Assembly: GCA_965116495.1 (NCBI GenBank) | Contig: OZ220696.1 | Span: forward strand, 3,712,001 to 3,776,000 | Length of the DNA: 64,000 nucleotides | From: Gammaproteobacteria bacterium | GTDB taxonomy: Bacteria; Pseudomonadota; Gammaproteobacteria; Eutrophobiales; Eutrophobiaceae | Direction of reading: 5' to 3' | Shown here: positions 1 through 64,000 of the stretch, in pieces | Position numbering within the stretch: the stretch's first letter is position 1 | Layout of the letters: every line of letters begins with the position of its first letter | Translations under genes and position numbers: made by a program | The notes under the pieces: generated by a model | The model's input: the letters and a program-made list of their open reading frames with translations, nothing else | Database searches by the model: none | What the model was told of the DNA's origin: nothing

Positions 1-265
1 GGAACTCGAGGTTATTTTCCAGTGTATCGTCTACCAGTTGCAACGATTCCCGGATGGGATCGGCAATCTCCAGGGCTTTTGCCGTCGGCGCTACGCCTTT
101 GGGCGTGCGTATGAATAATTCGTCGCCGTACAGCGCGCGCAGGCTGCTGAGGGCATTACTGATTGCCGGCTGCGATACGCATAACCTCGCGGCTGCGCGG
201 GTGATGTTGCGCTCTCTCATCACCGCGTCAAATACCTTCAGCAGGTTAAGGTTTACGTTACGCAT
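1..265 (-). CDS. LysR family transcriptional regulator (runs off window edge)
   Basis: Manual translation from ATG at 265: MRNVNLNLLKVFDAVMRERNITRAAARLCVSQPAISNALSSLRALYGDELFIRTPKGVAPT, a classic LysR HTH. Confidence 0.9.
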   Translation of the reverse strand, partial: MRNVNLNLLKVFDAVMRERNITRAAARLCVSQPAISNALSSLRALYGDELFIRTPKGVAPTAKALEIADPIRESLQLVDDTLENNLEF

Positions 266-280
266 TGCGACTTGGCCGGT

Positions 281-301
281 AATTTATGGGTGTCCCAAAT
301 T
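281..301. repeat. Half copy of GGGACACCC palindromic repeat family (family A)
   Basis: AATTTATGGGTGTCCCAAATT, same as arms at 2413-2467, 5867-5921, 24222-24360, 45546-45606. Confidence 0.85.
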
Positions 302-420
302 TGCCCGTGACTGATTGTGGCCGTATTTTCGTGTATTTTCAACTTGTAGTGCCGGTGTGCTTTGTTTATTCACTGCCTTAGGGCAATATACGCGTTTGGT
401 GATAGTTTCAGGATGGTTGA

Positions 421-2409
421 ATGGGTTTTATCGAATCGATCAAGAGAATATTGAACCGCGCGGTTGCGGACTGTTTCGCGGGGTCTGATGCGCCATTCGA
501 GTGCCAGGTGACGCCGTGCCAGGATAAACAGTTTGGTGATTACCAGTCCAACCTGGCGTTCCTGCTGGCAAAGCGGGAGAAGACCAGCCCGCGCGGGATT
601 GCCGAGGCCGTTGTCCAGAGAGTGCGTGCCGATTTCGAGTTCGCTATCGAGGCAGCCGAAACAGCGCGCAGCAGCGCCGGCGACGTTGCCGGGTCGGTGC
701 AGGCCGAACAGGCGCGGCCTGGGGAACGGGGAGATCTCGCTGCAGATGCCAAGGGGACGGATTTCAAATCCGTCCCCCGTCCGGGCGTGGAGAAGGGCGC
801 TCCGGGAGAAAGCGCCGCAGACGGCGCTGGTTCCATGAGCGCGCGGGACTTGATAGAGACCATCGAAATCGCCGGGCCGGGGTTCATAAATATCCGTATT
901 AAAGATACCGCGCTGGCCGGGGAGGTATTGCGTACCCTGGCGGACCCGAGGTGCGGGGTGGGCCGGGTCGCGCAGCCGCAACGGATCGTTGTGGACTATT
1001 CCAGCCCCAACCTCGCCAAGGACCTGCACGTGGGCACCATGCGTTCGACGGTTATCGGCGACTCCATTGCCAGGGTACTGGAATTCCTGGGCCATGACGT
1101 GCTGCGCCAGAACCATTACGGGGACTGGGGCGCCAATTTCGGTGTACTGGTTGCGATGATAAAACAGGAGTACGGCGCCGGCCTGGACGAACTGCGGGCT
1201 GCGCCGCTGGAAGCGGTGGAAGAGTTGTATTCCCGGGGCAGCAGGTTGAAGGCAACCGATGACGATTTTGCCGCCAGGGTCGCCGCTGAAGTAAATAACC
1301 TGCAATCCGGCCATCCTGAGTCGGTGGCAGTCTGGGAGGTGCTGATGGAGAAGACCCTGCGCAACTGCCACGGGTTGTACAGGACGTTCAACGTCAGCCT
1401 GGATGCGTCCCATGACTGTCCGGAGAGTTTCTATCGGGATGATCTGCCCCGGGTCGTCAGCGAGTTGTACGAACGGGACCTGCTGGTCGATGACAATAAT
1501 GCCAAATGTGCCTACCTGGACGGGTTCTATAATGTCGACGGTGACCCGCTTCCCACGATCGTGCAGAAAAGCGATGCAGGCTATAACTATTCGACCACCG
1601 ACCTGGCCGGGATCAGGCACCGGGTCAACCGGCTGGGCGCGCAGCAGATCATTGTCGTGACCGATCGTGGCCAGGAGCTGCATTTCCGCATGCTCCGGGC
1701 TTTGGCGCAGAAGGCGGGCTGGTTGCCCGACAGCGTGCAGTTGCGGCATCTTGGCTACGGCGTGATACTGCAGGAGATCACGCAGGACGGGCAGACCAGG
1801 AAGGTCAGGTTCAGGACCCGCCGCGGCGGCACGGTCAAGATAAGGGACCTGCTGGCCGAGGGGCGCCGGCGCAGCGAGCGGCTCACCCTGGAGAGAAACC
1901 CGGATATCGGTGCGGATGAACTGGATGAGATTGCCGGGAAGCTGACTATCGCCGCGCTCAAGTATGCAGACCTGAAACAGCGCCCGGAATCGGATTACAC
2001 CTTCAACTGGGACCAGATGCTCGCCAGCCAGGGTAACACGGGCATCTATATACTGTACGGTTACGTCCGTATTGCCAGCCTGTTCGCTAAATCCGGGCTG
2101 GCCGCGGAAGAACTGGCGCAAAGCCCGGGCGCGATCGCCCTGACCCATGACCTGGAGCGGGAACTGCTGATGCAGCTTGTCTCATTTCCCGAACTTTTTT
2201 CAGGTTATGAAGAGGAATTGACTTCCCACATTATCTGCCACTACCTGTATGAACTGGCGGGTTGTTACAGCCGCTTCTGGAAGGATTGCCCTGTCCTGAC
2301 GGCGACCGGGAATGTCAGGCGCACCCGCCTGGTATTAAGCCTGGCCGTGGCCCACCGCCTTAAACTGGGCCTGTCCCTGCTGGGCATCGACGTGGTAGAA
2401 CGTATGTAA
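421..2409 (+). CDS. argS: Arginine--tRNA ligase with ~60 aa low-complexity insertion in the N-terminal domain
   Basis: FGDYQSN, IAGPGFINI, DYSSPNLAKDLHVG (HIGH), NHYGDWG, YSTTDLA, GNTGIYILYGYVRI, LGIDVVERM C-terminus. Confidence 0.95.
   Translation: MGFIESIKRILNRAVADCFAGSDAPFECQVTPCQDKQFGDYQSNLAFLLAKREKTSPRGIAEAVVQRVRADFEFAIEAAETARSSAGDVAGSVQAEQARPGERGDLAADAKGTDFKSVPRPGVEKGAPGESAADGAGSMSARDLIETIEIAGPGFINIRIKDTALAGEVLRTLADPRCGVGRVAQPQRIVVDYSSPNLAKDLHVGTMRSTVIGDSIARVLEFLGHDVLRQNHYGDWGANFGVLVAMIKQEYGAGLDELRAAPLEAVEELYSRGSRLKATDDDFAARVAAEVNNLQSGHPESVAVWEVLMEKTLRNCHGLYRTFNVSLDASHDCPESFYRDDLPRVVSELYERDLLVDDNNAKCAYLDGFYNVDGDPLPTIVQKSDAGYNYSTTDLAGIRHRVNRLGAQQIIVVTDRGQELHFRMLRALAQKAGWLPDSVQLRHLGYGVILQEITQDGQTRKVRFRTRRGGTVKIRDLLAEGRRRSERLTLERNPDIGADELDEIAGKLTIAALKYADLKQRPESDYTFNWDQMLASQGNTGIYILYGYVRIASLFAKSGLAAEELAQSPGAIALTHDLERELLMQLVSFPELFSGYEEELTSHIICHYLYELAGCYSRFWKDCPVLTATGNVRRTRLVLSLAVAHRLKLGLSLLGIDVVERM
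753..777. repeat. GGGGACGGA palindrome (family D) embedded in frame in argS
   Basis: GGGGACGGATTT-C-AAATCCGTCCCC perfect inverted repeat; intergenic relatives at 16075-16098 and 49222-49245. Confidence 0.85.
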
Positions 2410-2412
2410 GCA

Positions 2413-2467
2413 AATTTGGGACACCCATGAATTAATAAATATTATTAATTCATGGGTGTCCCAAATT
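2413..2467. repeat. Family A palindrome between convergent genes
   Basis: AATTTGGGACACCCATGAATTAATAA..TTATTAATTCATGGGTGTCCCAAATT. Confidence 0.9.
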
Positions 2468-2517
2468 AGGTGCTCGCAGGGGGTGTGCCAGGGAAGGCGC
2501 ACATCAATCAGGTTTTG

Positions 2518-3366
2518 TTATTCTCCGCTTAACAGGGACTGTGCTTCGCTGCTGTAGGAGATTCCGTACCTGCTTTTCAAATCCTTGAGCAGGTCCAGTT
2601 TTACCTGTTCGGTCCGGTTCCTTTGCCAGTCCTGTAATACCCGGGTTTTGCTTTCGCTGAACGGGATTGGTTCGGCGTCCCGCACATTAAACAGGTAGAC
2701 CAGGTGGTAGCCGTAGCCGGACCGGACCGGTCCCTGCCAGCTTCCCGTCTGCACGGTGAACAGTGTTGCCGCAAAGTCTTCGCCGAACAGCCTGCCCAGT
2801 TGCGAGCGGCTGATGTCGGTGAATTCGTGCGGCAGCATGAATGCATCGCCCAGTGCTGGATTTTCATCGAGTCCTCCAGGGCGGGACAGCAACGCCGTCG
2901 CGTCTTTCTCTGCGCTGGTGTTGCGCCGGTCCTGGCTGAAATAGATATGCTTGAAACCCAGCCTGGGTTCCGTGTGGTACAGGTCGGGATGCGCCTCGTA
3001 CCATTCCATGAGTTCTGCCTCGGTGGGTGGGACCTGTTGCGCCGCGCTCTCGGCCAGCAGGGTCATTTTCTGCACCAGGCGGCGGCGCACAATCGGGTCG
3101 CCCTGTTCCAGTCCCAGTGACCTCGCTTCGCGGTAGAACAGTTCTTCAAAGAGGTAGTCTTCGAGCAGGCCATCCAGTTCGTCCGGTGTCGGTTCACGGT
3201 CAGCCCGGAGTTGCCAGGAGGCCTTGAGACGTTCTATAACGGTTTTGTCTATGGCAATTTGGTCGTCGGACCGGGTATCCGGTCCGATCAGGGAATACAG
3301 GAGGAAAATGAGGACACCTGCCAGGAAAAAATGCACCAGGGGTTCTTGCAGGATCTTTTTGCTCAC
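2518..3366 (-). CDS. PpiC/parvulin-type peptidyl-prolyl cis-trans isomerase family protein
   Basis: EPLVHFFLAG, REARSLGLEQGDPIVRRRLVQKM, WQGPVRSGYGYHLV. Confidence 0.85.
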   Translation of the reverse strand: MSKKILQEPLVHFFLAGVLIFLLYSLIGPDTRSDDQIAIDKTVIERLKASWQLRADREPTPDELDGLLEDYLFEELFYREARSLGLEQGDPIVRRRLVQKMTLLAESAAQQVPPTEAELMEWYEAHPDLYHTEPRLGFKHIYFSQDRRNTSAEKDATALLSRPGGLDENPALGDAFMLPHEFTDISRSQLGRLFGEDFAATLFTVQTGSWQGPVRSGYGYHLVYLFNVRDAEPIPFSESKTRVLQDWQRNRTEQVKLDLLKDLKSRYGISYSSEAQSLLSGE

Positions 3367-3442
3367 GAATCTTGTATAAACGGACAGTCAAGGAGATTAA
3401 TTGATATATTATCCATAAATTACGTAGATAGGAATTGCACTG

Positions 3443-5611
3443 ATGAGCGAACGAGTTGAATTACACGGATTATCCATTGCAAGGGAACTGTATGACCTGG
3501 TCTGTGATGAGATCATGCCGGATACCGGTGTCGACCCGGACCGGTTCTGGGCGGACCTGTCCCGCATCGTGGCCGATCTCGGACCCAAGAACCGGGCATT
3601 GTTGGACAAGCGTGACGAACTGCAGGCGAAGATCGACGGGTGGCACCAGGCCAACCTGGATTTTCAACCGGAGGAATACAAGGGGTTCCTTGAGGGGATT
3701 GGTTATCTTGCGCCGGAAGGCGGATCCTTCAAGGTGACTGTCGCCAATGCCGATGCGGAGATCACCCGCATCGCCGGACCGCAACTGGTGGTGCCCGTGG
3801 ATAATTCCCGTTACGCCCTGAACGCCGCAAACGCCCGCTGGGGCAGCCTGTATGATGCGTTGTACAGCACCGACGTGATCCCCGAGATAGAAGGCTGCAA
3901 ACGCGCCGGCCGGTACAATCCCGTGCGCGGCCGCAAGGTCATAGACTACGCGCGCCGCTTCCTGGACCGCGCCACGCCCATGGCCGTGGGCAGCCATGAC
4001 TACGTGGTGAAGTACAAGGTGAAATCGGGCCAGCTGGTCGGCGTCATGGGCGATGGCAGCGAGCATGGCTTGGGCAAACGTGAGCGGTTTGCCGGTTATA
4101 CCGGTAACCCGGACGCCCCCGACAGTGTCCTGCTGCGCCATAATGCCATGCATATCGAACTGCGGCTGGGGGAGGGCTACTACATCGGCCGTAACGACCT
4201 GGCCGGTGTTTACGATATTCAACTGGAAGCCGCGGTCAGTGCGATCATGGACTGCGAGGATTCGGTCTCGGCAGTGGATGCGCCGGACAAGGTGGCCGTG
4301 TACCGGAACTGGCTGGGACTTATGAAGGGCGACCTGACCCGCAAGGTGGAGAAAGACGGCAAGGTCATCGCGCGCACCCTGCACGATGACCGCAAGTACA
4401 AGGCGCCGAACGGCAGGACCCTTGTGCTGCCGGGACGGGCCTTGATGCTGCTGCGCAACGTCGGCCTGCACATGTACACCGATGCCGTGACGACGGCTGG
4501 CGGCGGGCAGATACCGGAAGGTTTTCTCGATGCCATGGTGACGACGCTGGCGGCCAAGCATGATTTACTGGGCAACGGCAGGTTCAGGAACAGCCGTACC
4601 GGCTCCATTTACATCGTCAAACCGAAACTGCACGGCCCGGAAGAGGTGGCTGCCACCGTGGAACTGTTTGAACGGGTGGAGGATGCACTGGGCCTGGACC
4701 GGTTGACCATCAAGATCGGGATTATGGATGAGGAACGCAGGACCACGGTTAACCTGAAAGAGTGTATCCGCGCCGCCGAGGACCGGGTGATATTCATCAA
4801 TACGGGTTTCCTCGACCGCACCGCTGATGAGATTCATACCAGCATGGAGGCCGGCCCCATGCTGCCCAAGGACAGGTTGAAGTCGGCGCGCTGGCTGCTT
4901 GCCTATGAAGACTGGAACGTGGATACCGGTATGGTCACCGGCCTGCCCAGGCACGCGCAGATCGGCAAGGGTATGTGGCCCGAACCGGATAACATGGCGG
5001 CCATGATGGACGTCAAGGTCAACCATCCCCGCGCCGGGGCGACCAGTGCCTGGGTCCCGTCACCCACCGCGGCCACATTGCATGCCATGCATTACCATCG
5101 GATCAACGTGGGCACGCGCCAGCGTGAGTTGATCCGGCTGAGCCGGGTCAATCCGGATGATCTGCTTGCCATCCCCCTGGTCGACAGGCATACGCTCAAT
5201 GATTTCGAGATCAGGAAAGAACTGGAAAACAACGCTCAGGGCATACTGGGTTACGTGGTGCGCTGGATTGAACAGGGAATAGGGTGCTCCAAGGTGCCTG
5301 ACGTCAATAACGTCAACCTCATGGAGGATCGGGCTACGCTGCGTATTTCCAGCCAGCATATTGCCAACTGGCTCCACCACGGCATCGTGACCAGGGAGCA
5401 GGTGGTCGATGCGTTCACGAAGATGGCGCCCCTGGTGGACTACCAGAACGCCGAAGACCCCTACTACGTCAACATGTCCCCGGACTTTGACCGGAGCATC
5501 CCGTTCCAGGCAGCCCTCGACCTGGTCTTCACCGGCCGCGAGGAACCCAACGGCTACACGGAACGGGTGCTGCACGCACGCCGCCGCCAATACAAGGAAG
5601 AACAAACCTGA
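3443..5611 (+). CDS. glcB: Malate synthase G
   Basis: [70 protein letters not shown]. Confidence 0.97.
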
Positions 5612-5614
5612 TTT

Positions 5615-5838
5615 GATGTGCGCCTTCCCTGGCGCACCCCCTGCGGGCGTCCTTCGGACGTCCAAATCCGTTCCGGACGGATTTGTGATATGCGCCTTCC
5701 CTGGCGCACCCCCTGCGGGCGTCCTTCGGACGTCCACAAATCTGTATGGAACAGATTTGAACAGTCGAGCCTAGCGAGGCTGGCCCCGCAGGGGCGAAGT
5801 ACAGGACGTACTTTGTAAATCCGTTCCGGACGGATTTG
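5615..5838. repeat. Composite hairpin repeat (family B), two 72-bp-period units
   Basis: TGCGCCTTCCCTGGCGCACCCCCTGCGGGCGTCCTTCGGACGTCCA twice plus AAATCCGTTCCGGACGGATTT twice; reverse-strand relatives at ~2476-2506 and ~42360-42414. Confidence 0.85.
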
Positions 5839-5866
5839 TGAGACACCCATAAATTGGAACCAACCT

Positions 5867-5921
5867 AATTTGGGACACCCATGAATTAATAAATGTTTTA
5901 AATTCATGGGTGTCCCAAATT
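5867..5921. repeat. Family A palindrome
   Basis: AATTTGGGACACCCATGAATT...AATTCATGGGTGTCCCAAATT. Confidence 0.9.
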
Positions 5922-5992
5922 TCCCTTAAATATATTGCATTGCACAAACAACGGTTATAGACTTGTGTCATTTACTTCTGATGGGATAAACG

Positions 5993-6808
5993 ATGCAGAT
6001 ACAAGACAGAGTTGCCGTCGTTACGGGTGGGGCAAGCGGTATCGGGCGCGCCGTGTCGCTGGAACTGGCTCGCCGGGGTATCATGAAGATTGCCGTAATC
6101 GATCAATCCGAACAAACGGATATTGCTGTCGACCAGATCAATAATGAGATTACCCGGGATGTGGCGATAGCGTACTGCGGGGACGTCAGCGATGATGGGT
6201 TCCGCACCCGTGTTTACGATGAGGTCTGCGCCAGGTACGGGATTCCCAGTATCTGCATCCCTGCCGCCGGCATTACGCTTGATGCGCTGGCCGTCAAGGT
6301 CAACAAGGAAACGGGCAGGGCCGCCATGTACCCCAGGGAAAAATTCCAGCGTGTAGTCAATATCAATCTTATCGCCCCGGTCTACTGGGCCATGGAAATG
6401 ATTTCACGTATCGCGGAGGACAGGGCGCAGCGCGGGTTGAAAAAGTGGCACCCCGACGAGCATGTGCAGGGGACAGTGATCTTAATCGGATCCGTGTCGT
6501 CCCAGGGGGTCAAGGGCCAGATCTCCTACGCAACCACCAAGGCCGGACTGGAGGGCGCGGCGGCGACACTGATGAAGGAAGCGATTTTTTACGGCGTCCG
6601 GTGTGGGGTGATCCATCCCGGCTATACCGATACCCCCATGGTGCGGGCGCTGGGTGATGAATATATTGAAAACCACGTCCTGCCGGATACCCAGATCAAC
6701 AGGTTAATCCGGCCCGATGAGATAGCCGATGCGATCTGTTTCATGATTTCCAACTCGATCGTATCCGGCCAGTTGTGGGCGGACGCCGGCTGGCACCCGT
6801 CTGCCTAG
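5993..6808 (+). CDS. SDR family NAD(P)-dependent oxidoreductase (FabG-like)
   Basis: VTGGASGIG, YATTKAG (YxxxK), IHPGYTDTPMV. Confidence 0.9.
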   Translation: MQIQDRVAVVTGGASGIGRAVSLELARRGIMKIAVIDQSEQTDIAVDQINNEITRDVAIAYCGDVSDDGFRTRVYDEVCARYGIPSICIPAAGITLDALAVKVNKETGRAAMYPREKFQRVVNINLIAPVYWAMEMISRIAEDRAQRGLKKWHPDEHVQGTVILIGSVSSQGVKGQISYATTKAGLEGAAATLMKEAIFYGVRCGVIHPGYTDTPMVRALGDEYIENHVLPDTQINRLIRPDEIADAICFMISNSIVSGQLWADAGWHPSA

Positions 6809-6810
6809 AA

Positions 6811-6893
6811 ATATTCGGGATCAGAGTAAGAATACTCAACGGTAAACCGGCGCTGCCTGCTGGCGACTGTACTTTTACTCTGACCCCAAATAT
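6811..6893. repeat. REP-like inverted repeat GGG(G/A)TCAGAGTAA..TTACTCTGACCCC between convergent genes
   Basis: Arms at 6811-6835 and 6869-6893. Confidence 0.7.
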
Positions 6894-6904
6894 CCGAGCG
6901 GAGC

Positions 6905-7681
6905 TTATTCTATGACTAATTGCGGCTCGTCTTCCAGGCCTGCTTCGAATATATCGTCATAACCCTCGGAAGGCGGATTGCCGTCGTGGATCAGGTACCT
7001 GCGTTGCTGCAGGTAAGCCTCGCGGGTAAATGAGTAGGGATCGATGGAGGCCTCCTCGACAAATTCCGTTGCCTCCAGCAGGTTTGCCCTGTCGCTGATT
7101 AAATTCAGGGCACTGACCGGCAGCAGGAAAATGGAAGAAATATACGCAAACGGATTGGTAAAATAGCTGCCCGGCAGATCCGGGCTGTTGCGCGCAGTGT
7201 ACGGGCCGAGGAAAGGCAGGTAAAGGTAAGCGCCCGGTTCAACCCCCCATACCGCCAGGGTCTGGCCGAAGTCCTCATCGTTCTCCTTCAGGCCCATATC
7301 CGTGGCGACGTCGAATAACCCGCCGAGTCCGACCGTGGAATTGACCACAAAACGGGTCAAATCAGAGAATCCCTGGCCAAGCTTGCCCTGCAGGAACGAG
7401 TGCAGGATAACATTCAGGTATTCCAGGTTATCGAAGAAGTTCGTAATCCCGTCACGCAACGGTTCCGGCGTGATTTTTACATAGTTCCGTGCGACCGGGG
7501 TCATAATATGCTTGTCCAGTGCGTCATTGAACCTGTAGAAGGACCGGTTGGTATCCTCATACGGGTCCGGGTTGACTTCACCGTCTACGATTTGATTGCC
7601 GGCACAGCCCGTAAGTAAGGCTGCTGCCAGTAGTACTGCGAATAAAGAAACCGGACAATCATGTCTGTGTTTATTCATCAT
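6905..7681 (-). CDS. mlaA: MlaA/VacJ family lipoprotein
   Basis: Lipobox LTGC, DPYEDTNR, RFVVNSTVGLGGLFDVA, EDFGQTLAVWGV, YLYLPFLGP. Confidence 0.92.
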   Translation of the reverse strand: MMNKHRHDCPVSLFAVLLAAALLTGCAGNQIVDGEVNPDPYEDTNRSFYRFNDALDKHIMTPVARNYVKITPEPLRDGITNFFDNLEYLNVILHSFLQGKLGQGFSDLTRFVVNSTVGLGGLFDVATDMGLKENDEDFGQTLAVWGVEPGAYLYLPFLGPYTARNSPDLPGSYFTNPFAYISSIFLLPVSALNLISDRANLLEATEFVEEASIDPYSFTREAYLQQRRYLIHDGNPPSEGYDDIFEAGLEDEPQLVIE

Positions 7682-7718
7682 TACTGCTGTTCCTCATAGC
7701 TCAAAACTGCTTTGCAAG

Positions 7719-8333
7719 TCAGTTATTTTTCTCCAGCCCGTCAATTTTAGATGAAATGTCTGTAACAAGTCCATTGTATCCTTTTTCCTTGATAACGGCA
7801 GCATATTCAGCGCGTTTTAACGACAGGTCGTTCACGCCGTTGGCGCTGACGCTGATAATATACCACTTTCCTTGTTTTTCGTGCAGCAGATAATCCAGGG
7901 CCACCGTCTCATCGTCGGGCCGGCGCAGTTCGGTCCTGACCAGTACCCGCCCCCTTCTTAACGGCTCGCGGGAGATTTCATGAAACTCCTCGCCGTCGTA
8001 GCCGTTGAAGCGGGACGCATAAGTGGCCGTGCTGAAGCGGCCGAATATCCTGGTGAATTCGGCCTTCTGTTCTGCATCGAGCCGGTCACGGTAGCGGCCC
8101 AGTATGACGTCCGTAATTAACGGAATGTCGAAACAGTTGCTGATATACGGCTCCAGCTCCCGGTAACGCCCCCGGTATCCTAACTCTTCAGCCCGCTGCA
8201 TGACGCTGATCAGCTTACCGTGAAATTCATCCACAGTCGCGCCGGGCCCATCCATTTCTCCAGCACTCGCTACATATGACAGACACAATAGCAACAAAAA
8301 ATTAAGCAGGTGATGTAATAATCCAGTATTCAT
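7719..8333 (-). CDS. hpnM: MlaC/Ttg2D-like hopanoid transport protein (HpnM-like)
   Basis: Signal peptide, ATYASRFNGYDGEEF, WYIISVSANGVNDLSLKRAEY; next to hpnB/hpnH. Confidence 0.8.
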   Translation of the reverse strand: MNTGLLHHLLNFLLLLCLSYVASAGEMDGPGATVDEFHGKLISVMQRAEELGYRGRYRELEPYISNCFDIPLITDVILGRYRDRLDAEQKAEFTRIFGRFSTATYASRFNGYDGEEFHEISREPLRRGRVLVRTELRRPDDETVALDYLLHEKQGKWYIISVSANGVNDLSLKRAEYAAVIKEKGYNGLVTDISSKIDGLEKNN

Positions 8334-8383
8334 TTCGATGTGCGTAGGTAGTTTACCGTAAGAGGGTTTTGGGGGCTGCTGTT

Positions 8384-9514
8384 TCATTCCACCCTCCCGG
8401 ATACACCCGCATACTTGCGCTGTTTCCAGTCTGCGCCGCTGCCGGTCCAGCAGCGCCACGCCGAACTCCAGGTCATCAGGAGGTACAGCGCACCGGCGAG
8501 GGGTAACCCGGCGCACCAGACAGGATGGATATTATAGTAGCGCAGGGTGGGCAGGAAGCTTGCCGCCATCAGGATAATGCCGGTAACGGCGAGTATCCGG
8601 GTAGCGGGGTCGGCATAGAACAGGCCGGCTGCCGGCAGCACAAAGCCTGCGGTGAGCAGGGCGCTGCATACCAGCAGCAGGACGACGGAATAGCGCAATT
8701 GGGTATAAGCGGTCCTGGCGACCATGTTCCAGATACCCGACAGCCCGTCGTAACGGCGCCGGCTGCGGGCCGAGTGTGACAACCCTATCCAGGTGGCAAA
8801 GCCGGCCTGCCTGAACCGGCGCGCCAGCGCACAATCATCGATCAAGCTGTTTTTTATGGCCTTGAATCCACCTGCTTGCTCCAGTGAAGCGCTGCGCAGC
8901 AGGATGCAGCCGCCTGCCGCCGCCGCGACCGCTTTCGAGCCCGTGTTGGACAGGTGAAACGGGTAAAGCAGCTTGAAAAAATAAACGAAGGCCGGCATCA
9001 ACAGCTTCTCCCAGAAGGAATCCATACGCAGGAACGCGAGTAATGACACCAAGTGCAGGCCGTGCTTCCGCATCCTGGTCTGCAGCGCCGGGATGGTGCC
9101 CGGTTCCAGGCGGATATCTGCGTCCAGCAACAGGATGGTTTTCGTCTTCACGAACGCCAGGCCCTGTTGCAAGGCCCATAATTTGCCGCTCCAGCCGGGT
9201 TGCAGGGGCTGGCCGTTGATAATTGCCAGGTTTTCAAGATTCATCTCGTCTGCTTGCGCCACGGTTGCATCGGTGGACTGGTCGTCGACGAGAATGATGC
9301 GCAGGTTCCGGCCCTGGGAGGTGAGAGAGAGCAGGGTTTCGGCAATGACATCGGCTTCATTCCTGGCCGGGATCAAAACGGTGACGTCGGACAGGTCTGC
9401 GCCGGTGTTACCGTCCGCCTCCAGTGTTTCCCTGTTGCGCCAGGGTTGCCAGGGAAGCGCGAGGATACCGGTCCAGAGAATGACTCCCGGTATGACGAGC
9501 CAGGCTGGATCCAT
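8384..9514 (-). CDS. hpnB: Hopene-associated GT2 glycosyltransferase HpnB
   Basis: IPARNEA, VDDQSTD, GWSGKLWA, AAAAGGCIL, LIDDCALA, WNMVARTAYTQLRYS. Confidence 0.88.
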   Translation of the reverse strand: MDPAWLVIPGVILWTGILALPWQPWRNRETLEADGNTGADLSDVTVLIPARNEADVIAETLLSLTSQGRNLRIILVDDQSTDATVAQADEMNLENLAIINGQPLQPGWSGKLWALQQGLAFVKTKTILLLDADIRLEPGTIPALQTRMRKHGLHLVSLLAFLRMDSFWEKLLMPAFVYFFKLLYPFHLSNTGSKAVAAAAGGCILLRSASLEQAGGFKAIKNSLIDDCALARRFRQAGFATWIGLSHSARSRRRYDGLSGIWNMVARTAYTQLRYSVVLLLVCSALLTAGFVLPAAGLFYADPATRILAVTGIILMAASFLPTLRYYNIHPVWCAGLPLAGALYLLMTWSSAWRCWTGSGADWKQRKYAGVSGRVE

Positions 9515-10668
9515 TAAGCGACTTGTTTGTCTTGGTTGTCTTGTTTATTGCTACGGATTATTACCGGCGCGGGTTTGAGTTCGGCAACCAGTTTGGGTTT
9601 CGACAGTGTTGCATCTTCATCGTAGAGTATGGGCAGTTCAGGGGTCATGTCCCCGGAAGTTTTGGGTCCCATCAGGGCTACTTTCAACGCTTTCCACGGA
9701 CGTTTGACTGCGTCTTCAACCGCGGATGCCTCGTAACCACAGTGCACCATGCAGTTGGCGCATTTCGGATTGCGTCCGTTGCCGTAATTCTGCCATTCCG
9801 TTTCTTCCATCAAGGCCTTGAATGTCGGCGCATAACCCTCACCGACCAGCAGGTAACAGGGTTTCTGCCAGCCGAAAACGTTCCGGGTAGGATTGCCCCA
9901 GGGGGTGCACTGGTATTGCTGGTTGCCTGCCAGGAAATCCAGGTACAGGGATGACTGGTTAAAACGCCACTTTTTACCAACCCCTGACTTGAAGATGTCC
10001 CTGAACAGTTGTTTGCTCTCCTTGCGTTTCAGGAATACGTCCTGGCGCGGCGCCCGTTCGTAACTGTAACCGGGGGATATGGTGACCCCTTCAACGCCAA
10101 GTCCCATGGCCATGTCCATGAACTCCGCTACTTCATGGGCCTGTTCGCCCTGGAACAGTGTGCAGTTGATCGTCACCCGGAAGCCTTTGCTCCGGGCCGT
10201 TTTAATGACTGAAACACACTTGTCGAAGACACCGGTGCGACAAACGGAGGCGTCATGCCGGTCCCGGTTGCCGTCAAGGTGGATGGAAAAAGTTAGGTAG
10301 GGAGAGGGCGAATAGTCATCCATGCGCCGTTCCAGCAGCAAGGCATTGGTGCACAGGTAGACATATTTCTTCCTGGCTGCGAAGCCGCGCACTATTTCCG
10401 GCATATCCTGGTGGATCAACGGCTCCCCGCCGGCGATGGAGACGACCGGGGCACCGCACTCGTCGATGGCCTGCATACACTCTTCAACGCTGAGGCGTTT
10501 GTCCAGTATCTCCTCAGGATAGTCGATCTTGCCGCAACCGGAGCAGGCCAGGTTGCAACGGAACAGGGGTTCCAGCATCAGCACCAGGGGAAAGCGCTGT
10601 TCGCCGCGCAGCTTTTTGCCCAGGATATATTTTGAGATACGGAGTTGTTGGGTTAACGGTACAGCCAT
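9514..10668 (-). CDS. hpnH: Adenosyl-hopene transferase (radical SAM) HpnH
   Basis: PLVLMLEPLFRCNLACSGCGK (CxxxCxxC), CTPWGNPTRNVFGWQKPCYL, CANCMVHCGYE. Confidence 0.95.
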   Translation of the reverse strand: MAVPLTQQLRISKYILGKKLRGEQRFPLVLMLEPLFRCNLACSGCGKIDYPEEILDKRLSVEECMQAIDECGAPVVSIAGGEPLIHQDMPEIVRGFAARKKYVYLCTNALLLERRMDDYSPSPYLTFSIHLDGNRDRHDASVCRTGVFDKCVSVIKTARSKGFRVTINCTLFQGEQAHEVAEFMDMAMGLGVEGVTISPGYSYERAPRQDVFLKRKESKQLFRDIFKSGVGKKWRFNQSSLYLDFLAGNQQYQCTPWGNPTRNVFGWQKPCYLLVGEGYAPTFKALMEETEWQNYGNGRNPKCANCMVHCGYEASAVEDAVKRPWKALKVALMGPKTSGDMTPELPILYDEDATLSKPKLVAELKPAPVIIRSNKQDNQDKQVA

Positions 10669-10845
10669 GTGCAAGCCTGATTATTCCGGATTATCATTAA
10701 AAATATAGCGCTTCAGCGACCTGAAACGCTTTCAACACGGCAGAATACATGACCGGCATGGAAATGTACAGTTGCATCATGCAACTCGGAGTTAACAGAC
10801 TGGCTTCCGGCGTGCGCCCCCGTCGTCCCTGCCTGTGCCCCCGCC

Positions 10846-10936
10846 GTCCCTGCGCAAGCAGGGACCCAGTGAAACAATGAGTCGCCCGCCGGGCGACACG
10901 ATATAATACTGGATGCCGGAGCAAGTCCGGCATGAC
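10846..10936. repeat. REP doublet (family E) with central GTCGCC..GGCGAC hairpin
   Basis: GTCCCTGCGCAAGCAGGGACCCAG...CTGGATGCCGGAGCAAGTCCGGCATGAC; same layout at 47456-47546 and 58185-58305. Confidence 0.75.
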
Positions 10937-11020
10937 GAACAGGGGCAGGGGTGACAGCGGTTGCAAGCCGGCGGATTTCTGCTTACAGTACTCGCGATAT
11001 ATTGTTCAAAGGATAAATGC

Positions 11021-12886
11021 ATGTCAGAGCAAATTGAGACGCCCATACTGGATGGGATTGATTCCCCCGATGATTTAAGGCGTCTGCCCGAGGATCAGCT
11101 GGAGCCGCTGGCGCAGGAAATGCGGGCGTTCCTGTTGCATTGGGCCAGCAGGAACAGCGGTCACTTCGCCGCCAGCCTGGGCGCGGTCGAGCTGACGCTT
11201 GCACTGCATTATATTTTCAATACACCTGACGACCGGCTGGTGTGGGACGTGGGCCACCAGGCCTACGGGCACAAGATCCTCACCGGGCGCCGCGACCGGC
11301 TGCATACCATCCGGAAACACGGCGGACTGGCGCCCTTCCCGAAACGTGACGAGAGCCCGTATGATACGTTTGGCGTAGGTCATTCGAGCACGTCCATCAG
11401 CGCCGCCCTGGGCATGGCCATCGCGGCCCGGAACACGGGAAGCGGGCGCAAAAGTGTCGCCATCATCGGCGACGGCGGGTTGACGGCCGGCATGGCTTTC
11501 GAGGCCCTGAACCATGCCGGTGACGCCGGGGCCGACCTGCTGGTGATATTGAATGACAATAACATGTCCATTTCCCCCAACGTCGGCGCACTGGCCAACC
11601 GCTTTGCCCAGGTGCTGTCCGGGAAGTTTTACACCACGGTGCGGGAGCGGGGCAGGAAGGTCCTGTCCCATGTACCGGGTGCCCTGGAGATATCGCGGCG
11701 CGCGGAGGAACACCTCAAGGGTATGATCGTTCCGGGGGTATTGTTCGAGGAGTTCGGTTTCAATTATATCGGCCCCGTTGACGGCCACCATCTGCCGACC
11801 CTGCTGACGACCATCCGCAACATCAGCCAGTTGGAAGGGCCGCAATTTCTCCATATCATCACCCGCAAAGGCAAGGGCTACGGCCCGGCGGAGGAAGACC
11901 CGGTGAAATGGCATGCGGTGAGCAAACCGTTCGACCCGGAGACGGGCAAGGCAGCAACCGGGAAGCCGGCGCAGCCGGCCAAACCGACCTACAGCCAGGT
12001 GTTCAGTGACTGGGTGTGCGACATGGCGGCCCGGGACGAGCGCCTGGTGGCGGTGACGCCGGCCATGCGCGAGGGCTCCGGGCTGGTGCGCTTCGAGCAG
12101 GAATACCCGGATCGTTATTTCGACGTGGCCATCGCCGAGCAGCACAGTGTAACCGTGGCCGCCGGGATGGCCTGCGACGGCCTGAAACCGGTGGTGGCGA
12201 TCTATTCTACCTTCCTGCAGCGGGCTTACGACCAGGTGGTGCATGACGTGGTGAACCAGAAACTGCCGGTGCTGTTCGCCATCGACCGGGCCGGCGTGGT
12301 CGGCGCAGACGGGCCCACCCATAACGGTTCCTACGATTTCAGTTACCTGCGCTGCCTGCCGCACATGGTGGTGATGGCGCCGGCGGATGAGAACGAGTGC
12401 CGGCAGATGTTGTATACGGGGTTTCTGCTGGACCAGCCGGCGGCGGTGCGCTATCCCCGCGGCAGCGGTCCCGGTGCGACGGTTGAGAAAGAGATGACGG
12501 CATTACCCCTGGGCAAGGGGGAGGTGCGCCTGCAGGGAGAAAAGATCGCGCTGCTTGCCTTCGGCAGCGCAGTGAAGCCGGCGCTGGAGGCCGGCGCCGA
12601 ACTGGGCGCGACCGTGGCGAACATGCGGTTTGTGAAACCGCTGGACGGGGAACTGGTCGCCGACCTGGCCGCGTCCCATGATTTGCTGGTTACGGTGGAA
12701 GAGAACGTAGTCCAGGGCGGGGCAGGGAGCGCGGTGAACGAATACCTCGCAGAGCAAGGGATAATACAACGGGTGCTCAACTACGGATTGCCGGATCGTC
12801 TGCTGCAACACGGTTCCCAGCAGGACATGCTGGAAGATGCGAAACTGACCGCGGCCGGGTTGCTGGAGTTTATCCGGCAGAGGTAG
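11021..12886 (+). CDS. dxs: 1-deoxy-D-xylulose-5-phosphate synthase
   Basis: [56 protein letters not shown]. Confidence 0.97.
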
Positions 12887-12896
12887 GCGCCACAAC

Positions 12897-13064
12897 CATT
12901 CCCGCACAGGCAGGAATCCAATCGTCATACCGACGCAGGCCGGTATCCAGTGGATTCCTGCTTTCGCGGGCATGACGGTCGTCATACCGGCGCAGGCCAG
13001 GGTCCAGTGGATTCCTGCTTTCGCGGGCATGACGGTCGTCATACCGGCGCAGGCCGGTATCCAG
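12897..13064. repeat. BIME-like cluster of alternating family E REPs between convergent dxs and aepY
   Basis: GTCATACCGGCGCAGGCCGGTATCCAG x3 alternating with TGGATTCCTGCTTTCGCGGGCATGAC x2. Confidence 0.9.
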
Positions 13065-13068
13065 TAGA

Positions 13069-14232
13069 TTACTGCCCCAGGAAACTGGTATTGAAATGAC
13101 TCATCAAACGGCGCAGGACGTTTGCGGGTGAGGTGTCGGGGCGGGGCAGTTTACCCGGTGTGCCCGGTCTGATTTTCAGTACTGCGAAGCGCGCGCCGTC
13201 TATGTCCTTGCAGGCATACAGTTCCCTGATCACTCCCGGGCCGTTGCCGTCCAGGGCGAGGCCGTAGCCGCAGGCCGCGGCAATATCCGCAAAGCTGACG
13301 TTGGCCGAGACCGTGGCCTGTGCCCCGGTCGACTCGTGGACGCCGTTGTCCAGCAGAATATGCGCCAGGTTGTTTTGCCCATAACTGCCGATGGTGGAAA
13401 AGTTTCCCATGCGCATGAGAGCGCCGCCGTCCCCGTCGACAACGGTGACCTGCAGGTCCGGCCGCGACAGGGAGACACCCAGGGCAAAGGACGACGCACA
13501 GCCCATGGAACCCACCATGTAGACTTGGTTGCTGCGGTCGTCAATGGCGAACAACTCGCGCCCGGTGTAGCCCGTCGTCCCTACCAGGATAGAGTCCTGT
13601 ACGGGGGTATGGGTGATTATCTCCCTGAGCGCCTGTTCCCGCGTAGTGGAATTCAGCGGTTCCCCGGCAATACTCTCACGCCAGCATTGCACCCCTGTTC
13701 GGGAGGGTATCGACTCGCATTTCAACGGATGCGGGGCGATCGCACCCTGGTCCATAAGCAATGCGTACGGTCTTTGCCGCGCGTCAAAATACCGGGTCAT
13801 CCGTTCCAGCACGGGACCGATGTCCCGCTCTTCCGCCGGAAACGGTTCCCAGGGAATTTCCATCAGGTCGAACAGGTCGCCCGTGATTTTCCCCATCAGT
13901 TCATGCTGCGGCTCATCCCTGCTCCCCGGCTTGCCGCGCCGGGTAACAATCAGCAATACGGGAATGGAAAAAGTATGCGCCAGCGACGTCAACGGATTGA
14001 CCGCGTTGCCCAGTCCCGAATTCTGCATCATGGCCACGGCGCGCTGTCCCCCCACTGCCAGCCCGGCCGCGGCGGCAACCGCATCACCCTCATTGGCGGA
14101 AGAAATATAGGACAGATGATCATCGTTGATAATGTAGTTGATAAACGGTGTCAGGTAAGAACACGGCACCCCGGTATACCGGGTAAATCCATGCCCACGG
14201 GCCACCTCAATGAATGCTTCAGCATTTATCAT
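13069..14232 (-). CDS. aepY: Phosphonopyruvate decarboxylase
   Basis: GVPCSYL, ANEGDAVA, MQNSGLGNAVNPLTSL, DEPQHELMG, YMVGSMGCASS, DGDGGALMRMG. Confidence 0.93.
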   Translation of the reverse strand: MINAEAFIEVARGHGFTRYTGVPCSYLTPFINYIINDDHLSYISSANEGDAVAAAAGLAVGGQRAVAMMQNSGLGNAVNPLTSLAHTFSIPVLLIVTRRGKPGSRDEPQHELMGKITGDLFDLMEIPWEPFPAEERDIGPVLERMTRYFDARQRPYALLMDQGAIAPHPLKCESIPSRTGVQCWRESIAGEPLNSTTREQALREIITHTPVQDSILVGTTGYTGRELFAIDDRSNQVYMVGSMGCASSFALGVSLSRPDLQVTVVDGDGGALMRMGNFSTIGSYGQNNLAHILLDNGVHESTGAQATVSANVSFADIAAACGYGLALDGNGPGVIRELYACKDIDGARFAVLKIRPGTPGKLPRPDTSPANVLRRLMSHFNTSFLGQ

Positions 14233-14253
14233 TTTTCATCAGGACTCATAGGA

Positions 14254-14403
14254 GATTCATCCGCAGATTACCGCAGATTATTTTTTATTTTTCTGTAGTT
14301 TCGTATCCGGGCTGGTTATATTGCTACCGACTGAACTTAAGAAAAAAATCAAATCAAAATCATCATTTCATCTGCGTTCATCTGCGTCATCTGCGGATAA
14401 ATC
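14254..14403. repeat. CGCAGATT/ATCTGCG inverted short-tandem element (family C)
   Basis: GATTCATCCGCAGATTACCGCAGATT...ATCTGCGTTCATCTGCGTCATCTGCGGATAAATC; second copy 28561-28704. Confidence 0.85.
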
Positions 14404-14410
14404 ACCTTCC

Positions 14411-16036
14411 TCAATCCGAGGTAAAATCACCGGCCCTGTCTATATCATTGACGCTGTTCACATCCAGCCAGTGTCCGTTTATGTAGTGCACCGTAATAGT
14501 CCGACCCTGCCGGGTCAGGTGGTTGAGCAGGTCGGGCAGGGTCAGTTGATCAAATCCGGCCTGGTTTTCCAGTTCGTCCAGCGCCTGTTCCAGCCAGATT
14601 CTCCCTTGCGGCCTGACCCGCATCATCCCCGTCCAGCGGCCGGAGGGTGGGTTTGCCCCCGGGATTATCTCTCCCGCCATGCGTTGCAGACTGACATCCT
14701 GCATGAATATCGAGCGGTCGTCGGGCCGGTCACACCAGACATAATCCCGGGAACCGGTTTCGGTCACGTCGGTCAGGGAGTCCACGACGATGACTATTTC
14801 ACCGTCCCATTCCAGCAGGTCCTGCAGGATGTACGACCTGAACAGGAGGTCCCCGTAGATGATCAGCATATCATCGTTGAACTTGTCCCTGGCGCAGGCC
14901 AGTGAATAGAGCTCGCCCGTGCTGTCATAACGGGTATTCAGGCGCATATCGACACCACTCACGTCCAGGGATTCCGACTTGTAACCGGCGACGACCGTGA
15001 TGTCGTTGACGCCGTATTTTCTGAATTCATCAACCAGTCTCTGCAACAAGGGTTTGCCGCGTATTTTCAGCATTGCCTTGGGCCGGTCTTCGGTCAGTTC
15101 GTACAGGTTATTGCCCCGGCTTGCCGCCAGTACCAGTGCGCGGCATTCGCCGGTGTTATCCAGGTAACGTTCCTGCGCGCGCAGTAATTCATCCGCGCCC
15201 TGCAGCTTGAAGACGCTGTCCACGTCGGTGATGAGGTCTTCAACGTCAACCAGTGACTGCTGTTCGAAAATTTCCCTGCTTACGTTCTCCATGGTCCTGA
15301 TGGACGCGCGGATCATGTGGTTGGCCCAGATAACCAGGCTGATCCCGGCTTTCCTGAATACGTCCACGGGGGTGCTGTAATATTTTGTCGGCACGATTAC
15401 CAGGGGGCAGGCGCCGTCCCATTCCCGGGCGAAGGTAATGATTTCATCCGGGCGTGATTGCCTGCTGTGTATGAGGATGGCGTCGGCACCCGCCGCGCAA
15501 TAGGCCTCGGCCCGTCTCAGGGCTTCATCCATGCCCCAACCCGCGATCAGTGCCTCCACCCGCGCAATAATACAAAAATCAGGGTCTTGCAGGCTGTCCT
15601 TGCCTGCCCTGATCTTGCCGCAAAACTCATTGATATCGGCCAGGGCCTGTTTCTCGCTGTCTATGAAGCTGTTGGTCTTGGGGAATTCCTTATCTTCAAT
15701 ACAGACCCCGGCTATCCCGCGCTGTTCGAGTTTTCTGACCAGGCGCCGCATGTTGTTGAAATTGCCGTAACCGGTATCGCCATCGAGCAGGATCGGGATA
15801 TCCGTGGCGTCGGACATGAATTCCAGCATGTCGACGACCTGGGTCCAGCTTGCCTCATTACTGTCCCTGACACAGAACTGGGCCGACATGGCCAGGCCGC
15901 TCGCCCAGATACCCTTGAACCCTGCCTGCTGCACGAGTTTGGCCGAGATGCCGTTATGGGCTTCCAGGATGAATTCCAGCTCAGGTGAATTGAGCAAGTC
16001 GCGTAACTGTCGGCTTTTATTGTTTCTCAAGGTCAT
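14411..16036 (-). CDS. aepX: Phosphoenolpyruvate mutase fused to C-terminal NTP-transferase domain
   Basis: [15 protein letters not shown], PepM signature [10 protein letters not shown]; C-terminal LAASRG..DRPKAML..YGDLLF. Confidence 0.95.
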
Positions 16037-16074
16037 TCGTCCGGCGCCTGCCTCCAGTCTATCCGGGGAGGTTT

Positions 16075-16098
16075 GGGGACGGACTTAAGTCCGTCCCC
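16075..16098. repeat. Family D palindrome
   Basis: GGGGACGGACTTAAGTCCGTCCCC perfect 24-bp palindrome followed by a duplicated GTCCCCAAAGCAAA. Confidence 0.85.
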
Positions 16099-16127
16099 AA
16101 AGCAAAGTCGTCCCCAAAGCAAATTCG

Positions 16128-16892
16128 TCATTCCGGCGCATGCCGGAATCCGGTCAAAACACTATTCTCATACATTTTCGCCGCGCGTTCCACGTCGGCG
16201 GGGAAATCTATCTCGATCCAGGCCTGGCCGGTGATATCCTCGAAGTAGAACAGGTGCGGCGTTTCCATCAGCAGGTCACGGATCACTTCTTCGTAAGGTT
16301 CTTCCCTCCGGTTATTATCGAGATAGCTGCGTGCCCGCAAGGCCAGGCGCCTGCACACCGCGGCGTCGAAACGGAAAAAACCCACCGATTCGCCCTGGAA
16401 ATCCCAGGCTATGCCCGGGTCCGGCCTTTTTCTGAATTCCACCGGTATTGTGCCTGACACGCACAGCTTTACCGGCTCGTCGCCTGGCTCAAATTCCCGA
16501 TCCAGCAGGAAACAGTTACTGAAATTCGTATTGAACAGGCGGCCCAGGACCTCCGGGTCGTACAGCACGTCGGCATCCATCAGGATGGTGTCTGTCCCGT
16601 CGGTCAAGAAATCCCGGGCGCAATGCAGGCTCACGACGCTGCCCGCCGCATAGTCCGGATTGACGACGGTTTCGACGCACGCACGGCTTTCGACCTGTTC
16701 CAGCGCCGCATCGATCTGTTCACGGCGGTAGCCGGTAACGATGATTATCCGGTCCGTACCCAGGCCGTCCAGGATTTCCACATGGCGCTGCAGCAGGGAT
16801 TTGCCGCCGAACTGCAGCAGGCATTTCGGCCGGCCCGCGGCAACCTCCCCCAGGCGCTTGCCGCGGCCCGCGGCGAGGATTATCGCTTTCAT
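16128..16892 (-). CDS. LicC/PntC-like (phosphonate/phosphocholine) cytidylyltransferase
   Basis: MKAIILAAGRGKRL, PKCLL, MDADVLYD, GESVGFFRF, WIEIDFPAD; directly upstream of PEP mutase. Confidence 0.85.
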   Translation of the reverse strand: MKAIILAAGRGKRLGEVAAGRPKCLLQFGGKSLLQRHVEILDGLGTDRIIIVTGYRREQIDAALEQVESRACVETVVNPDYAAGSVVSLHCARDFLTDGTDTILMDADVLYDPEVLGRLFNTNFSNCFLLDREFEPGDEPVKLCVSGTIPVEFRKRPDPGIAWDFQGESVGFFRFDAAVCRRLALRARSYLDNNRREEPYEEVIRDLLMETPHLFYFEDITGQAWIEIDFPADVERAAKMYENSVLTGFRHAPE

Positions 16893-18538
16893 GCGCGGCC
16901 GGAACGGTACTTGTTCATCAACTGTTGCGTGGACGAGTCATGGGACGTTTGCGTCTCAACGTTTGCCAGTTCCCCCGCGATGCGGCCCGCCAGGGTCTTA
17001 CCCAGTTCGACCCCCCACTGGTCGAAGGGGTTGATCCCCCAGATGGCGGCTTCGACAAAGGTCTTGTGTTCATACAGGGCCAGCAGCATGCCCAGGGTGT
17101 AGGGGTCGAGCCGGTCGTACAGGATGGTGGTGCTGGGCCTGTTGCCGTCGAAGTGCCGGTGGGGTTCGGCGGGATTGGCCTCGCCCCGCATCAGGGCTTC
17201 ACCCTGAGCCAGGCAGTTGGCGACCAGCAGTTCGTGTTGCCCGCCGGCGTGACGGCTCTCCAGGGGCAGCAGAAAGTCAATGGTTGACAAGCGCGTACCC
17301 TGGTGCAGGAACTGGAAAACGGCATGCTGCGAGTTGCTGCCGACGCCGCCCCAGATGACCTGGGAGGTCTTTGCCTCCACCCTGTTGCCGTGCGCGCTGA
17401 CCGACTTGCCGTTACTCTCCATGACCAGCTGGCTCAGGTACGCCGGCAGTCTTTCCAGCTTTTGATCATAGGGGATAACGGCATGGGCGCCGATGTCACA
17501 AAAATTGTTGTGCCAGATACCAATCAGGCCCAGGATGACGGGAATGTTGCCGCTGAATTCGGCTGTCGCGAAGTGTGAATCAAGCGCGTGCGCGCCGGCC
17601 AGGAACTGCCTGAAATTATCTTCCCCGATGCTGAGAGCGGCGCTCATGCCGACACAGGACCAGATCGAATAGCGCCCGCCGGTCCAGTCCTCGACCCTGA
17701 AGTAACGATCTTTATTGATGCCGAAGCGCTCGACCGCGGCGGCGTTGCCCGACACCGCCAGGAAGTGCCTGCCCGGGTCCTTGCAGCCGTTGTCCCGCAG
17801 CCAGGCTTGCGCGCGTTGCGCGTTGCGCAGGGTTTCCTGTGTCGTGAAGGATTTGGAAGCGACGATAAACAGCGTGGTTTCGGGATGCGCGCGCGCCAGG
17901 GCGCGCTCTATGTCGAAGGGGTCGATGTTGGCAACGAAGTCGATATGTATCCCGTCCTGGTGATAGTCGGACAGCGCCTCTACCAGAAGGCGCGGCCCCA
18001 GGTCAGAGCCGCCGATGCCGATGTTCACCACCCGGGACAGGGGTTTTCCCGTGGCGCCCTCCACCTCTCCGGCGCGTAATCTCTTCACGAACTCGAACAT
18101 CCTGTCCCGCTCCTGTCGCACTTGGCGGGCAATATCGGAGAATTCATGGTTGTCCCAAATTCCGTGTTCCGCAGGAAGGACGAGTTGCTCGTCGTTCCGG
18201 CCTGGTCTTTCTTCACCTTCCGGCACGCGCAACAGGGTATGCAGCGCGGGACGCCGTTCAGTGGTGTTGACCTCGTGACCTGAGAATAAGTCGTCGATCC
18301 GGTTGTGCAGGCCGCGCTGTTCGGCCAGGTCCAGCAACAGTGACAGGGTTTCATCGATGATGAGGTTCTTGGAGAAATCGACGAATACCCGTTCCAGACC
18401 CAGTGAAAACCGTTGTGCCCGCTCCGGATCCAGGGTAAATTCCTCGCGCAGGTGCAGCTGCGCTACCTGCCGCTGGTGTTCTGCAAGCAGGCGCCAGACC
18501 TCTGACTGTTCCGGCGGATTGTTGTTTTGTGCTGCCAT
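16889..18538 (-). CDS. pgi: Glucose-6-phosphate isomerase
   Basis: DFSKN, NIGIGGSDLGP, ASKSFTTQET, GGRYSIWS, QLVMESNGK, INPFDQWGVELGK; start could be 18580. Confidence 0.96.
   Translation of the reverse strand: MAAQNNNPPEQSEVWRLLAEHQRQVAQLHLREEFTLDPERAQRFSLGLERVFVDFSKNLIIDETLSLLLDLAEQRGLHNRIDDLFSGHEVNTTERRPALHTLLRVPEGEERPGRNDEQLVLPAEHGIWDNHEFSDIARQVRQERDRMFEFVKRLRAGEVEGATGKPLSRVVNIGIGGSDLGPRLLVEALSDYHQDGIHIDFVANIDPFDIERALARAHPETTLFIVASKSFTTQETLRNAQRAQAWLRDNGCKDPGRHFLAVSGNAAAVERFGINKDRYFRVEDWTGGRYSIWSCVGMSAALSIGEDNFRQFLAGAHALDSHFATAEFSGNIPVILGLIGIWHNNFCDIGAHAVIPYDQKLERLPAYLSQLVMESNGKSVSAHGNRVEAKTSQVIWGGVGSNSQHAVFQFLHQGTRLSTIDFLLPLESRHAGGQHELLVANCLAQGEALMRGEANPAEPHRHFDGNRPSTTILYDRLDPYTLGMLLALYEHKTFVEAAIWGINPFDQWGVELGKTLAGRIAGELANVETQTSHDSSTQQLMNKYRSGRA
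18141..18161. repeat. Family A repeat arm embedded in frame in pgi
   Basis: AATTCATGGTTGTCCCAAATT, 20/21 identical to intergenic AATTCATGGGTGTCCCAAATT. Confidence 0.8.
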
Positions 18539-18719
18539 AGGGGAAATCCCTGTATTATAGTCACGACTTAAATCTACCATTCAACTGATTATATCGGAAC
18601 CTGGCCTTAATGGATGATTTTCAAACAAAATCGGGTGAAGCCCGGATATCGGGAGACCTGACCCTGTATTACCGGGAAAGCGGCAAGGGTTTGCCGCATC
18701 AGCGGGGTCCGGCCCTTAG

Positions 18720-20081
18720 TCAGCGGGCCTTTCTGAAGCGCAAGCCATACATCAGGCGCCCGTAGAAGTTGAACCACTTGCGCGCTGCGGAATCCTGGAA
18801 CGGGTAGTCCGCGCCGAGCTGTCTCGCGGTAACCAGGCCGGTCACGAAACAGGTCTCCTGGCTGTTGATCAAGGTGTGGGCGCCACAGTGCCAGGTGCGC
18901 CGCCTGCCCTGGACAAATCGAAACAAGTGGACCAGGAAAGCCACGTGACGCACGTCGTGCACGATGTGCTGAAACCACCATTTCCTGATGATCTTTCCTT
19001 CCTCGATACGACTGATCGGATTATAGGTCACCAGGCATGGCTTGTCCGAGCGCTTCGCCCACGGCTGCTGGTTGTGCATGATGTAGGTAATCTCGTAGTT
19101 GTCCGGCCTGGCGCCGTACTGCTCGATATGGTTGCTGCGGGTGTCCAGCGCCTTGACCGCGCTGTCCGGGAGAACCGAGGCGTCCGAATGGATGACCGTA
19201 TGGTTGTGCAATTCGCTCTCGTACCGGATCGAAGACAGCAGGAAGCTCTCCAGCAAGGTCGGTTCGTCCAGGATCATCAGCGTTTGATTCGCGTTGCACG
19301 CAAAAACCACATCGTCGAACGTCTCCGTCTCCCCGTTCTCATCCTCTACGACGACATCGGACGGTCCCCGGCGCACTTTCCGGACCGGGCGGTCCAGGTA
19401 GATCCTGTCCTCAAAGTCCGCCGACATGGCTTCATAAATACGTCGCGTGCCCCCGCCCCAGGTCTGCATCGGCGTTGCAGTTTCGATATCGAAGAACTCC
19501 AGGTAGCGGGAAAACAGGGACGCGGGCATGTCGAACACGTTTGTCGCCATCAAGAAGTTAACGAACATGGGTTTCAGTATCTTGTACCTGAAATCGCCTG
19601 AAAACCTGCCGACGTTGAGGACCGTACCCATGCTGACGTAATTGAACGGGTTGAGCGCGTTGAGCAAGCGGGACCTGGACTTGTTGAGCCGGCCAAACCA
19701 TTTCAGGCGCCTGAGCAGGTTCTGGAATTTCTCAATCTCCGGTTGTAACTGCCTCCTGATGTCGGAGTCGAAATCGTGGGCATAGACGCCGCCGTGATAC
19801 TTCACGCTGTAGCTGAACCTGGTATCGACCAGGTCGATGCCGTGCTGCCGCATGAACAGGAGAATATGATGGTATACCGAGGGGATGCACGCGGTTACGG
19901 AAATATCGAACGGGATTGAGGAGCCGTCGTCCTGCGGCATGTCCACGGTAATGGCGTTGCCGCCGATCCGGGACTGCGCCTCAAACACTCGAAAATCGAA
20001 GCGATCGGGGTGACGATGCAGCGCCCAGGCTACCCCGAGACCTGAAACTCCTGCACCGATAATGGCAATTTTTTTGGGCAT
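18720..20081 (-). CDS. FAD-dependent oxidoreductase (amine oxidase-like family)
   Basis: IAIIGAGVSGL, FEAQSRIGGNA, VQGRRRTWHCGA, SQETCFVTGL. Confidence 0.8.
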   Translation of the reverse strand: MPKKIAIIGAGVSGLGVAWALHRHPDRFDFRVFEAQSRIGGNAITVDMPQDDGSSIPFDISVTACIPSVYHHILLFMRQHGIDLVDTRFSYSVKYHGGVYAHDFDSDIRRQLQPEIEKFQNLLRRLKWFGRLNKSRSRLLNALNPFNYVSMGTVLNVGRFSGDFRYKILKPMFVNFLMATNVFDMPASLFSRYLEFFDIETATPMQTWGGGTRRIYEAMSADFEDRIYLDRPVRKVRRGPSDVVVEDENGETETFDDVVFACNANQTLMILDEPTLLESFLLSSIRYESELHNHTVIHSDASVLPDSAVKALDTRSNHIEQYGARPDNYEITYIMHNQQPWAKRSDKPCLVTYNPISRIEEGKIIRKWWFQHIVHDVRHVAFLVHLFRFVQGRRRTWHCGAHTLINSQETCFVTGLVTARQLGADYPFQDSAARKWFNFYGRLMYGLRFRKAR

Positions 20082-20117
20082 GGCGGGTCCCCGCTTCATC
20101 GCCGAGCTTGCGGCGCA

Positions 20118-20354
20118 TTACCAGTCTTCCCTGGTCAACGATACCCATTGCATCTCCGCCAGGGCCTCGTCGACGTGAGATGATTCCTCGGCGTAAACTG
20201 CATCAAGCGACTCTCGCACCCCGTCGTGCCTATGCGCCTGAATGTAATTCTCCAGTGCGTGACGAAAAAGCTCACTTCTCGACATGCCCATGCGTTCAGC
20301 CAGTGATTCGGCGATATGGAATAACGAGTCAGGGATGGAAATTGCCGTCTTCAT
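20118..20354 (-). CDS. Ribbon-helix-helix antitoxin (ChpI/MazE-type), orphan
   Basis: MKTAISIPDSLF..LAERMGMSRSELF..LDAVY..EDW. Confidence 0.85.
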   Translation of the reverse strand: MKTAISIPDSLFHIAESLAERMGMSRSELFRHALENYIQAHRHDGVRESLDAVYAEESSHVDEALAEMQWVSLTREDW

Positions 20355-20361
20355 ACTTTGA

Positions 20362-20379
20362 GTATAACTTCAGTTATAC
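20362..20379. promoter_or_regulatory. Probable antitoxin autoregulatory operator
   Basis: Palindrome GTATAACT-TC-AGTTATAC 7 bp upstream of the antitoxin ATG. Confidence 0.6.
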
Positions 20380-20396
20380 CGCTCGGCAACACTTAA

Positions 20397-20618
20397 GGAA
20401 CCTCTGATTAAGTCAGAGGTTCCGACGGTACAGGGATGTGCCGTCAAAATCAATGGCTATATGTCATTGATTTTGGGAGCAAAATAAAATCGCATTTTTG
20501 TTTTCACTCGCTACATCCTGGTAGCTCGCCGCAAGGCGGCAACAAGTTGTGCAAATCGGCTATCCTGCCGATTTGTGCGTGCTCTGACAAGTCTCGGATG
20601 GACTTGATCAGAGCTTCC
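20397..20618 (+). mobile_element. MITE family 1 (IS5-like ends), 222 bp
   Basis: TIRs GGAACCTCTGATTAAGTC / GACTTGATCAGAGCTTCC, no transposase; copies at 31383-31535 and 43617-43836. Confidence 0.85.
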
Positions 20619-20841
20619 ATTATATAAATACTCCGTTATTCAGTAAGTTATATAATATTATGGCGCCCTGAAGGGTAGAACCTGTTATGTAAGTATTTGA
20701 TTGAGCCGAATATTATTCATCAGGATTTATTGCATCCCAACCATCGTACCAACATTTTTTTGGCCATTACAAGCGGATTATCTGCCAGGTGTCATTGGAC
20801 CGGATGACAGCGGTAAAGACTACAGAACAAACCAAGCTTGG

Positions 20842-21258
20842 TTAGGCGATCTCTGCGGTTAATCTGTCAGCAACGATTTGCGCGGTTCGAATCAATGCAT
20901 CCAGCAATCCGGTATCTATGTCAAGATCGCCCTCGTATTCCGCCAGATTACGTTTCCGGTGCGCCTGCTCAAGAATACGCCACTGTTCGTTCGCAATATC
21001 CAGGGTGTGCTTGAGACACTGGAACACAATGTACCGATTCTCTCCCCTGTACCCCAACCTGCGTAGCGCCGCGTGTGACAACGCATGTGCCGCGTTGTAT
21101 GCGAGGTCGAACCGTGACTCGATACTAAGCGATTTATCTTTTGCGTCATGGAGTCTGGCAAGACCGGAGCGCATCAACCCGGCCACCTCTCTCTCCGAAG
21201 ACGGCTCGGCTTTAAGGTGGCCGGTCTTTACCAGGTTGTTTAACTGTTCATGCGGCAC
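20842..21258 (-). CDS. HEPN-like protein (partner of MNT)
   Basis: 138 aa helical; RFDLAYNAAHAL, HRKRNLAEYEG; overlaps upstream MNT gene. Confidence 0.75.
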   Translation of the reverse strand: MPHEQLNNLVKTGHLKAEPSSEREVAGLMRSGLARLHDAKDKSLSIESRFDLAYNAAHALSHAALRRLGYRGENRYIVFQCLKHTLDIANEQWRILEQAHRKRNLAEYEGDLDIDTGLLDALIRTAQIVADRLTAEIA

Positions 21259-21895
21259 CGATTTGTCCCTTGAGCAAGACGATTGGTCCTTCCAGCACGC
21301 GTGTCAGGAAAGGGTTGCCGTTTGTACGTCGCTGGTTGAACTCCGTTACCGTGTAAAGGGTGAGGCTGATTTGCCTGCCCAACTCTTTCTCGGCAATTGA
21401 CAGGTGCGAGTAAAGCGTTTCCAGGGTCAGGTCGTCGGATACGACGAGCAGGTCAATGTCGCTCTGCGCGGTATCGGCCTGCTTCGCCACCGAACCGTAA
21501 ATGAGGGCGAGGGACATCAGTGCCGCCAATGGTTCGAGCGCTACCCGCACTTGCTCCTGCAGGCCAACGGTCTTGAGGATAATTGAACATAACTCTTTGT
21601 ATATGGGCGCCTCCTCATTGGCCTGGTAGTGCTTCCGGTTCCCGTATCGCTTTGTCACGACCAGGCCGCTTTGCTCAAGACGAGCCAGATCGCGCTGAAC
21701 GGCGCCGCGCCCGACATTGGCGAGTTCTATCAATTCAGTAACGTAGAAACTCCTTCCGGGCTGACCGAACAACAAACCAAGCAGTCGTTGCTGGGTTGTG
21801 GTGAACAACGCATCCGCCATGGACTGTGAATAGGTGCCCGACTTGTCCGCTTTGGCAAGGGCCAGAGGCTGATTGAAGGAAAGACTCATACCCAT
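21248..21895 (-). CDS. HTH + minimal nucleotidyltransferase (MNT) protein
   Basis: ALFTTTQQRLLGLLF winged HTH; YGSVAKQADTAQSDIDLLVV (GS-x10-DxD). Confidence 0.88.
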   Translation of the reverse strand: MGMSLSFNQPLALAKADKSGTYSQSMADALFTTTQQRLLGLLFGQPGRSFYVTELIELANVGRGAVQRDLARLEQSGLVVTKRYGNRKHYQANEEAPIYKELCSIILKTVGLQEQVRVALEPLAALMSLALIYGSVAKQADTAQSDIDLLVVSDDLTLETLYSHLSIAEKELGRQISLTLYTVTEFNQRRTNGNPFLTRVLEGPIVLLKGQIGAA

Positions 21896-21925
21896 AGAGG
21901 GTACTTTAGACCCCTTTTTGGGGAT
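21890..21925. promoter_or_regulatory. Two CCC-N5-GGG palindromic boxes at the MNT start, probable operator
   Basis: ACCCATAGAGGGT and ACCCCTTTTTGGGGA spaced ~20 bp. Confidence 0.5.
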
Positions 21926-21952
21926 GGTCAAGCTTTACATTATACCGTTCCG

Positions 21953-22048
21953 CTATGCTTGAGCCATGAAGACCCTGAGCGCCGTCACCAGTTTCTCGGC
22001 GGTTTCCTTGGCCAGAAAATGTCCACAGTCCTCGAATTCATGTAGTTC
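21953..22048 (-). pseudogene. C-terminal fragment of an alpha/beta hydrolase
   Basis: Manual translation ELHEFEDCGHFLAKETAEKLVTALRVFMAQA* (catalytic His region), no start. Confidence 0.55.
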
Positions 22049-22062
22049 GAAGTCAAAAAAAG

Positions 22063-22136
22063 CGCCCTGAAGAGGATTCGAACCTCTGGCCTTCCGCTTA
22101 GGAGGCGGACGCTCTATCCGTCTGAGCTATCAGGGC
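22063..22136 (-). tRNA. tRNA-Arg(CCT), CCA not encoded
   Basis: GCCCTGATAGCTCAGACGGATAGAGCGTCCGCCT-CCT-AAGCGGAAGGCCAGAGGTTCGAATCCTCTTCAGGGCG. Confidence 0.95.
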
Positions 22137-22408
22137 GTGGCTATACGGTTTACCCGAAATCCTGGCTCGGCGACCTGCCAGGGTGTCATTATAGAGTTTA
22201 GCAGCAGCTAAATAAATCGTGCAGGTTTGAAACCTCAAAAGATATCCCGATATTCCTGGTCGCAGCACATATATATGTAACGGGAATGTATTGATAATAC
22301 CGGAGAATTTACACTATACTGCACTCGTTGCGATTGACGATAAATTGCCGGCGCCATTCCTGTCGAAACGATTGGACGGGGTAGCTGTCGTGATGGGGCT
22401 CTGTCTTG

Positions 22409-23083
22409 ATGCACAAATATTCCATTATTATTCCCGCTTTGAATGAGGCGGATTATCTCGGCGCAAACCTGGAGCGTCTTCAGGCCGCTCGCGGCAGGGG
22501 CCATGAGGTGATTCTTGTTGACGGCGGCAGCACGGATGAGACTTGCAGGATCGCGGCAGGGAGGGTCGATTACGTTCTGGAATGCACCCCGGGCCGGGCC
22601 GGGCAGATGAACCGCGGTGCGCAGATTGCCCGAGGCGACATCTTCGTCTTTCTCCATGCCGATACCCTGCTGCATGACGAATTTGACAGGATCCTGGATA
22701 CGCACCCCGTGTCTGAGGACACCTGGGGGCGCTTTGATATCAGGTTGTCCGGCAACCATTTCATGTTCCGCTTTATAGAGATTTTTATGAATGCCCGTTC
22801 CCGGCTTACCGGTATTGCGACAGGCGACCAGGCTATCTTTACCGGCCGGCGTATTTTCCGGCAGGTGAACGGTTATGCGGATATCCCGTTGATGGAAGAC
22901 GTGGAAATGTCTTCAAGGTTGAAACAAATCTCTGCGCCTGCCTGTATCGGACAAAAGGTGACCAGTTCGTCCCGGCGCTGGGAAAAACACGGTATTGCCA
23001 GGACAACCCTGCTCTATTGGAAATTAAGGTTCTGTTATGGAATCGGATTCGACCCGCGCGAACTCGTCAAGCAGTATTATTAA
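22409..23083 (+). CDS. GT2 glycosyltransferase, TIGR04283-like
   Basis: SIIIPALNEA, VDGGSTD, GRAGQMNRGA, FLHADT, GIATGDQAIF, IPLMED, SSRRWEKHG. Confidence 0.9.
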   Translation: MHKYSIIIPALNEADYLGANLERLQAARGRGHEVILVDGGSTDETCRIAAGRVDYVLECTPGRAGQMNRGAQIARGDIFVFLHADTLLHDEFDRILDTHPVSEDTWGRFDIRLSGNHFMFRFIEIFMNARSRLTGIATGDQAIFTGRRIFRQVNGYADIPLMEDVEMSSRLKQISAPACIGQKVTSSSRRWEKHGIARTTLLYWKLRFCYGIGFDPRELVKQYY

Positions 23084-23699
23084 AACTGAAGCAGTATTGC
23101 TCGTTTTCACTAAAACGCCCGTCCCGGGACGCGTGAAAACCCGCCTTCTGGCTGTTATGGGACCCGAACAGGCTGCCGCAATTACGGTTGATTTGTTACG
23201 ACGGACCCTAGACGTTGCCCGCCGCTCCTGTGTCAGGGATATCGAGTTATGGTGTACGCCGACTGCGCGGCATCCCACCCTGGTTGAGCTTGGGGAAAAT
23301 TTTTCCGTGGCGCTGCAAACCCAGACTGGCGCCGACCTGGGTGAGCGCATGTATTCCGCTATGGAGCAGGCCCTGGACAGTTACCGCCATGTCATGCTGG
23401 CCGGTGCCGATTGCATTGACCTGGCCGTTGCGGATATTGATCTTGCCCGGGAAAAACTGGCGCAGGGATACGATGTTGTCCTGGGTCCGTCCCTGGACGG
23501 CGGCTATCACCTGATCGGGTTGAGCAGGTTATACCGGGAATTGTTTATGGGTATTGAGTGGGGGACGGACTCTGTATTGCGGGAAACCCGGAAGCGTGTT
23601 GCGCAATTGGACTTAAAGCTGTACGAACTGCCCGGACGGCGCGACCTCGACCGTCCCGAGGACCTGGACTATCTGGGTGACGGGATAAATGAGGTCTGA
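23037..23699 (+). CDS. TIGR04282/DUF2064 family transferase
   Basis: FTKTPVPGRVKTRL, QTGADLGERM, VLGPSLDGGYHLIG, DLDRPEDL. Confidence 0.88.
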   Translation: MESDSTRANSSSSIIKTEAVLLVFTKTPVPGRVKTRLLAVMGPEQAAAITVDLLRRTLDVARRSCVRDIELWCTPTARHPTLVELGENFSVALQTQTGADLGERMYSAMEQALDSYRHVMLAGADCIDLAVADIDLAREKLAQGYDVVLGPSLDGGYHLIGLSRLYRELFMGIEWGTDSVLRETRKRVAQLDLKLYELPGRRDLDRPEDLDYLGDGINEV

Positions 23700-23716
23700 C
23701 CCCATTTTTACATTTA

Positions 23717-24208
23717 TCAGTTCGCCTTTTCTTCCTCGGGGCCGTATTGCCTGATCAATTTCCGCGCAAGTTTTTCCGCTTCTTCCAGTTCCGCCGGCGC
23801 CAGGTTCTCCCTGGCCGCCGCTATTGCGCCTATCGATTTCTTGTGCTCGTGCTCTGCGCCCACCCGATACCAGGCATACGCGTACTCATAGTCTCTCGGC
23901 ACACCCCGGCCTTTCATATAAAGCTCTGCCAGCCTGTACTGGGCTTGCTTGACGCGTTGTTCCGCCGCCTTACGGAACCATTTCGCCGCGTCCTCGTAGT
24001 TTTGCCCGACGCCATTCCCGCGTAAATACATCATGCCAACGTAATATTGGGCAAGACCGTGTTCCGAGGTTTCCGCGAGCGAACGCATGGTGTTGTAGGC
24101 CTGTTCATACTCACCTCTGGCATAGGCGTAAACACCGTCGTTAAAATCGGCAAGCGCCGGGGTAACCGGCAAACACACCAGGGTAATCAGCAGGTAAAGT
24201 TTTTTCAT
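23717..24208 (-). CDS. Secreted Sel1-repeat protein
   Basis: Signal peptide; AQYYVGMMYLRGNGVGQNYEDAAKWFRKAAEQ, AQYRLAELYMKGRGVPRDY. Confidence 0.9.
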   Translation of the reverse strand: MKKLYLLITLVCLPVTPALADFNDGVYAYARGEYEQAYNTMRSLAETSEHGLAQYYVGMMYLRGNGVGQNYEDAAKWFRKAAEQRVKQAQYRLAELYMKGRGVPRDYEYAYAWYRVGAEHEHKKSIGAIAAARENLAPAELEEAEKLARKLIRQYGPEEEKAN

Positions 24209-24221
24209 GGGCGTCATTATA

Positions 24222-24360
24222 CAGAACTTAATTTGGGACACCCATAAATTTAGATTTATAGAACTTAATTTGGGACACCCATAAATTTAGATTTATTGAA
24301 AATTCATGGGTGTCCCAAATTGAGATATGTTGAAAATTCATGGGTGTCCCAAATTAAGAT
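24222..24360. repeat. Family A element with both arms tandemly duplicated
   Basis: AGAACTTAATTTGGGACACCCATAAATTTAGATTTAT x2 then TTGAAAATTCATGGGTGTCCCAAATT x2. Confidence 0.9.
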
Positions 24361-25254
24361 TTACATGCCCAGTTCTGAGAGGAGGGTGGCGATGGAACGG
24401 GCGGATTGTCCCGGCGCCATCAGGTGGACGCCGGCTATGCCGTCTATCTTCTGCATGGCCTCGATCAATTCGATACAGATGCGCCGGCCTTCCTGTTTCG
24501 GATCGGTGCTGTCTTCCAGGCGCTGTACCAGGGAATCCGGGACAGCCACTCCCCAGAGGTTTTCGCGCATCCACCCGGCGGAGCGGGCAGAGGCTACGGG
24601 CCCCAGTCCGATGAGAATTTTTGCCCTGTCGAGCAAACCCCATTCCCCCATTCCCCCGATGTATGCCTCGATCAGGTCAATGTCGTAGCACAACTGGGTC
24701 TGTATGAAGCGGGCGCCTGCATCTATCTTCTTGGTGATGACGGGCGGCGCTCCCTTGTCACCGAGTCGCTGCGGCAGGTCTGCCGAACCGATGTGGAACT
24801 GTGGGGGAGGGTCAATTGCACGGCCGTTCGGAAGTGCGCCTTTCTCACACATATCCCGGGCGAGGGCGATCAAGGCGGTGCTGTCAATATCATGAACCGC
24901 TTTTGCATCGGGTTGATCGCCTTTGGCCGGGTCATCTCCCGTCAGCAGCAACAGGTTGGAGACGCCGAATGCCGCACAACCGACCAGGTCGGCGCAGAGC
25001 GCGATCCGGTTACGGTCGCGGCAAGTCAGTTGCAGCACCGGTTCCATATCATTGACGGCAAGCAGGGTGGCGGCAGCAACACTCGACATGCTGGTCTTCG
25101 CTGCTGCGCCGTCGGTAACGTTAATCGCTTCGACCCGGCTCTTGAGTAAATCTGCCTCCTCCAGCAGGCTGTCGGCTGCGGCCGCCAGCGGCGGCACCAG
25201 TTCCGCGGTAAAACAGAATTTCCCTGCATTAAGGGAGTTTTCAAGCTGGTTCAA
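24361..25254 (-). CDS. metF: Methylenetetrahydrofolate reductase family protein
   Basis: TAELVPP, INVTDG, EPVLQLTCRDRNRIAL, LTGDD, KKIDAGARFIQTQ. Confidence 0.88.
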   Translation of the reverse strand: MNQLENSLNAGKFCFTAELVPPLAAAADSLLEEADLLKSRVEAINVTDGAAAKTSMSSVAAATLLAVNDMEPVLQLTCRDRNRIALCADLVGCAAFGVSNLLLLTGDDPAKGDQPDAKAVHDIDSTALIALARDMCEKGALPNGRAIDPPPQFHIGSADLPQRLGDKGAPPVITKKIDAGARFIQTQLCYDIDLIEAYIGGMGEWGLLDRAKILIGLGPVASARSAGWMRENLWGVAVPDSLVQRLEDSTDPKQEGRRICIELIEAMQKIDGIAGVHLMAPGQSARSIATLLSELGM

Positions 25255-25272
25255 TGTTGTCTCCTGTTTTTC

Positions 25273-26070
25273 TCATGGCTGGAGTAATGTGCGGGCCAGT
25301 ATATTGTGGACGGCTTCCGGTTGTTCGGACAGCATCATGTGGCCGCAATCCGGCAGGGTCTCCACCTGCACGTCAGCAAGTGCGGTGATGAGGTCGGCTG
25401 CCTGTGCCGGCGGCGTCATCCTGTCTTCTTCGCCCAGGACAAGGGTTGCCGGCGCGCTGATATTCCCTGCCGCCCTGATGCCGTTGTCATATTCGTTACA
25501 GGCCGTGAGGTCGGCATACAGAACATTTTCCAGGGACCGTTCAAGTAAACGCATGTTGCTGTTGAGTATATTGATCCCCGCAACCGGGTTACCGCCCAGT
25601 TGCGACGTATATGCATGGGAATACAACATGATCATGTCAACCGCGCTGTGGTCATTTGCCCGTGCGGCGTCAAGCAGGGGATGCGCTACCGTCATGGGCA
25701 GCGCGGCGCCCAGCAAAACGATATTGCTGATCCTTACCTGTGCTTGGTACGCGGCTTCCAGGGCCACCAGCGCACCCATGCTATGGCCGACCAGCGCGGT
25801 CTGTTCAATTCCCAGGGTACCGATAAATTCAAGCAACCAGCGCGCACCAGCTTCAATGGATGGCAGCGGCTCGCCCCCTGAACGACGGTGACCCGGCAGG
25901 TCGACGGCGATGGAATTGATTTTGTGCCTGGCGAAGTAACGGTTGAACAGGGTCCAGACCGTATGGTCGAGGCCGGCGCCATGTACGAAGACAATATTTG
26001 CCAAAGCGGGGTCGAAATCTTCCCTGCCGGTGGCGGCGAAGGCGCTCTGATTGTTCAGTTTAAATTCCAT
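25273..26070 (-). CDS. Alpha/beta fold hydrolase
   Basis: FVHGAG, DLPGH, GHSMG nucleophile elbow, DRMTP, CGHMM. Confidence 0.9.
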   Translation of the reverse strand: MEFKLNNQSAFAATGREDFDPALANIVFVHGAGLDHTVWTLFNRYFARHKINSIAVDLPGHRRSGGEPLPSIEAGARWLLEFIGTLGIEQTALVGHSMGALVALEAAYQAQVRISNIVLLGAALPMTVAHPLLDAARANDHSAVDMIMLYSHAYTSQLGGNPVAGINILNSNMRLLERSLENVLYADLTACNEYDNGIRAAGNISAPATLVLGEEDRMTPPAQAADLITALADVQVETLPDCGHMMLSEQPEAVHNILARTLLQP

Positions 26071-27354
26071 CTATTTCTGTGAGCGATACAATGCTCGCTC
26101 AAGATCGTTGATCAAATCTTCCGGGTCCTCCAGTCCGACGGACAACCTGACGAGTCCCTGGGTGACGCCGGCTTGTGTCAAGGCGTCGTCGTCCATGCGG
26201 CTGTGGGTGGTTGAGGCCGGGTGTATCACCAGGGATTTGGCGTCGCCTACGTTTGCGAGGTGGGAAAAAACCTTCAGGGACTCGATGAATTTACGGCCAG
26301 CGTCGCGCCCACCCTTCAGTTCAAAACTGAACACCGACCCGCAGCCCCGGGGCAACAGTTTCTGCGCCAGCCCGTAATCACGGTGTGCGGGCAGTTCCGG
26401 GTAGGTGACGTATTCGACGGCCTCGTTATTATTGAGGCACTCAACGGTTTTTCTCGTGTTGGCCACGTGTTTATCCATTCTCAGCGCAAGCGTCTCGACC
26501 CCCTGCAGGATATAGAAGGCATTGCCGGGGCTCAGGGCGGCGCCGAAGTCCCGCAGTCCCTCGCGCCGCGCCCGGTGCAGGAAGGCGTCGGGGCCGAAAT
26601 CCTCGGCAAAATCGATGTCAAGTATCCCGGCACTGGGTTCGGTAAGCGTCGTGAATTTACCGGAAGCATCCCAGTCAAAGCGGCCGGAATCCACGATGAT
26701 ACCGCCGATGGCAACACCGTGGCCGCCGATAAACTTGGTGAGGGAGTGGACTACGATATCCGCGCCGTGGTCGAAGGGTTTCAGCAGGTAGGGCGTGGTC
26801 AGGGTTGAATCCAGCATCAGCGGTATTTGCGCGTCATGGGCAATCCCGGCAATGGTCTCGATATCGAGTACTTCGCAGCGCGGGTTGCCTATGGTTTCGG
26901 CATAAACCATGCGGGTTTCGGGCCGTATGGCCTGCCTGAACGCTTCGGGTTCGCCCGGGTCCACGAAAGTTGTGGTGATGCCGAAACGGGACAGGGTGTA
27001 GGTAAACAGGTTGTGGGTGCCGCCGTACAGGGCATGGGATGACACGATATGGCTGCCGCCGTCCATGAGCGTGCATATCGCCAGGTGGATCGCAGCCATG
27101 CCGCTTGCCGTCGCCACGGCGCCGGTGCCGCCTTCCAGCCCGGCAACGCGTTCTTCCAGTACGGCCACGGTCGGGTTGGAGATACGCGAATACACGTGTC
27201 CTGAGCGGGCCAGGTCAAACATGGAGGATGCCTGGTCCGTTTCCCTGAAAACAAACGACGTGGTCTGGTAGATGGGTGCGGCGCGCGCGCCGGTGACGGG
27301 GTCGGGCCGTTGCCCGCCGTGCAGGCTGATGGTATCAAAGCCGGGATACTTCAT
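26071..27354 (-). CDS. metY: O-acetylhomoserine aminocarboxypropyltransferase
   Basis: PIYQTTSF, YSRISNPT, ASGMAA, HSLTKFIGGHG, HLANVGDAKSLVIHPASTTH. Confidence 0.92.
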   Translation of the reverse strand: MKYPGFDTISLHGGQRPDPVTGARAAPIYQTTSFVFRETDQASSMFDLARSGHVYSRISNPTVAVLEERVAGLEGGTGAVATASGMAAIHLAICTLMDGGSHIVSSHALYGGTHNLFTYTLSRFGITTTFVDPGEPEAFRQAIRPETRMVYAETIGNPRCEVLDIETIAGIAHDAQIPLMLDSTLTTPYLLKPFDHGADIVVHSLTKFIGGHGVAIGGIIVDSGRFDWDASGKFTTLTEPSAGILDIDFAEDFGPDAFLHRARREGLRDFGAALSPGNAFYILQGVETLALRMDKHVANTRKTVECLNNNEAVEYVTYPELPAHRDYGLAQKLLPRGCGSVFSFELKGGRDAGRKFIESLKVFSHLANVGDAKSLVIHPASTTHSRMDDDALTQAGVTQGLVRLSVGLEDPEDLINDLERALYRSQK

Positions 27355-27357
27355 GAC

Positions 27358-27532
27358 AATTACGAATTACGAATTAGGAATTAGGAATGACAATTCAGCA
27401 TTGTATCTGCTACTACCCCCAATTCCTAATTCCTAATTCCTAATTCCTAATTCCTAATTCCTAATTCGTAATTCGTAATTCGTAATTCGTAATTCGTAAT
27501 TCGTAATTCGTAATTCGTAATTCGTAATTCTC
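27358..27532. repeat. Inverted heptamer tandem arrays (family F)
   Basis: (AATTACG)2(AATTAGG)2 ... (AATTCCT)6(AATTCGT)9. Confidence 0.95.
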
Positions 27533-27547
27533 AATTATACTATTGTC

Positions 27548-27871
27548 ATGGCACAACAGGACATTCTTAATACGGCGCAGCACTGGCTGGACGAGGGTCG
27601 TGACATCGCCCTCGCTACCGTGATTGAAACCTGGGGTTCGGCGCCGTGTCCCAGCGGCAGTCACCTGGTGGTGGACGCGCAAACCAACTTCATCGGCTCC
27701 GTTTCCGGTGGCTGTGTGGAAACTGCCGTCATCGGTGAGGCGCAGGAAGTGATAAAAACCGGACAGCCGGTTGTGCTGGAATACGGTGTGACCAACGAGA
27801 TGGCCTGGGAGGTCGGACTGGCTTGCGGCGGTCGGATCAAGGTGTATGTGGAACCCCTGGTACACGCTTGA
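27548..27871 (+). CDS. XdhC/CoxI family protein, small N-terminal subunit
   Basis: ALATVIETWGSAP, GSVSGGCVE, AWEVGLACGG. Confidence 0.9.
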   Translation: MAQQDILNTAQHWLDEGRDIALATVIETWGSAPCPSGSHLVVDAQTNFIGSVSGGCVETAVIGEAQEVIKTGQPVVLEYGVTNEMAWEVGLACGGRIKVYVEPLVHA

Positions 27872-27875
27872 CGGC

Positions 27876-28562
27876 ATGCATACTTCATTACTGCAGGAGA
27901 TCAATAACTGCCGTTCGGCAAACAGGCCCTGCGTGTTATTCAGGAACCTGGACAACCATGAAAGCTTCGTGCTGGAACCCGGCCTGCACGTGGATGAAGA
28001 AGAAGCGGAACTGCACGAGCTTGCCATGCAGGCCCTGGCTGCAGACCAGTGTTTTCAGCGCGATCTCTATGGGCAGAACTATTTTATCCAGCCGTTCAAC
28101 AGCGCGCTGCACCTGATCATCATCGGCGCCGTGCACGTGGGTCAGCACCTTGCAGGCCACGCGCGGTCCTGTGGTTATGACGTTACCGTGGTCGATCCCA
28201 GGCAGGCGTTCGCCAGCGAGGCGCGCTTCCCCGGGGTGACGCTGAACCGGGACTGGCCCGATTTTGCCCTGGAGACGTTGGCGCCGGATACCCGCACCGC
28301 ACTGGTTACCCTGACCCATGATCCGAAGCTGGATGACCCGGCCCTGCAGGTGGCCCTGCGTTCCCCGGTTTTTTATATCGGCGCCCTGGGCAGCAGAAAG
28401 ACCCAGGCCGCCAGGGTGAAACGGCTGCAGGAAGCAGGTTTCACGGAGACTGAGATCGCCCGCATCAAAGCGCCGGTGGGTCTCGATATCGGGGCGCGCT
28501 CTCCCGCTGAAATTGCAGTGTCAATCATGGCCGAGATCACGGCCACGCTGCGTAGAAGATGA
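27876..28562 (+). CDS. XdhC family protein, Rossmann C-terminal subunit
   Basis: IIGAVHV, VDPR, LTHDPKLDD, FYIGALGSRKT, PVGLDIGARSPAEIAVSIMAE. Confidence 0.9.
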   Translation: MHTSLLQEINNCRSANRPCVLFRNLDNHESFVLEPGLHVDEEEAELHELAMQALAADQCFQRDLYGQNYFIQPFNSALHLIIIGAVHVGQHLAGHARSCGYDVTVVDPRQAFASEARFPGVTLNRDWPDFALETLAPDTRTALVTLTHDPKLDDPALQVALRSPVFYIGALGSRKTQAARVKRLQEAGFTETEIARIKAPVGLDIGARSPAEIAVSIMAEITATLRRR

Positions 28563-28704
28563 TTCATCCGCAGATTACGCAGATTAACGCAGATGTAATA
28601 AAATTATTGATAACAGAATAAGTTATCGATAACTAAAAAACTCCACAAGTTTATTAATTTTTATATTTTTATCTGCGGTAATCTGCGTAATCTGCGGATA
28701 AATC
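28561..28704. repeat. Family C element between convergent genes
   Basis: GATTCATCCGCAGATTACGCAGATTAACGCAGAT...ATCTGCGGTAATCTGCGTAATCTGCGGATAAATC. Confidence 0.85.
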
Positions 28705-30025
28705 ACGCTTTTTTATTTCTTATCAGACGGTTGGTATAGAACAGCAACAGCAGGGCCGTTGCCAAGTTGCCGGAGACGGCGGCTATGCCGGCGCCGACCA
28801 GGCCAATTTCCTGTAGCAGCAGGACCAAAACCGATATATGCAGGATGGTCGTGACTATCCTGACATTCATGGATATATCGGGACGGCCTATGGAATACAG
28901 GGCCGGGTCCAGGGCAAACGTGGTCATCATGATGGCGGCGGCAAACATGAGCAGGATGAGCACATCGTAAGCATTGATGTACTCTGCGCCGAAAGTCAGG
29001 CTTAACAGGGATTGGCCAAACACGAAAACCACCAGCAGGATAACGCCTGCGATGGCTCCCGCAACCAGCGCAGAGTGGGTGACGACGCTCCACAGGCGGC
29101 GGTAATCCTTGTTGACCGCAATTTTTGCCATTTCCGGGTAAACCGTTTCGTTAAACAGTTGTGCGGGTTTGAGCAGCACGGTCGAGGCTTCCTGGGCAAT
29201 CTTGAAAAGTCCGGCGCCCACCGGTCCCATCAGGAAGCCGACGATCAGGGTCGCGATGTGCGCGGTTGAAGCATACAGGGTTCGATGGACATGGGAAGTC
29301 CAGATGAATGACAGTATCCCCTCGTGGGGACGAATCAAGTGTTTGAGTTCGAGGTTCATACCTTTGCTCAAACCCCGGTGCCTGAATTCACGCCAGCCGA
29401 ACCAGACGGTACCGAGACACTGCACCGCGCCGGCGGCAAACCAGAACAACAGGAACGCGCTGACATGCTGGTAAAAGAGATATGCAAGACAAGCGCCGAC
29501 CAGGCGGATAGTCGGGACGACCATCAGCATGACGGCTATCAGGTCGAAGCGGTCGAACAGGCGCAGCAGGCCCAGGGGGGTTGCCTTGAAGTTGAACAGG
29601 ATCATGATGCAATAGACGGATGCCACCGGGACCAGTTCCGGCGTTACGCCGAATGACGGGCCGACGATGGGAATGACCAGGATGCCCACCAACGCGCCGG
29701 CAACGCAAAAGCCGATATCCAGCAGCATCGTAAATTTGACCAGTTTCTGAAAATCTCCCTCTTTATTGCTTTCCAGGCATATGGCGCCGTACCTGACTAC
29801 GCACTGCGAGGTCTTCAGCGTGACAAAATCACGCACTGCGACGGCATAAGCATGGATGAGTATGAGCACGCCGAAGTTATGCGCGCCGAGGGCGCGGGTG
29901 GCCAGGGCAAGGTAGAGCAATCCGACCAGGGCCGTATACACCTTGCCCGCAGTCAGCATGGCGGAATTCTTGAACACCCGGCGAAACAGGCCGTCGTCTA
30001 CTACTTGTTCAGCGCTGGAAGACAC
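28703..30025 (-). CDS. Wzx/MOP-family flippase downstream of spt
   Basis: ~12 hydrophobic segments, ATRALGAHNFG, PLGLLRLFDRFD, YPEMAK, FGAEY. Confidence 0.8.
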   Translation of the reverse strand: MSSSAEQVVDDGLFRRVFKNSAMLTAGKVYTALVGLLYLALATRALGAHNFGVLILIHAYAVAVRDFVTLKTSQCVVRYGAICLESNKEGDFQKLVKFTMLLDIGFCVAGALVGILVIPIVGPSFGVTPELVPVASVYCIMILFNFKATPLGLLRLFDRFDLIAVMLMVVPTIRLVGACLAYLFYQHVSAFLLFWFAAGAVQCLGTVWFGWREFRHRGLSKGMNLELKHLIRPHEGILSFIWTSHVHRTLYASTAHIATLIVGFLMGPVGAGLFKIAQEASTVLLKPAQLFNETVYPEMAKIAVNKDYRRLWSVVTHSALVAGAIAGVILLVVFVFGQSLLSLTFGAEYINAYDVLILLMFAAAIMMTTFALDPALYSIGRPDISMNVRIVTTILHISVLVLLLQEIGLVGAGIAAVSGNLATALLLLFYTNRLIRNKKA

Positions 30026-30061
30026 TGACTAATCCTGGAATATTTCCGACCATCCCGTCGC

Positions 30062-30124
30062 CATTCCTGCACAAGCAGGAATCCAATATGTTTACGTATG
30101 GATTCCGGCTTACGCCGGAATGAC
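30062..30124. repeat. Family E REP doublet
   Basis: CATTCCTGCACAAGCAGGAATCCA...TGGATTCCGGCTTACGCCGGAATGAC. Confidence 0.8.
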
Positions 30125-30195
30125 GTGCTGAAGTCTGAGTTCATGCTCGTCCGTCTATGGCTGGAGATTGGTTACTGAAGTCAGCAGGTGTCAGG

Positions 30196-31377
30196 TCATA
30201 CACTTGCAGACAACGCGGTAAACGCCCTACAAATTTTATCGATCTGTTCATCGGTATGCGCGGCGCTGACGCTGATGCGTACCAGTGATTTACCTGCCGG
30301 CGTGGCCGGGGGGAAGACCAGGTTGACGTAGATGCCATGTTCGTGCAGGCCGCGCCACAGCGCCAGGGCCTGCTCACGGGTGTCCAGCATGGCTGCGATC
30401 ACCGGGCAGGGCTCGGGTCCCAGTTCATAACCCGCATCAAGCAGGTGCCGGTACAGGCGGCGTGCGTGGCGCCAGAGCCGGGCGCGCAGGTCGGCGCCGT
30501 TTTCCACCCGTTTCAGCGCCTCGCGGGTGGACGCGATCACTGCGGGGCAGGGTGAGGCGGTGAAGATATAAGGCCGGCTCGCATAACGGATGAAGTCAAT
30601 CTGCGGGTGATTGCTGACACAGTAGCCTCCCGTGCTGGCCAGGCTCTTACTGAAGGTGCCGACGATAAAATCCGATTCGTTTATGACACCGGCCTCTTCG
30701 ACCAGCCCTCTGCCTCTCTCCCCCAGGACCCCGAGGGAATGGGCCTCATCGACCAGTAACAGCGCGCCGAAGGTGTTTTTTACCTCGATAATTTCCTTGA
30801 TGCGCGCCCTGTCACCCAGCATACTGTAGATACCTTCGATAATGACCAGGGTGTTGGCTGCGCGCTGTCCCAGCCGTTTCAGGCGTTTGTACAGGTCGTC
30901 CGGGTTGTTATGCCGGAACAGCACGATATCGGCGCCGCTCAGCCGGCAACCGTCGTAGATGCTGGCATGGCTGTCGGCGTCTATCAGGATCGTGTCGTCG
31001 TTATTCGTCAAGCCGGATATCACCGCCAGGTTTGCCTGGTAGCCGGTGGTGAATACCATGGCTTTGTCGCATTCGTAAAATGCCGCGATTTCCTGTTCCA
31101 GCGCGCGATGCCCGGCGAAGCTGCCGTTGGCCATTCTCGAACCGGTTGTTCCCGTACCCAGTTCATCCAGCGCCGCATGGGCCGCGTCCAGGCACTGTTT
31201 ATCGAAGGTGAGACCCAGGTAATTGTTGGTGCCGGCCAGGATCGTCCTCCTGCCGTTAATGCGCGCCTCCGTCGGGGAATAGATTTCTTCAATGGGCGCG
31301 CCGAAAGGGTCGACACCCTGCGCCAGCAGGTCATGCCGATCTTGTGCAAGGGACTGGAATTTGGCAAACAGGCTCAT
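30196..31377 (-). CDS. spt: Serine palmitoyltransferase (AOS family)
   Basis: ILAGTNNYLGLTFD, GTGTTGSRMANG, DADSHASIYDG, EGIYSMLGD, DEAHS, GTFSKS, RPYIFTAS; adjacent ACP. Confidence 0.9.
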   Translation of the reverse strand: MSLFAKFQSLAQDRHDLLAQGVDPFGAPIEEIYSPTEARINGRRTILAGTNNYLGLTFDKQCLDAAHAALDELGTGTTGSRMANGSFAGHRALEQEIAAFYECDKAMVFTTGYQANLAVISGLTNNDDTILIDADSHASIYDGCRLSGADIVLFRHNNPDDLYKRLKRLGQRAANTLVIIEGIYSMLGDRARIKEIIEVKNTFGALLLVDEAHSLGVLGERGRGLVEEAGVINESDFIVGTFSKSLASTGGYCVSNHPQIDFIRYASRPYIFTASPCPAVIASTREALKRVENGADLRARLWRHARRLYRHLLDAGYELGPEPCPVIAAMLDTREQALALWRGLHEHGIYVNLVFPPATPAGKSLVRISVSAAHTDEQIDKICRAFTALSASV

Positions 31378-31382
31378 GTTTG

Positions 31383-31535
31383 GGAACCTCTGATTAAGTC
31401 AGAGGTTCCTACGATACATGGACGTATCGTCAAAATCAATGACTATATGTCATTGATTTTGGGAGCAAAACAAAAAGCACATTTTTTGTTTTGCGCATTC
31501 TGAACAAGTCCTGGACGGACTTGTTCAGAGTTTCC
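31383..31535 (+). mobile_element. MITE family 1, internally deleted copy (153 bp)
   Basis: GGAACCTCTGATTAAGTC...GACTTGTTCAGAGTTTCC, between acp and spt. Confidence 0.85.
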
Positions 31536-31543
31536 GTAGATCC

Positions 31544-31795
31544 CTATGATGAGTTGATTACGGAGTGTACCCTGGTAGCCAGGTCCTTAACGGTATGGAC
31601 GTCCGCGAGCAGGTTGACCGGCAGCGATATGTCAAATTCATCTTCCATATCCATCAGCAGGTCCAGCACCTTGAATGAATCCAGTCCCAACTCCGTGACC
31701 AGGTTGGAATCTTCGTTCAACTCGACGCCGGACGGGGCCAGTCCGGACAGTTCAGTGTTAACCTTTGCCAGTATTTCCTCATAACTTACAGACAT
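31544..31795 (-). CDS. Acyl carrier protein (sphingolipid locus)
   Basis: ELGLDSFKVLDLLMDMEDEFDISLP. Confidence 0.92.
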   Translation of the reverse strand: MSVSYEEILAKVNTELSGLAPSGVELNEDSNLVTELGLDSFKVLDLLMDMEDEFDISLPVNLLADVHTVKDLATRVHSVINSS

Positions 31796-31869
31796 ACATC
31801 GTTCTCCATTATATATCCAGATGACGGGTTCTTGTGGGTGTGACTCAAAGTGTGGTCAAACTCCTTACT

Positions 31870-32027
31870 GTCATTCCTGCGCAGGCAGGAATCCAGTCGA
31901 TTAACTTGTTGCTTGCGCCTGCCCCTACATGTTGTAAGCGGGGGACACATTATAAGGTGTCCCTTCGGGACGTTTTTTCACTGGATTCCTGCTCCCTGCT
32001 TCCGCAGGGACAAGCTTCACAGGAATG
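31870..32027. repeat. Family E REP doublet with long spacer
   Basis: GTCATTCCTGCGCAGGCAGGAATCCAG...CTGGATTCCTG..CAGGAATG. Confidence 0.75.
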
Positions 32028-32154
32028 CCTGCCCCGGCATGTCGTTAGCCGGGGACGAACGAGAGACATCAATTTTGGTTCTGGCTTGGCCAGGTCAGGA
32101 TAGATGTACTGATTTTGACCACACTTTGAATCACCCCCGGTTCTTGTATTGCTA

Positions 32155-33063
32155 TTATATAACTGTGTCGATGACATCTGCCAAATGAATGTTCGGCCGC
32201 CATCCCAGTGCGTTCGTTAAAGGTGTGTTATCGCATACCCAGTCCTTGTGGGTAATCTCATTCACCTTACCGGGAGTGAGCATTGCAGGATAACGGAATA
32301 CCCGCGCCAGCAGCAGGTTGATATGGGCCATACCTTTCAGTAACATCACGGGGACCCGGATATGGATCAGCGGGCGCTTCCAGGTGTCGCGCCCGATAGC
32401 CATGATGTCCGCCCACCGGTAACCCGCGCGGGTGCCGTCATCCAGTTCGAACAGGCCGTGCACTTCCCTTGCCTGCAGCCATTTCAGAATGGCGCTGACC
32501 AGGTCATCAATGTGGATAAGGCTTATCCTGGCACCGGGTATCCCCGGCCCCAGCAAAATACCCCGTCGCATCAGCCGGAACATGGGACGCATTTCCTTAT
32601 CGCCGGGACCGTATACTGCGGTCGGGCGGTAAATGGTCCGAGATAATCCGCGGTAGCTGTCCGACATCAGCAGTGCCTCGGCCATCGATTTGCTGCGCGC
32701 ATACCAGGAGTAGTCCGGGCACCTGGCGGCGATTGATGAAATGAGCAGAAACCTGGCTGTTGGTGAATTTTTCCGGACTGCAGCCAGCAGGTTTTCAGTT
32801 CCCCTGAGGTTGACTTCCAGGAAGCCCTCCAGTGAATTGCCCCTGACCGCGCCGGCGCAGTGTATGACGGAAGTACACCCCTCGACCAGTTCAGCCAGTG
32901 CGGTTTGATTGTTCAGGTCGCCGTTGATCCAGGTTACCAACCCGGAATCGGGCCTGTCGCGGCGGGTCAATGCCCGGACCGGATATCCTGATTTGTCAAG
33001 TGCGGCGAGAAGGTTTGACCCGAGAAAGCCTGTGGCTCCTGTCAGCGCCACCTGCTCCGTCAT
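32155..33063 (-). CDS. NAD-dependent epimerase/dehydratase family; probable ceramide reductase CerR
   Basis: ALTGATGFLG, YARSK, RPTAVYGPGDKEM, MLTPGKVNE; between acyl ligase and ACP/spt. Confidence 0.75.
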   Translation of the reverse strand: MTEQVALTGATGFLGSNLLAALDKSGYPVRALTRRDRPDSGLVTWINGDLNNQTALAELVEGCTSVIHCAGAVRGNSLEGFLEVNLRGTENLLAAVRKNSPTARFLLISSIAARCPDYSWYARSKSMAEALLMSDSYRGLSRTIYRPTAVYGPGDKEMRPMFRLMRRGILLGPGIPGARISLIHIDDLVSAILKWLQAREVHGLFELDDGTRAGYRWADIMAIGRDTWKRPLIHIRVPVMLLKGMAHINLLLARVFRYPAMLTPGKVNEITHKDWVCDNTPLTNALGWRPNIHLADVIDTVI

Positions 33064-33069
33064 GGTCAC

Positions 33070-33231
33070 AGCCCGCATTTCTTACCAGATAATGCACCCT
33101 CACTTGTCTTTTTGCCGTCAGCGGGCACGTGCTTCCTCAACCGTAGCTACTGCTATGCTTTCGGTCGCAGGCACCCGCTGACAGCAAAAATCCTATGTGA
33201 TCTTTGCATCATCTGGTAAGAAATGCGGGCT
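33070..33231. mobile_element. MITE family 2 (162 bp)
   Basis: TIRs AGCCCGCATTTCTTACCAGAT / ATCTGGTAAGAAATGCGGGCT; longer relative at 42132-42460. Confidence 0.85.
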
Positions 33232-33238
33232 AAACAGA

Positions 33239-34990
33239 TTACGCGGTTTCAGCTTGTGATGTGATGGCCTGAGCCAGGTCTACCCTGTCTGTAAAGCCCT
33301 TGCGTGCGGCAACGCGGGACAACTTGCCTGATGAAGTACGCGGCAAGGTATGCGGCGCGACCAGGTCAACGTAGCAGTAAATTCCAAAACCCTCGTACAC
33401 TTTCCTCTGCAGGTGCTTGATTAACGATTGCCTGGCCGTGGCTTCCGTAAGGCGGCATTCAACCACCAGCACTACGATCTGCCGGCCGTCGTCGGCTTCG
33501 ATATCAAATGCCGAGGATTCGCCCATCCTGATTTCGTCCAGGTCCTCCGCTATCTCTTCCAGGTCCTGGGCGCGGATGTTCCTGCCGTTAACGATGATGA
33601 TGTCTTTGCGCCGTCCCGTCAGGTAGAGGTTTTGCTCGAACAGGTACCCCAGGTCACCGGTATCCAGCCAGCCGTTTTCCAGTATCACCCGGTCGGTTGA
33701 TTCCTGGTCGTTCAGGTAACCGTTCATCAGGCTGGGGCCTTTTACCAGCACCCTGCCGACGCGCAGGTCGGACAATATATCCCCGTCGTTGTCAACAATC
33801 CTGATCTCGTGATCAGGCAGGGCGCGACCGCAATTAACGATTTCATTCACCTTGCGGCTATCGGACTGTACGCGCACGGCAATGCCGCGCTCGGCCATGG
33901 TCAGCGCGTCCACGGACATGACGTCCAGGCCGCGGTCCAGTTCCGAGAACGTCGCGGCAAGCGATGCCTCGGCCAGACCGTAACAGGGCAGGAAAGCATT
34001 GGAGTTAAACCCGGTTTCAGCCATGGTTGCCGCAAACGCCTCGAATGTGCTGGAACGCAGCATCTCTGCGCCGATGCCGGCAATGCGCCAGCAACCCAGG
34101 TCAAGCTGCTGCAGGTCTGCGCTGCGAATTCTACGGGTGCAAAGTTCGTAACCGAACGGCGGCGAGAAGGCGATGGTGCAACGGTTCCTGCTGATCAGGC
34201 GCAGCCATTGCAAGGGCCGAATGGCAAAATCCCGTGTGCGCAGGTAATCCACCGACAACTGGGAGGCGATGGGACCCAGGACGAAACCGACCAGCCCCAT
34301 GTCATGGTAGAACGGCAACCAGGATGCGCAACGATCGCCGTTATGTACTTTCAGCCCGCTTCTTGTTATCCCCTGCAGGTTACTCATTACCGCCTTGCCG
34401 GTAATGATTACCCCCTGCGGGGCGCGGGTGCTGCCGGAAGTAAATTGCAGGTAGGCCGGTTCCTCAGGCCTGCTTGGCTCGAGAGAACGACCTGACGGGG
34501 TAATGTCAGACAGTTGTTCCGGTGTGCCAATCCATTCGAGTTCATCGTTATCCACGGCTGCTTCTTCAAGGAAGCTGATGAACTCTTTGTGGGCGATGGC
34601 CACCTTTGCCTTGCCGCCGGTCAGCAAGCCTTTGAGTTGTTGCACGTAAACTGCATGGCTGCCGAGGTTCAGGGGGATCGGCATGGCGAACGGGACAAGC
34701 CCGATATACTGGCAGGCAAAGAACAGTACGATGAAATCGGGGTGAGTATCGGCGACGAGCGCGATATGATCGCCGCGTTTAAGATTCAGGCTGAGAAGAC
34801 GGCGAGCCGCGAGCCTGGCTTGCTGCTGCAGATCGGGGTAAGGCAGGACGACGCTGAGCCTGCCCCGTGCATCATAAAAATTACACCCGGTAATACCTGC
34901 GGCTGCGTAGTCAAGCGCTTCAGACAGACAGGAGAAGCCGGCTAGATTTTGCGCTAGAGTATTATCAGTGGTCGTCGCTTCTCGATTCAC
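33239..34990 (-). CDS. Fatty acyl-AMP ligase / acyl-ACP synthetase
   Basis: YLQFTSGSTRAPQG, SWLPFYHDMGLVG, PCYGLAEA, WLDTGDLG, LPRTSSGKL. Confidence 0.92.
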   Translation of the reverse strand: MNREATTTDNTLAQNLAGFSCLSEALDYAAAGITGCNFYDARGRLSVVLPYPDLQQQARLAARRLLSLNLKRGDHIALVADTHPDFIVLFFACQYIGLVPFAMPIPLNLGSHAVYVQQLKGLLTGGKAKVAIAHKEFISFLEEAAVDNDELEWIGTPEQLSDITPSGRSLEPSRPEEPAYLQFTSGSTRAPQGVIITGKAVMSNLQGITRSGLKVHNGDRCASWLPFYHDMGLVGFVLGPIASQLSVDYLRTRDFAIRPLQWLRLISRNRCTIAFSPPFGYELCTRRIRSADLQQLDLGCWRIAGIGAEMLRSSTFEAFAATMAETGFNSNAFLPCYGLAEASLAATFSELDRGLDVMSVDALTMAERGIAVRVQSDSRKVNEIVNCGRALPDHEIRIVDNDGDILSDLRVGRVLVKGPSLMNGYLNDQESTDRVILENGWLDTGDLGYLFEQNLYLTGRRKDIIIVNGRNIRAQDLEEIAEDLDEIRMGESSAFDIEADDGRQIVVLVVECRLTEATARQSLIKHLQRKVYEGFGIYCYVDLVAPHTLPRTSSGKLSRVAARKGFTDRVDLAQAITSQAETA

Positions 34991-35215
34991 GATGAATAAT
35001 CCCCCGTATCGTTCTTTTTAATGCCTGTTGACAACGACAGATTTTTTTTTGGCCTATCACAAGGTCCTTCCGCAAGCATAGGATACCTAACCTGTTATTT
35101 CCAAATGTGAATTATAATCATAAAATACGCCCATTGTATATCTTTACATAGGCCAGGGTGACAAATATTACACAACCTGTAGAAAACTTCCATCTTTTTT
35201 TAACGCATGTGTTAC

Positions 35216-35662
35216 TCAGGCCGGCCACGACGACCTGAGTTCATCCCGCAGTTGATTGAAGACCGTGCTGTCAACCTCGTTATTATGCCCCAGGTCCGGC
35301 GGTCCGGGCCAGCCGGAATCGGTGAATTCCACCTGCGCATAATGACGTATTGCCGCATAACGCGGAATTACGTGAAAATGGACGTGGGGATCAACCATCA
35401 TCAACATCAGGTAGTTCAGTTTATCATACTGAAAAAGGTGCGATAATACCGTGTCGATATCATGTGTAACCCGGGCCAGTTCAGTGAACGCAGCCTGGCT
35501 GAGTTGCGAAAATGCCATTACCGGTTCGCGGGCAACCAGAACCAGGGCGCCCAGTGTTACTTGAGCGGGTCGCAGCAATACCAACCAGGTGGAATACGTA
35601 TGGATAGTCGTTTCAGGCGCCCCGAATTTCAACATGGTATCGTTCAGGGTGTTGAAAGACAT
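35216..35662 (-). CDS. HIT family hydrolase
   Basis: LRPAQVTLG, NYLMLMMVDPHVHFHVIPRY. Confidence 0.9.
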   Translation of the reverse strand: MSFNTLNDTMLKFGAPETTIHTYSTWLVLLRPAQVTLGALVLVAREPVMAFSQLSQAAFTELARVTHDIDTVLSHLFQYDKLNYLMLMMVDPHVHFHVIPRYAAIRHYAQVEFTDSGWPGPPDLGHNNEVDSTVFNQLRDELRSSWPA

Positions 35663-35788
35663 ATCTGGATTCCCCGATTATTATGATAAGGCCTTGTATA
35701 GTAAACGATGATTCACAAGAGATCAAAGTTCTTTTCGGGGATGAAGCAAACCCTCCACAGGTGGAATTAACAGGAGCCGCTGTCGAGA

Positions 35789-36931
35789 ATGAAACGTAAG
35801 CCGATTGACGAAATACGGGTGGTGCCGGTGAGTAACAGGCGTCAGTTGAATGCGTTTATTCGCTTGCCCTGGCGCCTGTATGCGCAGGACTCCCTGTGGG
35901 TGCCGCCATTGAAACTCGAACGCCGGTTGCATTTGTCCTCCCTGAACCCTTATTTTGCCCATGGCCGCTGGCAGGGCTGGGTCGCCTGGCAGGGGGACCG
36001 GCCGGCAGGCCGTATCAGTGCCCAGGTTGATGAATTGCACCGCCGCCGTTACGGCGAGCAATCCGGCCATTTCGGCTTCCTGGAGTGTGAAAACAACCCG
36101 GATGTGATGCGCGCGCTGGTAGCGGAAAGCGAGCGGTGGCTGGCGCAGAACCAGACCGAGGTGGTTACGGGCCCGTTCAATTTTTCCATCAACCAGGAAT
36201 GCGGCCTGCTGGTGGACGGTTTCGATACCCCGCCGGTAATAATGATGCCCCATAACCATCGCTGGTACGCAGACCTGCTTGAACAACAGGGCTATGCCGC
36301 CGCTAAAGACCTGTACGCCTATTGGATCAGGCCCGACTTCACCATACCGCGGGTGATGCAGACCTTGGTGGACAGGTTTGGCAAGTCCGTCAGGCTGAGG
36401 GGGTTGAACCGGAAGAATTTCAAACAGGAACTGGAGACCCTGCGGGATATTTTTAATGATGCCTGGTCCGGTAACTGGGGCTTCGTCCCGTTCACCAGGG
36501 AGGAGTTTGCCGAACTAGGCACCAGTTTACGCCTGTTCGTGCCGGATGACTTTATCCGTATTGCGGAATACCGGGGGAAGGCGGTTGCATTTATCGCCAT
36601 CCTGCCCAACCTGAATGAAGTCCTGCAGGACCTGGACGGCAATTTATTCCCGTCGGGGCTGTTTAAAATTATCCGGGCATTGCGCAAACGCCGCATCAGG
36701 ACGGGCAGGATACCGTTAATGGGGGTGAGGAAAGAATTGCAGAATACCCCGTTGGGAGTTGCCCTGGCGTTACTTGTCATACATGACCTCAGGCAGCCGG
36801 TTATCGACAGGGGAATAGAAGGCGTGGAAATGTCATGGATACTGGAGGACAACCAGGGGATGCGCAGCATCCTGGACAAGATTGGCAGCAGGCTGTACAA
36901 GACTTACCGGATCTACCGGAAGCAGTTATAG
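35789..36931 (+). CDS. GNAT-fold protein; probable bacterial ceramide synthase bCerS
   Basis: WVPPL, GRISAQVD, GPFNFSINQECGLLVDGFDTPP, FNDAWSGNWGFVPFT, EMSWILEDN, YKTYRIY; spt neighbourhood. Confidence 0.82.
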   Translation: MKRKPIDEIRVVPVSNRRQLNAFIRLPWRLYAQDSLWVPPLKLERRLHLSSLNPYFAHGRWQGWVAWQGDRPAGRISAQVDELHRRRYGEQSGHFGFLECENNPDVMRALVAESERWLAQNQTEVVTGPFNFSINQECGLLVDGFDTPPVIMMPHNHRWYADLLEQQGYAAAKDLYAYWIRPDFTIPRVMQTLVDRFGKSVRLRGLNRKNFKQELETLRDIFNDAWSGNWGFVPFTREEFAELGTSLRLFVPDDFIRIAEYRGKAVAFIAILPNLNEVLQDLDGNLFPSGLFKIIRALRKRRIRTGRIPLMGVRKELQNTPLGVALALLVIHDLRQPVIDRGIEGVEMSWILEDNQGMRSILDKIGSRLYKTYRIYRKQL

Positions 36932-36956
36932 ATAATGATGAACCGTTTGTCCGGAC

Positions 36957-37757
36957 ATGCCCACTGAGCGGAAAATCGTCACCTTGCTGTTGGCCGGGGA
37001 CCGCAGCGGCGTCGATGAGGTTGCCCGCGCTGCCGGCGTCTCCTGCAAGGCACTGGCGCCGCTGGCGGGAATACCGATGATCGTGCGGGTGATCGACGCC
37101 TTGCAGGCGAGCAGGCGGATTAACTCCTTCGTACTGTGCGGTCCGGGTCCGGACGCCGTGAACGCCTGCCCGCCGTTACGGGAATTCATTGATCTCGACA
37201 ATGTCACCCGGGTCCCCGCCGGGAACAGTCTCAGCAACAGTGTGCAGGCCGGTCTGGCAAGGATCGATCCCGCCGCGCTTGTGCTGATCACGACTGCGGA
37301 CCACCCGTTGCTGGACGCCGGCATCCTTGATTATTTCCTGGACAGGGTCATTGACAGCCGCGCCGACGTTAACGTCGGGCTGGTGGAATACGGGTTGATC
37401 GAGACGGCCTGGCCCGGCACGCGGCGCACCGTGCTGAAATTTTCCGACGGCGGCTACTGCGGCTGTAACCTGTATGCACTCTCCGGTGACCGGGCAAGAG
37501 ACATAATTTCACTGTGGCAACGCATACAGACGCAGCGCAAGCAGCCCTGGCGGATGGCCCTCAACCTGTTCGGTATCGGCGCACTGGCAAAGTATGCCTG
37601 CGGCCGCCTGAGCATCCGCCAGACCCAACAGGCCATCCTCAAAACCACCGACATCGCGGTGGACTTCATCAACCTGCCCTTCCCCCAGGCCGGCATCGAC
37701 GTAGATACCCCCGCAGACAAGGAACTGGTGGAACGGATACTTGCCCCCAATCCCTAA
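36957..37757 (+). CDS. MobA-like nucleotidyltransferase family protein
   Basis: LLAGDRSG..KALAPLAGIPMI, ITTADHPLL, YCGCNL, IDVDTPAD. Confidence 0.82.
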   Translation: MPTERKIVTLLLAGDRSGVDEVARAAGVSCKALAPLAGIPMIVRVIDALQASRRINSFVLCGPGPDAVNACPPLREFIDLDNVTRVPAGNSLSNSVQAGLARIDPAALVLITTADHPLLDAGILDYFLDRVIDSRADVNVGLVEYGLIETAWPGTRRTVLKFSDGGYCGCNLYALSGDRARDIISLWQRIQTQRKQPWRMALNLFGIGALAKYACGRLSIRQTQQAILKTTDIAVDFINLPFPQAGIDVDTPADKELVERILAPNP

Positions 37758-37815
37758 CCTGGCCAAGCCAGAATACCTCCGTTCGTCCCCGGCATGTCGT
37801 TAGCCGGGGACGAAC
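37758..37815. repeat. Hairpin repeat GTTCGTCCCCGGC..GCCGGGGACGAAC (family G), possible bidirectional terminator
   Basis: Near-identical hairpin at 32032-32060; associated CCTGGCCAAGCCAGAA motif at both sites. Confidence 0.7.
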
Positions 37816-37847
37816 AAGGTTCTTGATCATTTTGCGCAACATTTTAC

Positions 37848-38578
37848 TTATAAGGGACTAACAACACTCTCGGCATTCTCCAGGTCTCTTTTAAAATCTA
37901 TCTCACACCAGCGCAGACCTCTGATACCGCAGGCGCGCACCAGTGATTGTTTAGCCAGCTCATCCACAACACTCAGGAACCATAAACGCAGACCGGTTCC
38001 CTGCTTCATCTGCCGGTCGAGGTGATCGCGGAATAGTGCCGGTCCCATTCCCCGGAAATACAGCAGGCCGATGGATTCCGCCATGGTGTGTTCATCCGGT
38101 AACGTTTTACCGATGGCCTTCACCATGGAGTCTTCCAGTTCGACCCGCATATCATCATTATCGTACCTGTCTTTGTAGTCGATGGTTAATGTGACCGGCG
38201 CCGCCGGTGAATTGAGCACAGTGTCCAGTAAAGCCGGTTCAAACAGCGTGTCTCCATTCAATAAAAGAAAATCCCCGTCCATTGCGTGACGGGCCATCCA
38301 GCAACTCGCCAGGTTGTCGGAAACACTGTAGAAGGGATTGAAAACGATGTTAATCCTGTCAGGTCAGCGCCGAAACGGTCGTTGATATGTTCCTCTATGA
38401 GCCCCGAGTTAAACCCGGTGATGATGGAAATCCTGTCGATCTTGGCCGCCAGCAGTGCCGCCACCTGCCACTCCAGTATGGGTTTGCCGGCAACGGCAAG
38501 CATGCACTTGGGGCGCGTCTCGGTCAGGGGCAGCAGTCTTTTCCCCTGGCCTGCGCTCAATATTATCGCGTTAGTCAT
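37848..38578 (-). pseudogene. Frameshifted LicC-like cytidylyltransferase
   Basis: N-half AIILSAGQGKRLLPLTETRPKC and C-half FNPFYSVSDNLASCW..LLNGDTLFE..WCEIDF in different frames; GTCAG duplicated at 38358-38367. Confidence 0.85.
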
Positions 38579-38665
38579 GACGTTACATTTTTACTGGCCG
38601 GTTAATTCCACACGTGAGGTGAGCAGTTTAATGAAATTTATAATACAATCAAACCGGTAAACCCC

Positions 38666-38758
38666 GTCATTCCGGCGCAAGCTGGAATCCGGTCAATCAA
38701 TCTTGATTATTTTACAAGGAAGATTCCCTCACTGGATTCCGGCTCGCGCCGGAATGAC
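38666..38758. repeat. Family E REP doublet
   Basis: GTCATTCCGGCGCAAGCTGGAATCC...GGATTCCGGCTCGCGCCGGAATGAC, followed by an 18-bp tandem repeat. Confidence 0.8.
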
Positions 38759-38836
38759 GGGAAGCTTGGACTTGACGGGGGCCTTGGACTTGACAGGGGC
38801 CTTGGATGTAAAAAGTATGCGATTGTTTTGAACCGT

Positions 38837-39916
38837 ATGTCACATATTGAACGCTATATCATTCTGGAAGTTCTCAGGCCCTTCAGCTTCGTATTAATCA
38901 TCCTGGTTGCCATGTTCGCCTGTTTCAGCAGCGCAAGATACCTGGCGGAAGCGGTGACGGAGACCCTGGGTGTCTATTTCATGCTCAAGCTGGTTGTACT
39001 GAAGACGCTCATCGCCCTGGAAGTCCTGGTTCCCATTGCCCTCTACACCTCCGTCGTGATTGGCCTTGGCAGGCTGCACCAGGACCGTGAGATAGTGGCC
39101 CTCAGCGCCGCGGGTGTCGGTAACAGTCGCATTATCGGTCCGATCATCGTCATATCCATACCCATTGCCCTGGTGGTGGGCGCGCTGTCCCTTTACGGCC
39201 GTCCCTGGGCCTACCAGAACAGTTATATCCTGGATGCCACGGCCAAGGCCGACCTGAATACGGACCGGTTCCAGGCAGGACGGTTCTACGGCAACGAAGA
39301 TACCGGTACGGTTATCTACATTGCCGAAAAGGATGAGGCGAGCGGCGCGATGTCCAGGATATTTTACTATACCCGCAAGGAGGAGGTCAGTGAGATCACC
39401 GCGGCGGTGAGCGCCGGTCAGGACAGGGGCGCGGAGGACGAGAGGCTGCGGGTGTCACTCCATGACGGCTTGCAGTACAGGTTGCAGCAGGGTTCAAGGG
39501 AGGATGAAGTCATCCGCTTTGAAAAGCTGGTCAGGTATCACGAGGATCCCGAGTTGAGTATCGGTTATAAACGCAAGGCCGAGGCGACGCTCACGCTGCT
39601 CAAGTCCGACAGGCCGGAAGATATCGCCGAACTCCAGTGGCGCTTGTCCCGTCCCGTTGCCACGTTGCTGCTCGCGCTGATCGCCATACCCCTGAGTCGC
39701 TCGTCGCCCAGGCAGGGGAAAAATGAGAGGGTATTCACGGCTGCATTGATATTTGCGGTGTATTACAACCTGAACGGCGTCGCCCAGTCCTGGGTGGAGC
39801 AGGGCGTGATGGACGAGATACCTGGTGTCTGGTGGTTGCACACGCTCATGGCGCTGGTCGTGTTCATGTTCCTGTATGAAAGATTTAACCGGCGTTATTT
39901 GCAAGGATTCCGTTAG
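38837..39916 (+). CDS. lptF: LptF-family permease
   Basis: IERYIILEVLRPF, LGRLHQDREIVALSAAGVG, AELQWRLSRP, ALIAIPLS. Confidence 0.9.
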   Translation: MSHIERYIILEVLRPFSFVLIILVAMFACFSSARYLAEAVTETLGVYFMLKLVVLKTLIALEVLVPIALYTSVVIGLGRLHQDREIVALSAAGVGNSRIIGPIIVISIPIALVVGALSLYGRPWAYQNSYILDATAKADLNTDRFQAGRFYGNEDTGTVIYIAEKDEASGAMSRIFYYTRKEEVSEITAAVSAGQDRGAEDERLRVSLHDGLQYRLQQGSREDEVIRFEKLVRYHEDPELSIGYKRKAEATLTLLKSDRPEDIAELQWRLSRPVATLLLALIAIPLSRSSPRQGKNERVFTAALIFAVYYNLNGVAQSWVEQGVMDEIPGVWWLHTLMALVVFMFLYERFNRRYLQGFR

Positions 39917-39924
39917 CGCGGACA

Positions 39925-40995
39925 GTGCCAGTGAGTATTTCTGAAAAATACCTGATGCAGCAGATCAGCGTGGGGTTGTTGATCGCGGCCGCGGTCCTGC
40001 TGCCGCTGTTCTGCTTCTTTGACCTGATTGAACAGATGGAGGATATCGGTGAAGGTTTTTACCGCGCGCAGGATGCGTTTTACATCGTCCTGTTGCTGTC
40101 GCCCAGGAGGTTGATTCAACTGCTCCCGTTTATTGCGCTGATCGGCAACGTGATTGCGCTCGGGAGGCTGGCGCTGAATTCGGAAATTATCGCCATGCGC
40201 GCGGCCGGGCTGTCACCGACGAGAATCAGCCTGGCATCCTTCAAGGTGGGCCTGTGCCTGTTGCTGTTGCTGGGGGTACTGGAGCAGTATGCCGCGCCGT
40301 ATATGCAGAACAAAGCCATCGCCCATCGTCTGGACGCCTTGAACCAGAGTGCGGAACTGGGTGCCGACCTGGGCATCTGGACACGGGATGAAAACCGGAT
40401 TTTGCGGCTTGGTGAGGCTATCCGCGCGGCCTACGTGGAGGACGTGGAGATTTTCACCCTGGATGAACAGGGTTTGCTCAGCAGCTACATCCATGCGCAG
40501 GACGCCGAGATAATCAGTAACGAAAAGTGGAGGTTGTACGACGTCACCATGAAAGAATTTACCGACACCCGGGTAAATACGACGTCTTCAGCGCGCATGA
40601 ACTGGCGCCCTTTTCTGAGTTCCGAGCAGGTTGACAAACTGACCAGACAGGCTGGAAGCCTGTCGCCGACGGATCTATACCGCCATATCCTTTACCTGAA
40701 GAAGACGGGCCAGCAACATGATGAGCTCTCACTGGCCTTCTGGCGGAAATTCGGCACCGGTCTGATCATGCTGGCCATGCTGCTGTTGTCGGTACCGTTT
40801 GTATTCGGATCGATTCGGACGGGCATCGGCTCGCGCCTGGTACTTGCCGGTATCACGGGGATCTGCGTGTACTTGCTGGACCAGATTTTATCCAACGCCG
40901 GATTATTGCTGAACATGAACCACGCACTGGTGGCGTTGTCACCCGGAATTGCGCTGATGCTGATAGGCCGCCTGTGGCTGGAGCGGGTGGCGTGA
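39925..40995 (+). CDS. lptG: LptG-family permease
   Basis: LLPFIALIG, LGRLALNSEIIAMRAAGLS, VPFVFGSIR. Confidence 0.9.
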   Translation: MPVSISEKYLMQQISVGLLIAAAVLLPLFCFFDLIEQMEDIGEGFYRAQDAFYIVLLLSPRRLIQLLPFIALIGNVIALGRLALNSEIIAMRAAGLSPTRISLASFKVGLCLLLLLGVLEQYAAPYMQNKAIAHRLDALNQSAELGADLGIWTRDENRILRLGEAIRAAYVEDVEIFTLDEQGLLSSYIHAQDAEIISNEKWRLYDVTMKEFTDTRVNTTSSARMNWRPFLSSEQVDKLTRQAGSLSPTDLYRHILYLKKTGQQHDELSLAFWRKFGTGLIMLAMLLLSVPFVFGSIRTGIGSRLVLAGITGICVYLLDQILSNAGLLLNMNHALVALSPGIALMLIGRLWLERVA

Positions 40996-41000
40996 AAGGC

Positions 41001-41174
41001 AATTAGGAATTACGAATTAGGAACAGGTGGACTACGTCTCTACGTGCCTCGGTTCGGCGTGCGAAAAACCTGAGGAGCATTGAAAAACCGTCGCCACAGG
41101 TGGCACATTCATTCCTAATTCCTAATTCGTAATTCGTAATTCCTAATTCCTAATTCGTAATTCCTAATTCGTAA
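41001..41174. repeat. Inverted heptamer tandem arrays (family F)
   Basis: AATTAGG/AATTACG x3 ... mixed TTCCTAA/TTCGTAA x9; supplies the stop of the downstream convergent gene. Confidence 0.9.
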
Positions 41175-42066
41175 CTATCCTCTCCCGATCCGGCTCGAAA
41201 TTCTGCGTTTCCCCGTTAAGGATAAATGACCTGATTGAGGTCAGCCAACCGTTCGAGGTCCTGGTTACCTGGTAAATATTGTAGCCTGCCCTTTTATCCG
41301 GGTTTTTGTAACTGGCGGAAGCGGACGGCACGCCGAACACCGGGATTGAGTGGGCGCCGGCCTCGAGTACTGCATGCAACTGGCGGTGCCCGTGACCGTG
41401 AACAATCAGTTCCGCGCCCGGTCCTGACAGGTTCGCCAGCAGCGCGTCCGCATCGGTTAGTCCGCGTCTGAAGCTTGATGATTGTGGACCGTGATGCAGT
41501 ACAACGATGCGGTATAAACCCCGTTGCGCGGTCGTTTCCAGCAGGTGGCTGAGGCGTCGCAACTGTTCATTGCCCAGTTTGCCGCTGGCGAGAAAGGGCG
41601 CCGTGGGTATTGCCGTTGACAGGCCGATGAGCGCCACCGGACCGCGCACCCGCAGGTAGGGAAAGGCGGCGGTGTTGTCGCGTTCACCCGGATCACCCTG
41701 CATATAGGCCCGCCAGCGTCCGGTCGTTTGGGCAAAATCGGTGGCCACGTACTGATCATGATTCCCCGGTATGATTGATACATCACGGGGCTGGCCGGCG
41801 CTGTTTAACCAGGCTTCGGTTTCCCGGCATTCATTTTCCGTGCCCAGGTGGGTAAAGTCGCCGCTGATGACCAGGTGGTCGGCCTGGTGCCGCGCCAGGT
41901 CTGCAAGAGTAAGGGACAGGACTTCCCTGCTGTGCGAGTCACGGCGCTTCAGTTTCCATGAAAGATACCCGAGAATTCGCTTGTTCAGCAAGTCCCACCA
42001 TTTGATGTGGTCCAGCGACGTCAGGTGGGGATCGGAAATGTGGGCAATCTTCAGGCTTGGATTCAC
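41164..42066 (-). CDS. Calcineurin-like metallophosphoesterase
   Basis: HISDPH, SGDFT, IPGNHD, LHH, HGHGH. Confidence 0.92.
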   Translation of the reverse strand: MNPSLKIAHISDPHLTSLDHIKWWDLLNKRILGYLSWKLKRRDSHSREVLSLTLADLARHQADHLVISGDFTHLGTENECRETEAWLNSAGQPRDVSIIPGNHDQYVATDFAQTTGRWRAYMQGDPGERDNTAAFPYLRVRGPVALIGLSTAIPTAPFLASGKLGNEQLRRLSHLLETTAQRGLYRIVVLHHGPQSSSFRRGLTDADALLANLSGPGAELIVHGHGHRQLHAVLEAGAHSIPVFGVPSASASYKNPDKRAGYNIYQVTRTSNGWLTSIRSFILNGETQNFEPDRERIVTN

Positions 42067-42131
42067 GTTGACGGGTTAAGAGTGTATTATCCGGGTAAAT
42101 ATTAGCACAGCACCCGGATTACAAGTTATAA

Positions 42132-42460
42132 AGCCCGCATTTCTCACCAGTCCGCTTGTTGTCACCGGATAGTTGTTTGCTGTCAATACGTTATGATAAC
42201 CTGCTCACAATGTCATCATTACAGACTGCGCTTGATGCGCCTTCGCTTGTCTTTTTGCCGCCAGCGGGCACGTGTTCATTGCGCCCATCCTTGGGCGCAT
42301 CAACTACGGCTATGCTTTCGGTCGCAGGCACCCGCTGGCGGCACAAATCTGCCAGGAGCAGATTTGGACGTCCGCAGGATGCCCGAAGGGTGTGCGCCAA
42401 GGAAGGCGCACATCTAAAATCCTGCGCGATCATCACATCAACTGGTGAGAAATGCGGGCT
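42132..42460. mobile_element. MITE family 2, 329-bp copy with nested family B repeat
   Basis: TIRs AGCCCGCATTTCTCACCAGT / ACTGGTGAGAAATGCGGGCT; shared core TTGTCTTTTTGCCG..GCTATGCTTTCGGTCGCAGGCACCCGCTG. Confidence 0.85.
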
Positions 42461-43627
42461 ATGAATGCGCATGTTCAAATCATCGGCGACAGCCGGACAA
42501 AGATATGGGGGATGACCGGCCGTGAAAGGCTGGTCCGTATGCTGGACAGGAGCGCCGGCGTGGAAATCACTGCTCCGGGGGAGAGATTGCCGTCCGGCGC
42601 GCCGGTCATTTTTCTCAGAGGAGATTACCTGTTCGATGCCCGGGTATTGCAGGCTGTTACGGGTCTGGACGGCGAGTTTGTCCTGTACAGGCAGGATGGC
42701 CGGACTGCCGTTGCCATCCGCACAAACGACCCTGACGAAAACATATTCAATCGTGACCATTACCCGGAAGCATTAGAAAGAATTAGGCTGGATGACCTGG
42801 TCAATCCGTACAACGAGCGGTTGAAAAAATATGAACAGGCCAAGGTCTGGCAGATTAAGCCTGACAACCGGGATTTTCTTGAGCAGGAGCTGTTCAGTGG
42901 TTCCTACAAAGGCGTAACCGACCTGGTGACCAAATGGGTCTGGCCCCTGCCCGCAAGGTGGGCGACAAAAATGTGTGCCAGGCTTGGTTTGAAACCGAAC
43001 CACGTGACCATATTCAGCCTGGTGCTGGCAATCCTGGCCGGCATTGCCTTCTGGTATGGGGAATACGCCGGCGGCCTGTTGCTGGGCTGGTTAATGACCT
43101 TCCTGGATACCGTGGACGGCAAGCTGGCCAGGGTGACGCTGACCTCGAGCCGTTTCGGTGACCTGCTGGACCATGGCCTGGACCTGGTACATCCGCCGCT
43201 CTGGTATGTTGCCTGGGGGGTGGGATTGGCCGCGCAGACGCCGTTGCCGGGGTCGTTGGCAATGCTGTTGTGGCTGATGTTCGGCGCGTATGTCTGTGGC
43301 CGTCTGTGTGAAGGAGTGTTTCAGCATTACATTGCCGATTTCTCTATCTTCATGTGGCGGCCTGTTGATTCACTGAGCCGCCTGATTACTGCCCGGCGTA
43401 ATCCGAATATGCTGATATTGACGGCCGCGGTGATGGCCGGGCGGCCCGACACCGGGCTGGTGCTCATCATCGCCTGGCACCTGCTGTCCACCCTGTTCCT
43501 GATCATCAGGCTCGCTGTTGCCTGGCAGGCGAGCCGGAACCAGGGGCCGCTGGAGAGTTGGCTGGAACGGGTCGGACCGGAAACCCGGCACAACAGGGTG
43601 GCTGTGAAGATGTTCAGGAAGCTCTGA
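42461..43627 (+). CDS. CDP-alcohol phosphatidyltransferase family (CpgA-like)
   Basis: SYKGVTDLVTKWVWP, PNHVT, FLDTVDGKLARVT..GDLLDHGLD (DGxxAR motif), ITARRNPN. Confidence 0.88.
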   Translation: MNAHVQIIGDSRTKIWGMTGRERLVRMLDRSAGVEITAPGERLPSGAPVIFLRGDYLFDARVLQAVTGLDGEFVLYRQDGRTAVAIRTNDPDENIFNRDHYPEALERIRLDDLVNPYNERLKKYEQAKVWQIKPDNRDFLEQELFSGSYKGVTDLVTKWVWPLPARWATKMCARLGLKPNHVTIFSLVLAILAGIAFWYGEYAGGLLLGWLMTFLDTVDGKLARVTLTSSRFGDLLDHGLDLVHPPLWYVAWGVGLAAQTPLPGSLAMLLWLMFGAYVCGRLCEGVFQHYIADFSIFMWRPVDSLSRLITARRNPNMLILTAAVMAGRPDTGLVLIIAWHLLSTLFLIIRLAVAWQASRNQGPLESWLERVGPETRHNRVAVKMFRKL

Positions 43628-43836
43628 TTAAGTCCGTCCGGGACTTGTCAGAACACGCACAAATCGGCGGGATAGCCGATTTGCACAACTTGTTGCCGCC
43701 TTGCGGCGAGCTACCAGGATGTAGCGAGTGAAAACAAAAATGCGATTTTTGTTTTGCTCCCAAAATCAATGACCTACAGTCATTGATTTTGACGGCACAT
43801 CCCTGTACTGTAGGAACCTCTGACTTAAGAGGTTCC
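43617..43836 (-). mobile_element. MITE family 1, inverted full-length copy
   Basis: Reverse complement of 20397-20618 element; provides the TGA stop of the upstream gene. Confidence 0.85.
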
Positions 43837-43841
43837 TGTAC

Positions 43842-44804
43842 ATGAGACGGTTTTCAGGCCCCGACGTCCCGCCGGCATTAACGGACGCCGTCGCACGCCA
43901 ATGTGCCGGGACCGTGCCGGATTCCTGTGCTGCCATCACCGACGCAATCAGGGAATCCTACGGTGCGGCGCTTGTGGGTGTCCTGTTGTATGGATCCTGC
44001 TCACGGGATGAGGCCGTGGAGGATGGCATCGTTGATATCTATGCCATTGTCGATGACTATCAATCTGTTTATGAAAAACGTTACCTGGCAACCCTGAATG
44101 ACTGGTTGCCGCCTAACGTGTTTTACCGGGAAATATCCAGCAACCACGGTTTGATCAGGATAAAACTGGCGCTGATCAGCCTGGCGGATTTCCGCGGCGG
44201 TATCCTGGACTGGTTCCATTCCTACCTGTGGGGGCGTTTTGCCCAGCCGGCGCGCATACTGTACGTGCGGGATGAAACGCTGCGCAACGAACTTCATGGA
44301 CTCATGGCGCAGGCCGTGCTGACCCTGCTCAGGGCATCGATTCCAGCCCTGGGGGAAAAGTCCGGGGATGCAGAGGCAATCTGGACCCGGGCCCTGGCGT
44401 TATCCTATTCCGCGGAATACCGGCCGGAACCCGGCACCAAGGCCGGCCAGCTGGTCAGGTCCGATCCGGCCGCTTACAGCGGGTTGCTGGAGGCCGCCTT
44501 GCCCGCGCTCGGCGCCAAGCTGCGCCGGCAGGGTGAAGATGATTACCTGTGCCTGGGCGATCGCGGTGACAGCAAGGCGGCATTGCGCCGCTGGCGCCTG
44601 CGCCGCTGGCAGGGGCGCGTGCTGTCCGTACTGAGGTTGATGAAGGCGACCCTGACCTTTCAAAACGGTGTGGATTATGCCGCCTGGAAGATAAACCGGC
44701 ATACCGGGGTCAGTATAGAAGTCACCCCGCAACTGCGCCGCCATCCCCTGTTGTTCGGCTGGCAGGTCTTCCGGCAACTGGTCAAACGGGGCATTATACA
44801 TTAA
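43842..44804 (+). CDS. Tam41/Mmp37-like nucleotidyltransferase (CpgC-like)
   Basis: LLYGSC..GIVDIYAIVDDY, LPPNVFY, WGRFAQP, LSYSAEYRPE. Confidence 0.6.
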   Translation: MRRFSGPDVPPALTDAVARQCAGTVPDSCAAITDAIRESYGAALVGVLLYGSCSRDEAVEDGIVDIYAIVDDYQSVYEKRYLATLNDWLPPNVFYREISSNHGLIRIKLALISLADFRGGILDWFHSYLWGRFAQPARILYVRDETLRNELHGLMAQAVLTLLRASIPALGEKSGDAEAIWTRALALSYSAEYRPEPGTKAGQLVRSDPAAYSGLLEAALPALGAKLRRQGEDDYLCLGDRGDSKAALRRWRLRRWQGRVLSVLRLMKATLTFQNGVDYAAWKINRHTGVSIEVTPQLRRHPLLFGWQVFRQLVKRGIIH

Positions 44805-44806
44805 CC

Positions 44807-45538
44807 ATGGAGACGGTGAAGAAAAAGCACCGGCCCAGCGTGGCGCTGGGATTGTGGATCATCAAGCGGGTGGAGCAGTTTCTGATCAGGCATTCCCTGG
44901 TCGGCGACACGCCTTTCCTGCCGTCCGCGGCCTTTGCCTGGGTGGAGACGCTGGAAGCCAACTGGCAGGTGATTCGCGCGGAGCTGGACCAGGTGTTGAA
45001 GACCCCGGAACGCATCCCGAATTTTCAGGATATATCGCCCGACCAGGCCAACATTACCCGGGATGACAAGTGGAAGTCGTATTTTCTTTACGGATACGGC
45101 TACAAAATGACCGACAACTGTGATCAGTGTCCCGAAACGACGCGTATTATCGAATCAATACCCGGTATGTTCACGGCTTTTTTTTCCGTCCTGGCGCCGG
45201 GCAAGCACATACCCAGGCATCGCGGACCTTACCGCGGCCTGCTGCGCTGTCACCTGGCGCTGGTCGTACCCCGGCCGCGGGAAGCGTGCTGGATAGAAGT
45301 GGGTGAGGAGACAACCACCTGGGAAGAGGGGCGCTGTATTGTTTTTGATGATACCTATAAACACCGGGTGGAGAACAACACCGACGGGGTCCGGGTGGTG
45401 CTGTTTCTCGACGTATTGCGCCCGTTAAGATTTCCCTGTTCACTCATCAACCGGATCATGCTGCAACTGATCCGGCTCTCGCCGTTCATCCAGGATGCCC
45501 GCCGCAACCAGGTGGCCTGGGAGAAGCGCCTGGGTTAA
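44807..45538 (+). CDS. Aspartyl/asparaginyl beta-hydroxylase family (LpxO-like) dioxygenase
   Basis: LEANWQVIRAE, WKSYFLYGYG, FSVLAPGKHIPRHRGPY, FDDTYKHRVEN. Confidence 0.9.
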   Translation: METVKKKHRPSVALGLWIIKRVEQFLIRHSLVGDTPFLPSAAFAWVETLEANWQVIRAELDQVLKTPERIPNFQDISPDQANITRDDKWKSYFLYGYGYKMTDNCDQCPETTRIIESIPGMFTAFFSVLAPGKHIPRHRGPYRGLLRCHLALVVPRPREACWIEVGEETTTWEEGRCIVFDDTYKHRVENNTDGVRVVLFLDVLRPLRFPCSLINRIMLQLIRLSPFIQDARRNQVAWEKRLG

Positions 45539-45545
45539 AGGAGAC

Positions 45546-45606
45546 GTAAATTTGGGACACCCATAAATTAACGAAAATTGTAAATTTATGGGTGTCCCAA
45601 ATTTAC
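45546..45606. repeat. Family A palindrome overlapping cofD stop codon
   Basis: GTAAATTTGGGACACCCATAAATT...AATTTATGGGTGTCCCAAATTTAC. Confidence 0.9.
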
Positions 45607-46550
45607 TGTTGGCTCAGCGCGAATTCAAGACAGGTTCCGGCCAGGGAAATCCGGTCTTGTATGGAGCGCATGATGGTGTTGGTGACCTTGACCCTGATTC
45701 CGAGTTTCTCTATGGCCCGGGTTTCCTGCTCATCAGCAGTGTCGATGACCAATCCGTCCAGGAAGTCAGCATAATAGTCTGCGATTGACAGGTTGCTTGC
45801 CGGCATACCAAGCTCTTTCATGATCTTGGCCGCGGGGCCTTTCAACGCCTTTCCGCCGATGATGGGTGAGACGGCGACGACGGGTGCTTTGACGGATTGC
45901 AGGCCGGTACGGATGCCCTCCAGGGACAGGATCGGGCCGATGCTGAGGAAGGGATTCGACGGGCACAGGATGATTGCGTCCGGTTCACGGCCGCTGAGCA
46001 GGGCGGCAAAGTCCGGGTGTGGACGGGCTTGGCCGGCGCCGCTGAACTCGACGGCCCTGACCCCGGGCCGGCAGCCCAGGCGCACGAAATAATCTTGGAA
46101 CGACAGGGTTCCCCGGTCGGTGACGATGAGCGTCTGCAACGGGTCGTCGGTCATAGGGATGATCCGGTGTGCCATGCCGAAACTCCGGCACAGTGCGCGG
46201 GTGACCCCGGCCAGCCCCAGGCCCTGTTTCAGTGCCCGGGTCCGGTACAGGTGGGTGGCAAGGTCTTTGTCGCCCAGTTTGAACCAGGCCGCTTCCTCAA
46301 AACCGGCAAGTGCCTCCATGAATGACCAGGTTTCGCCGGCGAGGCCCCAGCCCCGGTCCGGGTCCGCCACCCCGGCCAGCGTGTACATGACCGTGTCCAG
46401 GTCGGGTGAGATATGCAGCCCCAGGTGTTCAAAGTCGTCACCGGTATTGACCACGATGAGAAGGTCGTCCGGGCTGACGACCTTGCTGAGTCCATGGGCC
46501 AGTTTCGCACCGCCCACGCCGCCGCACAGGGACAGGATGGTTTTATTCAT
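45603..46550 (-). CDS. cofD: 2-phospho-L-lactate transferase (F420 biosynthesis)
   Basis: LCGGVGGAKL, VNTGDDFEHLGLHISPDLDTVMY, WFKLGDKDLATH, PSNPFLSIGPI, KGPAAK. Confidence 0.95.
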   Translation of the reverse strand: MNKTILSLCGGVGGAKLAHGLSKVVSPDDLLIVVNTGDDFEHLGLHISPDLDTVMYTLAGVADPDRGWGLAGETWSFMEALAGFEEAAWFKLGDKDLATHLYRTRALKQGLGLAGVTRALCRSFGMAHRIIPMTDDPLQTLIVTDRGTLSFQDYFVRLGCRPGVRAVEFSGAGQARPHPDFAALLSGREPDAIILCPSNPFLSIGPILSLEGIRTGLQSVKAPVVAVSPIIGGKALKGPAAKIMKELGMPASNLSIADYYADFLDGLVIDTADEQETRAIEKLGIRVKVTNTIMRSIQDRISLAGTCLEFALSQQ

Positions 46551-46639
46551 TGGAGAATTATTACATATAGGTGCCGGTATGACGCACTGGGTTCCGGCTT
46601 TCGCCGGGACGACGGGGCCTTCGCCGGGACGATGGTAAT

Positions 46640-47416
46640 TTATCTGAACAGGTCCTTGTCGGGGTCTCTTATCAGGGCGGATGCGTCACTGGCCGGGCCG
46701 CGCAGGTCCAGGCCGTGCACCAGTACCGCAGGTATCCCCTCGGCGCCCTGTCCCATAACCAGTGAGGCGGCGGCGGCAATCTCGTCCGCGATACCCACCT
46801 CGGTCACGCGCAACGGGGTTCCGTACAGGTCAGCCTCACCGCGCAGGTCCAGCAGGCAGGGCAGGCCGGCGCCGCCGATGGCGATGCCGGTCACGCCGTT
46901 GCGCCAGGCGCGCCCGGCGCTGTCGTTGATGATGATGCCGATGTTTACCTCCCGGGTCCGCCTGAATTCAGCGTGTATCTGCGCGGCGCTGGCATCGGGG
47001 TCCTCCGGCAGCAACAGGACTGTTTCCGAACCCGCGTGCTGCGGGATATTGGAATGGTCGATGCCAGCGTTGGCGTGGACGTAGCCCAGCTTGTGCTCAA
47101 CGATCAGGACATCCTGCCGGTACCTGACCACCCGTTTCGACTGGGCCAGTATCAGCTCGACCAGGCGCGGGTCCTTGTCCGTTTTCCCGGCCAGTTCCAC
47201 GGCCCGTTTCGAGGCTGTTATCCCGGCCAGGTCCACGTAGCGGTTCTCGGCCTTGGACACAACCTTCTGGGCGATGACCAGGATATCGCCTTCGGCAAGA
47301 GGCTGGGACTGCAGTTGCTCCAGCAGCAATTGCGCGAGGTCGGCGCCAGGCATGACTTCCGGCATGCCGTGGACGGGCAGCAGTCGTACTCCCTTGTTGG
47401 ATTTGTCGGTGTTCAT
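46640..47416 (-). CDS. cofE: Coenzyme F420-0:L-glutamate ligase
   Basis: AQKVVSKAE, ANAGIDHSN, LLPEDPDASA, DSAGRAWRNG, ADEIAAAASLVMGQ, DLFR. Confidence 0.95.
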   Translation of the reverse strand: MNTDKSNKGVRLLPVHGMPEVMPGADLAQLLLEQLQSQPLAEGDILVIAQKVVSKAENRYVDLAGITASKRAVELAGKTDKDPRLVELILAQSKRVVRYRQDVLIVEHKLGYVHANAGIDHSNIPQHAGSETVLLLPEDPDASAAQIHAEFRRTREVNIGIIINDSAGRAWRNGVTGIAIGGAGLPCLLDLRGEADLYGTPLRVTEVGIADEIAAAASLVMGQGAEGIPAVLVHGLDLRGPASDASALIRDPDKDLFR

Positions 47417-47455
47417 AGTAGTGTTCCAAGAAGCGTTCCGGCGTATATTTTCGTC

Positions 47456-47546
47456 GTCATTCCGGCGTACACCGGAATCCAGTGAACAATGAGTCGCCTA
47501 AGGCGACACAATATCATACTGGATACCGGGTCAAGCCCGGTATGAC
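47456..47546. repeat. Family E REP doublet with central GTCGCC..GGCGAC hairpin
   Basis: GTCATTCCGGCGTACACCGGAATCCAG...CTGGATACCGGGTCAAGCCCGGTATGAC. Confidence 0.8.
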
Positions 47547-47654
47547 GGTAAAGGCCCCGTTAAAGGCCCCGTATGACAGCAAAACTTCGTCACGCTATAA
47601 TGGACGTCTCTGACGCCTTACGGGCGACTTTCAGAACTGTCCCATATGTGAATC

Positions 47655-49199
47655 ATGTCAAACGATAAAAACGGCCACACCTCTGAGCGCAACAGGTGCA
47701 TTGGCGTTGTCGGAGCCGGCGTCATGGGGCGCGGGATTGCCCAGTTGTTCCTGCAGGCCGGGTACCCGGTCCGGTTGTATGACTCACAGGCCAGGGCGCT
47801 CGACAGCGCTGCCGAATTCATCGGCAGGATGGTAAAGCGACAGGTTGACAAGGGCAGGGTTACGCAGGCCGAAGCGGAGCAGGTACTTTCCGGGCTCAGC
47901 GTTTGCCGCGATATGAAGGAACTGGCCGGCTGCGACATCCTGGTCGAGGCCGTTGTCGAACTGCTGGATGTCAAGAAGCAGTTGTTTGCGGAACTGGAAA
48001 AAACCGTCTCCGCTACGGCCATCCTGGCAAGCAATACCTCGTCGTTGCTGGTCTCTGATATCGCCTCAGTCTGCGCCTGGCCCGACCGGGTCGCGGGGCT
48101 GCATTTTTTTAACCCGGTCCCACTCATGCGGTTGGTTGAAGTGATACCAGCCACGCTGACCGAGCCGGCCGTAGTCCGGGAACTGACGGCGCTGGTCGCC
48201 AGCACCGGCCATCGCGCCGTGGTCGCCGCGGACCAGCCCGGGTTCCTGGTGAACCATGCCGGGCGCGGTTTTACCACCGAGGCGTTACGCATCCTGGAAG
48301 AGGGGGTGGCAGAACCCGCCGACGTCGACCGGGTCATGCGCGAGGCGCTGGGGTTCCGCATGGGGCCGTTCGAACTGCTGGACCTGACCGGGCTGGACGT
48401 GTCCGGGAAAGTGATGCAGTCCATTTATGACCAGTTTTTGCAGGAACCCATGTACCGCCCCTCGTCGCTGGTCCCGCCGAGGATGGCGTCGGGCCTGTAC
48501 GGCCGGAAGTCCGGGCGCGGGTTTTACCGGTATGAGGACAACAGGAAAATTGAGCCCGGTGAGGCGCCGGCGCCGCAAATCAGCCTCACTAGGGTGTGGC
48601 TGGACGGCGCTGAAGGTGGCGCGGCGCGGCAACTGGCGGAACAATTGCAGGCCAACGGCGCGCAGTTAACGGACTCCCCGGGGGGCGGGGATACGATTGC
48701 CGTGCTACAGCCATGGGGCGGCGACGTGAGTCACACCTGTTCCGATATGAAACTTGATCCTGTCTGCACGGTGGCTGTGGACCCGTTGCCCGGCCAGGGT
48801 TCGAGGCGCACCCTGATGTTATCGCCTGTAACTTCCCCGGAGGTGCGCGACAGCATGCACGGCCTGCTGGCGGCGGGCGGGGTCCCCGTCACCGTGATTA
48901 ACGACAGTCCGGGGTTCATCAGCCAGCGCATCCTGGCCGTGATCGTGAACATCGCCGCGAACATCGCCCAGCGCCGCATCGCTTCCGTGCCGGACATAGA
49001 GGCCGCCGTGACCCTGGGCCTCGGGTACCCGCACGGCCCGTTGTCCTGGGGAGACAAGGTTGGGGGGGAAAGGATCGCCGGGATCTTGGATAACCTGTTC
49101 AAACTGACCGGCGACCCGCGCTACCGGCTGAGCCCCTGGCTGAGACGGCGGGTGGAATGCGGGGTATCGCTGTTGACCGGGGAGGCGCAGCGATGCTGA
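47655..49199 (+). CDS. 3-hydroxyacyl-CoA dehydrogenase (PaaH-like)
   Basis: GVVGAGVMGRGIAQ, LASNTSSL, GLHFFNPVPLM, GPFELLDLTGLDV, LGLGYPHGP. Confidence 0.9.
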   Translation: MSNDKNGHTSERNRCIGVVGAGVMGRGIAQLFLQAGYPVRLYDSQARALDSAAEFIGRMVKRQVDKGRVTQAEAEQVLSGLSVCRDMKELAGCDILVEAVVELLDVKKQLFAELEKTVSATAILASNTSSLLVSDIASVCAWPDRVAGLHFFNPVPLMRLVEVIPATLTEPAVVRELTALVASTGHRAVVAADQPGFLVNHAGRGFTTEALRILEEGVAEPADVDRVMREALGFRMGPFELLDLTGLDVSGKVMQSIYDQFLQEPMYRPSSLVPPRMASGLYGRKSGRGFYRYEDNRKIEPGEAPAPQISLTRVWLDGAEGGAARQLAEQLQANGAQLTDSPGGGDTIAVLQPWGGDVSHTCSDMKLDPVCTVAVDPLPGQGSRRTLMLSPVTSPEVRDSMHGLLAAGGVPVTVINDSPGFISQRILAVIVNIAANIAQRRIASVPDIEAAVTLGLGYPHGPLSWGDKVGGERIAGILDNLFKLTGDPRYRLSPWLRRRVECGVSLLTGEAQRC

Positions 49200-49221
49200 T
49201 CCCGCACGTCCGGCGTCGGCT

Positions 49222-49282
49222 GGGGACGGACTTAAATCCGTCCCCGAAGTCCCCCAAAGGGTACAGGTTTGAAACCTGTCCC
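49222..49282. repeat. Family D palindrome plus related GGGTACAGGTTTGAAACCTGTCCC hairpin
   Basis: GGGGACGGACTTAAATCCGTCCCC at 49222-49245. Confidence 0.8.
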
Positions 49283-49308
49283 TCGTCGCATTGCAGCAAC
49301 ATTTGTCA

Positions 49309-50733
49309 ATGACTGCTGAAGTAATCACGCGCTTCGCGCCCAGTCCCACCGGTTTCCTGCACATAGGGGGAATCCGCACGGCCCTGTTTTCCTGGTTATA
49401 CGCCAGGCACAATAACGGGGAATTCCTACTGAGAATTGAGGATACCGATCGCGAGAGATCCACGGAAGAGGCTCTCGGCGTTATCCTGGAAGGCATGAAA
49501 TGGCTGGGGCTCGACCATGACCGGGACATCGTTTACCAGTCGCAGCGCACGGAAAAATATAAAGCAGCAATACAACAATTGCTCGACAGGGACCGGGCGT
49601 ACCATTGTTTCTGCAGCAGGGAAGAACTCGAAACCATGCGCCGTGAGGCCATGAGCGGAGGGGAGAAGCCCAGGTATAACGGCAAATGCCGGGACCGCGG
49701 CCGGCGGCCGGCGGCAGGTGAAACGCCGGTAGTACGCTTCAGGAACCCGCTGGACGGCGACGTGCTCATCGACGATCTTATCCAAGGCAGGGTGGTAATC
49801 AGCAATACGGAACTGGACGACCTGGTCATCGCCCGTTCCGACGGGTCGCCGACCTATAACCTGACCGTGGTAGTGGACGACGCCGATATGGGTATCACCC
49901 ACGTGATACGCGGGGACGACCATCTCAACAACACACCGCGGCAGATCAACATCTTCAATGCCCTGAACATCGCCGCGCCGACGTATGCCCATATCCCCCT
50001 GATCCTGGACCCTGAGGGCAAAAAACTGTCCAAGCGCCACGGCGCCGCGAGCGTGCTCGAATACCGGGACCAGGGTTACCTGCCGGAAGCCCTGCTGAAT
50101 TACCTGGTGCGGCTGGGCTGGTCCCACGGCGACCAGGAGATATTCAGCGTCGACGAAATGGTTGAACTGTTTGATATAGGGCGGGTGAACAGGGCCGCGG
50201 CCGCGCTGAACCCGGACAAGCTGGCCTGGCTGAACCAGCATTACCTGAGGGAGAGCAACGCGGAACGGGTTGCCTGTCTGCTTAAAGTGAAACTGGTCAA
50301 GCTTGGTGTTGACGTAACCAGGCCGCCCGATCTCAAGCAGGTGGCCGGGCTACAGAAGGAGCGGGTAAAGACCATCGCGGAAATGGCCGAACAGAGCCGC
50401 TTCTTCCACGAGGAGTTTACGGAGTATGATGCGGTTGCCGCAAAGAAACACTTGCGCCCCGTAGTGCTTGAGGCGCTACGACAGGTCGGGGATGTATTCT
50501 CCGAGCTGGACACTTGGGACACGGCCGCGCTGCATGCCGCCATCGAATCTGTCGCGGAACAACGGGCGATGAAATTCGGTAAAATCGCCCAGCCCCTGCG
50601 CGTGGCGGTAACGGGGAGTAGCGTCTCCCCCTCCATCGACGTTACCCTGGAGTTACTGGGCCGGGAGAGGACTCTTGCGCGCCTGGCGCGTGCACTGGAG
50701 CTGATTGAACGCAGGACTGATTCCCGGGATTGA
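49309..50733 (+). CDS. gltX: Glutamate--tRNA ligase
   Basis: TRFAPSPTGFLHIGG, LRIEDTD, ITHVIRGDDH, KKLSKR. Confidence 0.97.
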   Translation: MTAEVITRFAPSPTGFLHIGGIRTALFSWLYARHNNGEFLLRIEDTDRERSTEEALGVILEGMKWLGLDHDRDIVYQSQRTEKYKAAIQQLLDRDRAYHCFCSREELETMRREAMSGGEKPRYNGKCRDRGRRPAAGETPVVRFRNPLDGDVLIDDLIQGRVVISNTELDDLVIARSDGSPTYNLTVVVDDADMGITHVIRGDDHLNNTPRQINIFNALNIAAPTYAHIPLILDPEGKKLSKRHGAASVLEYRDQGYLPEALLNYLVRLGWSHGDQEIFSVDEMVELFDIGRVNRAAAALNPDKLAWLNQHYLRESNAERVACLLKVKLVKLGVDVTRPPDLKQVAGLQKERVKTIAEMAEQSRFFHEEFTEYDAVAAKKHLRPVVLEALRQVGDVFSELDTWDTAALHAAIESVAEQRAMKFGKIAQPLRVAVTGSSVSPSIDVTLELLGRERTLARLARALELIERRTDSRD

Positions 50734-50768
50734 TTCGGACTTTCACGAACAGGTGTTTGGATAACAGC

Positions 50769-50796
50769 TTGACAGGACAATGCCGCAGGGTAGAAT
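50769..50796 (+). promoter_or_regulatory. Sigma70-type promoter upstream of vapB
   Basis: TTGACA-16 bp-TAGAAT. Confidence 0.7.
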
Positions 50797-50830
50797 GATG
50801 ATGATTTTTCTACCCTGTAAGGAAAGTGCG

Positions 50831-51088
50831 ATGAGTCTGAACATCAAGAACGATGAAACTTGCCGGTTAGCCGGCGAACTTGCCCGGTTGACAGGAGAAT
50901 CCATGACAGGAGCAATCACGATTGCTTTGCGCGATCGACTGGCGCGCGAGAATTGTCATCGTAACGCCGAGGCGCTGGCCCGGGAACTACATGTTATCGG
51001 ACAGCGTTGCGCCGGACTGACAGGTCCCGGACCTGCAGCAGTTGAGCATGGCGAATTGCTCTACGACGAACAGGGACTGCCTGGGTGA
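50831..51088 (+). CDS. vapB: VapB-type antitoxin
   Basis: MSLNIKNDETCRLAGELARLTGESMTGAI..LLYDEQGLP; GTGA overlap with vapC. Confidence 0.9.
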   Translation: MSLNIKNDETCRLAGELARLTGESMTGAITIALRDRLARENCHRNAEALARELHVIGQRCAGLTGPGPAAVEHGELLYDEQGLPG

Positions 51089-51489
51089 TCATTGATACAT
51101 CGGCTGTTCTGGCAATACTTCTGGGAGAGTCCGACGCGGGACATTATGAAAAGGCAATAGCAGAGGCATGGCCGCGCCGTATTTCCACTGTCGCGCTGCT
51201 GGAAGCGGCGATTGTGCTTGAGAGCAGGGGGGGGATGGCAGCCGGTAACGAGCTTGATATATTCCTGCAAACTGCGGAGATAGAACTGGTAGCGGTCACG
51301 GCCGCACAGGCCCAGGCTGCCCGACGCGCCTGGCGGCGTTTCGGCAAGGGAAACCACCCGGCGGGACTTAATTTCGGTGACTGTTTCGCATATGCGCTCG
51401 CCGAAACGAGTAATGAAGCGCTTCTGTTCAAGGGAGAGGACTTTTCGCGCACCGATATTGAAGCGGCAGCAGCGACTGGCGGCTCCTGA
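51085..51489 (+). CDS. vapC: VapC PIN-domain toxin
   Basis: MIIDTSAVLAIL..E, FGKGNHPAGLNFGDCFAYALA, LLFKGEDF. Confidence 0.95.
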   Translation: MIIDTSAVLAILLGESDAGHYEKAIAEAWPRRISTVALLEAAIVLESRGGMAAGNELDIFLQTAEIELVAVTAAQAQAARRAWRRFGKGNHPAGLNFGDCFAYALAETSNEALLFKGEDFSRTDIEAAAATGGS

Positions 51490-51497
51490 CAGCCAAC

Positions 51498-51525
51498 TTG
51501 ACAATGTGACTCCACAGCGTAGAAT
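51498..51525 (+). promoter_or_regulatory. Sigma70-type promoter of the tRNA-Ala/tRNA-Glu operon
   Basis: TTGACA-16 bp-TAGAAT, 17 bp before tRNA-Ala. Confidence 0.75.
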
Positions 51526-51542
51526 GACGTTCGTTTCGATTT

Positions 51543-51618
<76 letters not shown>

Positions 51619-51639
51619 GGATTTTTTACGATCTCACCT

Positions 51640-51715
51640 GTCCCCTTCGTCTAGAGGCCTAGGACACCGCCCTTTCACGGCGGCAACAGGGGTTCGACTC
51701 CCCTAGGGGACGCCA
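51640..51715 (+). tRNA. tRNA-Glu(TTC)
   Basis: GTCCCCTTCGTCTAGAGGCCTAGGACACCGCCCT-TTC-ACGGCGG..GGTTCGACTCCCCTAGGGGACGCCA. Confidence 0.97.
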
Positions 51716-52139
51716 TAAATTCCGGCTTGCTCACTTTCAACAGACTGCGGACGAAATGTGAGTAAGCCCCCCGGCCGAGCGGCGCGTCCATGCCGAAAAT
51801 CTCGACGTCCGGGCCGGTGGTGCGTCTGGCGTCACCTTTGCGGCGGGTCTTTGCCCATACCAGGCGCGCTTCCCAGTGGTAGTCTTCGGTGCGGGTGACT
51901 TCAAGGACCACATCCCAGGCCCGCTTCGGGAGAGGGTCCGGCGCCGCGCTGCGCCGGAGCACACGGCCCGGTTTACGTTTGTCCAGTTCGGTTGCCAATG
52001 CATCGCACAGAGTGGTGACAATGGCCGCATCGGTCTTGGGTATGCCGTGACAGGACAACAAGAGCGGCGTCTTGTCCGCCCGGGCCACGGATACGGTTGC
52101 CCCGAAGATCAACAGCGCTACCAGTCGTCTGTAATCCAT
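51675..52139 (-). CDS. Hypothetical exported protein whose 3' end reads into antisense tRNA-Glu
   Basis: Signal-peptide-like start MDYRRLVALLIFGATVSVARA; last 13 codons are tRNA antisense. Confidence 0.5.
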   Translation of the reverse strand: MDYRRLVALLIFGATVSVARADKTPLLLSCHGIPKTDAAIVTTLCDALATELDKRKPGRVLRRSAAPDPLPKRAWDVVLEVTRTEDYHWEARLVWAKTRRKGDARRTTGPDVEIFGMDAPLGRGAYSHFVRSLLKVSKPEFMASPRGVEPLLPP

Positions 52140-52184
52140 GGAGATAAGATGATCAGAAGGTGAAATCCGATGCGTCGAGGTTGG

Positions 52185-52544
52185 CTATGTCGAAGCCTTC
52201 TCAAGCGAAATTTCGTAGTCAGCCGTGTGGTCGGTATTGCTGCTGCCCATGCTGATGTAATAAGTGCCGCTGACATCCGGGCTGAAAATCTTGAGCTTTG
52301 TGTAGGAGAAGAAATTGCTGCCTTCTGCGACCATGTTTCCGTGTGAATCGAGGACTTTGAGTTGGGCTGAATAGACTCCACGCGGAATTATGTCGTAAAT
52401 CGTCCCGGCAGTCAGTTCGATCCGGAGCCAGTCCGTATCACTGATGGGATTCAACTTGCCCTGGAATGAATCGCCGACTGACAACACATATTGTGTTCTG
52501 GAGCTTGCTCTGGCATCCCCGCTATCTTCTCTGATAATCGCCAT
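52185..52544 (-). pseudogene. Single PPC-like (pre-peptidase C-terminal) domain, probably truncated large secreted protein
   Basis: RBS GGAGG; LSVGDSFQGKL..DTDWLRIELTAGTIYDI..SGTYYISM..DYEIS. Confidence 0.6.
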
Positions 52545-52748
52545 TATTGTCCTCCAGGTGAGTATGTTCTGTTCGAAAATGCTCAGGCAACTTATCGGCC
52601 TGTGATTCCACCTTGAGATTTTTTGCCTGTTTCAACCATCTTAGCATTGTTTGATCGGCACGGGATATGCCGGATTTCTACAGAGTTTCCGTTTTCCTGT
52701 AATATGTCCTTCCACCTGTCGATTATTTCTATTTGTTTACTAGTCAGT

Positions 52749-53759
52749 ATGAATATCCTTGTTACAGGTTGCGTCGGGTTTATCGGCGCGGCATTGTCCA
52801 AGCGACTGCTGGAGCGGGGTGATGAAGTCATAGGGATCGATAACCTGAATGACTATTACGACCCCGGGTTGAAGCGGGACAGGCTGGCGTTACTTGAGGA
52901 TTTCGACAACTTCAGTTTCAGGAAGGTGGATATCTCGGACAGGGAACAGATGGAAAACCTGTTCAGGGAGATTAATCCCCGGCGGGTGGTGCACCTGGCG
53001 GCACAGGCCGGCGTGCGCTACTCGATCAGCCATCCGCACAGCTATATCGATGCAAATATTGTGGGGTTTCTGAATATCCTGGAAGGTTGCCGCGCCGCGG
53101 GGGTGGAGCACCTGGTATATGCCTCGTCAAGCTCGGTCTACGGCGCCAATGAGAAAATACCTTATTCGGAATCGGATCCCGCGGCACACCCGGTCTCCCT
53201 GTACGGCGCCACCAAGCGCGCCAACGAATTGATGGCGCACAGCTACAGTCACCTGTATGACATCCCCGTGAGCGGCCTGCGCTATTTCACCGTCTACGGC
53301 CCCTGGGGCAGGCCGGACATGTCGCCCATCCTGTTCGCCGGGAAAATTTACGCAGGTGAACCGATACAGGTGTTCAACCGCGGACAGCACCGGAGAGATT
53401 TTACCTATATCGATGACGTGGTGGAGGCGACGGTAAGAATAACGGGCCGGGTCCCCGTCAGGGATATGAACCGGGATGCGAATCGGCCCGATCCATCAAG
53501 CGGCACGGCCAGGTACCGGATTTATAACATCGGGAATCAAAACGCGGTCAACCTCATGGATTATATTAAAATGCTTGAGACGGAGATCGGCAGAAACGCC
53601 GTTATCGAGTTTGCGGAGGCGCAACCGGGTGATGTGCTCAACACCGAGGCGGACTCGTCCAGGCTGGCCGGGGAATTTGAATTTGTTCCCGGCGTATCGC
53701 TCGAACAGGGCATAAAACGATTTATTGACTGGTATAAGAGGTATTATAAGGTTGTTTGA
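52749..53759 (+). CDS. UDP-glucuronate 4-epimerase-like NAD-dependent epimerase
   Basis: ILVTGCVGFIG, IDNLNDYYD, HLAAQAGVRYS, SLYGATK, FTVYGPWGRPDM. Confidence 0.92.
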   Translation: MNILVTGCVGFIGAALSKRLLERGDEVIGIDNLNDYYDPGLKRDRLALLEDFDNFSFRKVDISDREQMENLFREINPRRVVHLAAQAGVRYSISHPHSYIDANIVGFLNILEGCRAAGVEHLVYASSSSVYGANEKIPYSESDPAAHPVSLYGATKRANELMAHSYSHLYDIPVSGLRYFTVYGPWGRPDMSPILFAGKIYAGEPIQVFNRGQHRRDFTYIDDVVEATVRITGRVPVRDMNRDANRPDPSSGTARYRIYNIGNQNAVNLMDYIKMLETEIGRNAVIEFAEAQPGDVLNTEADSSRLAGEFEFVPGVSLEQGIKRFIDWYKRYYKVV

Positions 53760-53852
53760 CTGGGTTTGTGTCGTATGCTCCGTTAACGGCACATCCATGT
53801 GCCACTGCTCGGCGTTTGCCGGAACGATAGGGTAGTATTTTGAAGACGAAAC

Positions 53853-55139
53853 ATGAATAAAAACAGGAAAATTTCTGTCATCGGTATGGGCTACGTCGGC
53901 TTGCCCGTCGCTGTCGCGTTCGGTCGCCTGGGTGGGGTGATCGGGTTTGATATCGATGAGCGGCGCATCGCGGAACTGGAAGCGGGACATGACAACACTG
54001 GGGAGGTTGCCCCTGACGAACTGGCGGCCACGCAGATTATTTTCACCACGGACAGCGGGCTTCTCAAGCAGGCTGATTTTCACATCGTGGCCGTGCCGAC
54101 CCCGATAAACGATGCGAAAAACCCGGATATGGAGCCCTTGACCGCCGCCTCGAAGATGCTGGGACGCGTCATCAGCAGGGGCGACATCGTCGTCTATGAA
54201 TCCACCGTCTATCCCGGCGCCACCGAAGAGATCTGCGTCCCCATACTGGAACGGGAATCGGGCCTGGTGTGCGGTCGCGACTTCCACCTGGGGTATTCCC
54301 CCGAACGTATCAATCCGGGCGACAAGGAGCATAGTTTCACCAGTATCGTGAAGATCGTATCGGCGCAGAAGCGCGCCGCGCTTGAAGTCATCACGCAGGT
54401 TTATGAAAGTGTGGTCACGGCAGGTGTGTACGAGGCGTCCTCCATCAAGGTTGCGGAAGCGACGAAGGTTGTTGAGAACATCCAGCGGGATGTCAATATC
54501 GCCCTGATGAACCAGTTGGCGCTGATTTTCGACAAGCTGGATATCGATACCAACGACGTGCTGGATGCAGCCGCCACCAAGTGGAATTTCCTGCGTTTCT
54601 CACCCGGCTTGGTAGGCGGTCACTGTATCGGTATTGACCCGTATTACATGGCGTACCGGGCAGCCAGGAGCGGCTATATCCCGGACCTGATCCTGACCGC
54701 GCGCAACATCAATGACGGCCTGGGCAACTATATCGCCGGGCAGGTCGTGAAGGCAATCTTGCAGGCCGGTCATTCACCCGAAAACAGCCTGGTAACCGTG
54801 CTGGGACTCACGTTCAAGGAAAATGTGGGTGACACCCGCAATACCCGAGTCATCGATATCATCAATGAATTGAACCAGTTTAACATTGCGGTGCAGGTTA
54901 ATGACGTTCAGGCGGATGCTGATAAGGTCAGGGCGGAATATGAAATCGACTTGGTCGCATTGCATTCATTGCAGCCTGCCGATGCCGTGATACTTGCCGT
55001 CCCCCATTCCGTATATCTGGATAAAGGCTGGGACTGGATTAGCGAACTGCTTAAGAATCGAGGCGGGATAGTCTACGACGTCAAGGGCAGGCTGGACCGG
55101 GAGGCGGCGCCGGCCGGCGTAAAGGTGATGAGACTTTGA
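53853..55139 (+). CDS. UDP-N-acetylhexosamine 6-dehydrogenase (WbpA/WbpO/TviB-like)
   Basis: IGMGYVGLPVA, YESTVYPGATEE, GYSPERINPGD, PGLVGGHCIGIDPYY. Confidence 0.92.
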   Translation: MNKNRKISVIGMGYVGLPVAVAFGRLGGVIGFDIDERRIAELEAGHDNTGEVAPDELAATQIIFTTDSGLLKQADFHIVAVPTPINDAKNPDMEPLTAASKMLGRVISRGDIVVYESTVYPGATEEICVPILERESGLVCGRDFHLGYSPERINPGDKEHSFTSIVKIVSAQKRAALEVITQVYESVVTAGVYEASSIKVAEATKVVENIQRDVNIALMNQLALIFDKLDIDTNDVLDAAATKWNFLRFSPGLVGGHCIGIDPYYMAYRAARSGYIPDLILTARNINDGLGNYIAGQVVKAILQAGHSPENSLVTVLGLTFKENVGDTRNTRVIDIINELNQFNIAVQVNDVQADADKVRAEYEIDLVALHSLQPADAVILAVPHSVYLDKGWDWISELLKNRGGIVYDVKGRLDREAAPAGVKVMRL

Positions 55140-55229
55140 TGGCCGGTGTCGAGAGATGAAGGTTACGATCTGGGTTCCGGCTTTCGCCGGAACGACATGT
55201 CTCGCCGGAACGACGAGAAGTAGTCAGCT

Positions 55230-56534
55230 ATGAATGTTGCAATGGTGGGCGCGGGTTACGTAGGGCTGGTTTCAGGGGCCTGTTTTGCCGAATTCGGCGC
55301 CAACGTTACCTGCATCGATGTTGATTCCGGGAGGATCGGCAAACTCAGGGAAGGCGTGATTCCCATCTACGAGCCAGGTTTGGCGGAACTGATCGACAAG
55401 AACCGGGAGCAGGGCAGGTTATCGTTCCGGGATGCTTACGATGAAACCATTGCGGAGTGCGACCTGGTGTTTATCGCGGTCGGTACGCCGGCCCGGCGCG
55501 GCGACGGGCACGCGGATTTAAAGTACGTCTATGAGGCAGTCAGGGAGATTGCGCCTTACCTTGATGGCCATACGGTGATCGTGGATAAATCCACCGTGCC
55601 CGTGGGGACTGCCCGTAACGTGAAGCGCATCATCCGTGAGAAAAACCCGGATGTGGACTTTGACGTTGCCGCCAATCCTGAATTTTTACGGGAAGGCGCG
55701 GCGCTGTCCGACTTCATGCGCCCGGACCGGGTAGTCATCGGCGTCGAGAACGAACGGGCAGAGCAGGTGCTGCGCGAGTTGTACCGGCCGCTCAACCTTA
55801 TCGAGACGCCCATGCTGGTGACCGACCTGGAAAGCGCCGAGTTGATCAAGTACGCGGCCAACGCCTTTCTGGCCACGAAGATCAGTTTCATCAACGAGAT
55901 GTCGGCCCTGTGTGAAGCGGTGAACGCCGACGTCCACGCGGTGGCCAGGGGGATGGGACTGGACGGGCGCATCGGCAGGAAGTTCCTGCACCCGGGACCC
56001 GGGTACGGCGGTTCCTGCTTCCCCAAGGATACCCGGGCGCTGGTGCGCATCGCGCAGGAAAACAACGTCACCAGCCGCATCGTGGAAGCGGTGATGGAGG
56101 TGAACGAAGCACAGAAAGCGCGCATGATCAGCAAGATCCGCGGCACCCTGGGCGGCAGCGAGAGCGGTAAGACCCTGGCCGTGCTGGGCCTGGCGTTCAA
56201 GCCGGAAACAGACGATATGCGCGACGCTCCGGCATTATCCATATTGCCTAAACTGGTCGAAAACGGGGTCAGGGTGCATGCGCATGATCCCCAGGCCATG
56301 TCGGAGGCCAGGAATATCCTGCCCGAATCCGTGGTGTATTTCGATGATATCTACGCGGCCCTGACCGGCGCGGACGCGCTGGTGTTGTTGACGGAATGGA
56401 ATGCCTACCGCGGCATGGACCTGGCAAAAATCAGGGAACTCATGAGCGGGAACGTATTTATTGACCTGCGCAATGTCTATGAGCCGGATGCAATGCTGGC
56501 GTCCGGATTTGATTATCACTGTGTGGGGCGTTAG
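55230..56534 (+). CDS. ugd: UDP-glucose 6-dehydrogenase
   Basis: GAGYVGLV, KSTVPVGT, NPEFLREG, GYGGSCFPKD, GLAFKPETDDMR. Confidence 0.93.
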   Translation: MNVAMVGAGYVGLVSGACFAEFGANVTCIDVDSGRIGKLREGVIPIYEPGLAELIDKNREQGRLSFRDAYDETIAECDLVFIAVGTPARRGDGHADLKYVYEAVREIAPYLDGHTVIVDKSTVPVGTARNVKRIIREKNPDVDFDVAANPEFLREGAALSDFMRPDRVVIGVENERAEQVLRELYRPLNLIETPMLVTDLESAELIKYAANAFLATKISFINEMSALCEAVNADVHAVARGMGLDGRIGRKFLHPGPGYGGSCFPKDTRALVRIAQENNVTSRIVEAVMEVNEAQKARMISKIRGTLGGSESGKTLAVLGLAFKPETDDMRDAPALSILPKLVENGVRVHAHDPQAMSEARNILPESVVYFDDIYAALTGADALVLLTEWNAYRGMDLAKIRELMSGNVFIDLRNVYEPDAMLASGFDYHCVGR

Positions 56535-56584
56535 CGCGATGTTACCCATGGTCGGGATATATTTCTGCAGATGACGGGTTATTA

Positions 56585-58174
56585 ATGAATATGACTGAGC
56601 AAGCACCGGCGCGCGTTGCCGTCATCGGCTGCGGTTACTGGGGCAGGAATCTGGTGCGCAATTTTGCCGACCTTGGGGCGCTGGTCGCGGTGTGCGACAC
56701 GGACCCGGAACTGGCGCGGCAGTTCGGTGACAAATACCAGGTCGGCACGCCTGTGTTTGAAGAAGCGCTCCGGGATGCGGATATCGACGCGGTCGCCATC
56801 GCCACACCGGCCGTGACCCATTCGGCTTTCGCCAGGCAGGCGCTGGCGGTTGGAAAACACGTATTTGTCGAAAAACCCGTCGCCCTGGACGTTGACGCCG
56901 CCGAAGAATTGAATACGCTGGCAAAACAGCAGGAACGGGTGTTGATGGTAGGCCACCTGCTGCAGTATCACCCTGCGTTCATACGGCTGAAGGAACTGGT
57001 TGCGCAGGGCGGGCTGGGGCGCCTGCGCCATATCTATTCCCACCGTCTTAACCTGGGGAAAGTCAGGCGCGAGGAGAACATACTCTGGAGCTTCGCACCC
57101 CATGATATTTCCATGATCCTGTCACTGGTTGGTGAGGAACCGGACCGGGTCTCTGCCGTGGGCAGTTTTTTCCTTCAATCGCAGGTTGCCGACGTGACCA
57201 CGACCCACATGTCTTTCCCCGGCGGGGAAAACGCCCATGTTTTCGTGTCCTGGCTGCATCCTTACAAGGAACAGAGACTGGTCGTCGTGGGTGACGACGG
57301 CATGGCGGTGTTCGATGATACCCTGGAGTGGGAGCAGAAATTGCAGATTTACAGGCACAGGATACTCTGGGAAAACAGTCTGCCCACGCCGGACAAGGCC
57401 GAGGCCGAGGCGGTTGCCGTAATCCCGGCAGAGCCGTTACGGGAGGAACTGTCCCATTTCCTGAACTGCATTACCGGAAAGGCAAGCTGCCGCACCGATG
57501 GCAACGAAGGAATACGCGTGTTGAGAGTGTTACAGGCTTCGGAACAAGACATACTGAAACAACATACGCGCCAGGAGGCGGGAACCATGAATCCGGGAGG
57601 TCAAAAAATGGCTGACTGTTTTGTCCATGAAACCGCGGTTGTAGATGGTCATTGCCATATCGGCAAGGGCACCCGGATCTGGCATTTCAGCCATGTCCTG
57701 ACAAACTCCAGCATAGGGGAGAACTGCATCCTGGGGCAGAACGTCATGGTGGGTCCCGACGTGAGCATGGGCAATAACTGCAAGATCCAGAATAACGTCA
57801 GCATCTACAAGGGTATTACGCTGGAGGACGGCGTATTCTGCGGACCGTCCTGTGTGTTTACCAACGTGAACAACCCGCGTGCCGAACTGGAGAAGAAAGA
57901 CCAGTTCGCAGACACCCGGGTCAGGCAGGGTGTGACCATCGGCGCCAATGCCACCATCCTGTGCGGCATCGAACTCGGAGAATACTGTTTCATTGCGGCC
58001 GGAGCCGTCGTAACCGGGGATGTACAACCGTTTGTGCTGATGGCGGGAACGCCTGCGAAACAGGTCGGCTGGGTGGGGCATTACGGCGAGCGGCTGGGAG
58101 ACGACCTAGTGTGCCCGAAGACGGGGAAACAGTATCGCCTGAACAGCGACGGCCGGCTCGAACCAGTGGATTGA
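56585..58174 (+). CDS. Gfo/Idh/MocA oxidoreductase fused to hexapeptide N-acetyltransferase (WbpB-WbpD-like)
   Basis: IGCGYWGRNL, VFVEKP, APHD; C-terminal IWHFSHV, CKIQNNVSIY, CGPSCVFTN, IGANATI. Confidence 0.9.
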   Translation: MNMTEQAPARVAVIGCGYWGRNLVRNFADLGALVAVCDTDPELARQFGDKYQVGTPVFEEALRDADIDAVAIATPAVTHSAFARQALAVGKHVFVEKPVALDVDAAEELNTLAKQQERVLMVGHLLQYHPAFIRLKELVAQGGLGRLRHIYSHRLNLGKVRREENILWSFAPHDISMILSLVGEEPDRVSAVGSFFLQSQVADVTTTHMSFPGGENAHVFVSWLHPYKEQRLVVVGDDGMAVFDDTLEWEQKLQIYRHRILWENSLPTPDKAEAEAVAVIPAEPLREELSHFLNCITGKASCRTDGNEGIRVLRVLQASEQDILKQHTRQEAGTMNPGGQKMADCFVHETAVVDGHCHIGKGTRIWHFSHVLTNSSIGENCILGQNVMVGPDVSMGNNCKIQNNVSIYKGITLEDGVFCGPSCVFTNVNNPRAELEKKDQFADTRVRQGVTIGANATILCGIELGEYCFIAAGAVVTGDVQPFVLMAGTPAKQVGWVGHYGERLGDDLVCPKTGKQYRLNSDGRLEPVD

Positions 58175-58184
58175 CGTATTATCC

Positions 58185-58305
58185 GTCATTCCCGCGCAAG
58201 CGGGAATCCAGTAAAATAGTGTGTCGCCCAAGAGGCGACCCTTTATATTACTGGATTCCGGAGCCTGCCCCAGCATACTTTAAGCCAGGGTCAAGCCCAA
58301 ATGAC
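58185..58305. repeat. Family E REP doublet (ATTCCC-N8-GGGAAT core)
   Basis: GTCATTCCCGCGCAAGCGGGAATCCAG..GTCGCCCAAGAGGCGAC..CTGGATTCC. Confidence 0.8.
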
Positions 58306-58349
58306 GAACGAGGGAATCAGTATAAAAAGTTGGGAGATCACTAACAGAG

Positions 58350-59471
58350 ATGGAACAAAGGTCTGTAGAATTCATCGACCTCAAAGCGCAACAGCGGCGT
58401 CTGGGTGACAGGATTCCGAAGGCAATTCAACGGGTGCTGGACCACGGCCGATACATCCTGGGGCCGGAAGTGTGGGAGCTGGAGCAACAGCTTGCCCGTT
58501 TCAGCGGCGCCAGGCATGTCATCAGTTGCGCCAGCGGCACGGATGCCCTGGTGATGGCCCTGCTGGCAAAGGGAGCGGGTCCCGGTGATGCTGTTTTTAT
58601 TCCAGCGTTCACTTTTGTCGCCACTGCGGAGGCGGTCGCACTGCTGGGCGCCACACCGGTCTTCGTCGATGTCGAACCGGGCAGCTTCCTGCTGGACATT
58701 GCAAGTCTGGACGCCGCCTTGGAGACGGCAAACCGGGCCGGGCTGGCGCCGAAAGGCATTATTCCCGTGGACCTGTTCGGACAGCCGTGTGCTTACGCGG
58801 AAATAAACGCATATGCCCGGGAGAGCGGGCTGTTTGTCATCGCCGACGCCGCCCAGAGTTTTGGCGCGCGCCTGGACGGCAACCGGGTCGGGACCCTGGC
58901 AGAACTGACCGCCACCAGTTTTTTTCCGGCCAAGCCCCTGGGTTGCTATGGTGATGGAGGCGCCCTGTTCACGGATGATGATGAACTTGCAGACAGGTTG
59001 AGAAGCCTGCGGGTGCACGGCAAGGGCGCGCACAAGTACGACAATGTGCACATCGGTATCAACGGCAGACTGGACACCATCCAGGCAGCGGTACTGCTGG
59101 AAAAACTCCCGATATTCGAGGAAGAGATCGCCCTGCGCGACCGGGTTGCACAAAGATACGGCAAACTGCTGGAGGACCTGGTCGTTACCCCGGCGCCACG
59201 TGCCGGGTCCATCTCCGTCTGGGCGCAATATACGATACAGTCAGGCGAACGTGATGCGATAGCGCAGGAACTGAAACGGCAGGACATCCCGAGTGCGGTC
59301 TATTACCCCGCGTCCCTGCACCGGCAGACCGCATACAAAGGCTATCCCCGCGCGCGGGACCTGGCCGTGTCCGAAAGCCTGAGCGCGCAGGTATTGAGCC
59401 TGCCCATGCATCCGTATCTTGAGGAGGAAGCGCAAAGCGGGATTTGCGATGTCATCCGGCAGGCATTATGA
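58350..59471 (+). CDS. DegT/DnrJ aminotransferase (WbpE-like)
   Basis: FIDLKAQ, YILGPEV, SGTDAL, DAAQSFGA, SFFPAKPLGCYGDGG, LSLPMHPYL. Confidence 0.93.
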   Translation: MEQRSVEFIDLKAQQRRLGDRIPKAIQRVLDHGRYILGPEVWELEQQLARFSGARHVISCASGTDALVMALLAKGAGPGDAVFIPAFTFVATAEAVALLGATPVFVDVEPGSFLLDIASLDAALETANRAGLAPKGIIPVDLFGQPCAYAEINAYARESGLFVIADAAQSFGARLDGNRVGTLAELTATSFFPAKPLGCYGDGGALFTDDDELADRLRSLRVHGKGAHKYDNVHIGINGRLDTIQAAVLLEKLPIFEEEIALRDRVAQRYGKLLEDLVVTPAPRAGSISVWAQYTIQSGERDAIAQELKRQDIPSAVYYPASLHRQTAYKGYPRARDLAVSESLSAQVLSLPMHPYLEEEAQSGICDVIRQAL

Positions 59472-59607
59472 TAGCCGCCGCCATCCCTCTGACCGGCAGC
59501 GTTTTATTGAAGTTGTCGAAACCGAGTTGCTGGGCTTGCACGAGGGGAATATTGCCCGTTACCGTTTGCGTCCGGTGGAATTTCAGGAATGGCAGCGGGA
59601 GTGGTGA
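59470..59607 (+). pseudogene. Orphan C-terminal gene fragment, resembling Fic-family C-termini
   Basis: DRQRFIEVVETELLGLHEGNIARYRLRPVEFQEWQREW*, no credible start. Confidence 0.55.
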
Positions 59608-59665
59608 CAGGAACCCGGTGACACCATCGTCTTTACTGATTTTCGGAAGCGTATAGCTCGGCAAC

Positions 59666-60361
59666 TCAGCCAAACGATCTGGGACGGAACGAATCCTTGT
59701 TGATAATGCTGGCGCTGTCCCCCGTCGCCCGTATCACGAATAAGCCCTGACGCTCGGCAAATACAGCCGCCGACTCGTCTGCGCGCAGGTAAGCCATCGC
59801 GCCATACACCCGGTCGCGCTGGTATCGCCACTCCCGTTGCTTGAAAAACTCTATGCCTGCCAGAAATGCGCGCACATCAGCCACTTTCATGGTAGTCTTC
59901 ACCTCTACCACTACCACCACCTCGCCATTATGTGCAACAACGTCGTATTCCCATTGTGCTGCGCCGCGCTGACCCCTGACTCTCGTGGATGTGTGATAAA
60001 CATCAATGTTCCGGGCCTGTAACAGTTCAACGAGTTTGCCTTCAACCAGGCTCTCCACCAGCTTGCCCCACTGACTGGTAAATAACTCTTCGGCCTTTTT
60101 CAGACGTATGTCGGCTTCCTTTGCCCGCTTGTCAGCTTCCTGCGATCGTTTGCGATCTTCCTCCGCTCGCTTGCGGTTTTCCTCCGCGGTTTCGGCCATG
60201 AGCCGTCTGACTTCCCGGATTTCCTGCTCTGTCTTTTGACGGTCTTGCTCTCGCTTTTCTTCAGCCTGTTCGGCAGCCTCTTTCTGCTTCCGGGTGATTT
60301 CGCGCAGGACAGCCCAGATTTCCTCCGGGGTGGCAGGGGGTTGTTCAGTATAAGCACTCAT
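59666..60361 (-). CDS. Coiled-coil + PD-(D/E)XK nuclease-like protein (DUF3782-like)
   Basis: ATPEEIWAVLRE, heptad-rich segment, QWGKLVESLV, EYDVVA..VVEVK, GLFVIRATGDSA. Confidence 0.75.
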   Translation of the reverse strand: MSAYTEQPPATPEEIWAVLREITRKQKEAAEQAEEKREQDRQKTEQEIREVRRLMAETAEENRKRAEEDRKRSQEADKRAKEADIRLKKAEELFTSQWGKLVESLVEGKLVELLQARNIDVYHTSTRVRGQRGAAQWEYDVVAHNGEVVVVVEVKTTMKVADVRAFLAGIEFFKQREWRYQRDRVYGAMAYLRADESAAVFAERQGLFVIRATGDSASIINKDSFRPRSFG

Positions 60362-60871
60362 AGGTAAATTCTCCTTATGCTATGATTTGATAGCTCTGCA
60401 GTATAACACGTTCAGTTGGGTTGATACCGACCTGGTCCTTCCGGCAACCGCGGGCGGGGCGCCCTCCCCCAGAGCGGTTGCAACATGCCCTTGCCAAAGG
60501 GGGTGGCTTGGGAGGTCAGTAACAGATGCAAAACCACCCCCTTGGCACCCTCGGGCTGTCCTTGATCCGTGGCCCTGGCGAATACAAACGGGGCCGCCCT
60601 CGGGTATGCAGGCATTCAACGGCTCGAATTCCTTTCGACCGGCCAGCCGGCGTTGTTTATTCTTGTCCATGCCGGACCGACCGCTGCCTGATTTCCCTAT
60701 GGCAACGATGATTTTATCCGGCCCGTATGGATTGAAAAGCAAAAAATCAATAAAAATGTGAGAAAAGTCACATTTTGGTGAAAAAAGTACGAATATTTGT
60801 TATTGGAAGCTGGATATATGCCGCGTTCCGGTCAGCGTGCCTGACAAGGCTGCTTTTATTGAGACTTGTAT

Positions 60872-62023
60872 TCAGGTGCGCAGCAGTTTCTTATAGAGCG
60901 CGACCAGTTTCTCTGCTTCGGTTTCCCAGTTGTAGTGTTTTTCCACCGCCGCGCGGCCGCGCTTGCCCATGGCTTCAGCTTTATCGGGGTGGTCCAATAT
61001 CCATTGCATGGCTTCGGATATGGCCTGCGGGTCCAGCGGGTCGACAAGCAGGCCGCATTCCGCATCTTCAACAATGCTCCGCCACAAGGGGAAATCGGAT
61101 ACGATGACCGGCAGGCCCACCGACATGTATTCAAACATTTTTGTGGGCCAGGCATCCAGGTATTTCGGCGTCGGATGTAATACGACCAGCCCGGCCAGAA
61201 CACTTCCGAGAATCCCGGCAACCTGTTTACGGTCAGCCCAGCCTGGGAAGTCTACCTGCCGCCAGCCCGGTGATGTCTGGACTTCCGCCTGCAGGCCAGC
61301 GGGCTGGAATGCGCCGGCGAGACAGAGTTGGATATCCTGTCTCCCTCTCCCTTTCGTGTAGCTTATCGCGGTTATCATTTCGTTGATGCCGCGTATCCTG
61401 GTTATCCCACCGATATAAGCAAAGTGAGGCGGACGTTTCTGGTAGGGAATACTTTCCGTCGTGACCAGTTCATCCAGGATGGGGAAGTTCTGCACCAGCG
61501 TCGTCTTGTGAGGAGGGAAACGCCCGGCAATTTTCGGCTCAGCCGGTACGATGGCGTCAAATACACAGGCCGCCAGCCATTCACAGGCTGACGCTGCCCA
61601 GGATACTGGCCGCCTCGTGATTGTCGGCAACCAGTACTTGGTCAATACCTGGCGCGGCAAGTCCTCGTGCACGTCATAAACCACACGGTAACTGAAGCAC
61701 TTCAGTATGACTCCCAGTGGAATCAGTTCAGGGTCATGGAAATGAACGACCCGTGGTTGCGCCTTTCGCACTGCGCGCCACATACGCCGGACGCCCAGCA
61801 TCATCCTTGTCAGATGTCCTGACGGCGCCTGTCCCGTGTCAATAATCCGTATCGTTCCGCCTGCTTCGATACTATCACCTTTGCCGTCCTGGACGAACAA
61901 CAACACAGTCCGACCCAGCTTTTTTGCCAACGTGCCTGCTTCTCTTACCCGGATCCGGGTGTCTCCACGCGGGTGAACACTGGTTAAAATGGCAATTTCT
62001 GTTTGTTCCATCATACTGATCAA
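60872..62023 (-). CDS. Glycosyltransferase family 4
   Basis: TSVHPRGDTRI, HFHDPELI, YDVHED, PTKMFEYMSVGLPVIVSDF, YNWETE. Confidence 0.93.
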   Translation of the reverse strand: MISMMEQTEIAILTSVHPRGDTRIRVREAGTLAKKLGRTVLLFVQDGKGDSIEAGGTIRIIDTGQAPSGHLTRMMLGVRRMWRAVRKAQPRVVHFHDPELIPLGVILKCFSYRVVYDVHEDLPRQVLTKYWLPTITRRPVSWAASACEWLAACVFDAIVPAEPKIAGRFPPHKTTLVQNFPILDELVTTESIPYQKRPPHFAYIGGITRIRGINEMITAISYTKGRGRQDIQLCLAGAFQPAGLQAEVQTSPGWRQVDFPGWADRKQVAGILGSVLAGLVVLHPTPKYLDAWPTKMFEYMSVGLPVIVSDFPLWRSIVEDAECGLLVDPLDPQAISEAMQWILDHPDKAEAMGKRGRAAVEKHYNWETEAEKLVALYKKLLRT

Positions 62024-63291
62024 GTTGCTCGTGCGGTTTCAATCGTACTCAACCTGAATGAACTCAGCGCCTGCAAGATGTAGAACAGGCACCCCGATAC
62101 GGACAGGAAGCTCACCAGTATGACCGGGTCCTGCCGCATCCAGCCCAATACCAGGGACAACGCCACCATGACGAAAAAGAACGATTGAAGCAACAGGACA
62201 AGCTTGAGTTTTTCCCGGATGAACAGCACGCCGCCCAGTGGTGCGCAGGCCAGTCTCAACAAGGCCATTGGGGCCAGAATCGTTGCGTAGAGTCCCGCTT
62301 CGCGCCAGTCCTCGCCGAAGACAAAAGCAAAAATTTCCTGGCCGAACAGGATTAACAGCAGTGCCGGCGGCAGGCCGATAATGGACAGCGATAACAGGGT
62401 TTTTATGAACAGGGGCCTGCAGGTGCCGTGTTCCTTCAGGTCTTCCATGGCCCTGCTCCTGAACACCTCCATCATTGCTTCACCGATCAGCGCGATGGGC
62501 AGCATCAGGACCCGGAACACCAGGAAGTACATGCCGGCAACGGCGCTGGTGAATATTGCCGGGATGATCACGTAGGGCATCTGCAGTGACAGCACGTTCA
62601 GCAGGCTTGCCGGCGAGCCTAGAAACGGGAATTTCCTGTATCGCCTGATCAAGGCATACTGCCTGACGCGGTTGAATTCCGGCAGTTTGACGGTGGCTGT
62701 TATCCTCCTGAGGATTAACAGCAACGCAGCGGCCCTCCCCAGACAGTCTGCTATGGCGAGTCCGGTCGTGATTTTTGGGGCAAGCCCGACAGCCACCTGC
62801 AGGGCAGATATGGACCCGCTCTGTATAACCCGGTTTCGGCTCATCAGTCCATACTGTTTTTTCCTGTTCAGCCAGTGCAGCAGGACCTTGTAGACGGAGA
62901 AAAGAAAAATGCTGAACGGCACGATATACAGCCAGTTCTCGAATCCGGGCTGTCCCGACAGGGCTGCGATCTGCTGCCCCCAGACGGCGACCGCGACCAG
63001 GACCAGCAGGCTTACGATGCCGGAAATGACAAAACTGATGATTGCAAGCTGCAGGGCCTCGCTGTCTTTCCTGGCGATCAGCACGGCCATCTCCAGCCGT
63101 CCGGTCGCGATCATGGCGCCGATGGAGATCAAGGCCATGTAAACGGCGAACAGACCGAATTCGGCCGGTGAGTAGATGCGCGTCAGGATCGGCGTGACCG
63201 CAACCGGGATAGCCTGGGCGATGGTCGTGCCTGACACCAGGGTCAGTACGTTTCGGACGTATTCCGATTTAACCCATTTGCCGGAGGACAC
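62020..63291 (-). CDS. Wzx-type polysaccharide flippase
   Basis: NVLTLVSGTTIAQAI, PILTRIYSPAEFG, RYRKFP, FGEDWREAG. Confidence 0.9.
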   Translation of the reverse strand: MSSGKWVKSEYVRNVLTLVSGTTIAQAIPVAVTPILTRIYSPAEFGLFAVYMALISIGAMIATGRLEMAVLIARKDSEALQLAIISFVISGIVSLLVLVAVAVWGQQIAALSGQPGFENWLYIVPFSIFLFSVYKVLLHWLNRKKQYGLMSRNRVIQSGSISALQVAVGLAPKITTGLAIADCLGRAAALLLILRRITATVKLPEFNRVRQYALIRRYRKFPFLGSPASLLNVLSLQMPYVIIPAIFTSAVAGMYFLVFRVLMLPIALIGEAMMEVFRSRAMEDLKEHGTCRPLFIKTLLSLSIIGLPPALLLILFGQEIFAFVFGEDWREAGLYATILAPMALLRLACAPLGGVLFIREKLKLVLLLQSFFFVMVALSLVLGWMRQDPVILVSFLSVSGCLFYILQALSSFRLSTIETARAT

Positions 63292-63318
63292 GGAAGCGAT
63301 ACCTGTGCTGAAGTGAAT

Positions 63319-64000
63319 TCAACCCTGGTCGTTTGTCTGGCTGACCAGTGCCTGGGCCAGGACCCCCCAGCCCAGCGCCGGCAACGGCCAGAAGACCGGT
63401 TTGGAGACGATGATCAGCATCAGGCAGACAAAGTTCAGCGTAAACGCAAACATCCAGAGCAGCTCATCCACCTGCTTGAGTATGACATGACGGGCGGACA
63501 CCAGGCAACCGTACAGGGCCAGGGCCAGGTACAGGAGAAAACCTGCGAGACCGTAGCTGACCCATGCGGACAGGGCGTTGTGCGCATACCTGCCTGCGTG
63601 ACCTTTTGCAAACTTACCGGTATTTTCCGTCAATACGTGCCCGCCGAATTTACCCAGCAGCGGGTTCTCCGCGATTTGTTCGAGGGCTTTGTCCTGCAGG
63701 GCAAGCCGGCCTTTCCAGGATTTTGAGGAAAAGATGTCAAGCACTTCAAACTGGCGGCTGAGGCGCGGGGGTGGGGCGGCTGCACCCGGTGCGGGCGTTG
63801 TCTGGAGTGCAGGGGAGGAATTATCCCCGGCCGGGCCGGCTTGTTCCGTAGCGGGAGGCTTGTCGATGCCCGCCGCCGTAGCTGCCTGGGCGGGTTTCCC
63901 GGACGCCTGAGTCGTGTCATCAGCGCCGGGCAGCCTGTCCGCGGCCGGTGCCGGTTCCGCTTGTTCCGTGGTGCGGGTTTCCAGAAAAACCTCGATGCGA
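63319..64000 (-). CDS. O-antigen ligase/polymerase-like membrane protein, 5' end outside window
   Basis: Frame open to the window edge; SWKGR..ENPLLG..YAHNALSAWVSYGLAGFLLY; Pro/Ala-rich loop. Confidence 0.7.
   Translation of the reverse strand, partial: RIEVFLETRTTEQAEPAPAADRLPGADDTTQASGKPAQAATAAGIDKPPATEQAGPAGDNSSPALQTTPAPGAAAPPPRLSRQFEVLDIFSSKSWKGRLALQDKALEQIAENPLLGKFGGHVLTENTGKFAKGHAGRYAHNALSAWVSYGLAGFLLYLALALYGCLVSARHVILKQVDELLWMFAFTLNFVCLMLIIVSKPVFWPLPALGWGVLAQALVSQTNDQG

Follow-up and report, generated by a model that had tools for sequence, protein, structure and literature searches.

A loop of probable repeat origin in the glucose-6-phosphate isomerase of a gammaproteobacterium and its relatives

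The glucose-6-phosphate isomerase gene (pgi) in the 64-kb window (the whole stretch of DNA analysed, 64,000 nucleotides) carries an in-frame insert made up of members of two families of repeats found between genes elsewhere in the genome. In our view it is highly probable that this loop of the enzyme (Pgi) consists of a near-perfect arm of one family (family A) and a decayed pair of a second, CGTC/NTS-type family (family B), and that it is likely to be translated and tolerated as a disordered loop. Translation is considered likely on the basis of the conservation of the reading frame. The initial annotation had proposed that a non-coding repeat family is supplying new peptide sequence to this core enzyme; the comparisons described here support that proposal, and they show that the other parts of the insert, which would be translated along with the arm, are likewise derived from repeats. 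The gene and the pieces of its loop are positioned in the window as follows.

16889..18538, minus strand: pgi, glucose-6-phosphate isomerase, an open reading frame of 549 amino acids plus stop, starting MAAQNNN
18140..18226, minus strand: rewritten loop, residues V105–F133, between ALHTLLR and SDIARQ, 18 amino acids above the canonical length in the alignments
18141..18161, minus strand: single family A arm, 20/21 to the consensus, encoding IWDNHEF (residues 127–133), from the repeat match and its control
18159..18181, minus strand: decayed family B hairpin (CGTC-tagged, NTS-like), GTCCTTCCTGCGGAACACGGAAT, read as VLPAEHG, found with the family B pattern at 2 substitutions
18190..18207, plus strand: family B half-unit CGTCGTTCCGGCCTGGTC, whose coding strand reads RPGRNDE, from an exact 13-mer and a 16/18 match to the array unit

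The source genome (G000), that of an uncultured gammaproteobacterium, is a single contig of 4.34 Mb with 54.7% G+C, in which pgi lies at 3.729–3.731 Mb. The protein is a full-length match to its family, with the Pfam profile PF00342 covering residues 54–540 over profile positions 1–485 of 486 (E = 3e-164), and it matches PGI chains in the PDB at E = 4e-143. The start at MAAQNNN is consistent with the starts of the orthologues. There is one Pgi protein match in the genome, and no second glucose-6-phosphate isomerase gene was found in it. The sequences GGRYS, MESNGK, QH and GVELGK, which we take to be the catalytic or active-site motifs of PGI, are unvarying in all 29 aligned Pgi sequences.

Contigs from the X1 and X3 runs (study P1, possibly the source sample) cross the insert with 0 differences, and an X5 contig from another study (P2) spans 18063–18310, again with 0 differences. 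Since the identical sequence is present in contigs from two studies, the insert is not an assembly artefact. Relatives with altered loops were also noted in these data. A strain in X6 that is approximately 95% identical has a tandem duplication of 18132–18161 plus 3 nt (33 nt) in the loop and 12 nt added at 18201–18203, both in frame, and in a second relative, in X5, 81 different letters replace 114.

The segment from ALH to RMF comprises 51 residues in G000 Pgi, compared with 33 in three members of the genus with a canonical loop and 32–34 in seven outgroups. The excess over the canonical 33 is therefore exactly 18 residues, in agreement with the rough figure of 18 in the initial annotation; a HMMER alignment of mouse PGI with G000 Pgi places a 16-residue gap at the same site. 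On the plus strand the letters of 18141–18161 are AATTCATGGTTGTCCCAAATT, one base removed from the arm AATTCATGGGTGTCCCAAATT, and the reverse complement is read in pgi as gA ATT TGG GAC AAC CAT GAA TTc, giving IWDNHEF. Along the coding strand the loop runs from CCAGGCCGGAACGACG (RPGRNDE) through AGCAACT to CGTCCTTCCTGCGGAACACGGAAT (VLPAEHG) and then to the family A arm. Folding shows 18190–18207 and 18159–18181 to form a tail-to-tail palindrome. The exact 13-mer CGTCGTTCCGGCC (18190–18202) occurs four times in the genome and 0 times in the reversed control, and the other three copies all lie in an array upstream of an ssnA-like GIY-YIG gene, described below. With 13 matches in the whole reversed genome, about 2e-4 matches to the family B pattern would be expected inside the insert. 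The same composite order (a family B tail, a short spacer ending in GGAAT, then an arm) is also found between genes at G000 3682170 and 3607746.

Mapped on a structure predicted with AlphaFold2 from a 29-sequence alignment, the loop sits in what is predicted to be a normal PGI fold (mean pLDDT 84.1, pTM 0.87). Residues 112–129, the part derived from family B, have pLDDT values of approximately 39–41 and form the sole long stretch below 50, and a predicted helix comprising residues 130–155 begins within the arm peptide IWDNHEF.

Family A gave 12 matches in the window at up to 3 mismatches, with 0 expected from 100 shuffles. Throughout G000 there are 113 copies at up to 1 mismatch and 210 at up to 4, with 0 in the reversed-genome control at every threshold. 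As neither the shuffles nor the reversed genome gave any match, the arm in pgi is beyond chance, and the initial description of 18141–18161 as a 20/21 match to this repeat, encoding IWDNHEF, was borne out by the window, genome and control counts. The standard unit consists of two inverted arms with 13 nt between them, the spacing between neighbours being exactly 34 nt in 47 cases. The resulting doublets are 55 nt in length, with a variable, AT-rich spacer, and fold at −37.7 kcal/mol (z = −9.3). We considered that each arm might be a hairpin of its own and rejected this, as a single arm folds at −2.5 to −3.6 kcal/mol (z = −0.45 to −0.7), much like shuffled sequence. Of the 210 arms, 28 are singletons, and the pgi arm is among them. 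By hand translation, five of the six frames of the arm are open. Copies in the window, besides that in pgi, include the following.

2413..2467, no strand: typical intergenic family A doublet (arm, 13 nt, inverted arm), fold −37.7 kcal/mol
281–301, 5867–5921, 24230–24355 and 45549–45603: further family A copies

The arms are unevenly distributed, with 108 of the 210 (51%) located within 3.55–3.76 Mb, or 4.8% of the genome, and pgi lies inside this 210-kb zone. A 44-kb sample of the zone (3.596–3.640 Mb) contains long open reading frames, and many of the gaps between them are occupied by family A and family B repeats. Judged by their N-terminal sequences these frames presumably include metG, rnf genes, surA and lptD, and appear to be housekeeping-like. 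An integron-like cassette array was rejected as a description of the repeat-dense zone, in which long housekeeping-like frames are separated by gaps containing the repeats.

Family A resembles REPINs and BIMEs in forming inverted doublets and arrays between genes. It is unlike the REP/REPIN–RAYT systems in that the GTAG tag is absent, the arms starting and ending with AATT, and in that no Y1 transposase gene is nearby: neither the arm nor its 10-nt core was found within 1.5 kb of any of 27 Y1 transposase (PF01797) loci, which are distributed over 15 of the 23 genus genomes. With no arm near any of these 27 loci, RAYT and TIRYT were rejected as the mover of family A. Flanking the intact Y1 gene at G000 403640 is another kind of repeat, which bears the motif GGGGWSAS. 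A Hjc-like PD-(D/E)XK nuclease is present as four tandem copies with repeats bracketing each; it was set aside as the family A enzyme because the two show no steady link, with 12 matches and 0 arms in G011 and 0 matches and 75 arms in G010.

Family B has the form CGTCATTCCNGC-loop-GCNGGAATCC, with an 8-bp stem and copies that start CGTCATTCC. The core pattern used to find it begins at GTC, the first C of the CGTC tag lying outside it, and gives 193 matches at up to 1 substitution compared with 0 in the reversed control; at 2 substitutions the reversed genome gives 13 matches, which sets the chance level. The family has the features of the CGTC-tagged REP superfamily, namely a stem-loop of 20–40 bp, a CGTC end and many intergenic copies. 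Examples in the window are as follows.

12922..13092, no strand: intergenic family B cluster (repeat families D2, D5, D7)
Starts at 10842, 16126, 30059, 31869, 38665, 47455 and 58184: other family B copies

An ssnA-like GIY-YIG reading frame of 96 amino acids is located at G000 3675106–3675393, 55 kb from pgi; it matched PF01541 only, with no NCBIfam match at the cut-off. Family B borders this gene on both sides, as an array of 18-nt half-units and a full hairpin upstream and as a full hairpin downstream, so that the small GIY-YIG gene is flanked by repeats as in the NTS/SRM–Ssn layout. As described by Chenal et al. (2025; PMC11893778), NTS/SRM hairpins go together with Ssn GIY-YIG single-strand nucleases, and ssnA has the layout SRM-ssnA-SRM, which is that of the G000 gene. 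The family B sequence CGTCATTCCGGCGCAGGCCGGAATCCAG fits the Neisseria NTS motif CGTCATTCCCGCGMAVGCGGGAATCYRG as given in that account, barring paired changes in the stem. Judged from its sequence, family B belongs to the class of repeats associated with the Ssn single-strand nucleases. Family A is unrelated to NTS.

Comparison of pgi across the genus covered 22 other species, which with G000 make 23 genomes, and seven outgroups that were fetched for the purpose. All 22 species have a single intact pgi frame with no internal stops. Nineteen of the 22 orthologues have a rewritten loop, different in each lineage but in frame every time, while G010, G013, G017 and the seven outgroups have a canonical xxSLxxDGVD segment. 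Outside the loop, Pgi is 59–81% identical among the species of the genus. Six of the rewritten loops (G020, G002, G012, G018, G021 and G008) read I[HQR]DTH[GVE]LS, in register with the IWDNHEFS of G000, and by hand count 14–19 of the 21 positions in their DNA agree with the arm or with its TCAGG variant. Peptides of the type DSG[IL][RA]RN, which correspond to family B in frame, are found in G003, G001, G006 and G011, the loop of G001 comprising an entire inverted family B pair; those of G014, G022 and G016 have a B-like look. The loop of G019 contains a perfect palindrome of a further family (family C), with both 22-nt arms matching at 22/22. There are 71 copies of family C in G019; two sister genomes have none, and G000 has 5 matches, all weak. 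In G004 the loop is made of three to four arm-like units of 20 nt read in all three frames, and the rest of that genome contains 0 further copies of the unit and 0 family A arms. The rewritten loops thus involve at least three unrelated repeat families.

Family A is present in 18 of the 23 genomes, at 0 to 279 copies per genome. The initial annotation had reasoned that the same loop in orthologues from repeat-free genomes would speak against a repeat origin; none of the five arm-free genomes shares the loop sequence of G000, the loop of G013 being canonical and those of G006 and G011 resembling family B, while G004 and G009 have arm-like relics that are decayed and different. In a tree of Pgi from which the loop was masked, the three species with the canonical loop diverge before the others. 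The 19 species with rewritten loops fall into a single clade (SH-aLRT support 85), in which several forks are unresolved.

An all-frame scan for the arm, which had been suggested together with the first observation, identified two further real proteins of G000 besides Pgi in which the arm lies in frame. Altogether 35 of the 210 arms fall within long open frames; nine of these frames were read, and Pfam was applied to two of them and to Pgi. In most of the nine, either the probable start codon comes after the arm or the frame looks spurious. The first of the two proteins is a 3HCDH_N/3HCDH/ECH fusion, which in G000 contains three family A modules of the form NLG[HQ]P[QE]I. Over 11 intact orthologues the number of N[LS]G[HQ]PQI modules ranges from one to five, and two further orthologues have none: there is one in G002, G012 and G020, two in G022, G008, G014 and G018, three in G016 and G015, five in G007 and none in G004 and G005. 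In G019 the fusion gene is split at the module site. The second is a protein of the PaaA_PaaC family in which an exact variant arm (TCAGG) encodes IYGCPEF and replaces seven native codons, leaving the length the same. The gene was compared in 13 genomes, of which five have the arm and eight have Y[FY][DE]LPEF at those codons, and its tree does not reject a single origin of the arm (p-AU = 0.265).

Family B was found in frame, with Pfam matches around it, in all eight of the proteins scanned. These are XdhC, an E2 acyltransferase (in its linker), a HemN-like radical SAM protein, a TPR-sulfotransferase, a CoxM–CoxS fusion joined by a family B doublet, an Lhr helicase, PEP carboxylase and an MMPL protein. 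They come from 56 matches in long frames at 2 substitutions, of which 10 frames were translated and eight scanned; the figure of 56 is not a tally of real insertions, since at this threshold the pattern also takes chance matches (13 in the control). Six of the eight hosts have separate Pfam domains on either side of the repeat. In PEP carboxylase one domain match runs across it, and in the MMPL protein the Pfam matches fall in two stretches, one of them among the matches listed.

The initial annotation took the Rickettsia palindromic elements (RPE) as its precedent. This stands for the in-frame insertion of palindromes: RPE (Ogata et al., 2000, as cited in PMC3184786 and PMC3733652) are described as lying in frame in many unrelated proteins, where they are tolerated. 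RPE-1 is given as approximately 105–146 bp and Rickettsia-specific (PMC3184786). The units in our genome are 21–23 nt long and unrelated in sequence to the RPE described in these sources, the exceptions being RPE-4 and RPE-6, which share the CGTC class with family B. The 21-nt size and the host disfavour membership of the RPE for the arm, which is set apart from them by their published description and is like them in behaviour only.

A nearer precedent is provided by the intragenic REPs of the GTAG and CGTC types as described by Di Nocera, De Gregorio and Rocco (2013; PMC3733652). In their account these are intergenic stem-loops of 20–40 bp, single or in dimers, that also occur in frame within known proteins; intragenic dimers and grouped repeats encode 20–30 amino acids, in recB, two Xanthomonas species have different REPs at roughly one and the same position, and the CGTC REPs are described as having no dedicated transposase. 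Family B shares the CGTC tag with these REPs, whereas family A, with arms that start AATT, has neither the GTAG nor the CGTC tag. Compared with the cases presented there, the host here is pgi, at least three families have had a part in rewriting one loop in 19 of the 22 species, and family A also occurs as a seven-residue module of variable copy number and as a same-length overwrite. The literature that we searched made no mention of pgi or of this lineage, though pgi may figure, for another species, among the decorated genes that accompany PMC3733652. The Pgi case is a clear new example of a known phenomenon and not a new phenomenon, since intragenic REPs, including different REPs at about one site in a gene, are already known from the accounts in PMC3733652 and PMC3184786. 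What is noteworthy is the genus-wide hot spot for three families, the copy-variable seven-residue module and the same-length overwrite.

As to how the loop arose, a composite B-plus-A cluster of the kind found between genes may have entered it near the base of the clade of 19 species. The lineages would later have diverged by point decay, deletion and slippage, with the three 20-nt units of G004 and the 33-nt tandem duplication in the approximately 95% identical strain as possible examples, and the perfect family C palindrome of G019 would represent a fresh insertion. Selection may have acted only as a filter, passing inserts with a net length that is a multiple of three and a stop-free frame where the loop or linker is tolerant.

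We do note that the pgi arm of G000 matches at 20/21, compared with 14–19/21 for the equivalent arms of sister species. These values fit poorly with one old, decaying insertion, and a recent second insertion or gene conversion is needed to explain them; either would serve, as the present comparison does not distinguish the two. The support of just 85 for the clade and the unresolved forks inside it weaken the case for a single ancestral event, and the same-length overwrite in the PaaA_PaaC gene is not explained by plain insertion.

It is possible, though we would not expect it to prove correct, that the G000 arm was re-templated by gene conversion, or re-inserted, into a loop that was already repeat-derived, and that the repeats keep overwriting coding DNA. 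The G000 arm is a 20/21 match to TTGGG, the dominant variant in that genome, and the arms of the sister lineages (14–19/21) resemble the TCAGG variant that is common in their own genomes, but this pattern of variants may be plain phylogeny. In the approximately 95% identical strain there are no listed letter differences within the arm. No conversion tract or donor copy for the pgi arm has been identified, and its AAC sub-variant is found elsewhere too, so that no donor is indicated. The PaaA_PaaC gene, in which an exact arm stands in place of seven native codons with the length unchanged, is as this account would have it; however, that arm is of the TCAGG type and the listed copies in G000 and G016 are mostly TTGGG, so this copy was not homogenised. 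A broader proposal, which we regard as unlikely, is that the repeats act as a lasting source of protein variation and are more than tolerated debris: conversion-like copying would overwrite codons at unchanged length and keep arms like the current variant, seven-residue modules would expand and contract, and the Pgi loop would serve as a genus-wide landing pad for at least three unrelated families, in which the resident repeat may attract the next.

We consider it very improbable that the arm is retained in pgi as a DNA or RNA site (for protein binding, as an uptake-type signal or as a regulatory hairpin), with the peptide as a by-product. Its near-perfect state would agree with such a role, and the length-neutral arm of the PaaA_PaaC gene resembles the uptake sequences of other bacteria, which occur in coding DNA without altering its length. 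The site is not, however, kept as DNA across the genus, where decayed arms, other families or no repeat take its place; folding of the single arm like shuffled sequence argues against a hairpin, and the clustering of the arms (51% in 4.8% of the genome) and their range of 0–279 copies per genome are unlike uptake signals. That the match is due to chance, to a misassembled repeat or to a pgi gene that is no longer functional can scarcely be credited, as nothing more than the general error risk of metagenome-assembled genomes speaks for it, against controls of 0, a sequence identical across two studies, and an intact frame with invariant catalytic motifs in the sole pgi match.

The reading that we prefer, a family A arm and a decayed family B pair carried in frame in a tolerant loop of Pgi, has practical consequences. 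The peptides IWDTHEF, NLGHPQI, DSGLRRND, VIPAQAGI and SFPRKRES can serve as markers of repeat-derived segments; it is advisable to mask these whenever proteins of these organisms are aligned, used for trees or modelled structurally. At one site, stages of the process can be compared side by side, from the canonical loop to a fresh perfect palindrome, relics left after loss of the family and products of slippage in three frames, and the genus series could be used to estimate the rates at which inserts are gained and decay. The host genome is free-standing and of 4.3 Mb, as opposed to the reduced genomes of intracellular bacteria. Pgi would thus provide a well-controlled example of how selfish hairpin repeats may turn into protein sequence in a core metabolic enzyme.

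The Pgi loop that follows ALHTLLR, which carries a family A arm in the window's genome (G000), holds a palindrome of a third family (family C) in a sister species of the same genus (G019), with the reading frame kept.
G019:C1:1740172-1740234, locus L007: perfect 63-nt family C palindrome inside pgi
The arms of this palindrome are AATAGGGGACAGACCACGTTTT, of which there are 71 copies in the G019 genome, and a similar GGGGTCAGACCAG adjoins the sole Y1 transposase gene of that species. The family C arm contains the GGGGWSAS motif, which is linked to TIRYT transposases by Di Nocera et al. (PMC3733652).

The same motif is found beside an intact Y1 transposase in the window's genome.
G000:C1:403640-403963, locus L032: intact Y1 transposase, ORF 1435-2295
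Inverted copies of ATGGGGTCAGGTCGCACAATGCACA, with the GGGGWSAS motif, lie on both sides of this gene, and several genomes of the genus show the same arrangement of Y1 gene and inverted repeats. The unit is a TIRYT-like element unrelated to family A and to family B, the CGTC-tagged hairpin repeat.

Two kinds of nuclease-like gene are found next to repeats, one beside family B and the other beside both A and B.
G000:C1:3675106-3675393, locus L186, outside the window: single-domain GIY-YIG gene, 96 aa
G000:C1:3633549-3636471, locus L188: four tandem paralogues, protein of about 190 aa
Window 59669-60220: a further copy of the approximately 190-aa protein
Upstream of the GIY-YIG gene lie one full family B hairpin and a set of four 18-nt half-units, of which three are CGTCGTTCCGGCCCAATC; a second full hairpin lies downstream. 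These surroundings match the SRM-ssnA-SRM layout that Chenal et al. 2025 (PMC11893778) describe. Each of the four tandem paralogues is bracketed by A and B repeats. Their protein has a predicted N-terminal coiled coil, as judged by reading of the sequence, and matches Hjc-like PD-(D/E)XK nucleases weakly, just above the Pfam cut-off. Such matches number ten in G000 and 0-29 per genome across the genus, with none in any of the three species that have a canonical Pgi loop.

We note further repeats in the window.
27354-27546 and 41000-41179: arrays of the heptamers (AATTCGT/AATTCCT)n that include short runs in inverted orientation
20397-20618, 31383-31491 and 43617-43828: three copies of a 90-140-nt repeat
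The copies of the latter are 88-95% identical, one being inverted, and have the internal palindrome CAAAATCAATG...CATTGATTTTG. One copy adjoins a small gene (20842-21258) whose sequence suggests a putative HEPN-like toxin-antitoxin component.

Repeats also lie at points where gene continuity differs.
G000:C1:3282099-3283550, locus L182: CoxM-like (CO-dehydrogenase-type FAD subunit) and CoxS-like (2Fe-2S subunit) parts in a single open frame
G019:C1:1552300-1554511, loci L129/L140: 3HCDH/ECH fusion gene split into two frames
A family B doublet, which reads RHSGTNRNP...DPGLRRND, links the CoxM-like and CoxS-like parts, and a gene fusion by way of a formerly intergenic repeat is possible. The break in the 3HCDH/ECH gene, a single TGA, coincides precisely with the series of family A arms in that gene, and the repeat tract may have caused the loss of continuity.

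Follow-up and report, generated by a model that had tools for sequence, protein, structure and literature searches.

Described sphingolipid loci and related hydroxylases

The closest described counterpart of the locus analyzed here is that of Caulobacter crescentus (CC_1152 to CC_1168 = CCNA_01210 to 01226), which comprises aasR, cerR, acpR, spt, bcerS, cpgA to cpgD, CC_1153, CC_1157, CC_1158, lptF2/G2/C2, and the flippase gene CC_1166 (PMC11324152, PMC12275187, PMC13228409, bioRxiv 10.64898/2026.04.12.717747, and PMC9393093). The CC_1166 product carries IPR002797 (PMC11324152 S1 Text), and bCerS, CerR, and CerH are reported to be defined in PMC8891067. A shorter run in Nitrosomonas eutropha, Neut_1100 to 1106, consists of bcerS, a CC_1153-like gene, lptF2, lptG2, cpgA, cpgB, and cpgC, and Escherichia coli has a yghO / aas-cerR-acp-spt / lptG-lptF locus (L042 among the loci compared). 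OlsC (ornithine-lipid 2-hydroxylase) and LpxO (lipid A 2-hydroxylase) belong to one Fe/2-oxoglutarate family and act on lipid acyl chains (PMC12971839).

Gene content and organization of the locus

The window is a 64,000-nucleotide stretch of contig OZ220696.1 from the source genome, G000 (other genomes are denoted Gxxx, and other loci compared, Lxxx). As judged from its genes, the locus within it, which belongs to an uncultured gammaproteobacterial genus, comprises the Caulobacter-type genes already described for the synthesis and export of a charged ceramide lipid, minus the ceramide kinase (Table 1). Each of 14 cluster genes (all but the hydroxylase) pairs with a member of the 17-gene Caulobacter region, and counterparts of CC_1152 to CC_1166 are present gene for gene, CC_1160 excepted, an assignment bridged via the published N. 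eutropha orthologue run. Relative to Caulobacter, CpgB (CC_1160), a CC_1167-like gene, and a second full-length LptC are missing here, whereas an OlsC/LpxO-type hydroxylase and DgkA are added (the Caulobacter control has no DgkA). Gene order matches that of the N. eutropha run, with 39 to 57% identity for six of its seven genes, but the run here has no cpgB, includes cpgD and the phosphoesterase gene, adjoins the spt operon, and continues past cpgC with the hydroxylase gene. The phosphoesterase and flippase are shared with Caulobacter but reported missing from N. eutropha, A. vinelandii, and P. luteola. The E. coli locus provides best matches for the ceramide core, the LptFG paralogues, and the flippase; unlike the locus here, its stretch has no counterparts of cpgA to cpgD.

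Table 1. Features of the sphingolipid locus, in window coordinates
Feature	Position	Strand	Basis or remark
Wzx/MOP-type flippase, counterpart of CC_1166	28703..30025	-	PF01943, E 7e-11
Serine palmitoyltransferase Spt, PLP lysine K244	30196..31377	-	NF047599, 613.7 (cut-off 500)
Dedicated acyl carrier protein AcpR	31544..31795	-	PF00550; DS motif at 39-40
Ceramide reductase CerR (NAD-dependent)	32155..33078	-	PF01370
Acyl-ACP synthetase AasR (fatty acyl-AMP ligase)	33239..34990	-	NF006624, 796 bits (cut-off 600)
HIT protein, counterpart of CC_1157 (itself a HIT protein)	35216..35662	-	PF01230; HVHFH at 93
Bacterial ceramide synthase bCerS, CC_1154/YghO orthologue	35789..36931	+	Sequence and synteny
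MobA-like nucleotidyltransferase, CC_1153 counterpart	36957..37757	+	PF12804; 39% to N. eutropha gene at Neut_1101 position
CpgD (CC_1152), CTP:phosphoglycerate cytidylyltransferase	37848..38578	-	Two frames here: one-base error near 38360
LptF2, second LptF paralogue	38828..39916	+	TIGR04407, above cut-off
LptG2, second LptG paralogue	39925..40995	+	TIGR04408, above cut-off
Calcineurin-like phosphoesterase, CC_1158 counterpart (by domain and position only)	41164..42066	-	PF00149
CpgA (CC_1159), CDP-alcohol phosphotransferase	42452..43627	+	PF01066; 52% to N. eutropha gene at Neut_1104 position
Spacer at relatives' cpgB site	43628..43841	.	Multi-copy intergenic repeats only; no kinase remnant
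CpgC (CC_1161), Tam41-fold nucleotidyltransferase	43842..44804	+	47% to N. eutropha gene at Neut_1106 position
Fe(II)/2-oxoglutarate hydroxylase, AspH/OlsC/LpxO family	44807..45538	+	PF05118; 2 bases past cpgC

Pfam, NCBIfam, and TIGR profile searches recovered every gene listed in the initial annotation, whose reading of the locus as ceramide core plus decoration and export was right and whose gammaproteobacterial host is borne out by close relatives. The term "island," also applied there, finds no support: GC content (56.0%, against 54.7% for the genome) and an xdhC flank in 16 of 18 genus stretches rule out recent arrival. Across the 13 cluster genes tested, dN/dS is 0.05 to 0.31. Eighty of 224 relatives' loci were taken for comparison; the tree excluded L015 and L179, and one class genome was left unscored in the class-level search. 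The window also contains a phosphonate operon, and two sponge-metagenome runs share 0.21 to 0.24 of the words, an overlap not counted as habitat evidence.

Genes for the ceramide core (aasR-cerR-acpR-spt) form a single run, in which the placement of AasR is syntenic with E. coli and relatives. Spt scores above its own model's cut-off but below those of its rivals (BioF, 335.6 < 426; Kbl, 309 < 460), and its top PDB matches are Spt (E 3e-130), with Kbl at E 2e-65, results that settle against BioF or Kbl an identity check raised with the initial annotation. The E. coli locus matches cluster Spt at 53% and AcpR at 50%; its reductase finds CerR as the top match in the genome (40%), and its flippase finds the cluster flippase as the single best match (33%). 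For bCerS, E. coli YghO has this protein as its sole genome match (48%, E 1e-127), and the protein shares 57% identity with the gene that opens the N. eutropha run, which matches Neut_1100 = CC_1154. The 380-aa product has no Pfam or NCBIfam match, and a PDB sequence search gave no match. The earlier identification of a "GNAT" as bCerS stands as orthology, on sequence and synteny, but not as a fold label, the single-sequence model (pLDDT 33) being unusable.

Among the export genes, LptF2 is 31% identical to the housekeeping LptF (gene at genome position 3080174), and LptG2 is 25% identical to the housekeeping LptG; both paralogues are present in 18/18 genus stretches. A second full-length LptC was not found in the genome, which yields one full match and a partial match (E 3e-5) within a 902-aa frame.

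Conservation of head-group genes

CpgA, CpgC, and the CC_1153-like protein are conserved and under purifying selection. The cytidylyltransferase described as broken in the initial annotation is CpgD, and the break is a one-base gap peculiar to this assembly: among 19 relatives' stretches, 17 carry cpgD as a single frame and two lack it, and in contigs from 4/4 sequencing runs of this organism, all from one study, the extra base is the sole difference and has full depth, observations that together rule out a true pseudogene. The intact orthologue in L013, on which residues were assigned by motif spacing, keeps equivalents of G12, R16, K26, N90, N110-G111-D112, M147, K161, S170, and W201, with Ser at T88 and T93. 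With the assembly error set aside, CpgD is intact, and its CDP-glycerate-binding residues are kept as mapped on this orthologue. A similar 5' frameshift occurs in the kinase of L046.

These results bear on the earlier proposal of a sphingolipid whose head group differs from that of Caulobacter. The kinase is truly missing and the hydroxylase truly extra, as that proposal held; moreover, an asparagine-synthetase-like amidotransferase and a TagF/CC_1167-like gene are inserted in some relatives' loci, and the phosphonate operon lies in the window. However, the argument from a broken CpgD fails because the break is an assembly error in a gene with conserved binding residues, that from the flippase fails because the Caulobacter locus also has one, and G000 has no tblastn match for the amidotransferase or TagF/CC_1167-like genes. 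We regard a new head group as improbable: the missing kinase and added hydroxylase point instead to replacement of an enzyme and hydroxylation of an acyl chain.

CpgC has a weak profile match to Tam41 (E 5e-4), but its AlphaFold model (pLDDT 84) has Tam41 as the leading Foldseek matches (E 4e-8). Its dN/dS is 0.21 to 0.31, with drift in the genus at three otherwise conserved positions (S54, Y67, and Y193). The Caulobacter enzyme uses ceramide-1-phosphate (PMC9393093), and since the invariant residues are kept in 22/22 kinase-less rows, CpgC probably still needs this substrate. In G006 and G011, cpgC is retained but cpgA is absent, and neither cpgD nor the CC_1153-like gene is present in the cluster stretches of these two genomes; an initial set of five such genus members was cut to these two, as the other three carry a divergent copy elsewhere.

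A further reading is that only neutral (hydroxy)ceramide is made, the cpg genes either decaying or serving glycerolipids, for example with CpgC as a second CDP-DAG synthase. Loss of cpgB in Caulobacter leaves neutral ceramide alone (PMC9393093), and phosphatidic acid is the natural substrate of the Tam41 fold. Yet purifying selection acts on every cpg gene tested, the genome encodes its own CdsA, and LptF2G2, which Caulobacter needs only if the anionic lipid is made (10.64898/2026.04.12.717747), is kept throughout the genus stretches; we consider this reading improbable.

The ceramide kinase is missing and DgkA is a candidate replacement

The initial annotation saw no kinase in the cluster, an observation that now extends to the whole genome. 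CpgB was found in 0/23 genus genomes, and G000 contains neither CpgB nor a remnant of it (an HMM built from 61 kinases reached E 1.2 at best), nor any DAGK-family or CpgB-like gene by three methods. The kinase occupies the site between cpgA and cpgC in L031, L046, and Nitrosomonadaceae loci; the spacer here has 45 blastn matches in the genome. Four weak genus matches to CpgB, at loci scoring high on PF00781, are read as YegS-like. Outside the genus, G057, G324, G091 (weaker, E 4e-33), G856, and G857 are not counted as losses because CpgB was found unlinked.

DgkA, an ordinary diacylglycerol kinase, likely stands in for CpgB, as suggested by its distribution and by the ability of E. coli DgkA to phosphorylate ceramide in vitro (PMC2213006). 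It is present in 20/22 genus genomes (the two misses are 77% and 83% complete), in every near-complete kinase-less genome, and in the other kinase-less genomes G315, G858, and G393, but in just 18/80 cpgB-bearing genomes; the tally leaves out G619 and G636 as possible duplicates, and one survey behind it covered 50 of 80 relatives' loci. G041 and G024, which are the closest relatives with the kinase, have no DgkA. The G000 protein (gene at genome position 3011467) can be aligned to solved DgkA structures across 115 residues (E 2e-31).

This co-occurrence, over two to three lineages, is weak. Two lineages are solid (the genus, and G315 with G858), and G393 is doubtful because its genome reaches 94% completeness and, in its family, cpgB is retained at a site not linked to cpgC. 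DgkA occurs in ~12/18 non-Nitrosomonadaceae gammaproteobacterial cpgB+ genomes, and therefore the chance of finding it in 3/3 kinase-less lineages is roughly 0.3. That statistic, and the location of dgkA away from the cluster, leave room for the same CPG/CPG2 product to be made with ceramide-1-phosphate from some other, unrecognised kinase or phosphotransferase, or with CpgA adding phosphoglycerate directly to ceramide. We consider this unlikely: the three-method search of G000 speaks against the former, and the latter is at odds with Caulobacter, in which CpgA without CpgB made no CPG (PMC11324152). The retention of cpgC without cpgA in G006 and G011 also counts against this reading.

The added hydroxylase

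The gene after cpgC encodes a predicted ceramide acyl hydroxylase. Its product keeps the metal-binding histidines of the OlsC/LpxO family (His138 and His186 align with AspH) but differs from both namesakes in scoring below their NCBIfam cut-offs (OlsC model, 263 < 450; LpxO, 141 < 500), in occurring in a genome where the OlsB family (PF13444) was not found, and in belonging to a clade tied to sphingolipid loci, which house 22/22 of its closest metagenomic relatives (among 80 of at least 324). It is genus-wide. No PF04116 hydroxylase was found in G000; of its four genes in the PF00487 desaturase family, one could be a CerH. The added hydroxylase could also act on lipid A, as LpxO does, because the genome makes lipid A (LpxC); a lineage without LPS is ruled out by LpxC in 15/16 genus genomes.

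The hydroxylase occurs in all three kinase-less lineages, but it also co-occurs with retained kinases (in 14 of the 22 closest loci, among the same 80 of at least 324, and in 6 kinase-bearing genomes of 64 searched), and we therefore claim no causal link to kinase loss. In Caulobacter, the ceramide hydroxyl governs colistin sensitivity (PMC11324152).

Proposed pathway and its implications

We favor, with a probability of about 0.5, the reading that the locus encodes an anionic outer-membrane sphingolipid pathway without CpgB, its likely product being hydroxylated ceramide phosphoglycerate/diphosphoglycerate and its ceramide-1-phosphate predicted to come from DgkA. By analogy with established orthologues, AasR would load a fatty acid onto AcpR, Spt would condense it with serine, and bCerS (N-acylation) and CerR (reduction) would lead to dihydroceramide; CpgD would provide CDP-glycerate, CpgA with the CC_1153- and CC_1158-like proteins would add a second phosphoglycerate, and LptF2G2 with a shared LptB would extract the lipid toward the outer membrane. 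The remaining steps we infer: DgkA would act in place of CpgB, CpgC, as a Tam41-fold CTP transferase, would convert ceramide-1-phosphate to CDP-ceramide en route to CPG, the OlsC-like dioxygenase would hydroxylate the N-acyl chain (the job of a DesA-family enzyme in Caulobacter), and the Wzx-type protein would flip the lipid.

The pathway itself is already known, so the value here lies in testable enzyme assignments: the kinase replacement, the hydroxylase, and the CpgC step. To our knowledge, DgkA is known as a ceramide kinase solely in the test tube. Searches of open-access full-text literature turned up neither a case of DgkA taking the place of CpgB nor a ceramide hydroxylase of the OlsC/LpxO type. 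A bolder version, possible but doubtful, is a double non-orthologous replacement, in which at least two gammaproteobacterial lineages lost cpgB independently and rely on DgkA as their physiological ceramide kinase, and OlsC/LpxO-type dioxygenases form a second, unrelated class of bacterial ceramide hydroxylase, widespread in cpgC- and spt-containing loci.

CDP-ceramide would offer a structural hypothesis for the CpgC step, the mechanism of which is termed unidentified in PMC12275187. If these assignments are true, cpgB would be unfit as a marker of phosphosphingolipid producers, and a candidate for a new ceramide hydroxylase is named. Any DgkA-bearing bacterium with ceramide genes could then make ceramide-1-phosphate; E. 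coli, with spt in 364/5426 genomes, is an example of such carriers.

Ceramide core and its match to the Caulobacter locus

Every gene that the initial annotation listed for the cluster is present, and its call of ceramide synthesis, decoration and export was right; the pathway itself is known. The host genome is a single contig of 4.34 Mb, 99.5% complete. By sequence, the aminotransferase is a true Spt: it scores 613.7 bits against NF047599 (cut-off, 500 bits) and falls below the cut-offs of both the BioF and Kbl models, and solved Spt structures head its PDB matches (E = 3e-130, versus 2e-65 for Kbl). For the 380-aa protein annotated as a GNAT-type bCerS, the bCerS identity is favored (it is the only match in the genome to Escherichia coli YghO of the spt locus, at 48% identity, and shares 57% identity with its syntenic counterpart in Nitrosomonas eutropha); the protein has no family match, and single-sequence fold prediction gave no usable model.

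Caulobacter locus CC_1152-CC_1168 comprises 17 genes, including the flippase CC_1166, HIT protein CC_1157, calcineurin-like phosphoesterase CC_1158, Tam41-domain CC_1161 (CpgC), CDP-alcohol transferase CpgA, two nucleotidyltransferases, and a second LptFG pair (excerpts of PMC11324152); a table there equates CC_1154, 1153, 1156, 1155, 1159, 1160, and 1161 with consecutive Neut_1100-1106 of N. eutropha. Two N. eutropha loci, from strains other than the tabulated one, keep this order at 39 to 57% identity to the window genes. Based on this description and the N. eutropha bridge, 14 of the 17 genes have counterparts in the window cluster; CpgB, CC_1167, and LptC2 have none in the host genome. The flippase, earlier counted as a departure from Caulobacter, is thus shared. 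The lptFG genes of the cluster are paralogues of a housekeeping pair found at another site in the genome; a second pair of this kind operates with shared LptB (preprint 10.64898/2026.04.12.717747, in part).

Features of the window and of loci (L numbers) in related genomes
Feature	Location	Strand	Observation
Sphingolipid cluster	window 28703..45538
cpgD (split)	window 37848..38578	-
Hydroxylase	window 44807..45538	+
Cluster spacers (examples)	window 38725-38765, 41090-41160, 45539-45602		10/13 spacers hold repeats with 40 to >300 blastn matches in the genome, many palindromic, REP-like
cofD, cofE	window 45603-47416	-	Coenzyme F420 synthesis; border the cluster across the genus
Phosphonate genes	window 13069-16892	-	Phosphonopyruvate decarboxylase, PEP mutase-nucleotidyltransferase fusion, further nucleotidyltransferase
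Mla and associated genes	window 6905-10674	-	MlaA, MlaC, glycosyltransferase, radical SAM/DUF3463 protein
hpn genes	L211:7823-12311		~27 kb upstream; hpnA, CDP-alcohol transferase, hpnN
Amidotransferase pair	L050:10959-14008, L090:10962-14011, L021:212-3298		Asparagine-synthetase-like amidotransferase plus 374-aa protein, three genus members
Rearranged full cluster	L227:712-10309		Metagenomic; cerS, NTP transferase, lptFG, cpgC, hydroxylase, HIT, cpgD, phosphoesterase, cpgA; no kinase within the available stretch
ABC transporter	L031:2779-4524		Sister genus; MsbA-like, after spt, in the flippase's place
Unrelated insertions	L028:5189-8002, L030:6679-7845		Within relatives' clusters; RTX-repeat serralysin-like protease, IS605/TnpB-type gene
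cpgB	L046:9000-9975		Nearest relative keeping cpgB; frameshift near 5' end, which may be assembly error or incipient loss; genome lacks DgkA

Loss of the ceramide kinase

The reported lack of a kinase extends to the whole host genome, in which no CpgB was recovered with PF00781, by tblastn using the kinase of a relative, with an HMM built from 61 kinases, or with a 12-row profile, and to all 23 genomes of the genus searched with the 12-row profile. Among the 80 cpgC loci listed of 224, all those outside the genus layout with upstream DNA present carry the kinase directly upstream of cpgC except L066, whose kinase lies elsewhere in its genome. In other classes of the phylum, 19 of 19 loci have the two genes side by side. 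A draw of 400 genomes of the class yielded 12 loci, 8 of them with this adjacency; the remaining four comprise two with an unlinked kinase and two (G315 and G393) with none. G858, a congener of G315, also has none; G393 is a doubtful loss lineage, given that an unlinked kinase is present in its relatives. In a 60-row CpgC tree three changes are required, and L046, which has the kinase, branches as the sister of the genus. The picture is one of repeated, genus-wide loss of a kinase regarded as required.

CpgC, judged by its sequence, is conserved despite this absence: dN/dS is 0.21 to 0.31, none of the 22 kinase-less rows has lost an invariant residue (three positions show some drift), and the model (pLDDT 84) shows the predicted fold of Tam41, a CDP-DAG synthase. 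In Caulobacter, the CpgC step follows the formation of ceramide phosphate (excerpts of PMC9393093), so a kinase-less host would need a source of ceramide-1-phosphate.

Diacylglycerol kinase (DgkA) would be such a source, standing in for CpgB; the E. coli enzyme phosphorylates ceramide and is used in a ceramide assay (PMC2213006, in part). The host has a typical DgkA. Of 22 genus genomes, 20 carry one, and the two without it are 77% and 83% complete; the kinase-less G315, G858, and G393 carry one as well. Among 80 cpgB-bearing genomes DgkA occurs in only 18, and it is absent from the two nearest kinase-bearing relatives and from the Caulobacter control; no near-complete genome among those examined has cpgC with neither cpgB nor DgkA. 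Nitrosomonadaceae and other classes account for most of this low background: of 18 other gammaproteobacterial cpgB-bearing genomes, about 12 have DgkA, so the three kinase-less lineages prove little. DgkA is nonetheless the likely substitute, as predicted from gene content. The available parts of the CpgB paper (PMC10331486) do not mention DgkA, and we found no such proposal in the open-access full-text literature.

Head-group genes

The second nucleotidyltransferase gene, cpgD, has one base fewer near position 38360 than five aligned relatives and had been read as broken. That reading is ruled out: of 19 stretches from relatives, 17 have cpgD in a single frame and two lack the gene, and the extra base is present at full depth, as the sole difference, in contigs of 4/4 runs, each holding 99% of the region's words and all from one study that is possibly the source material of the assembly. 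The intact orthologue has residues spaced as in the CpgD active site described in parts of PMC12275187 and PMC13228409, including (mapped by motif spacing) N90, N110, M147, K161, and S170, which in CpgD contact or bridge to glycerate; this spacing argues for CDP-glycerate as the retained head-group donor. The earlier case for a new head group thus mostly falls: the absent kinase and added hydroxylase stand, but cpgD is intact, CDP-glycerate-type spacing is kept, and Caulobacter too has the flippase.

Relatives vary. The amidotransferase pair, absent from the host genome, is sited between cpgC and the hydroxylase or past the flippase, inside the cluster or at its edge, and might act on the glycerate head group by amidation or extension; the 374-aa protein, with homologues in alphaproteobacterial-type sphingolipid loci L178 and L183, may be a CC_1167/TagF-like gene. 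In G006 and G011 a reduced cluster (L026 and L027) lacks HIT, the CC_1153-like gene, cpgD, and cpgA while keeping cpgC, phosphoesterase, hydroxylase, flippase, and lptFG2, which predicts ceramide phosphoglycerate without the diphosphoglycerate. The clusters of G004, G010, and G013 lack cpgA, with a divergent copy (39 to 50% identity) elsewhere in the genome.

A linked hydroxylase

The hydroxylase gene starts 2 bases past cpgC, is under purifying selection (dN/dS 0.11 to 0.17), and keeps two histidines aligning with AspH, which we take to be iron ligands. The protein is nearer OlsC than LpxO, below both cut-offs. Among the best 80 of at least 324 metagenomic relatives, the nearest 22 (60 to 82% identity) all lie beside sphingolipid genes, and 16 of the next 58 lie beside spt or bcerS. 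OlsC and LpxO both 2-hydroxylate lipid acyl chains (PMC12971839, in part), and in Caulobacter acyl hydroxylation of ceramide is assigned to the DesA-family CC_0202 (excerpts of PMC11324152). We infer a ceramide acyl hydroxylase that would fill the role of CC_0202; it is linked to the cluster and belongs to a different family. Lipid A, which the host also makes on gene evidence, may instead be its substrate. An OlsB-family gene and a PF04116 hydroxylase are both lacking in the host, which has four PF00487 genes. We found no report of an OlsC/LpxO-type ceramide hydroxylase in the open-access full-text literature. More distant relatives occur in other kinds of sphingolipid-like loci (L278-L298, L251-L252, L284, L287, and L297), either next to spt and bcerS or with two acyl-ACP ligases on one side and spt on the other.

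Age of the locus and its surroundings

The term "island" does not fit: the locus is an ancestral feature of the genus and no recent arrival, because bCerS occurs in 21 of 22 genus genomes, xdhC flanks the locus in 16 of 18 stretches, and cluster GC content resembles that of the genome. No match came from the two other genera of the family that were sampled, nor from genome G023. Elsewhere in the window, the phosphonate genes possibly serve a phosphonate-decorated lipid or glycan. The Mla-associated and hpn genes are likely hopanoid genes, in which case LPS, hopanoids, and sphingolipids would all occur in the host.
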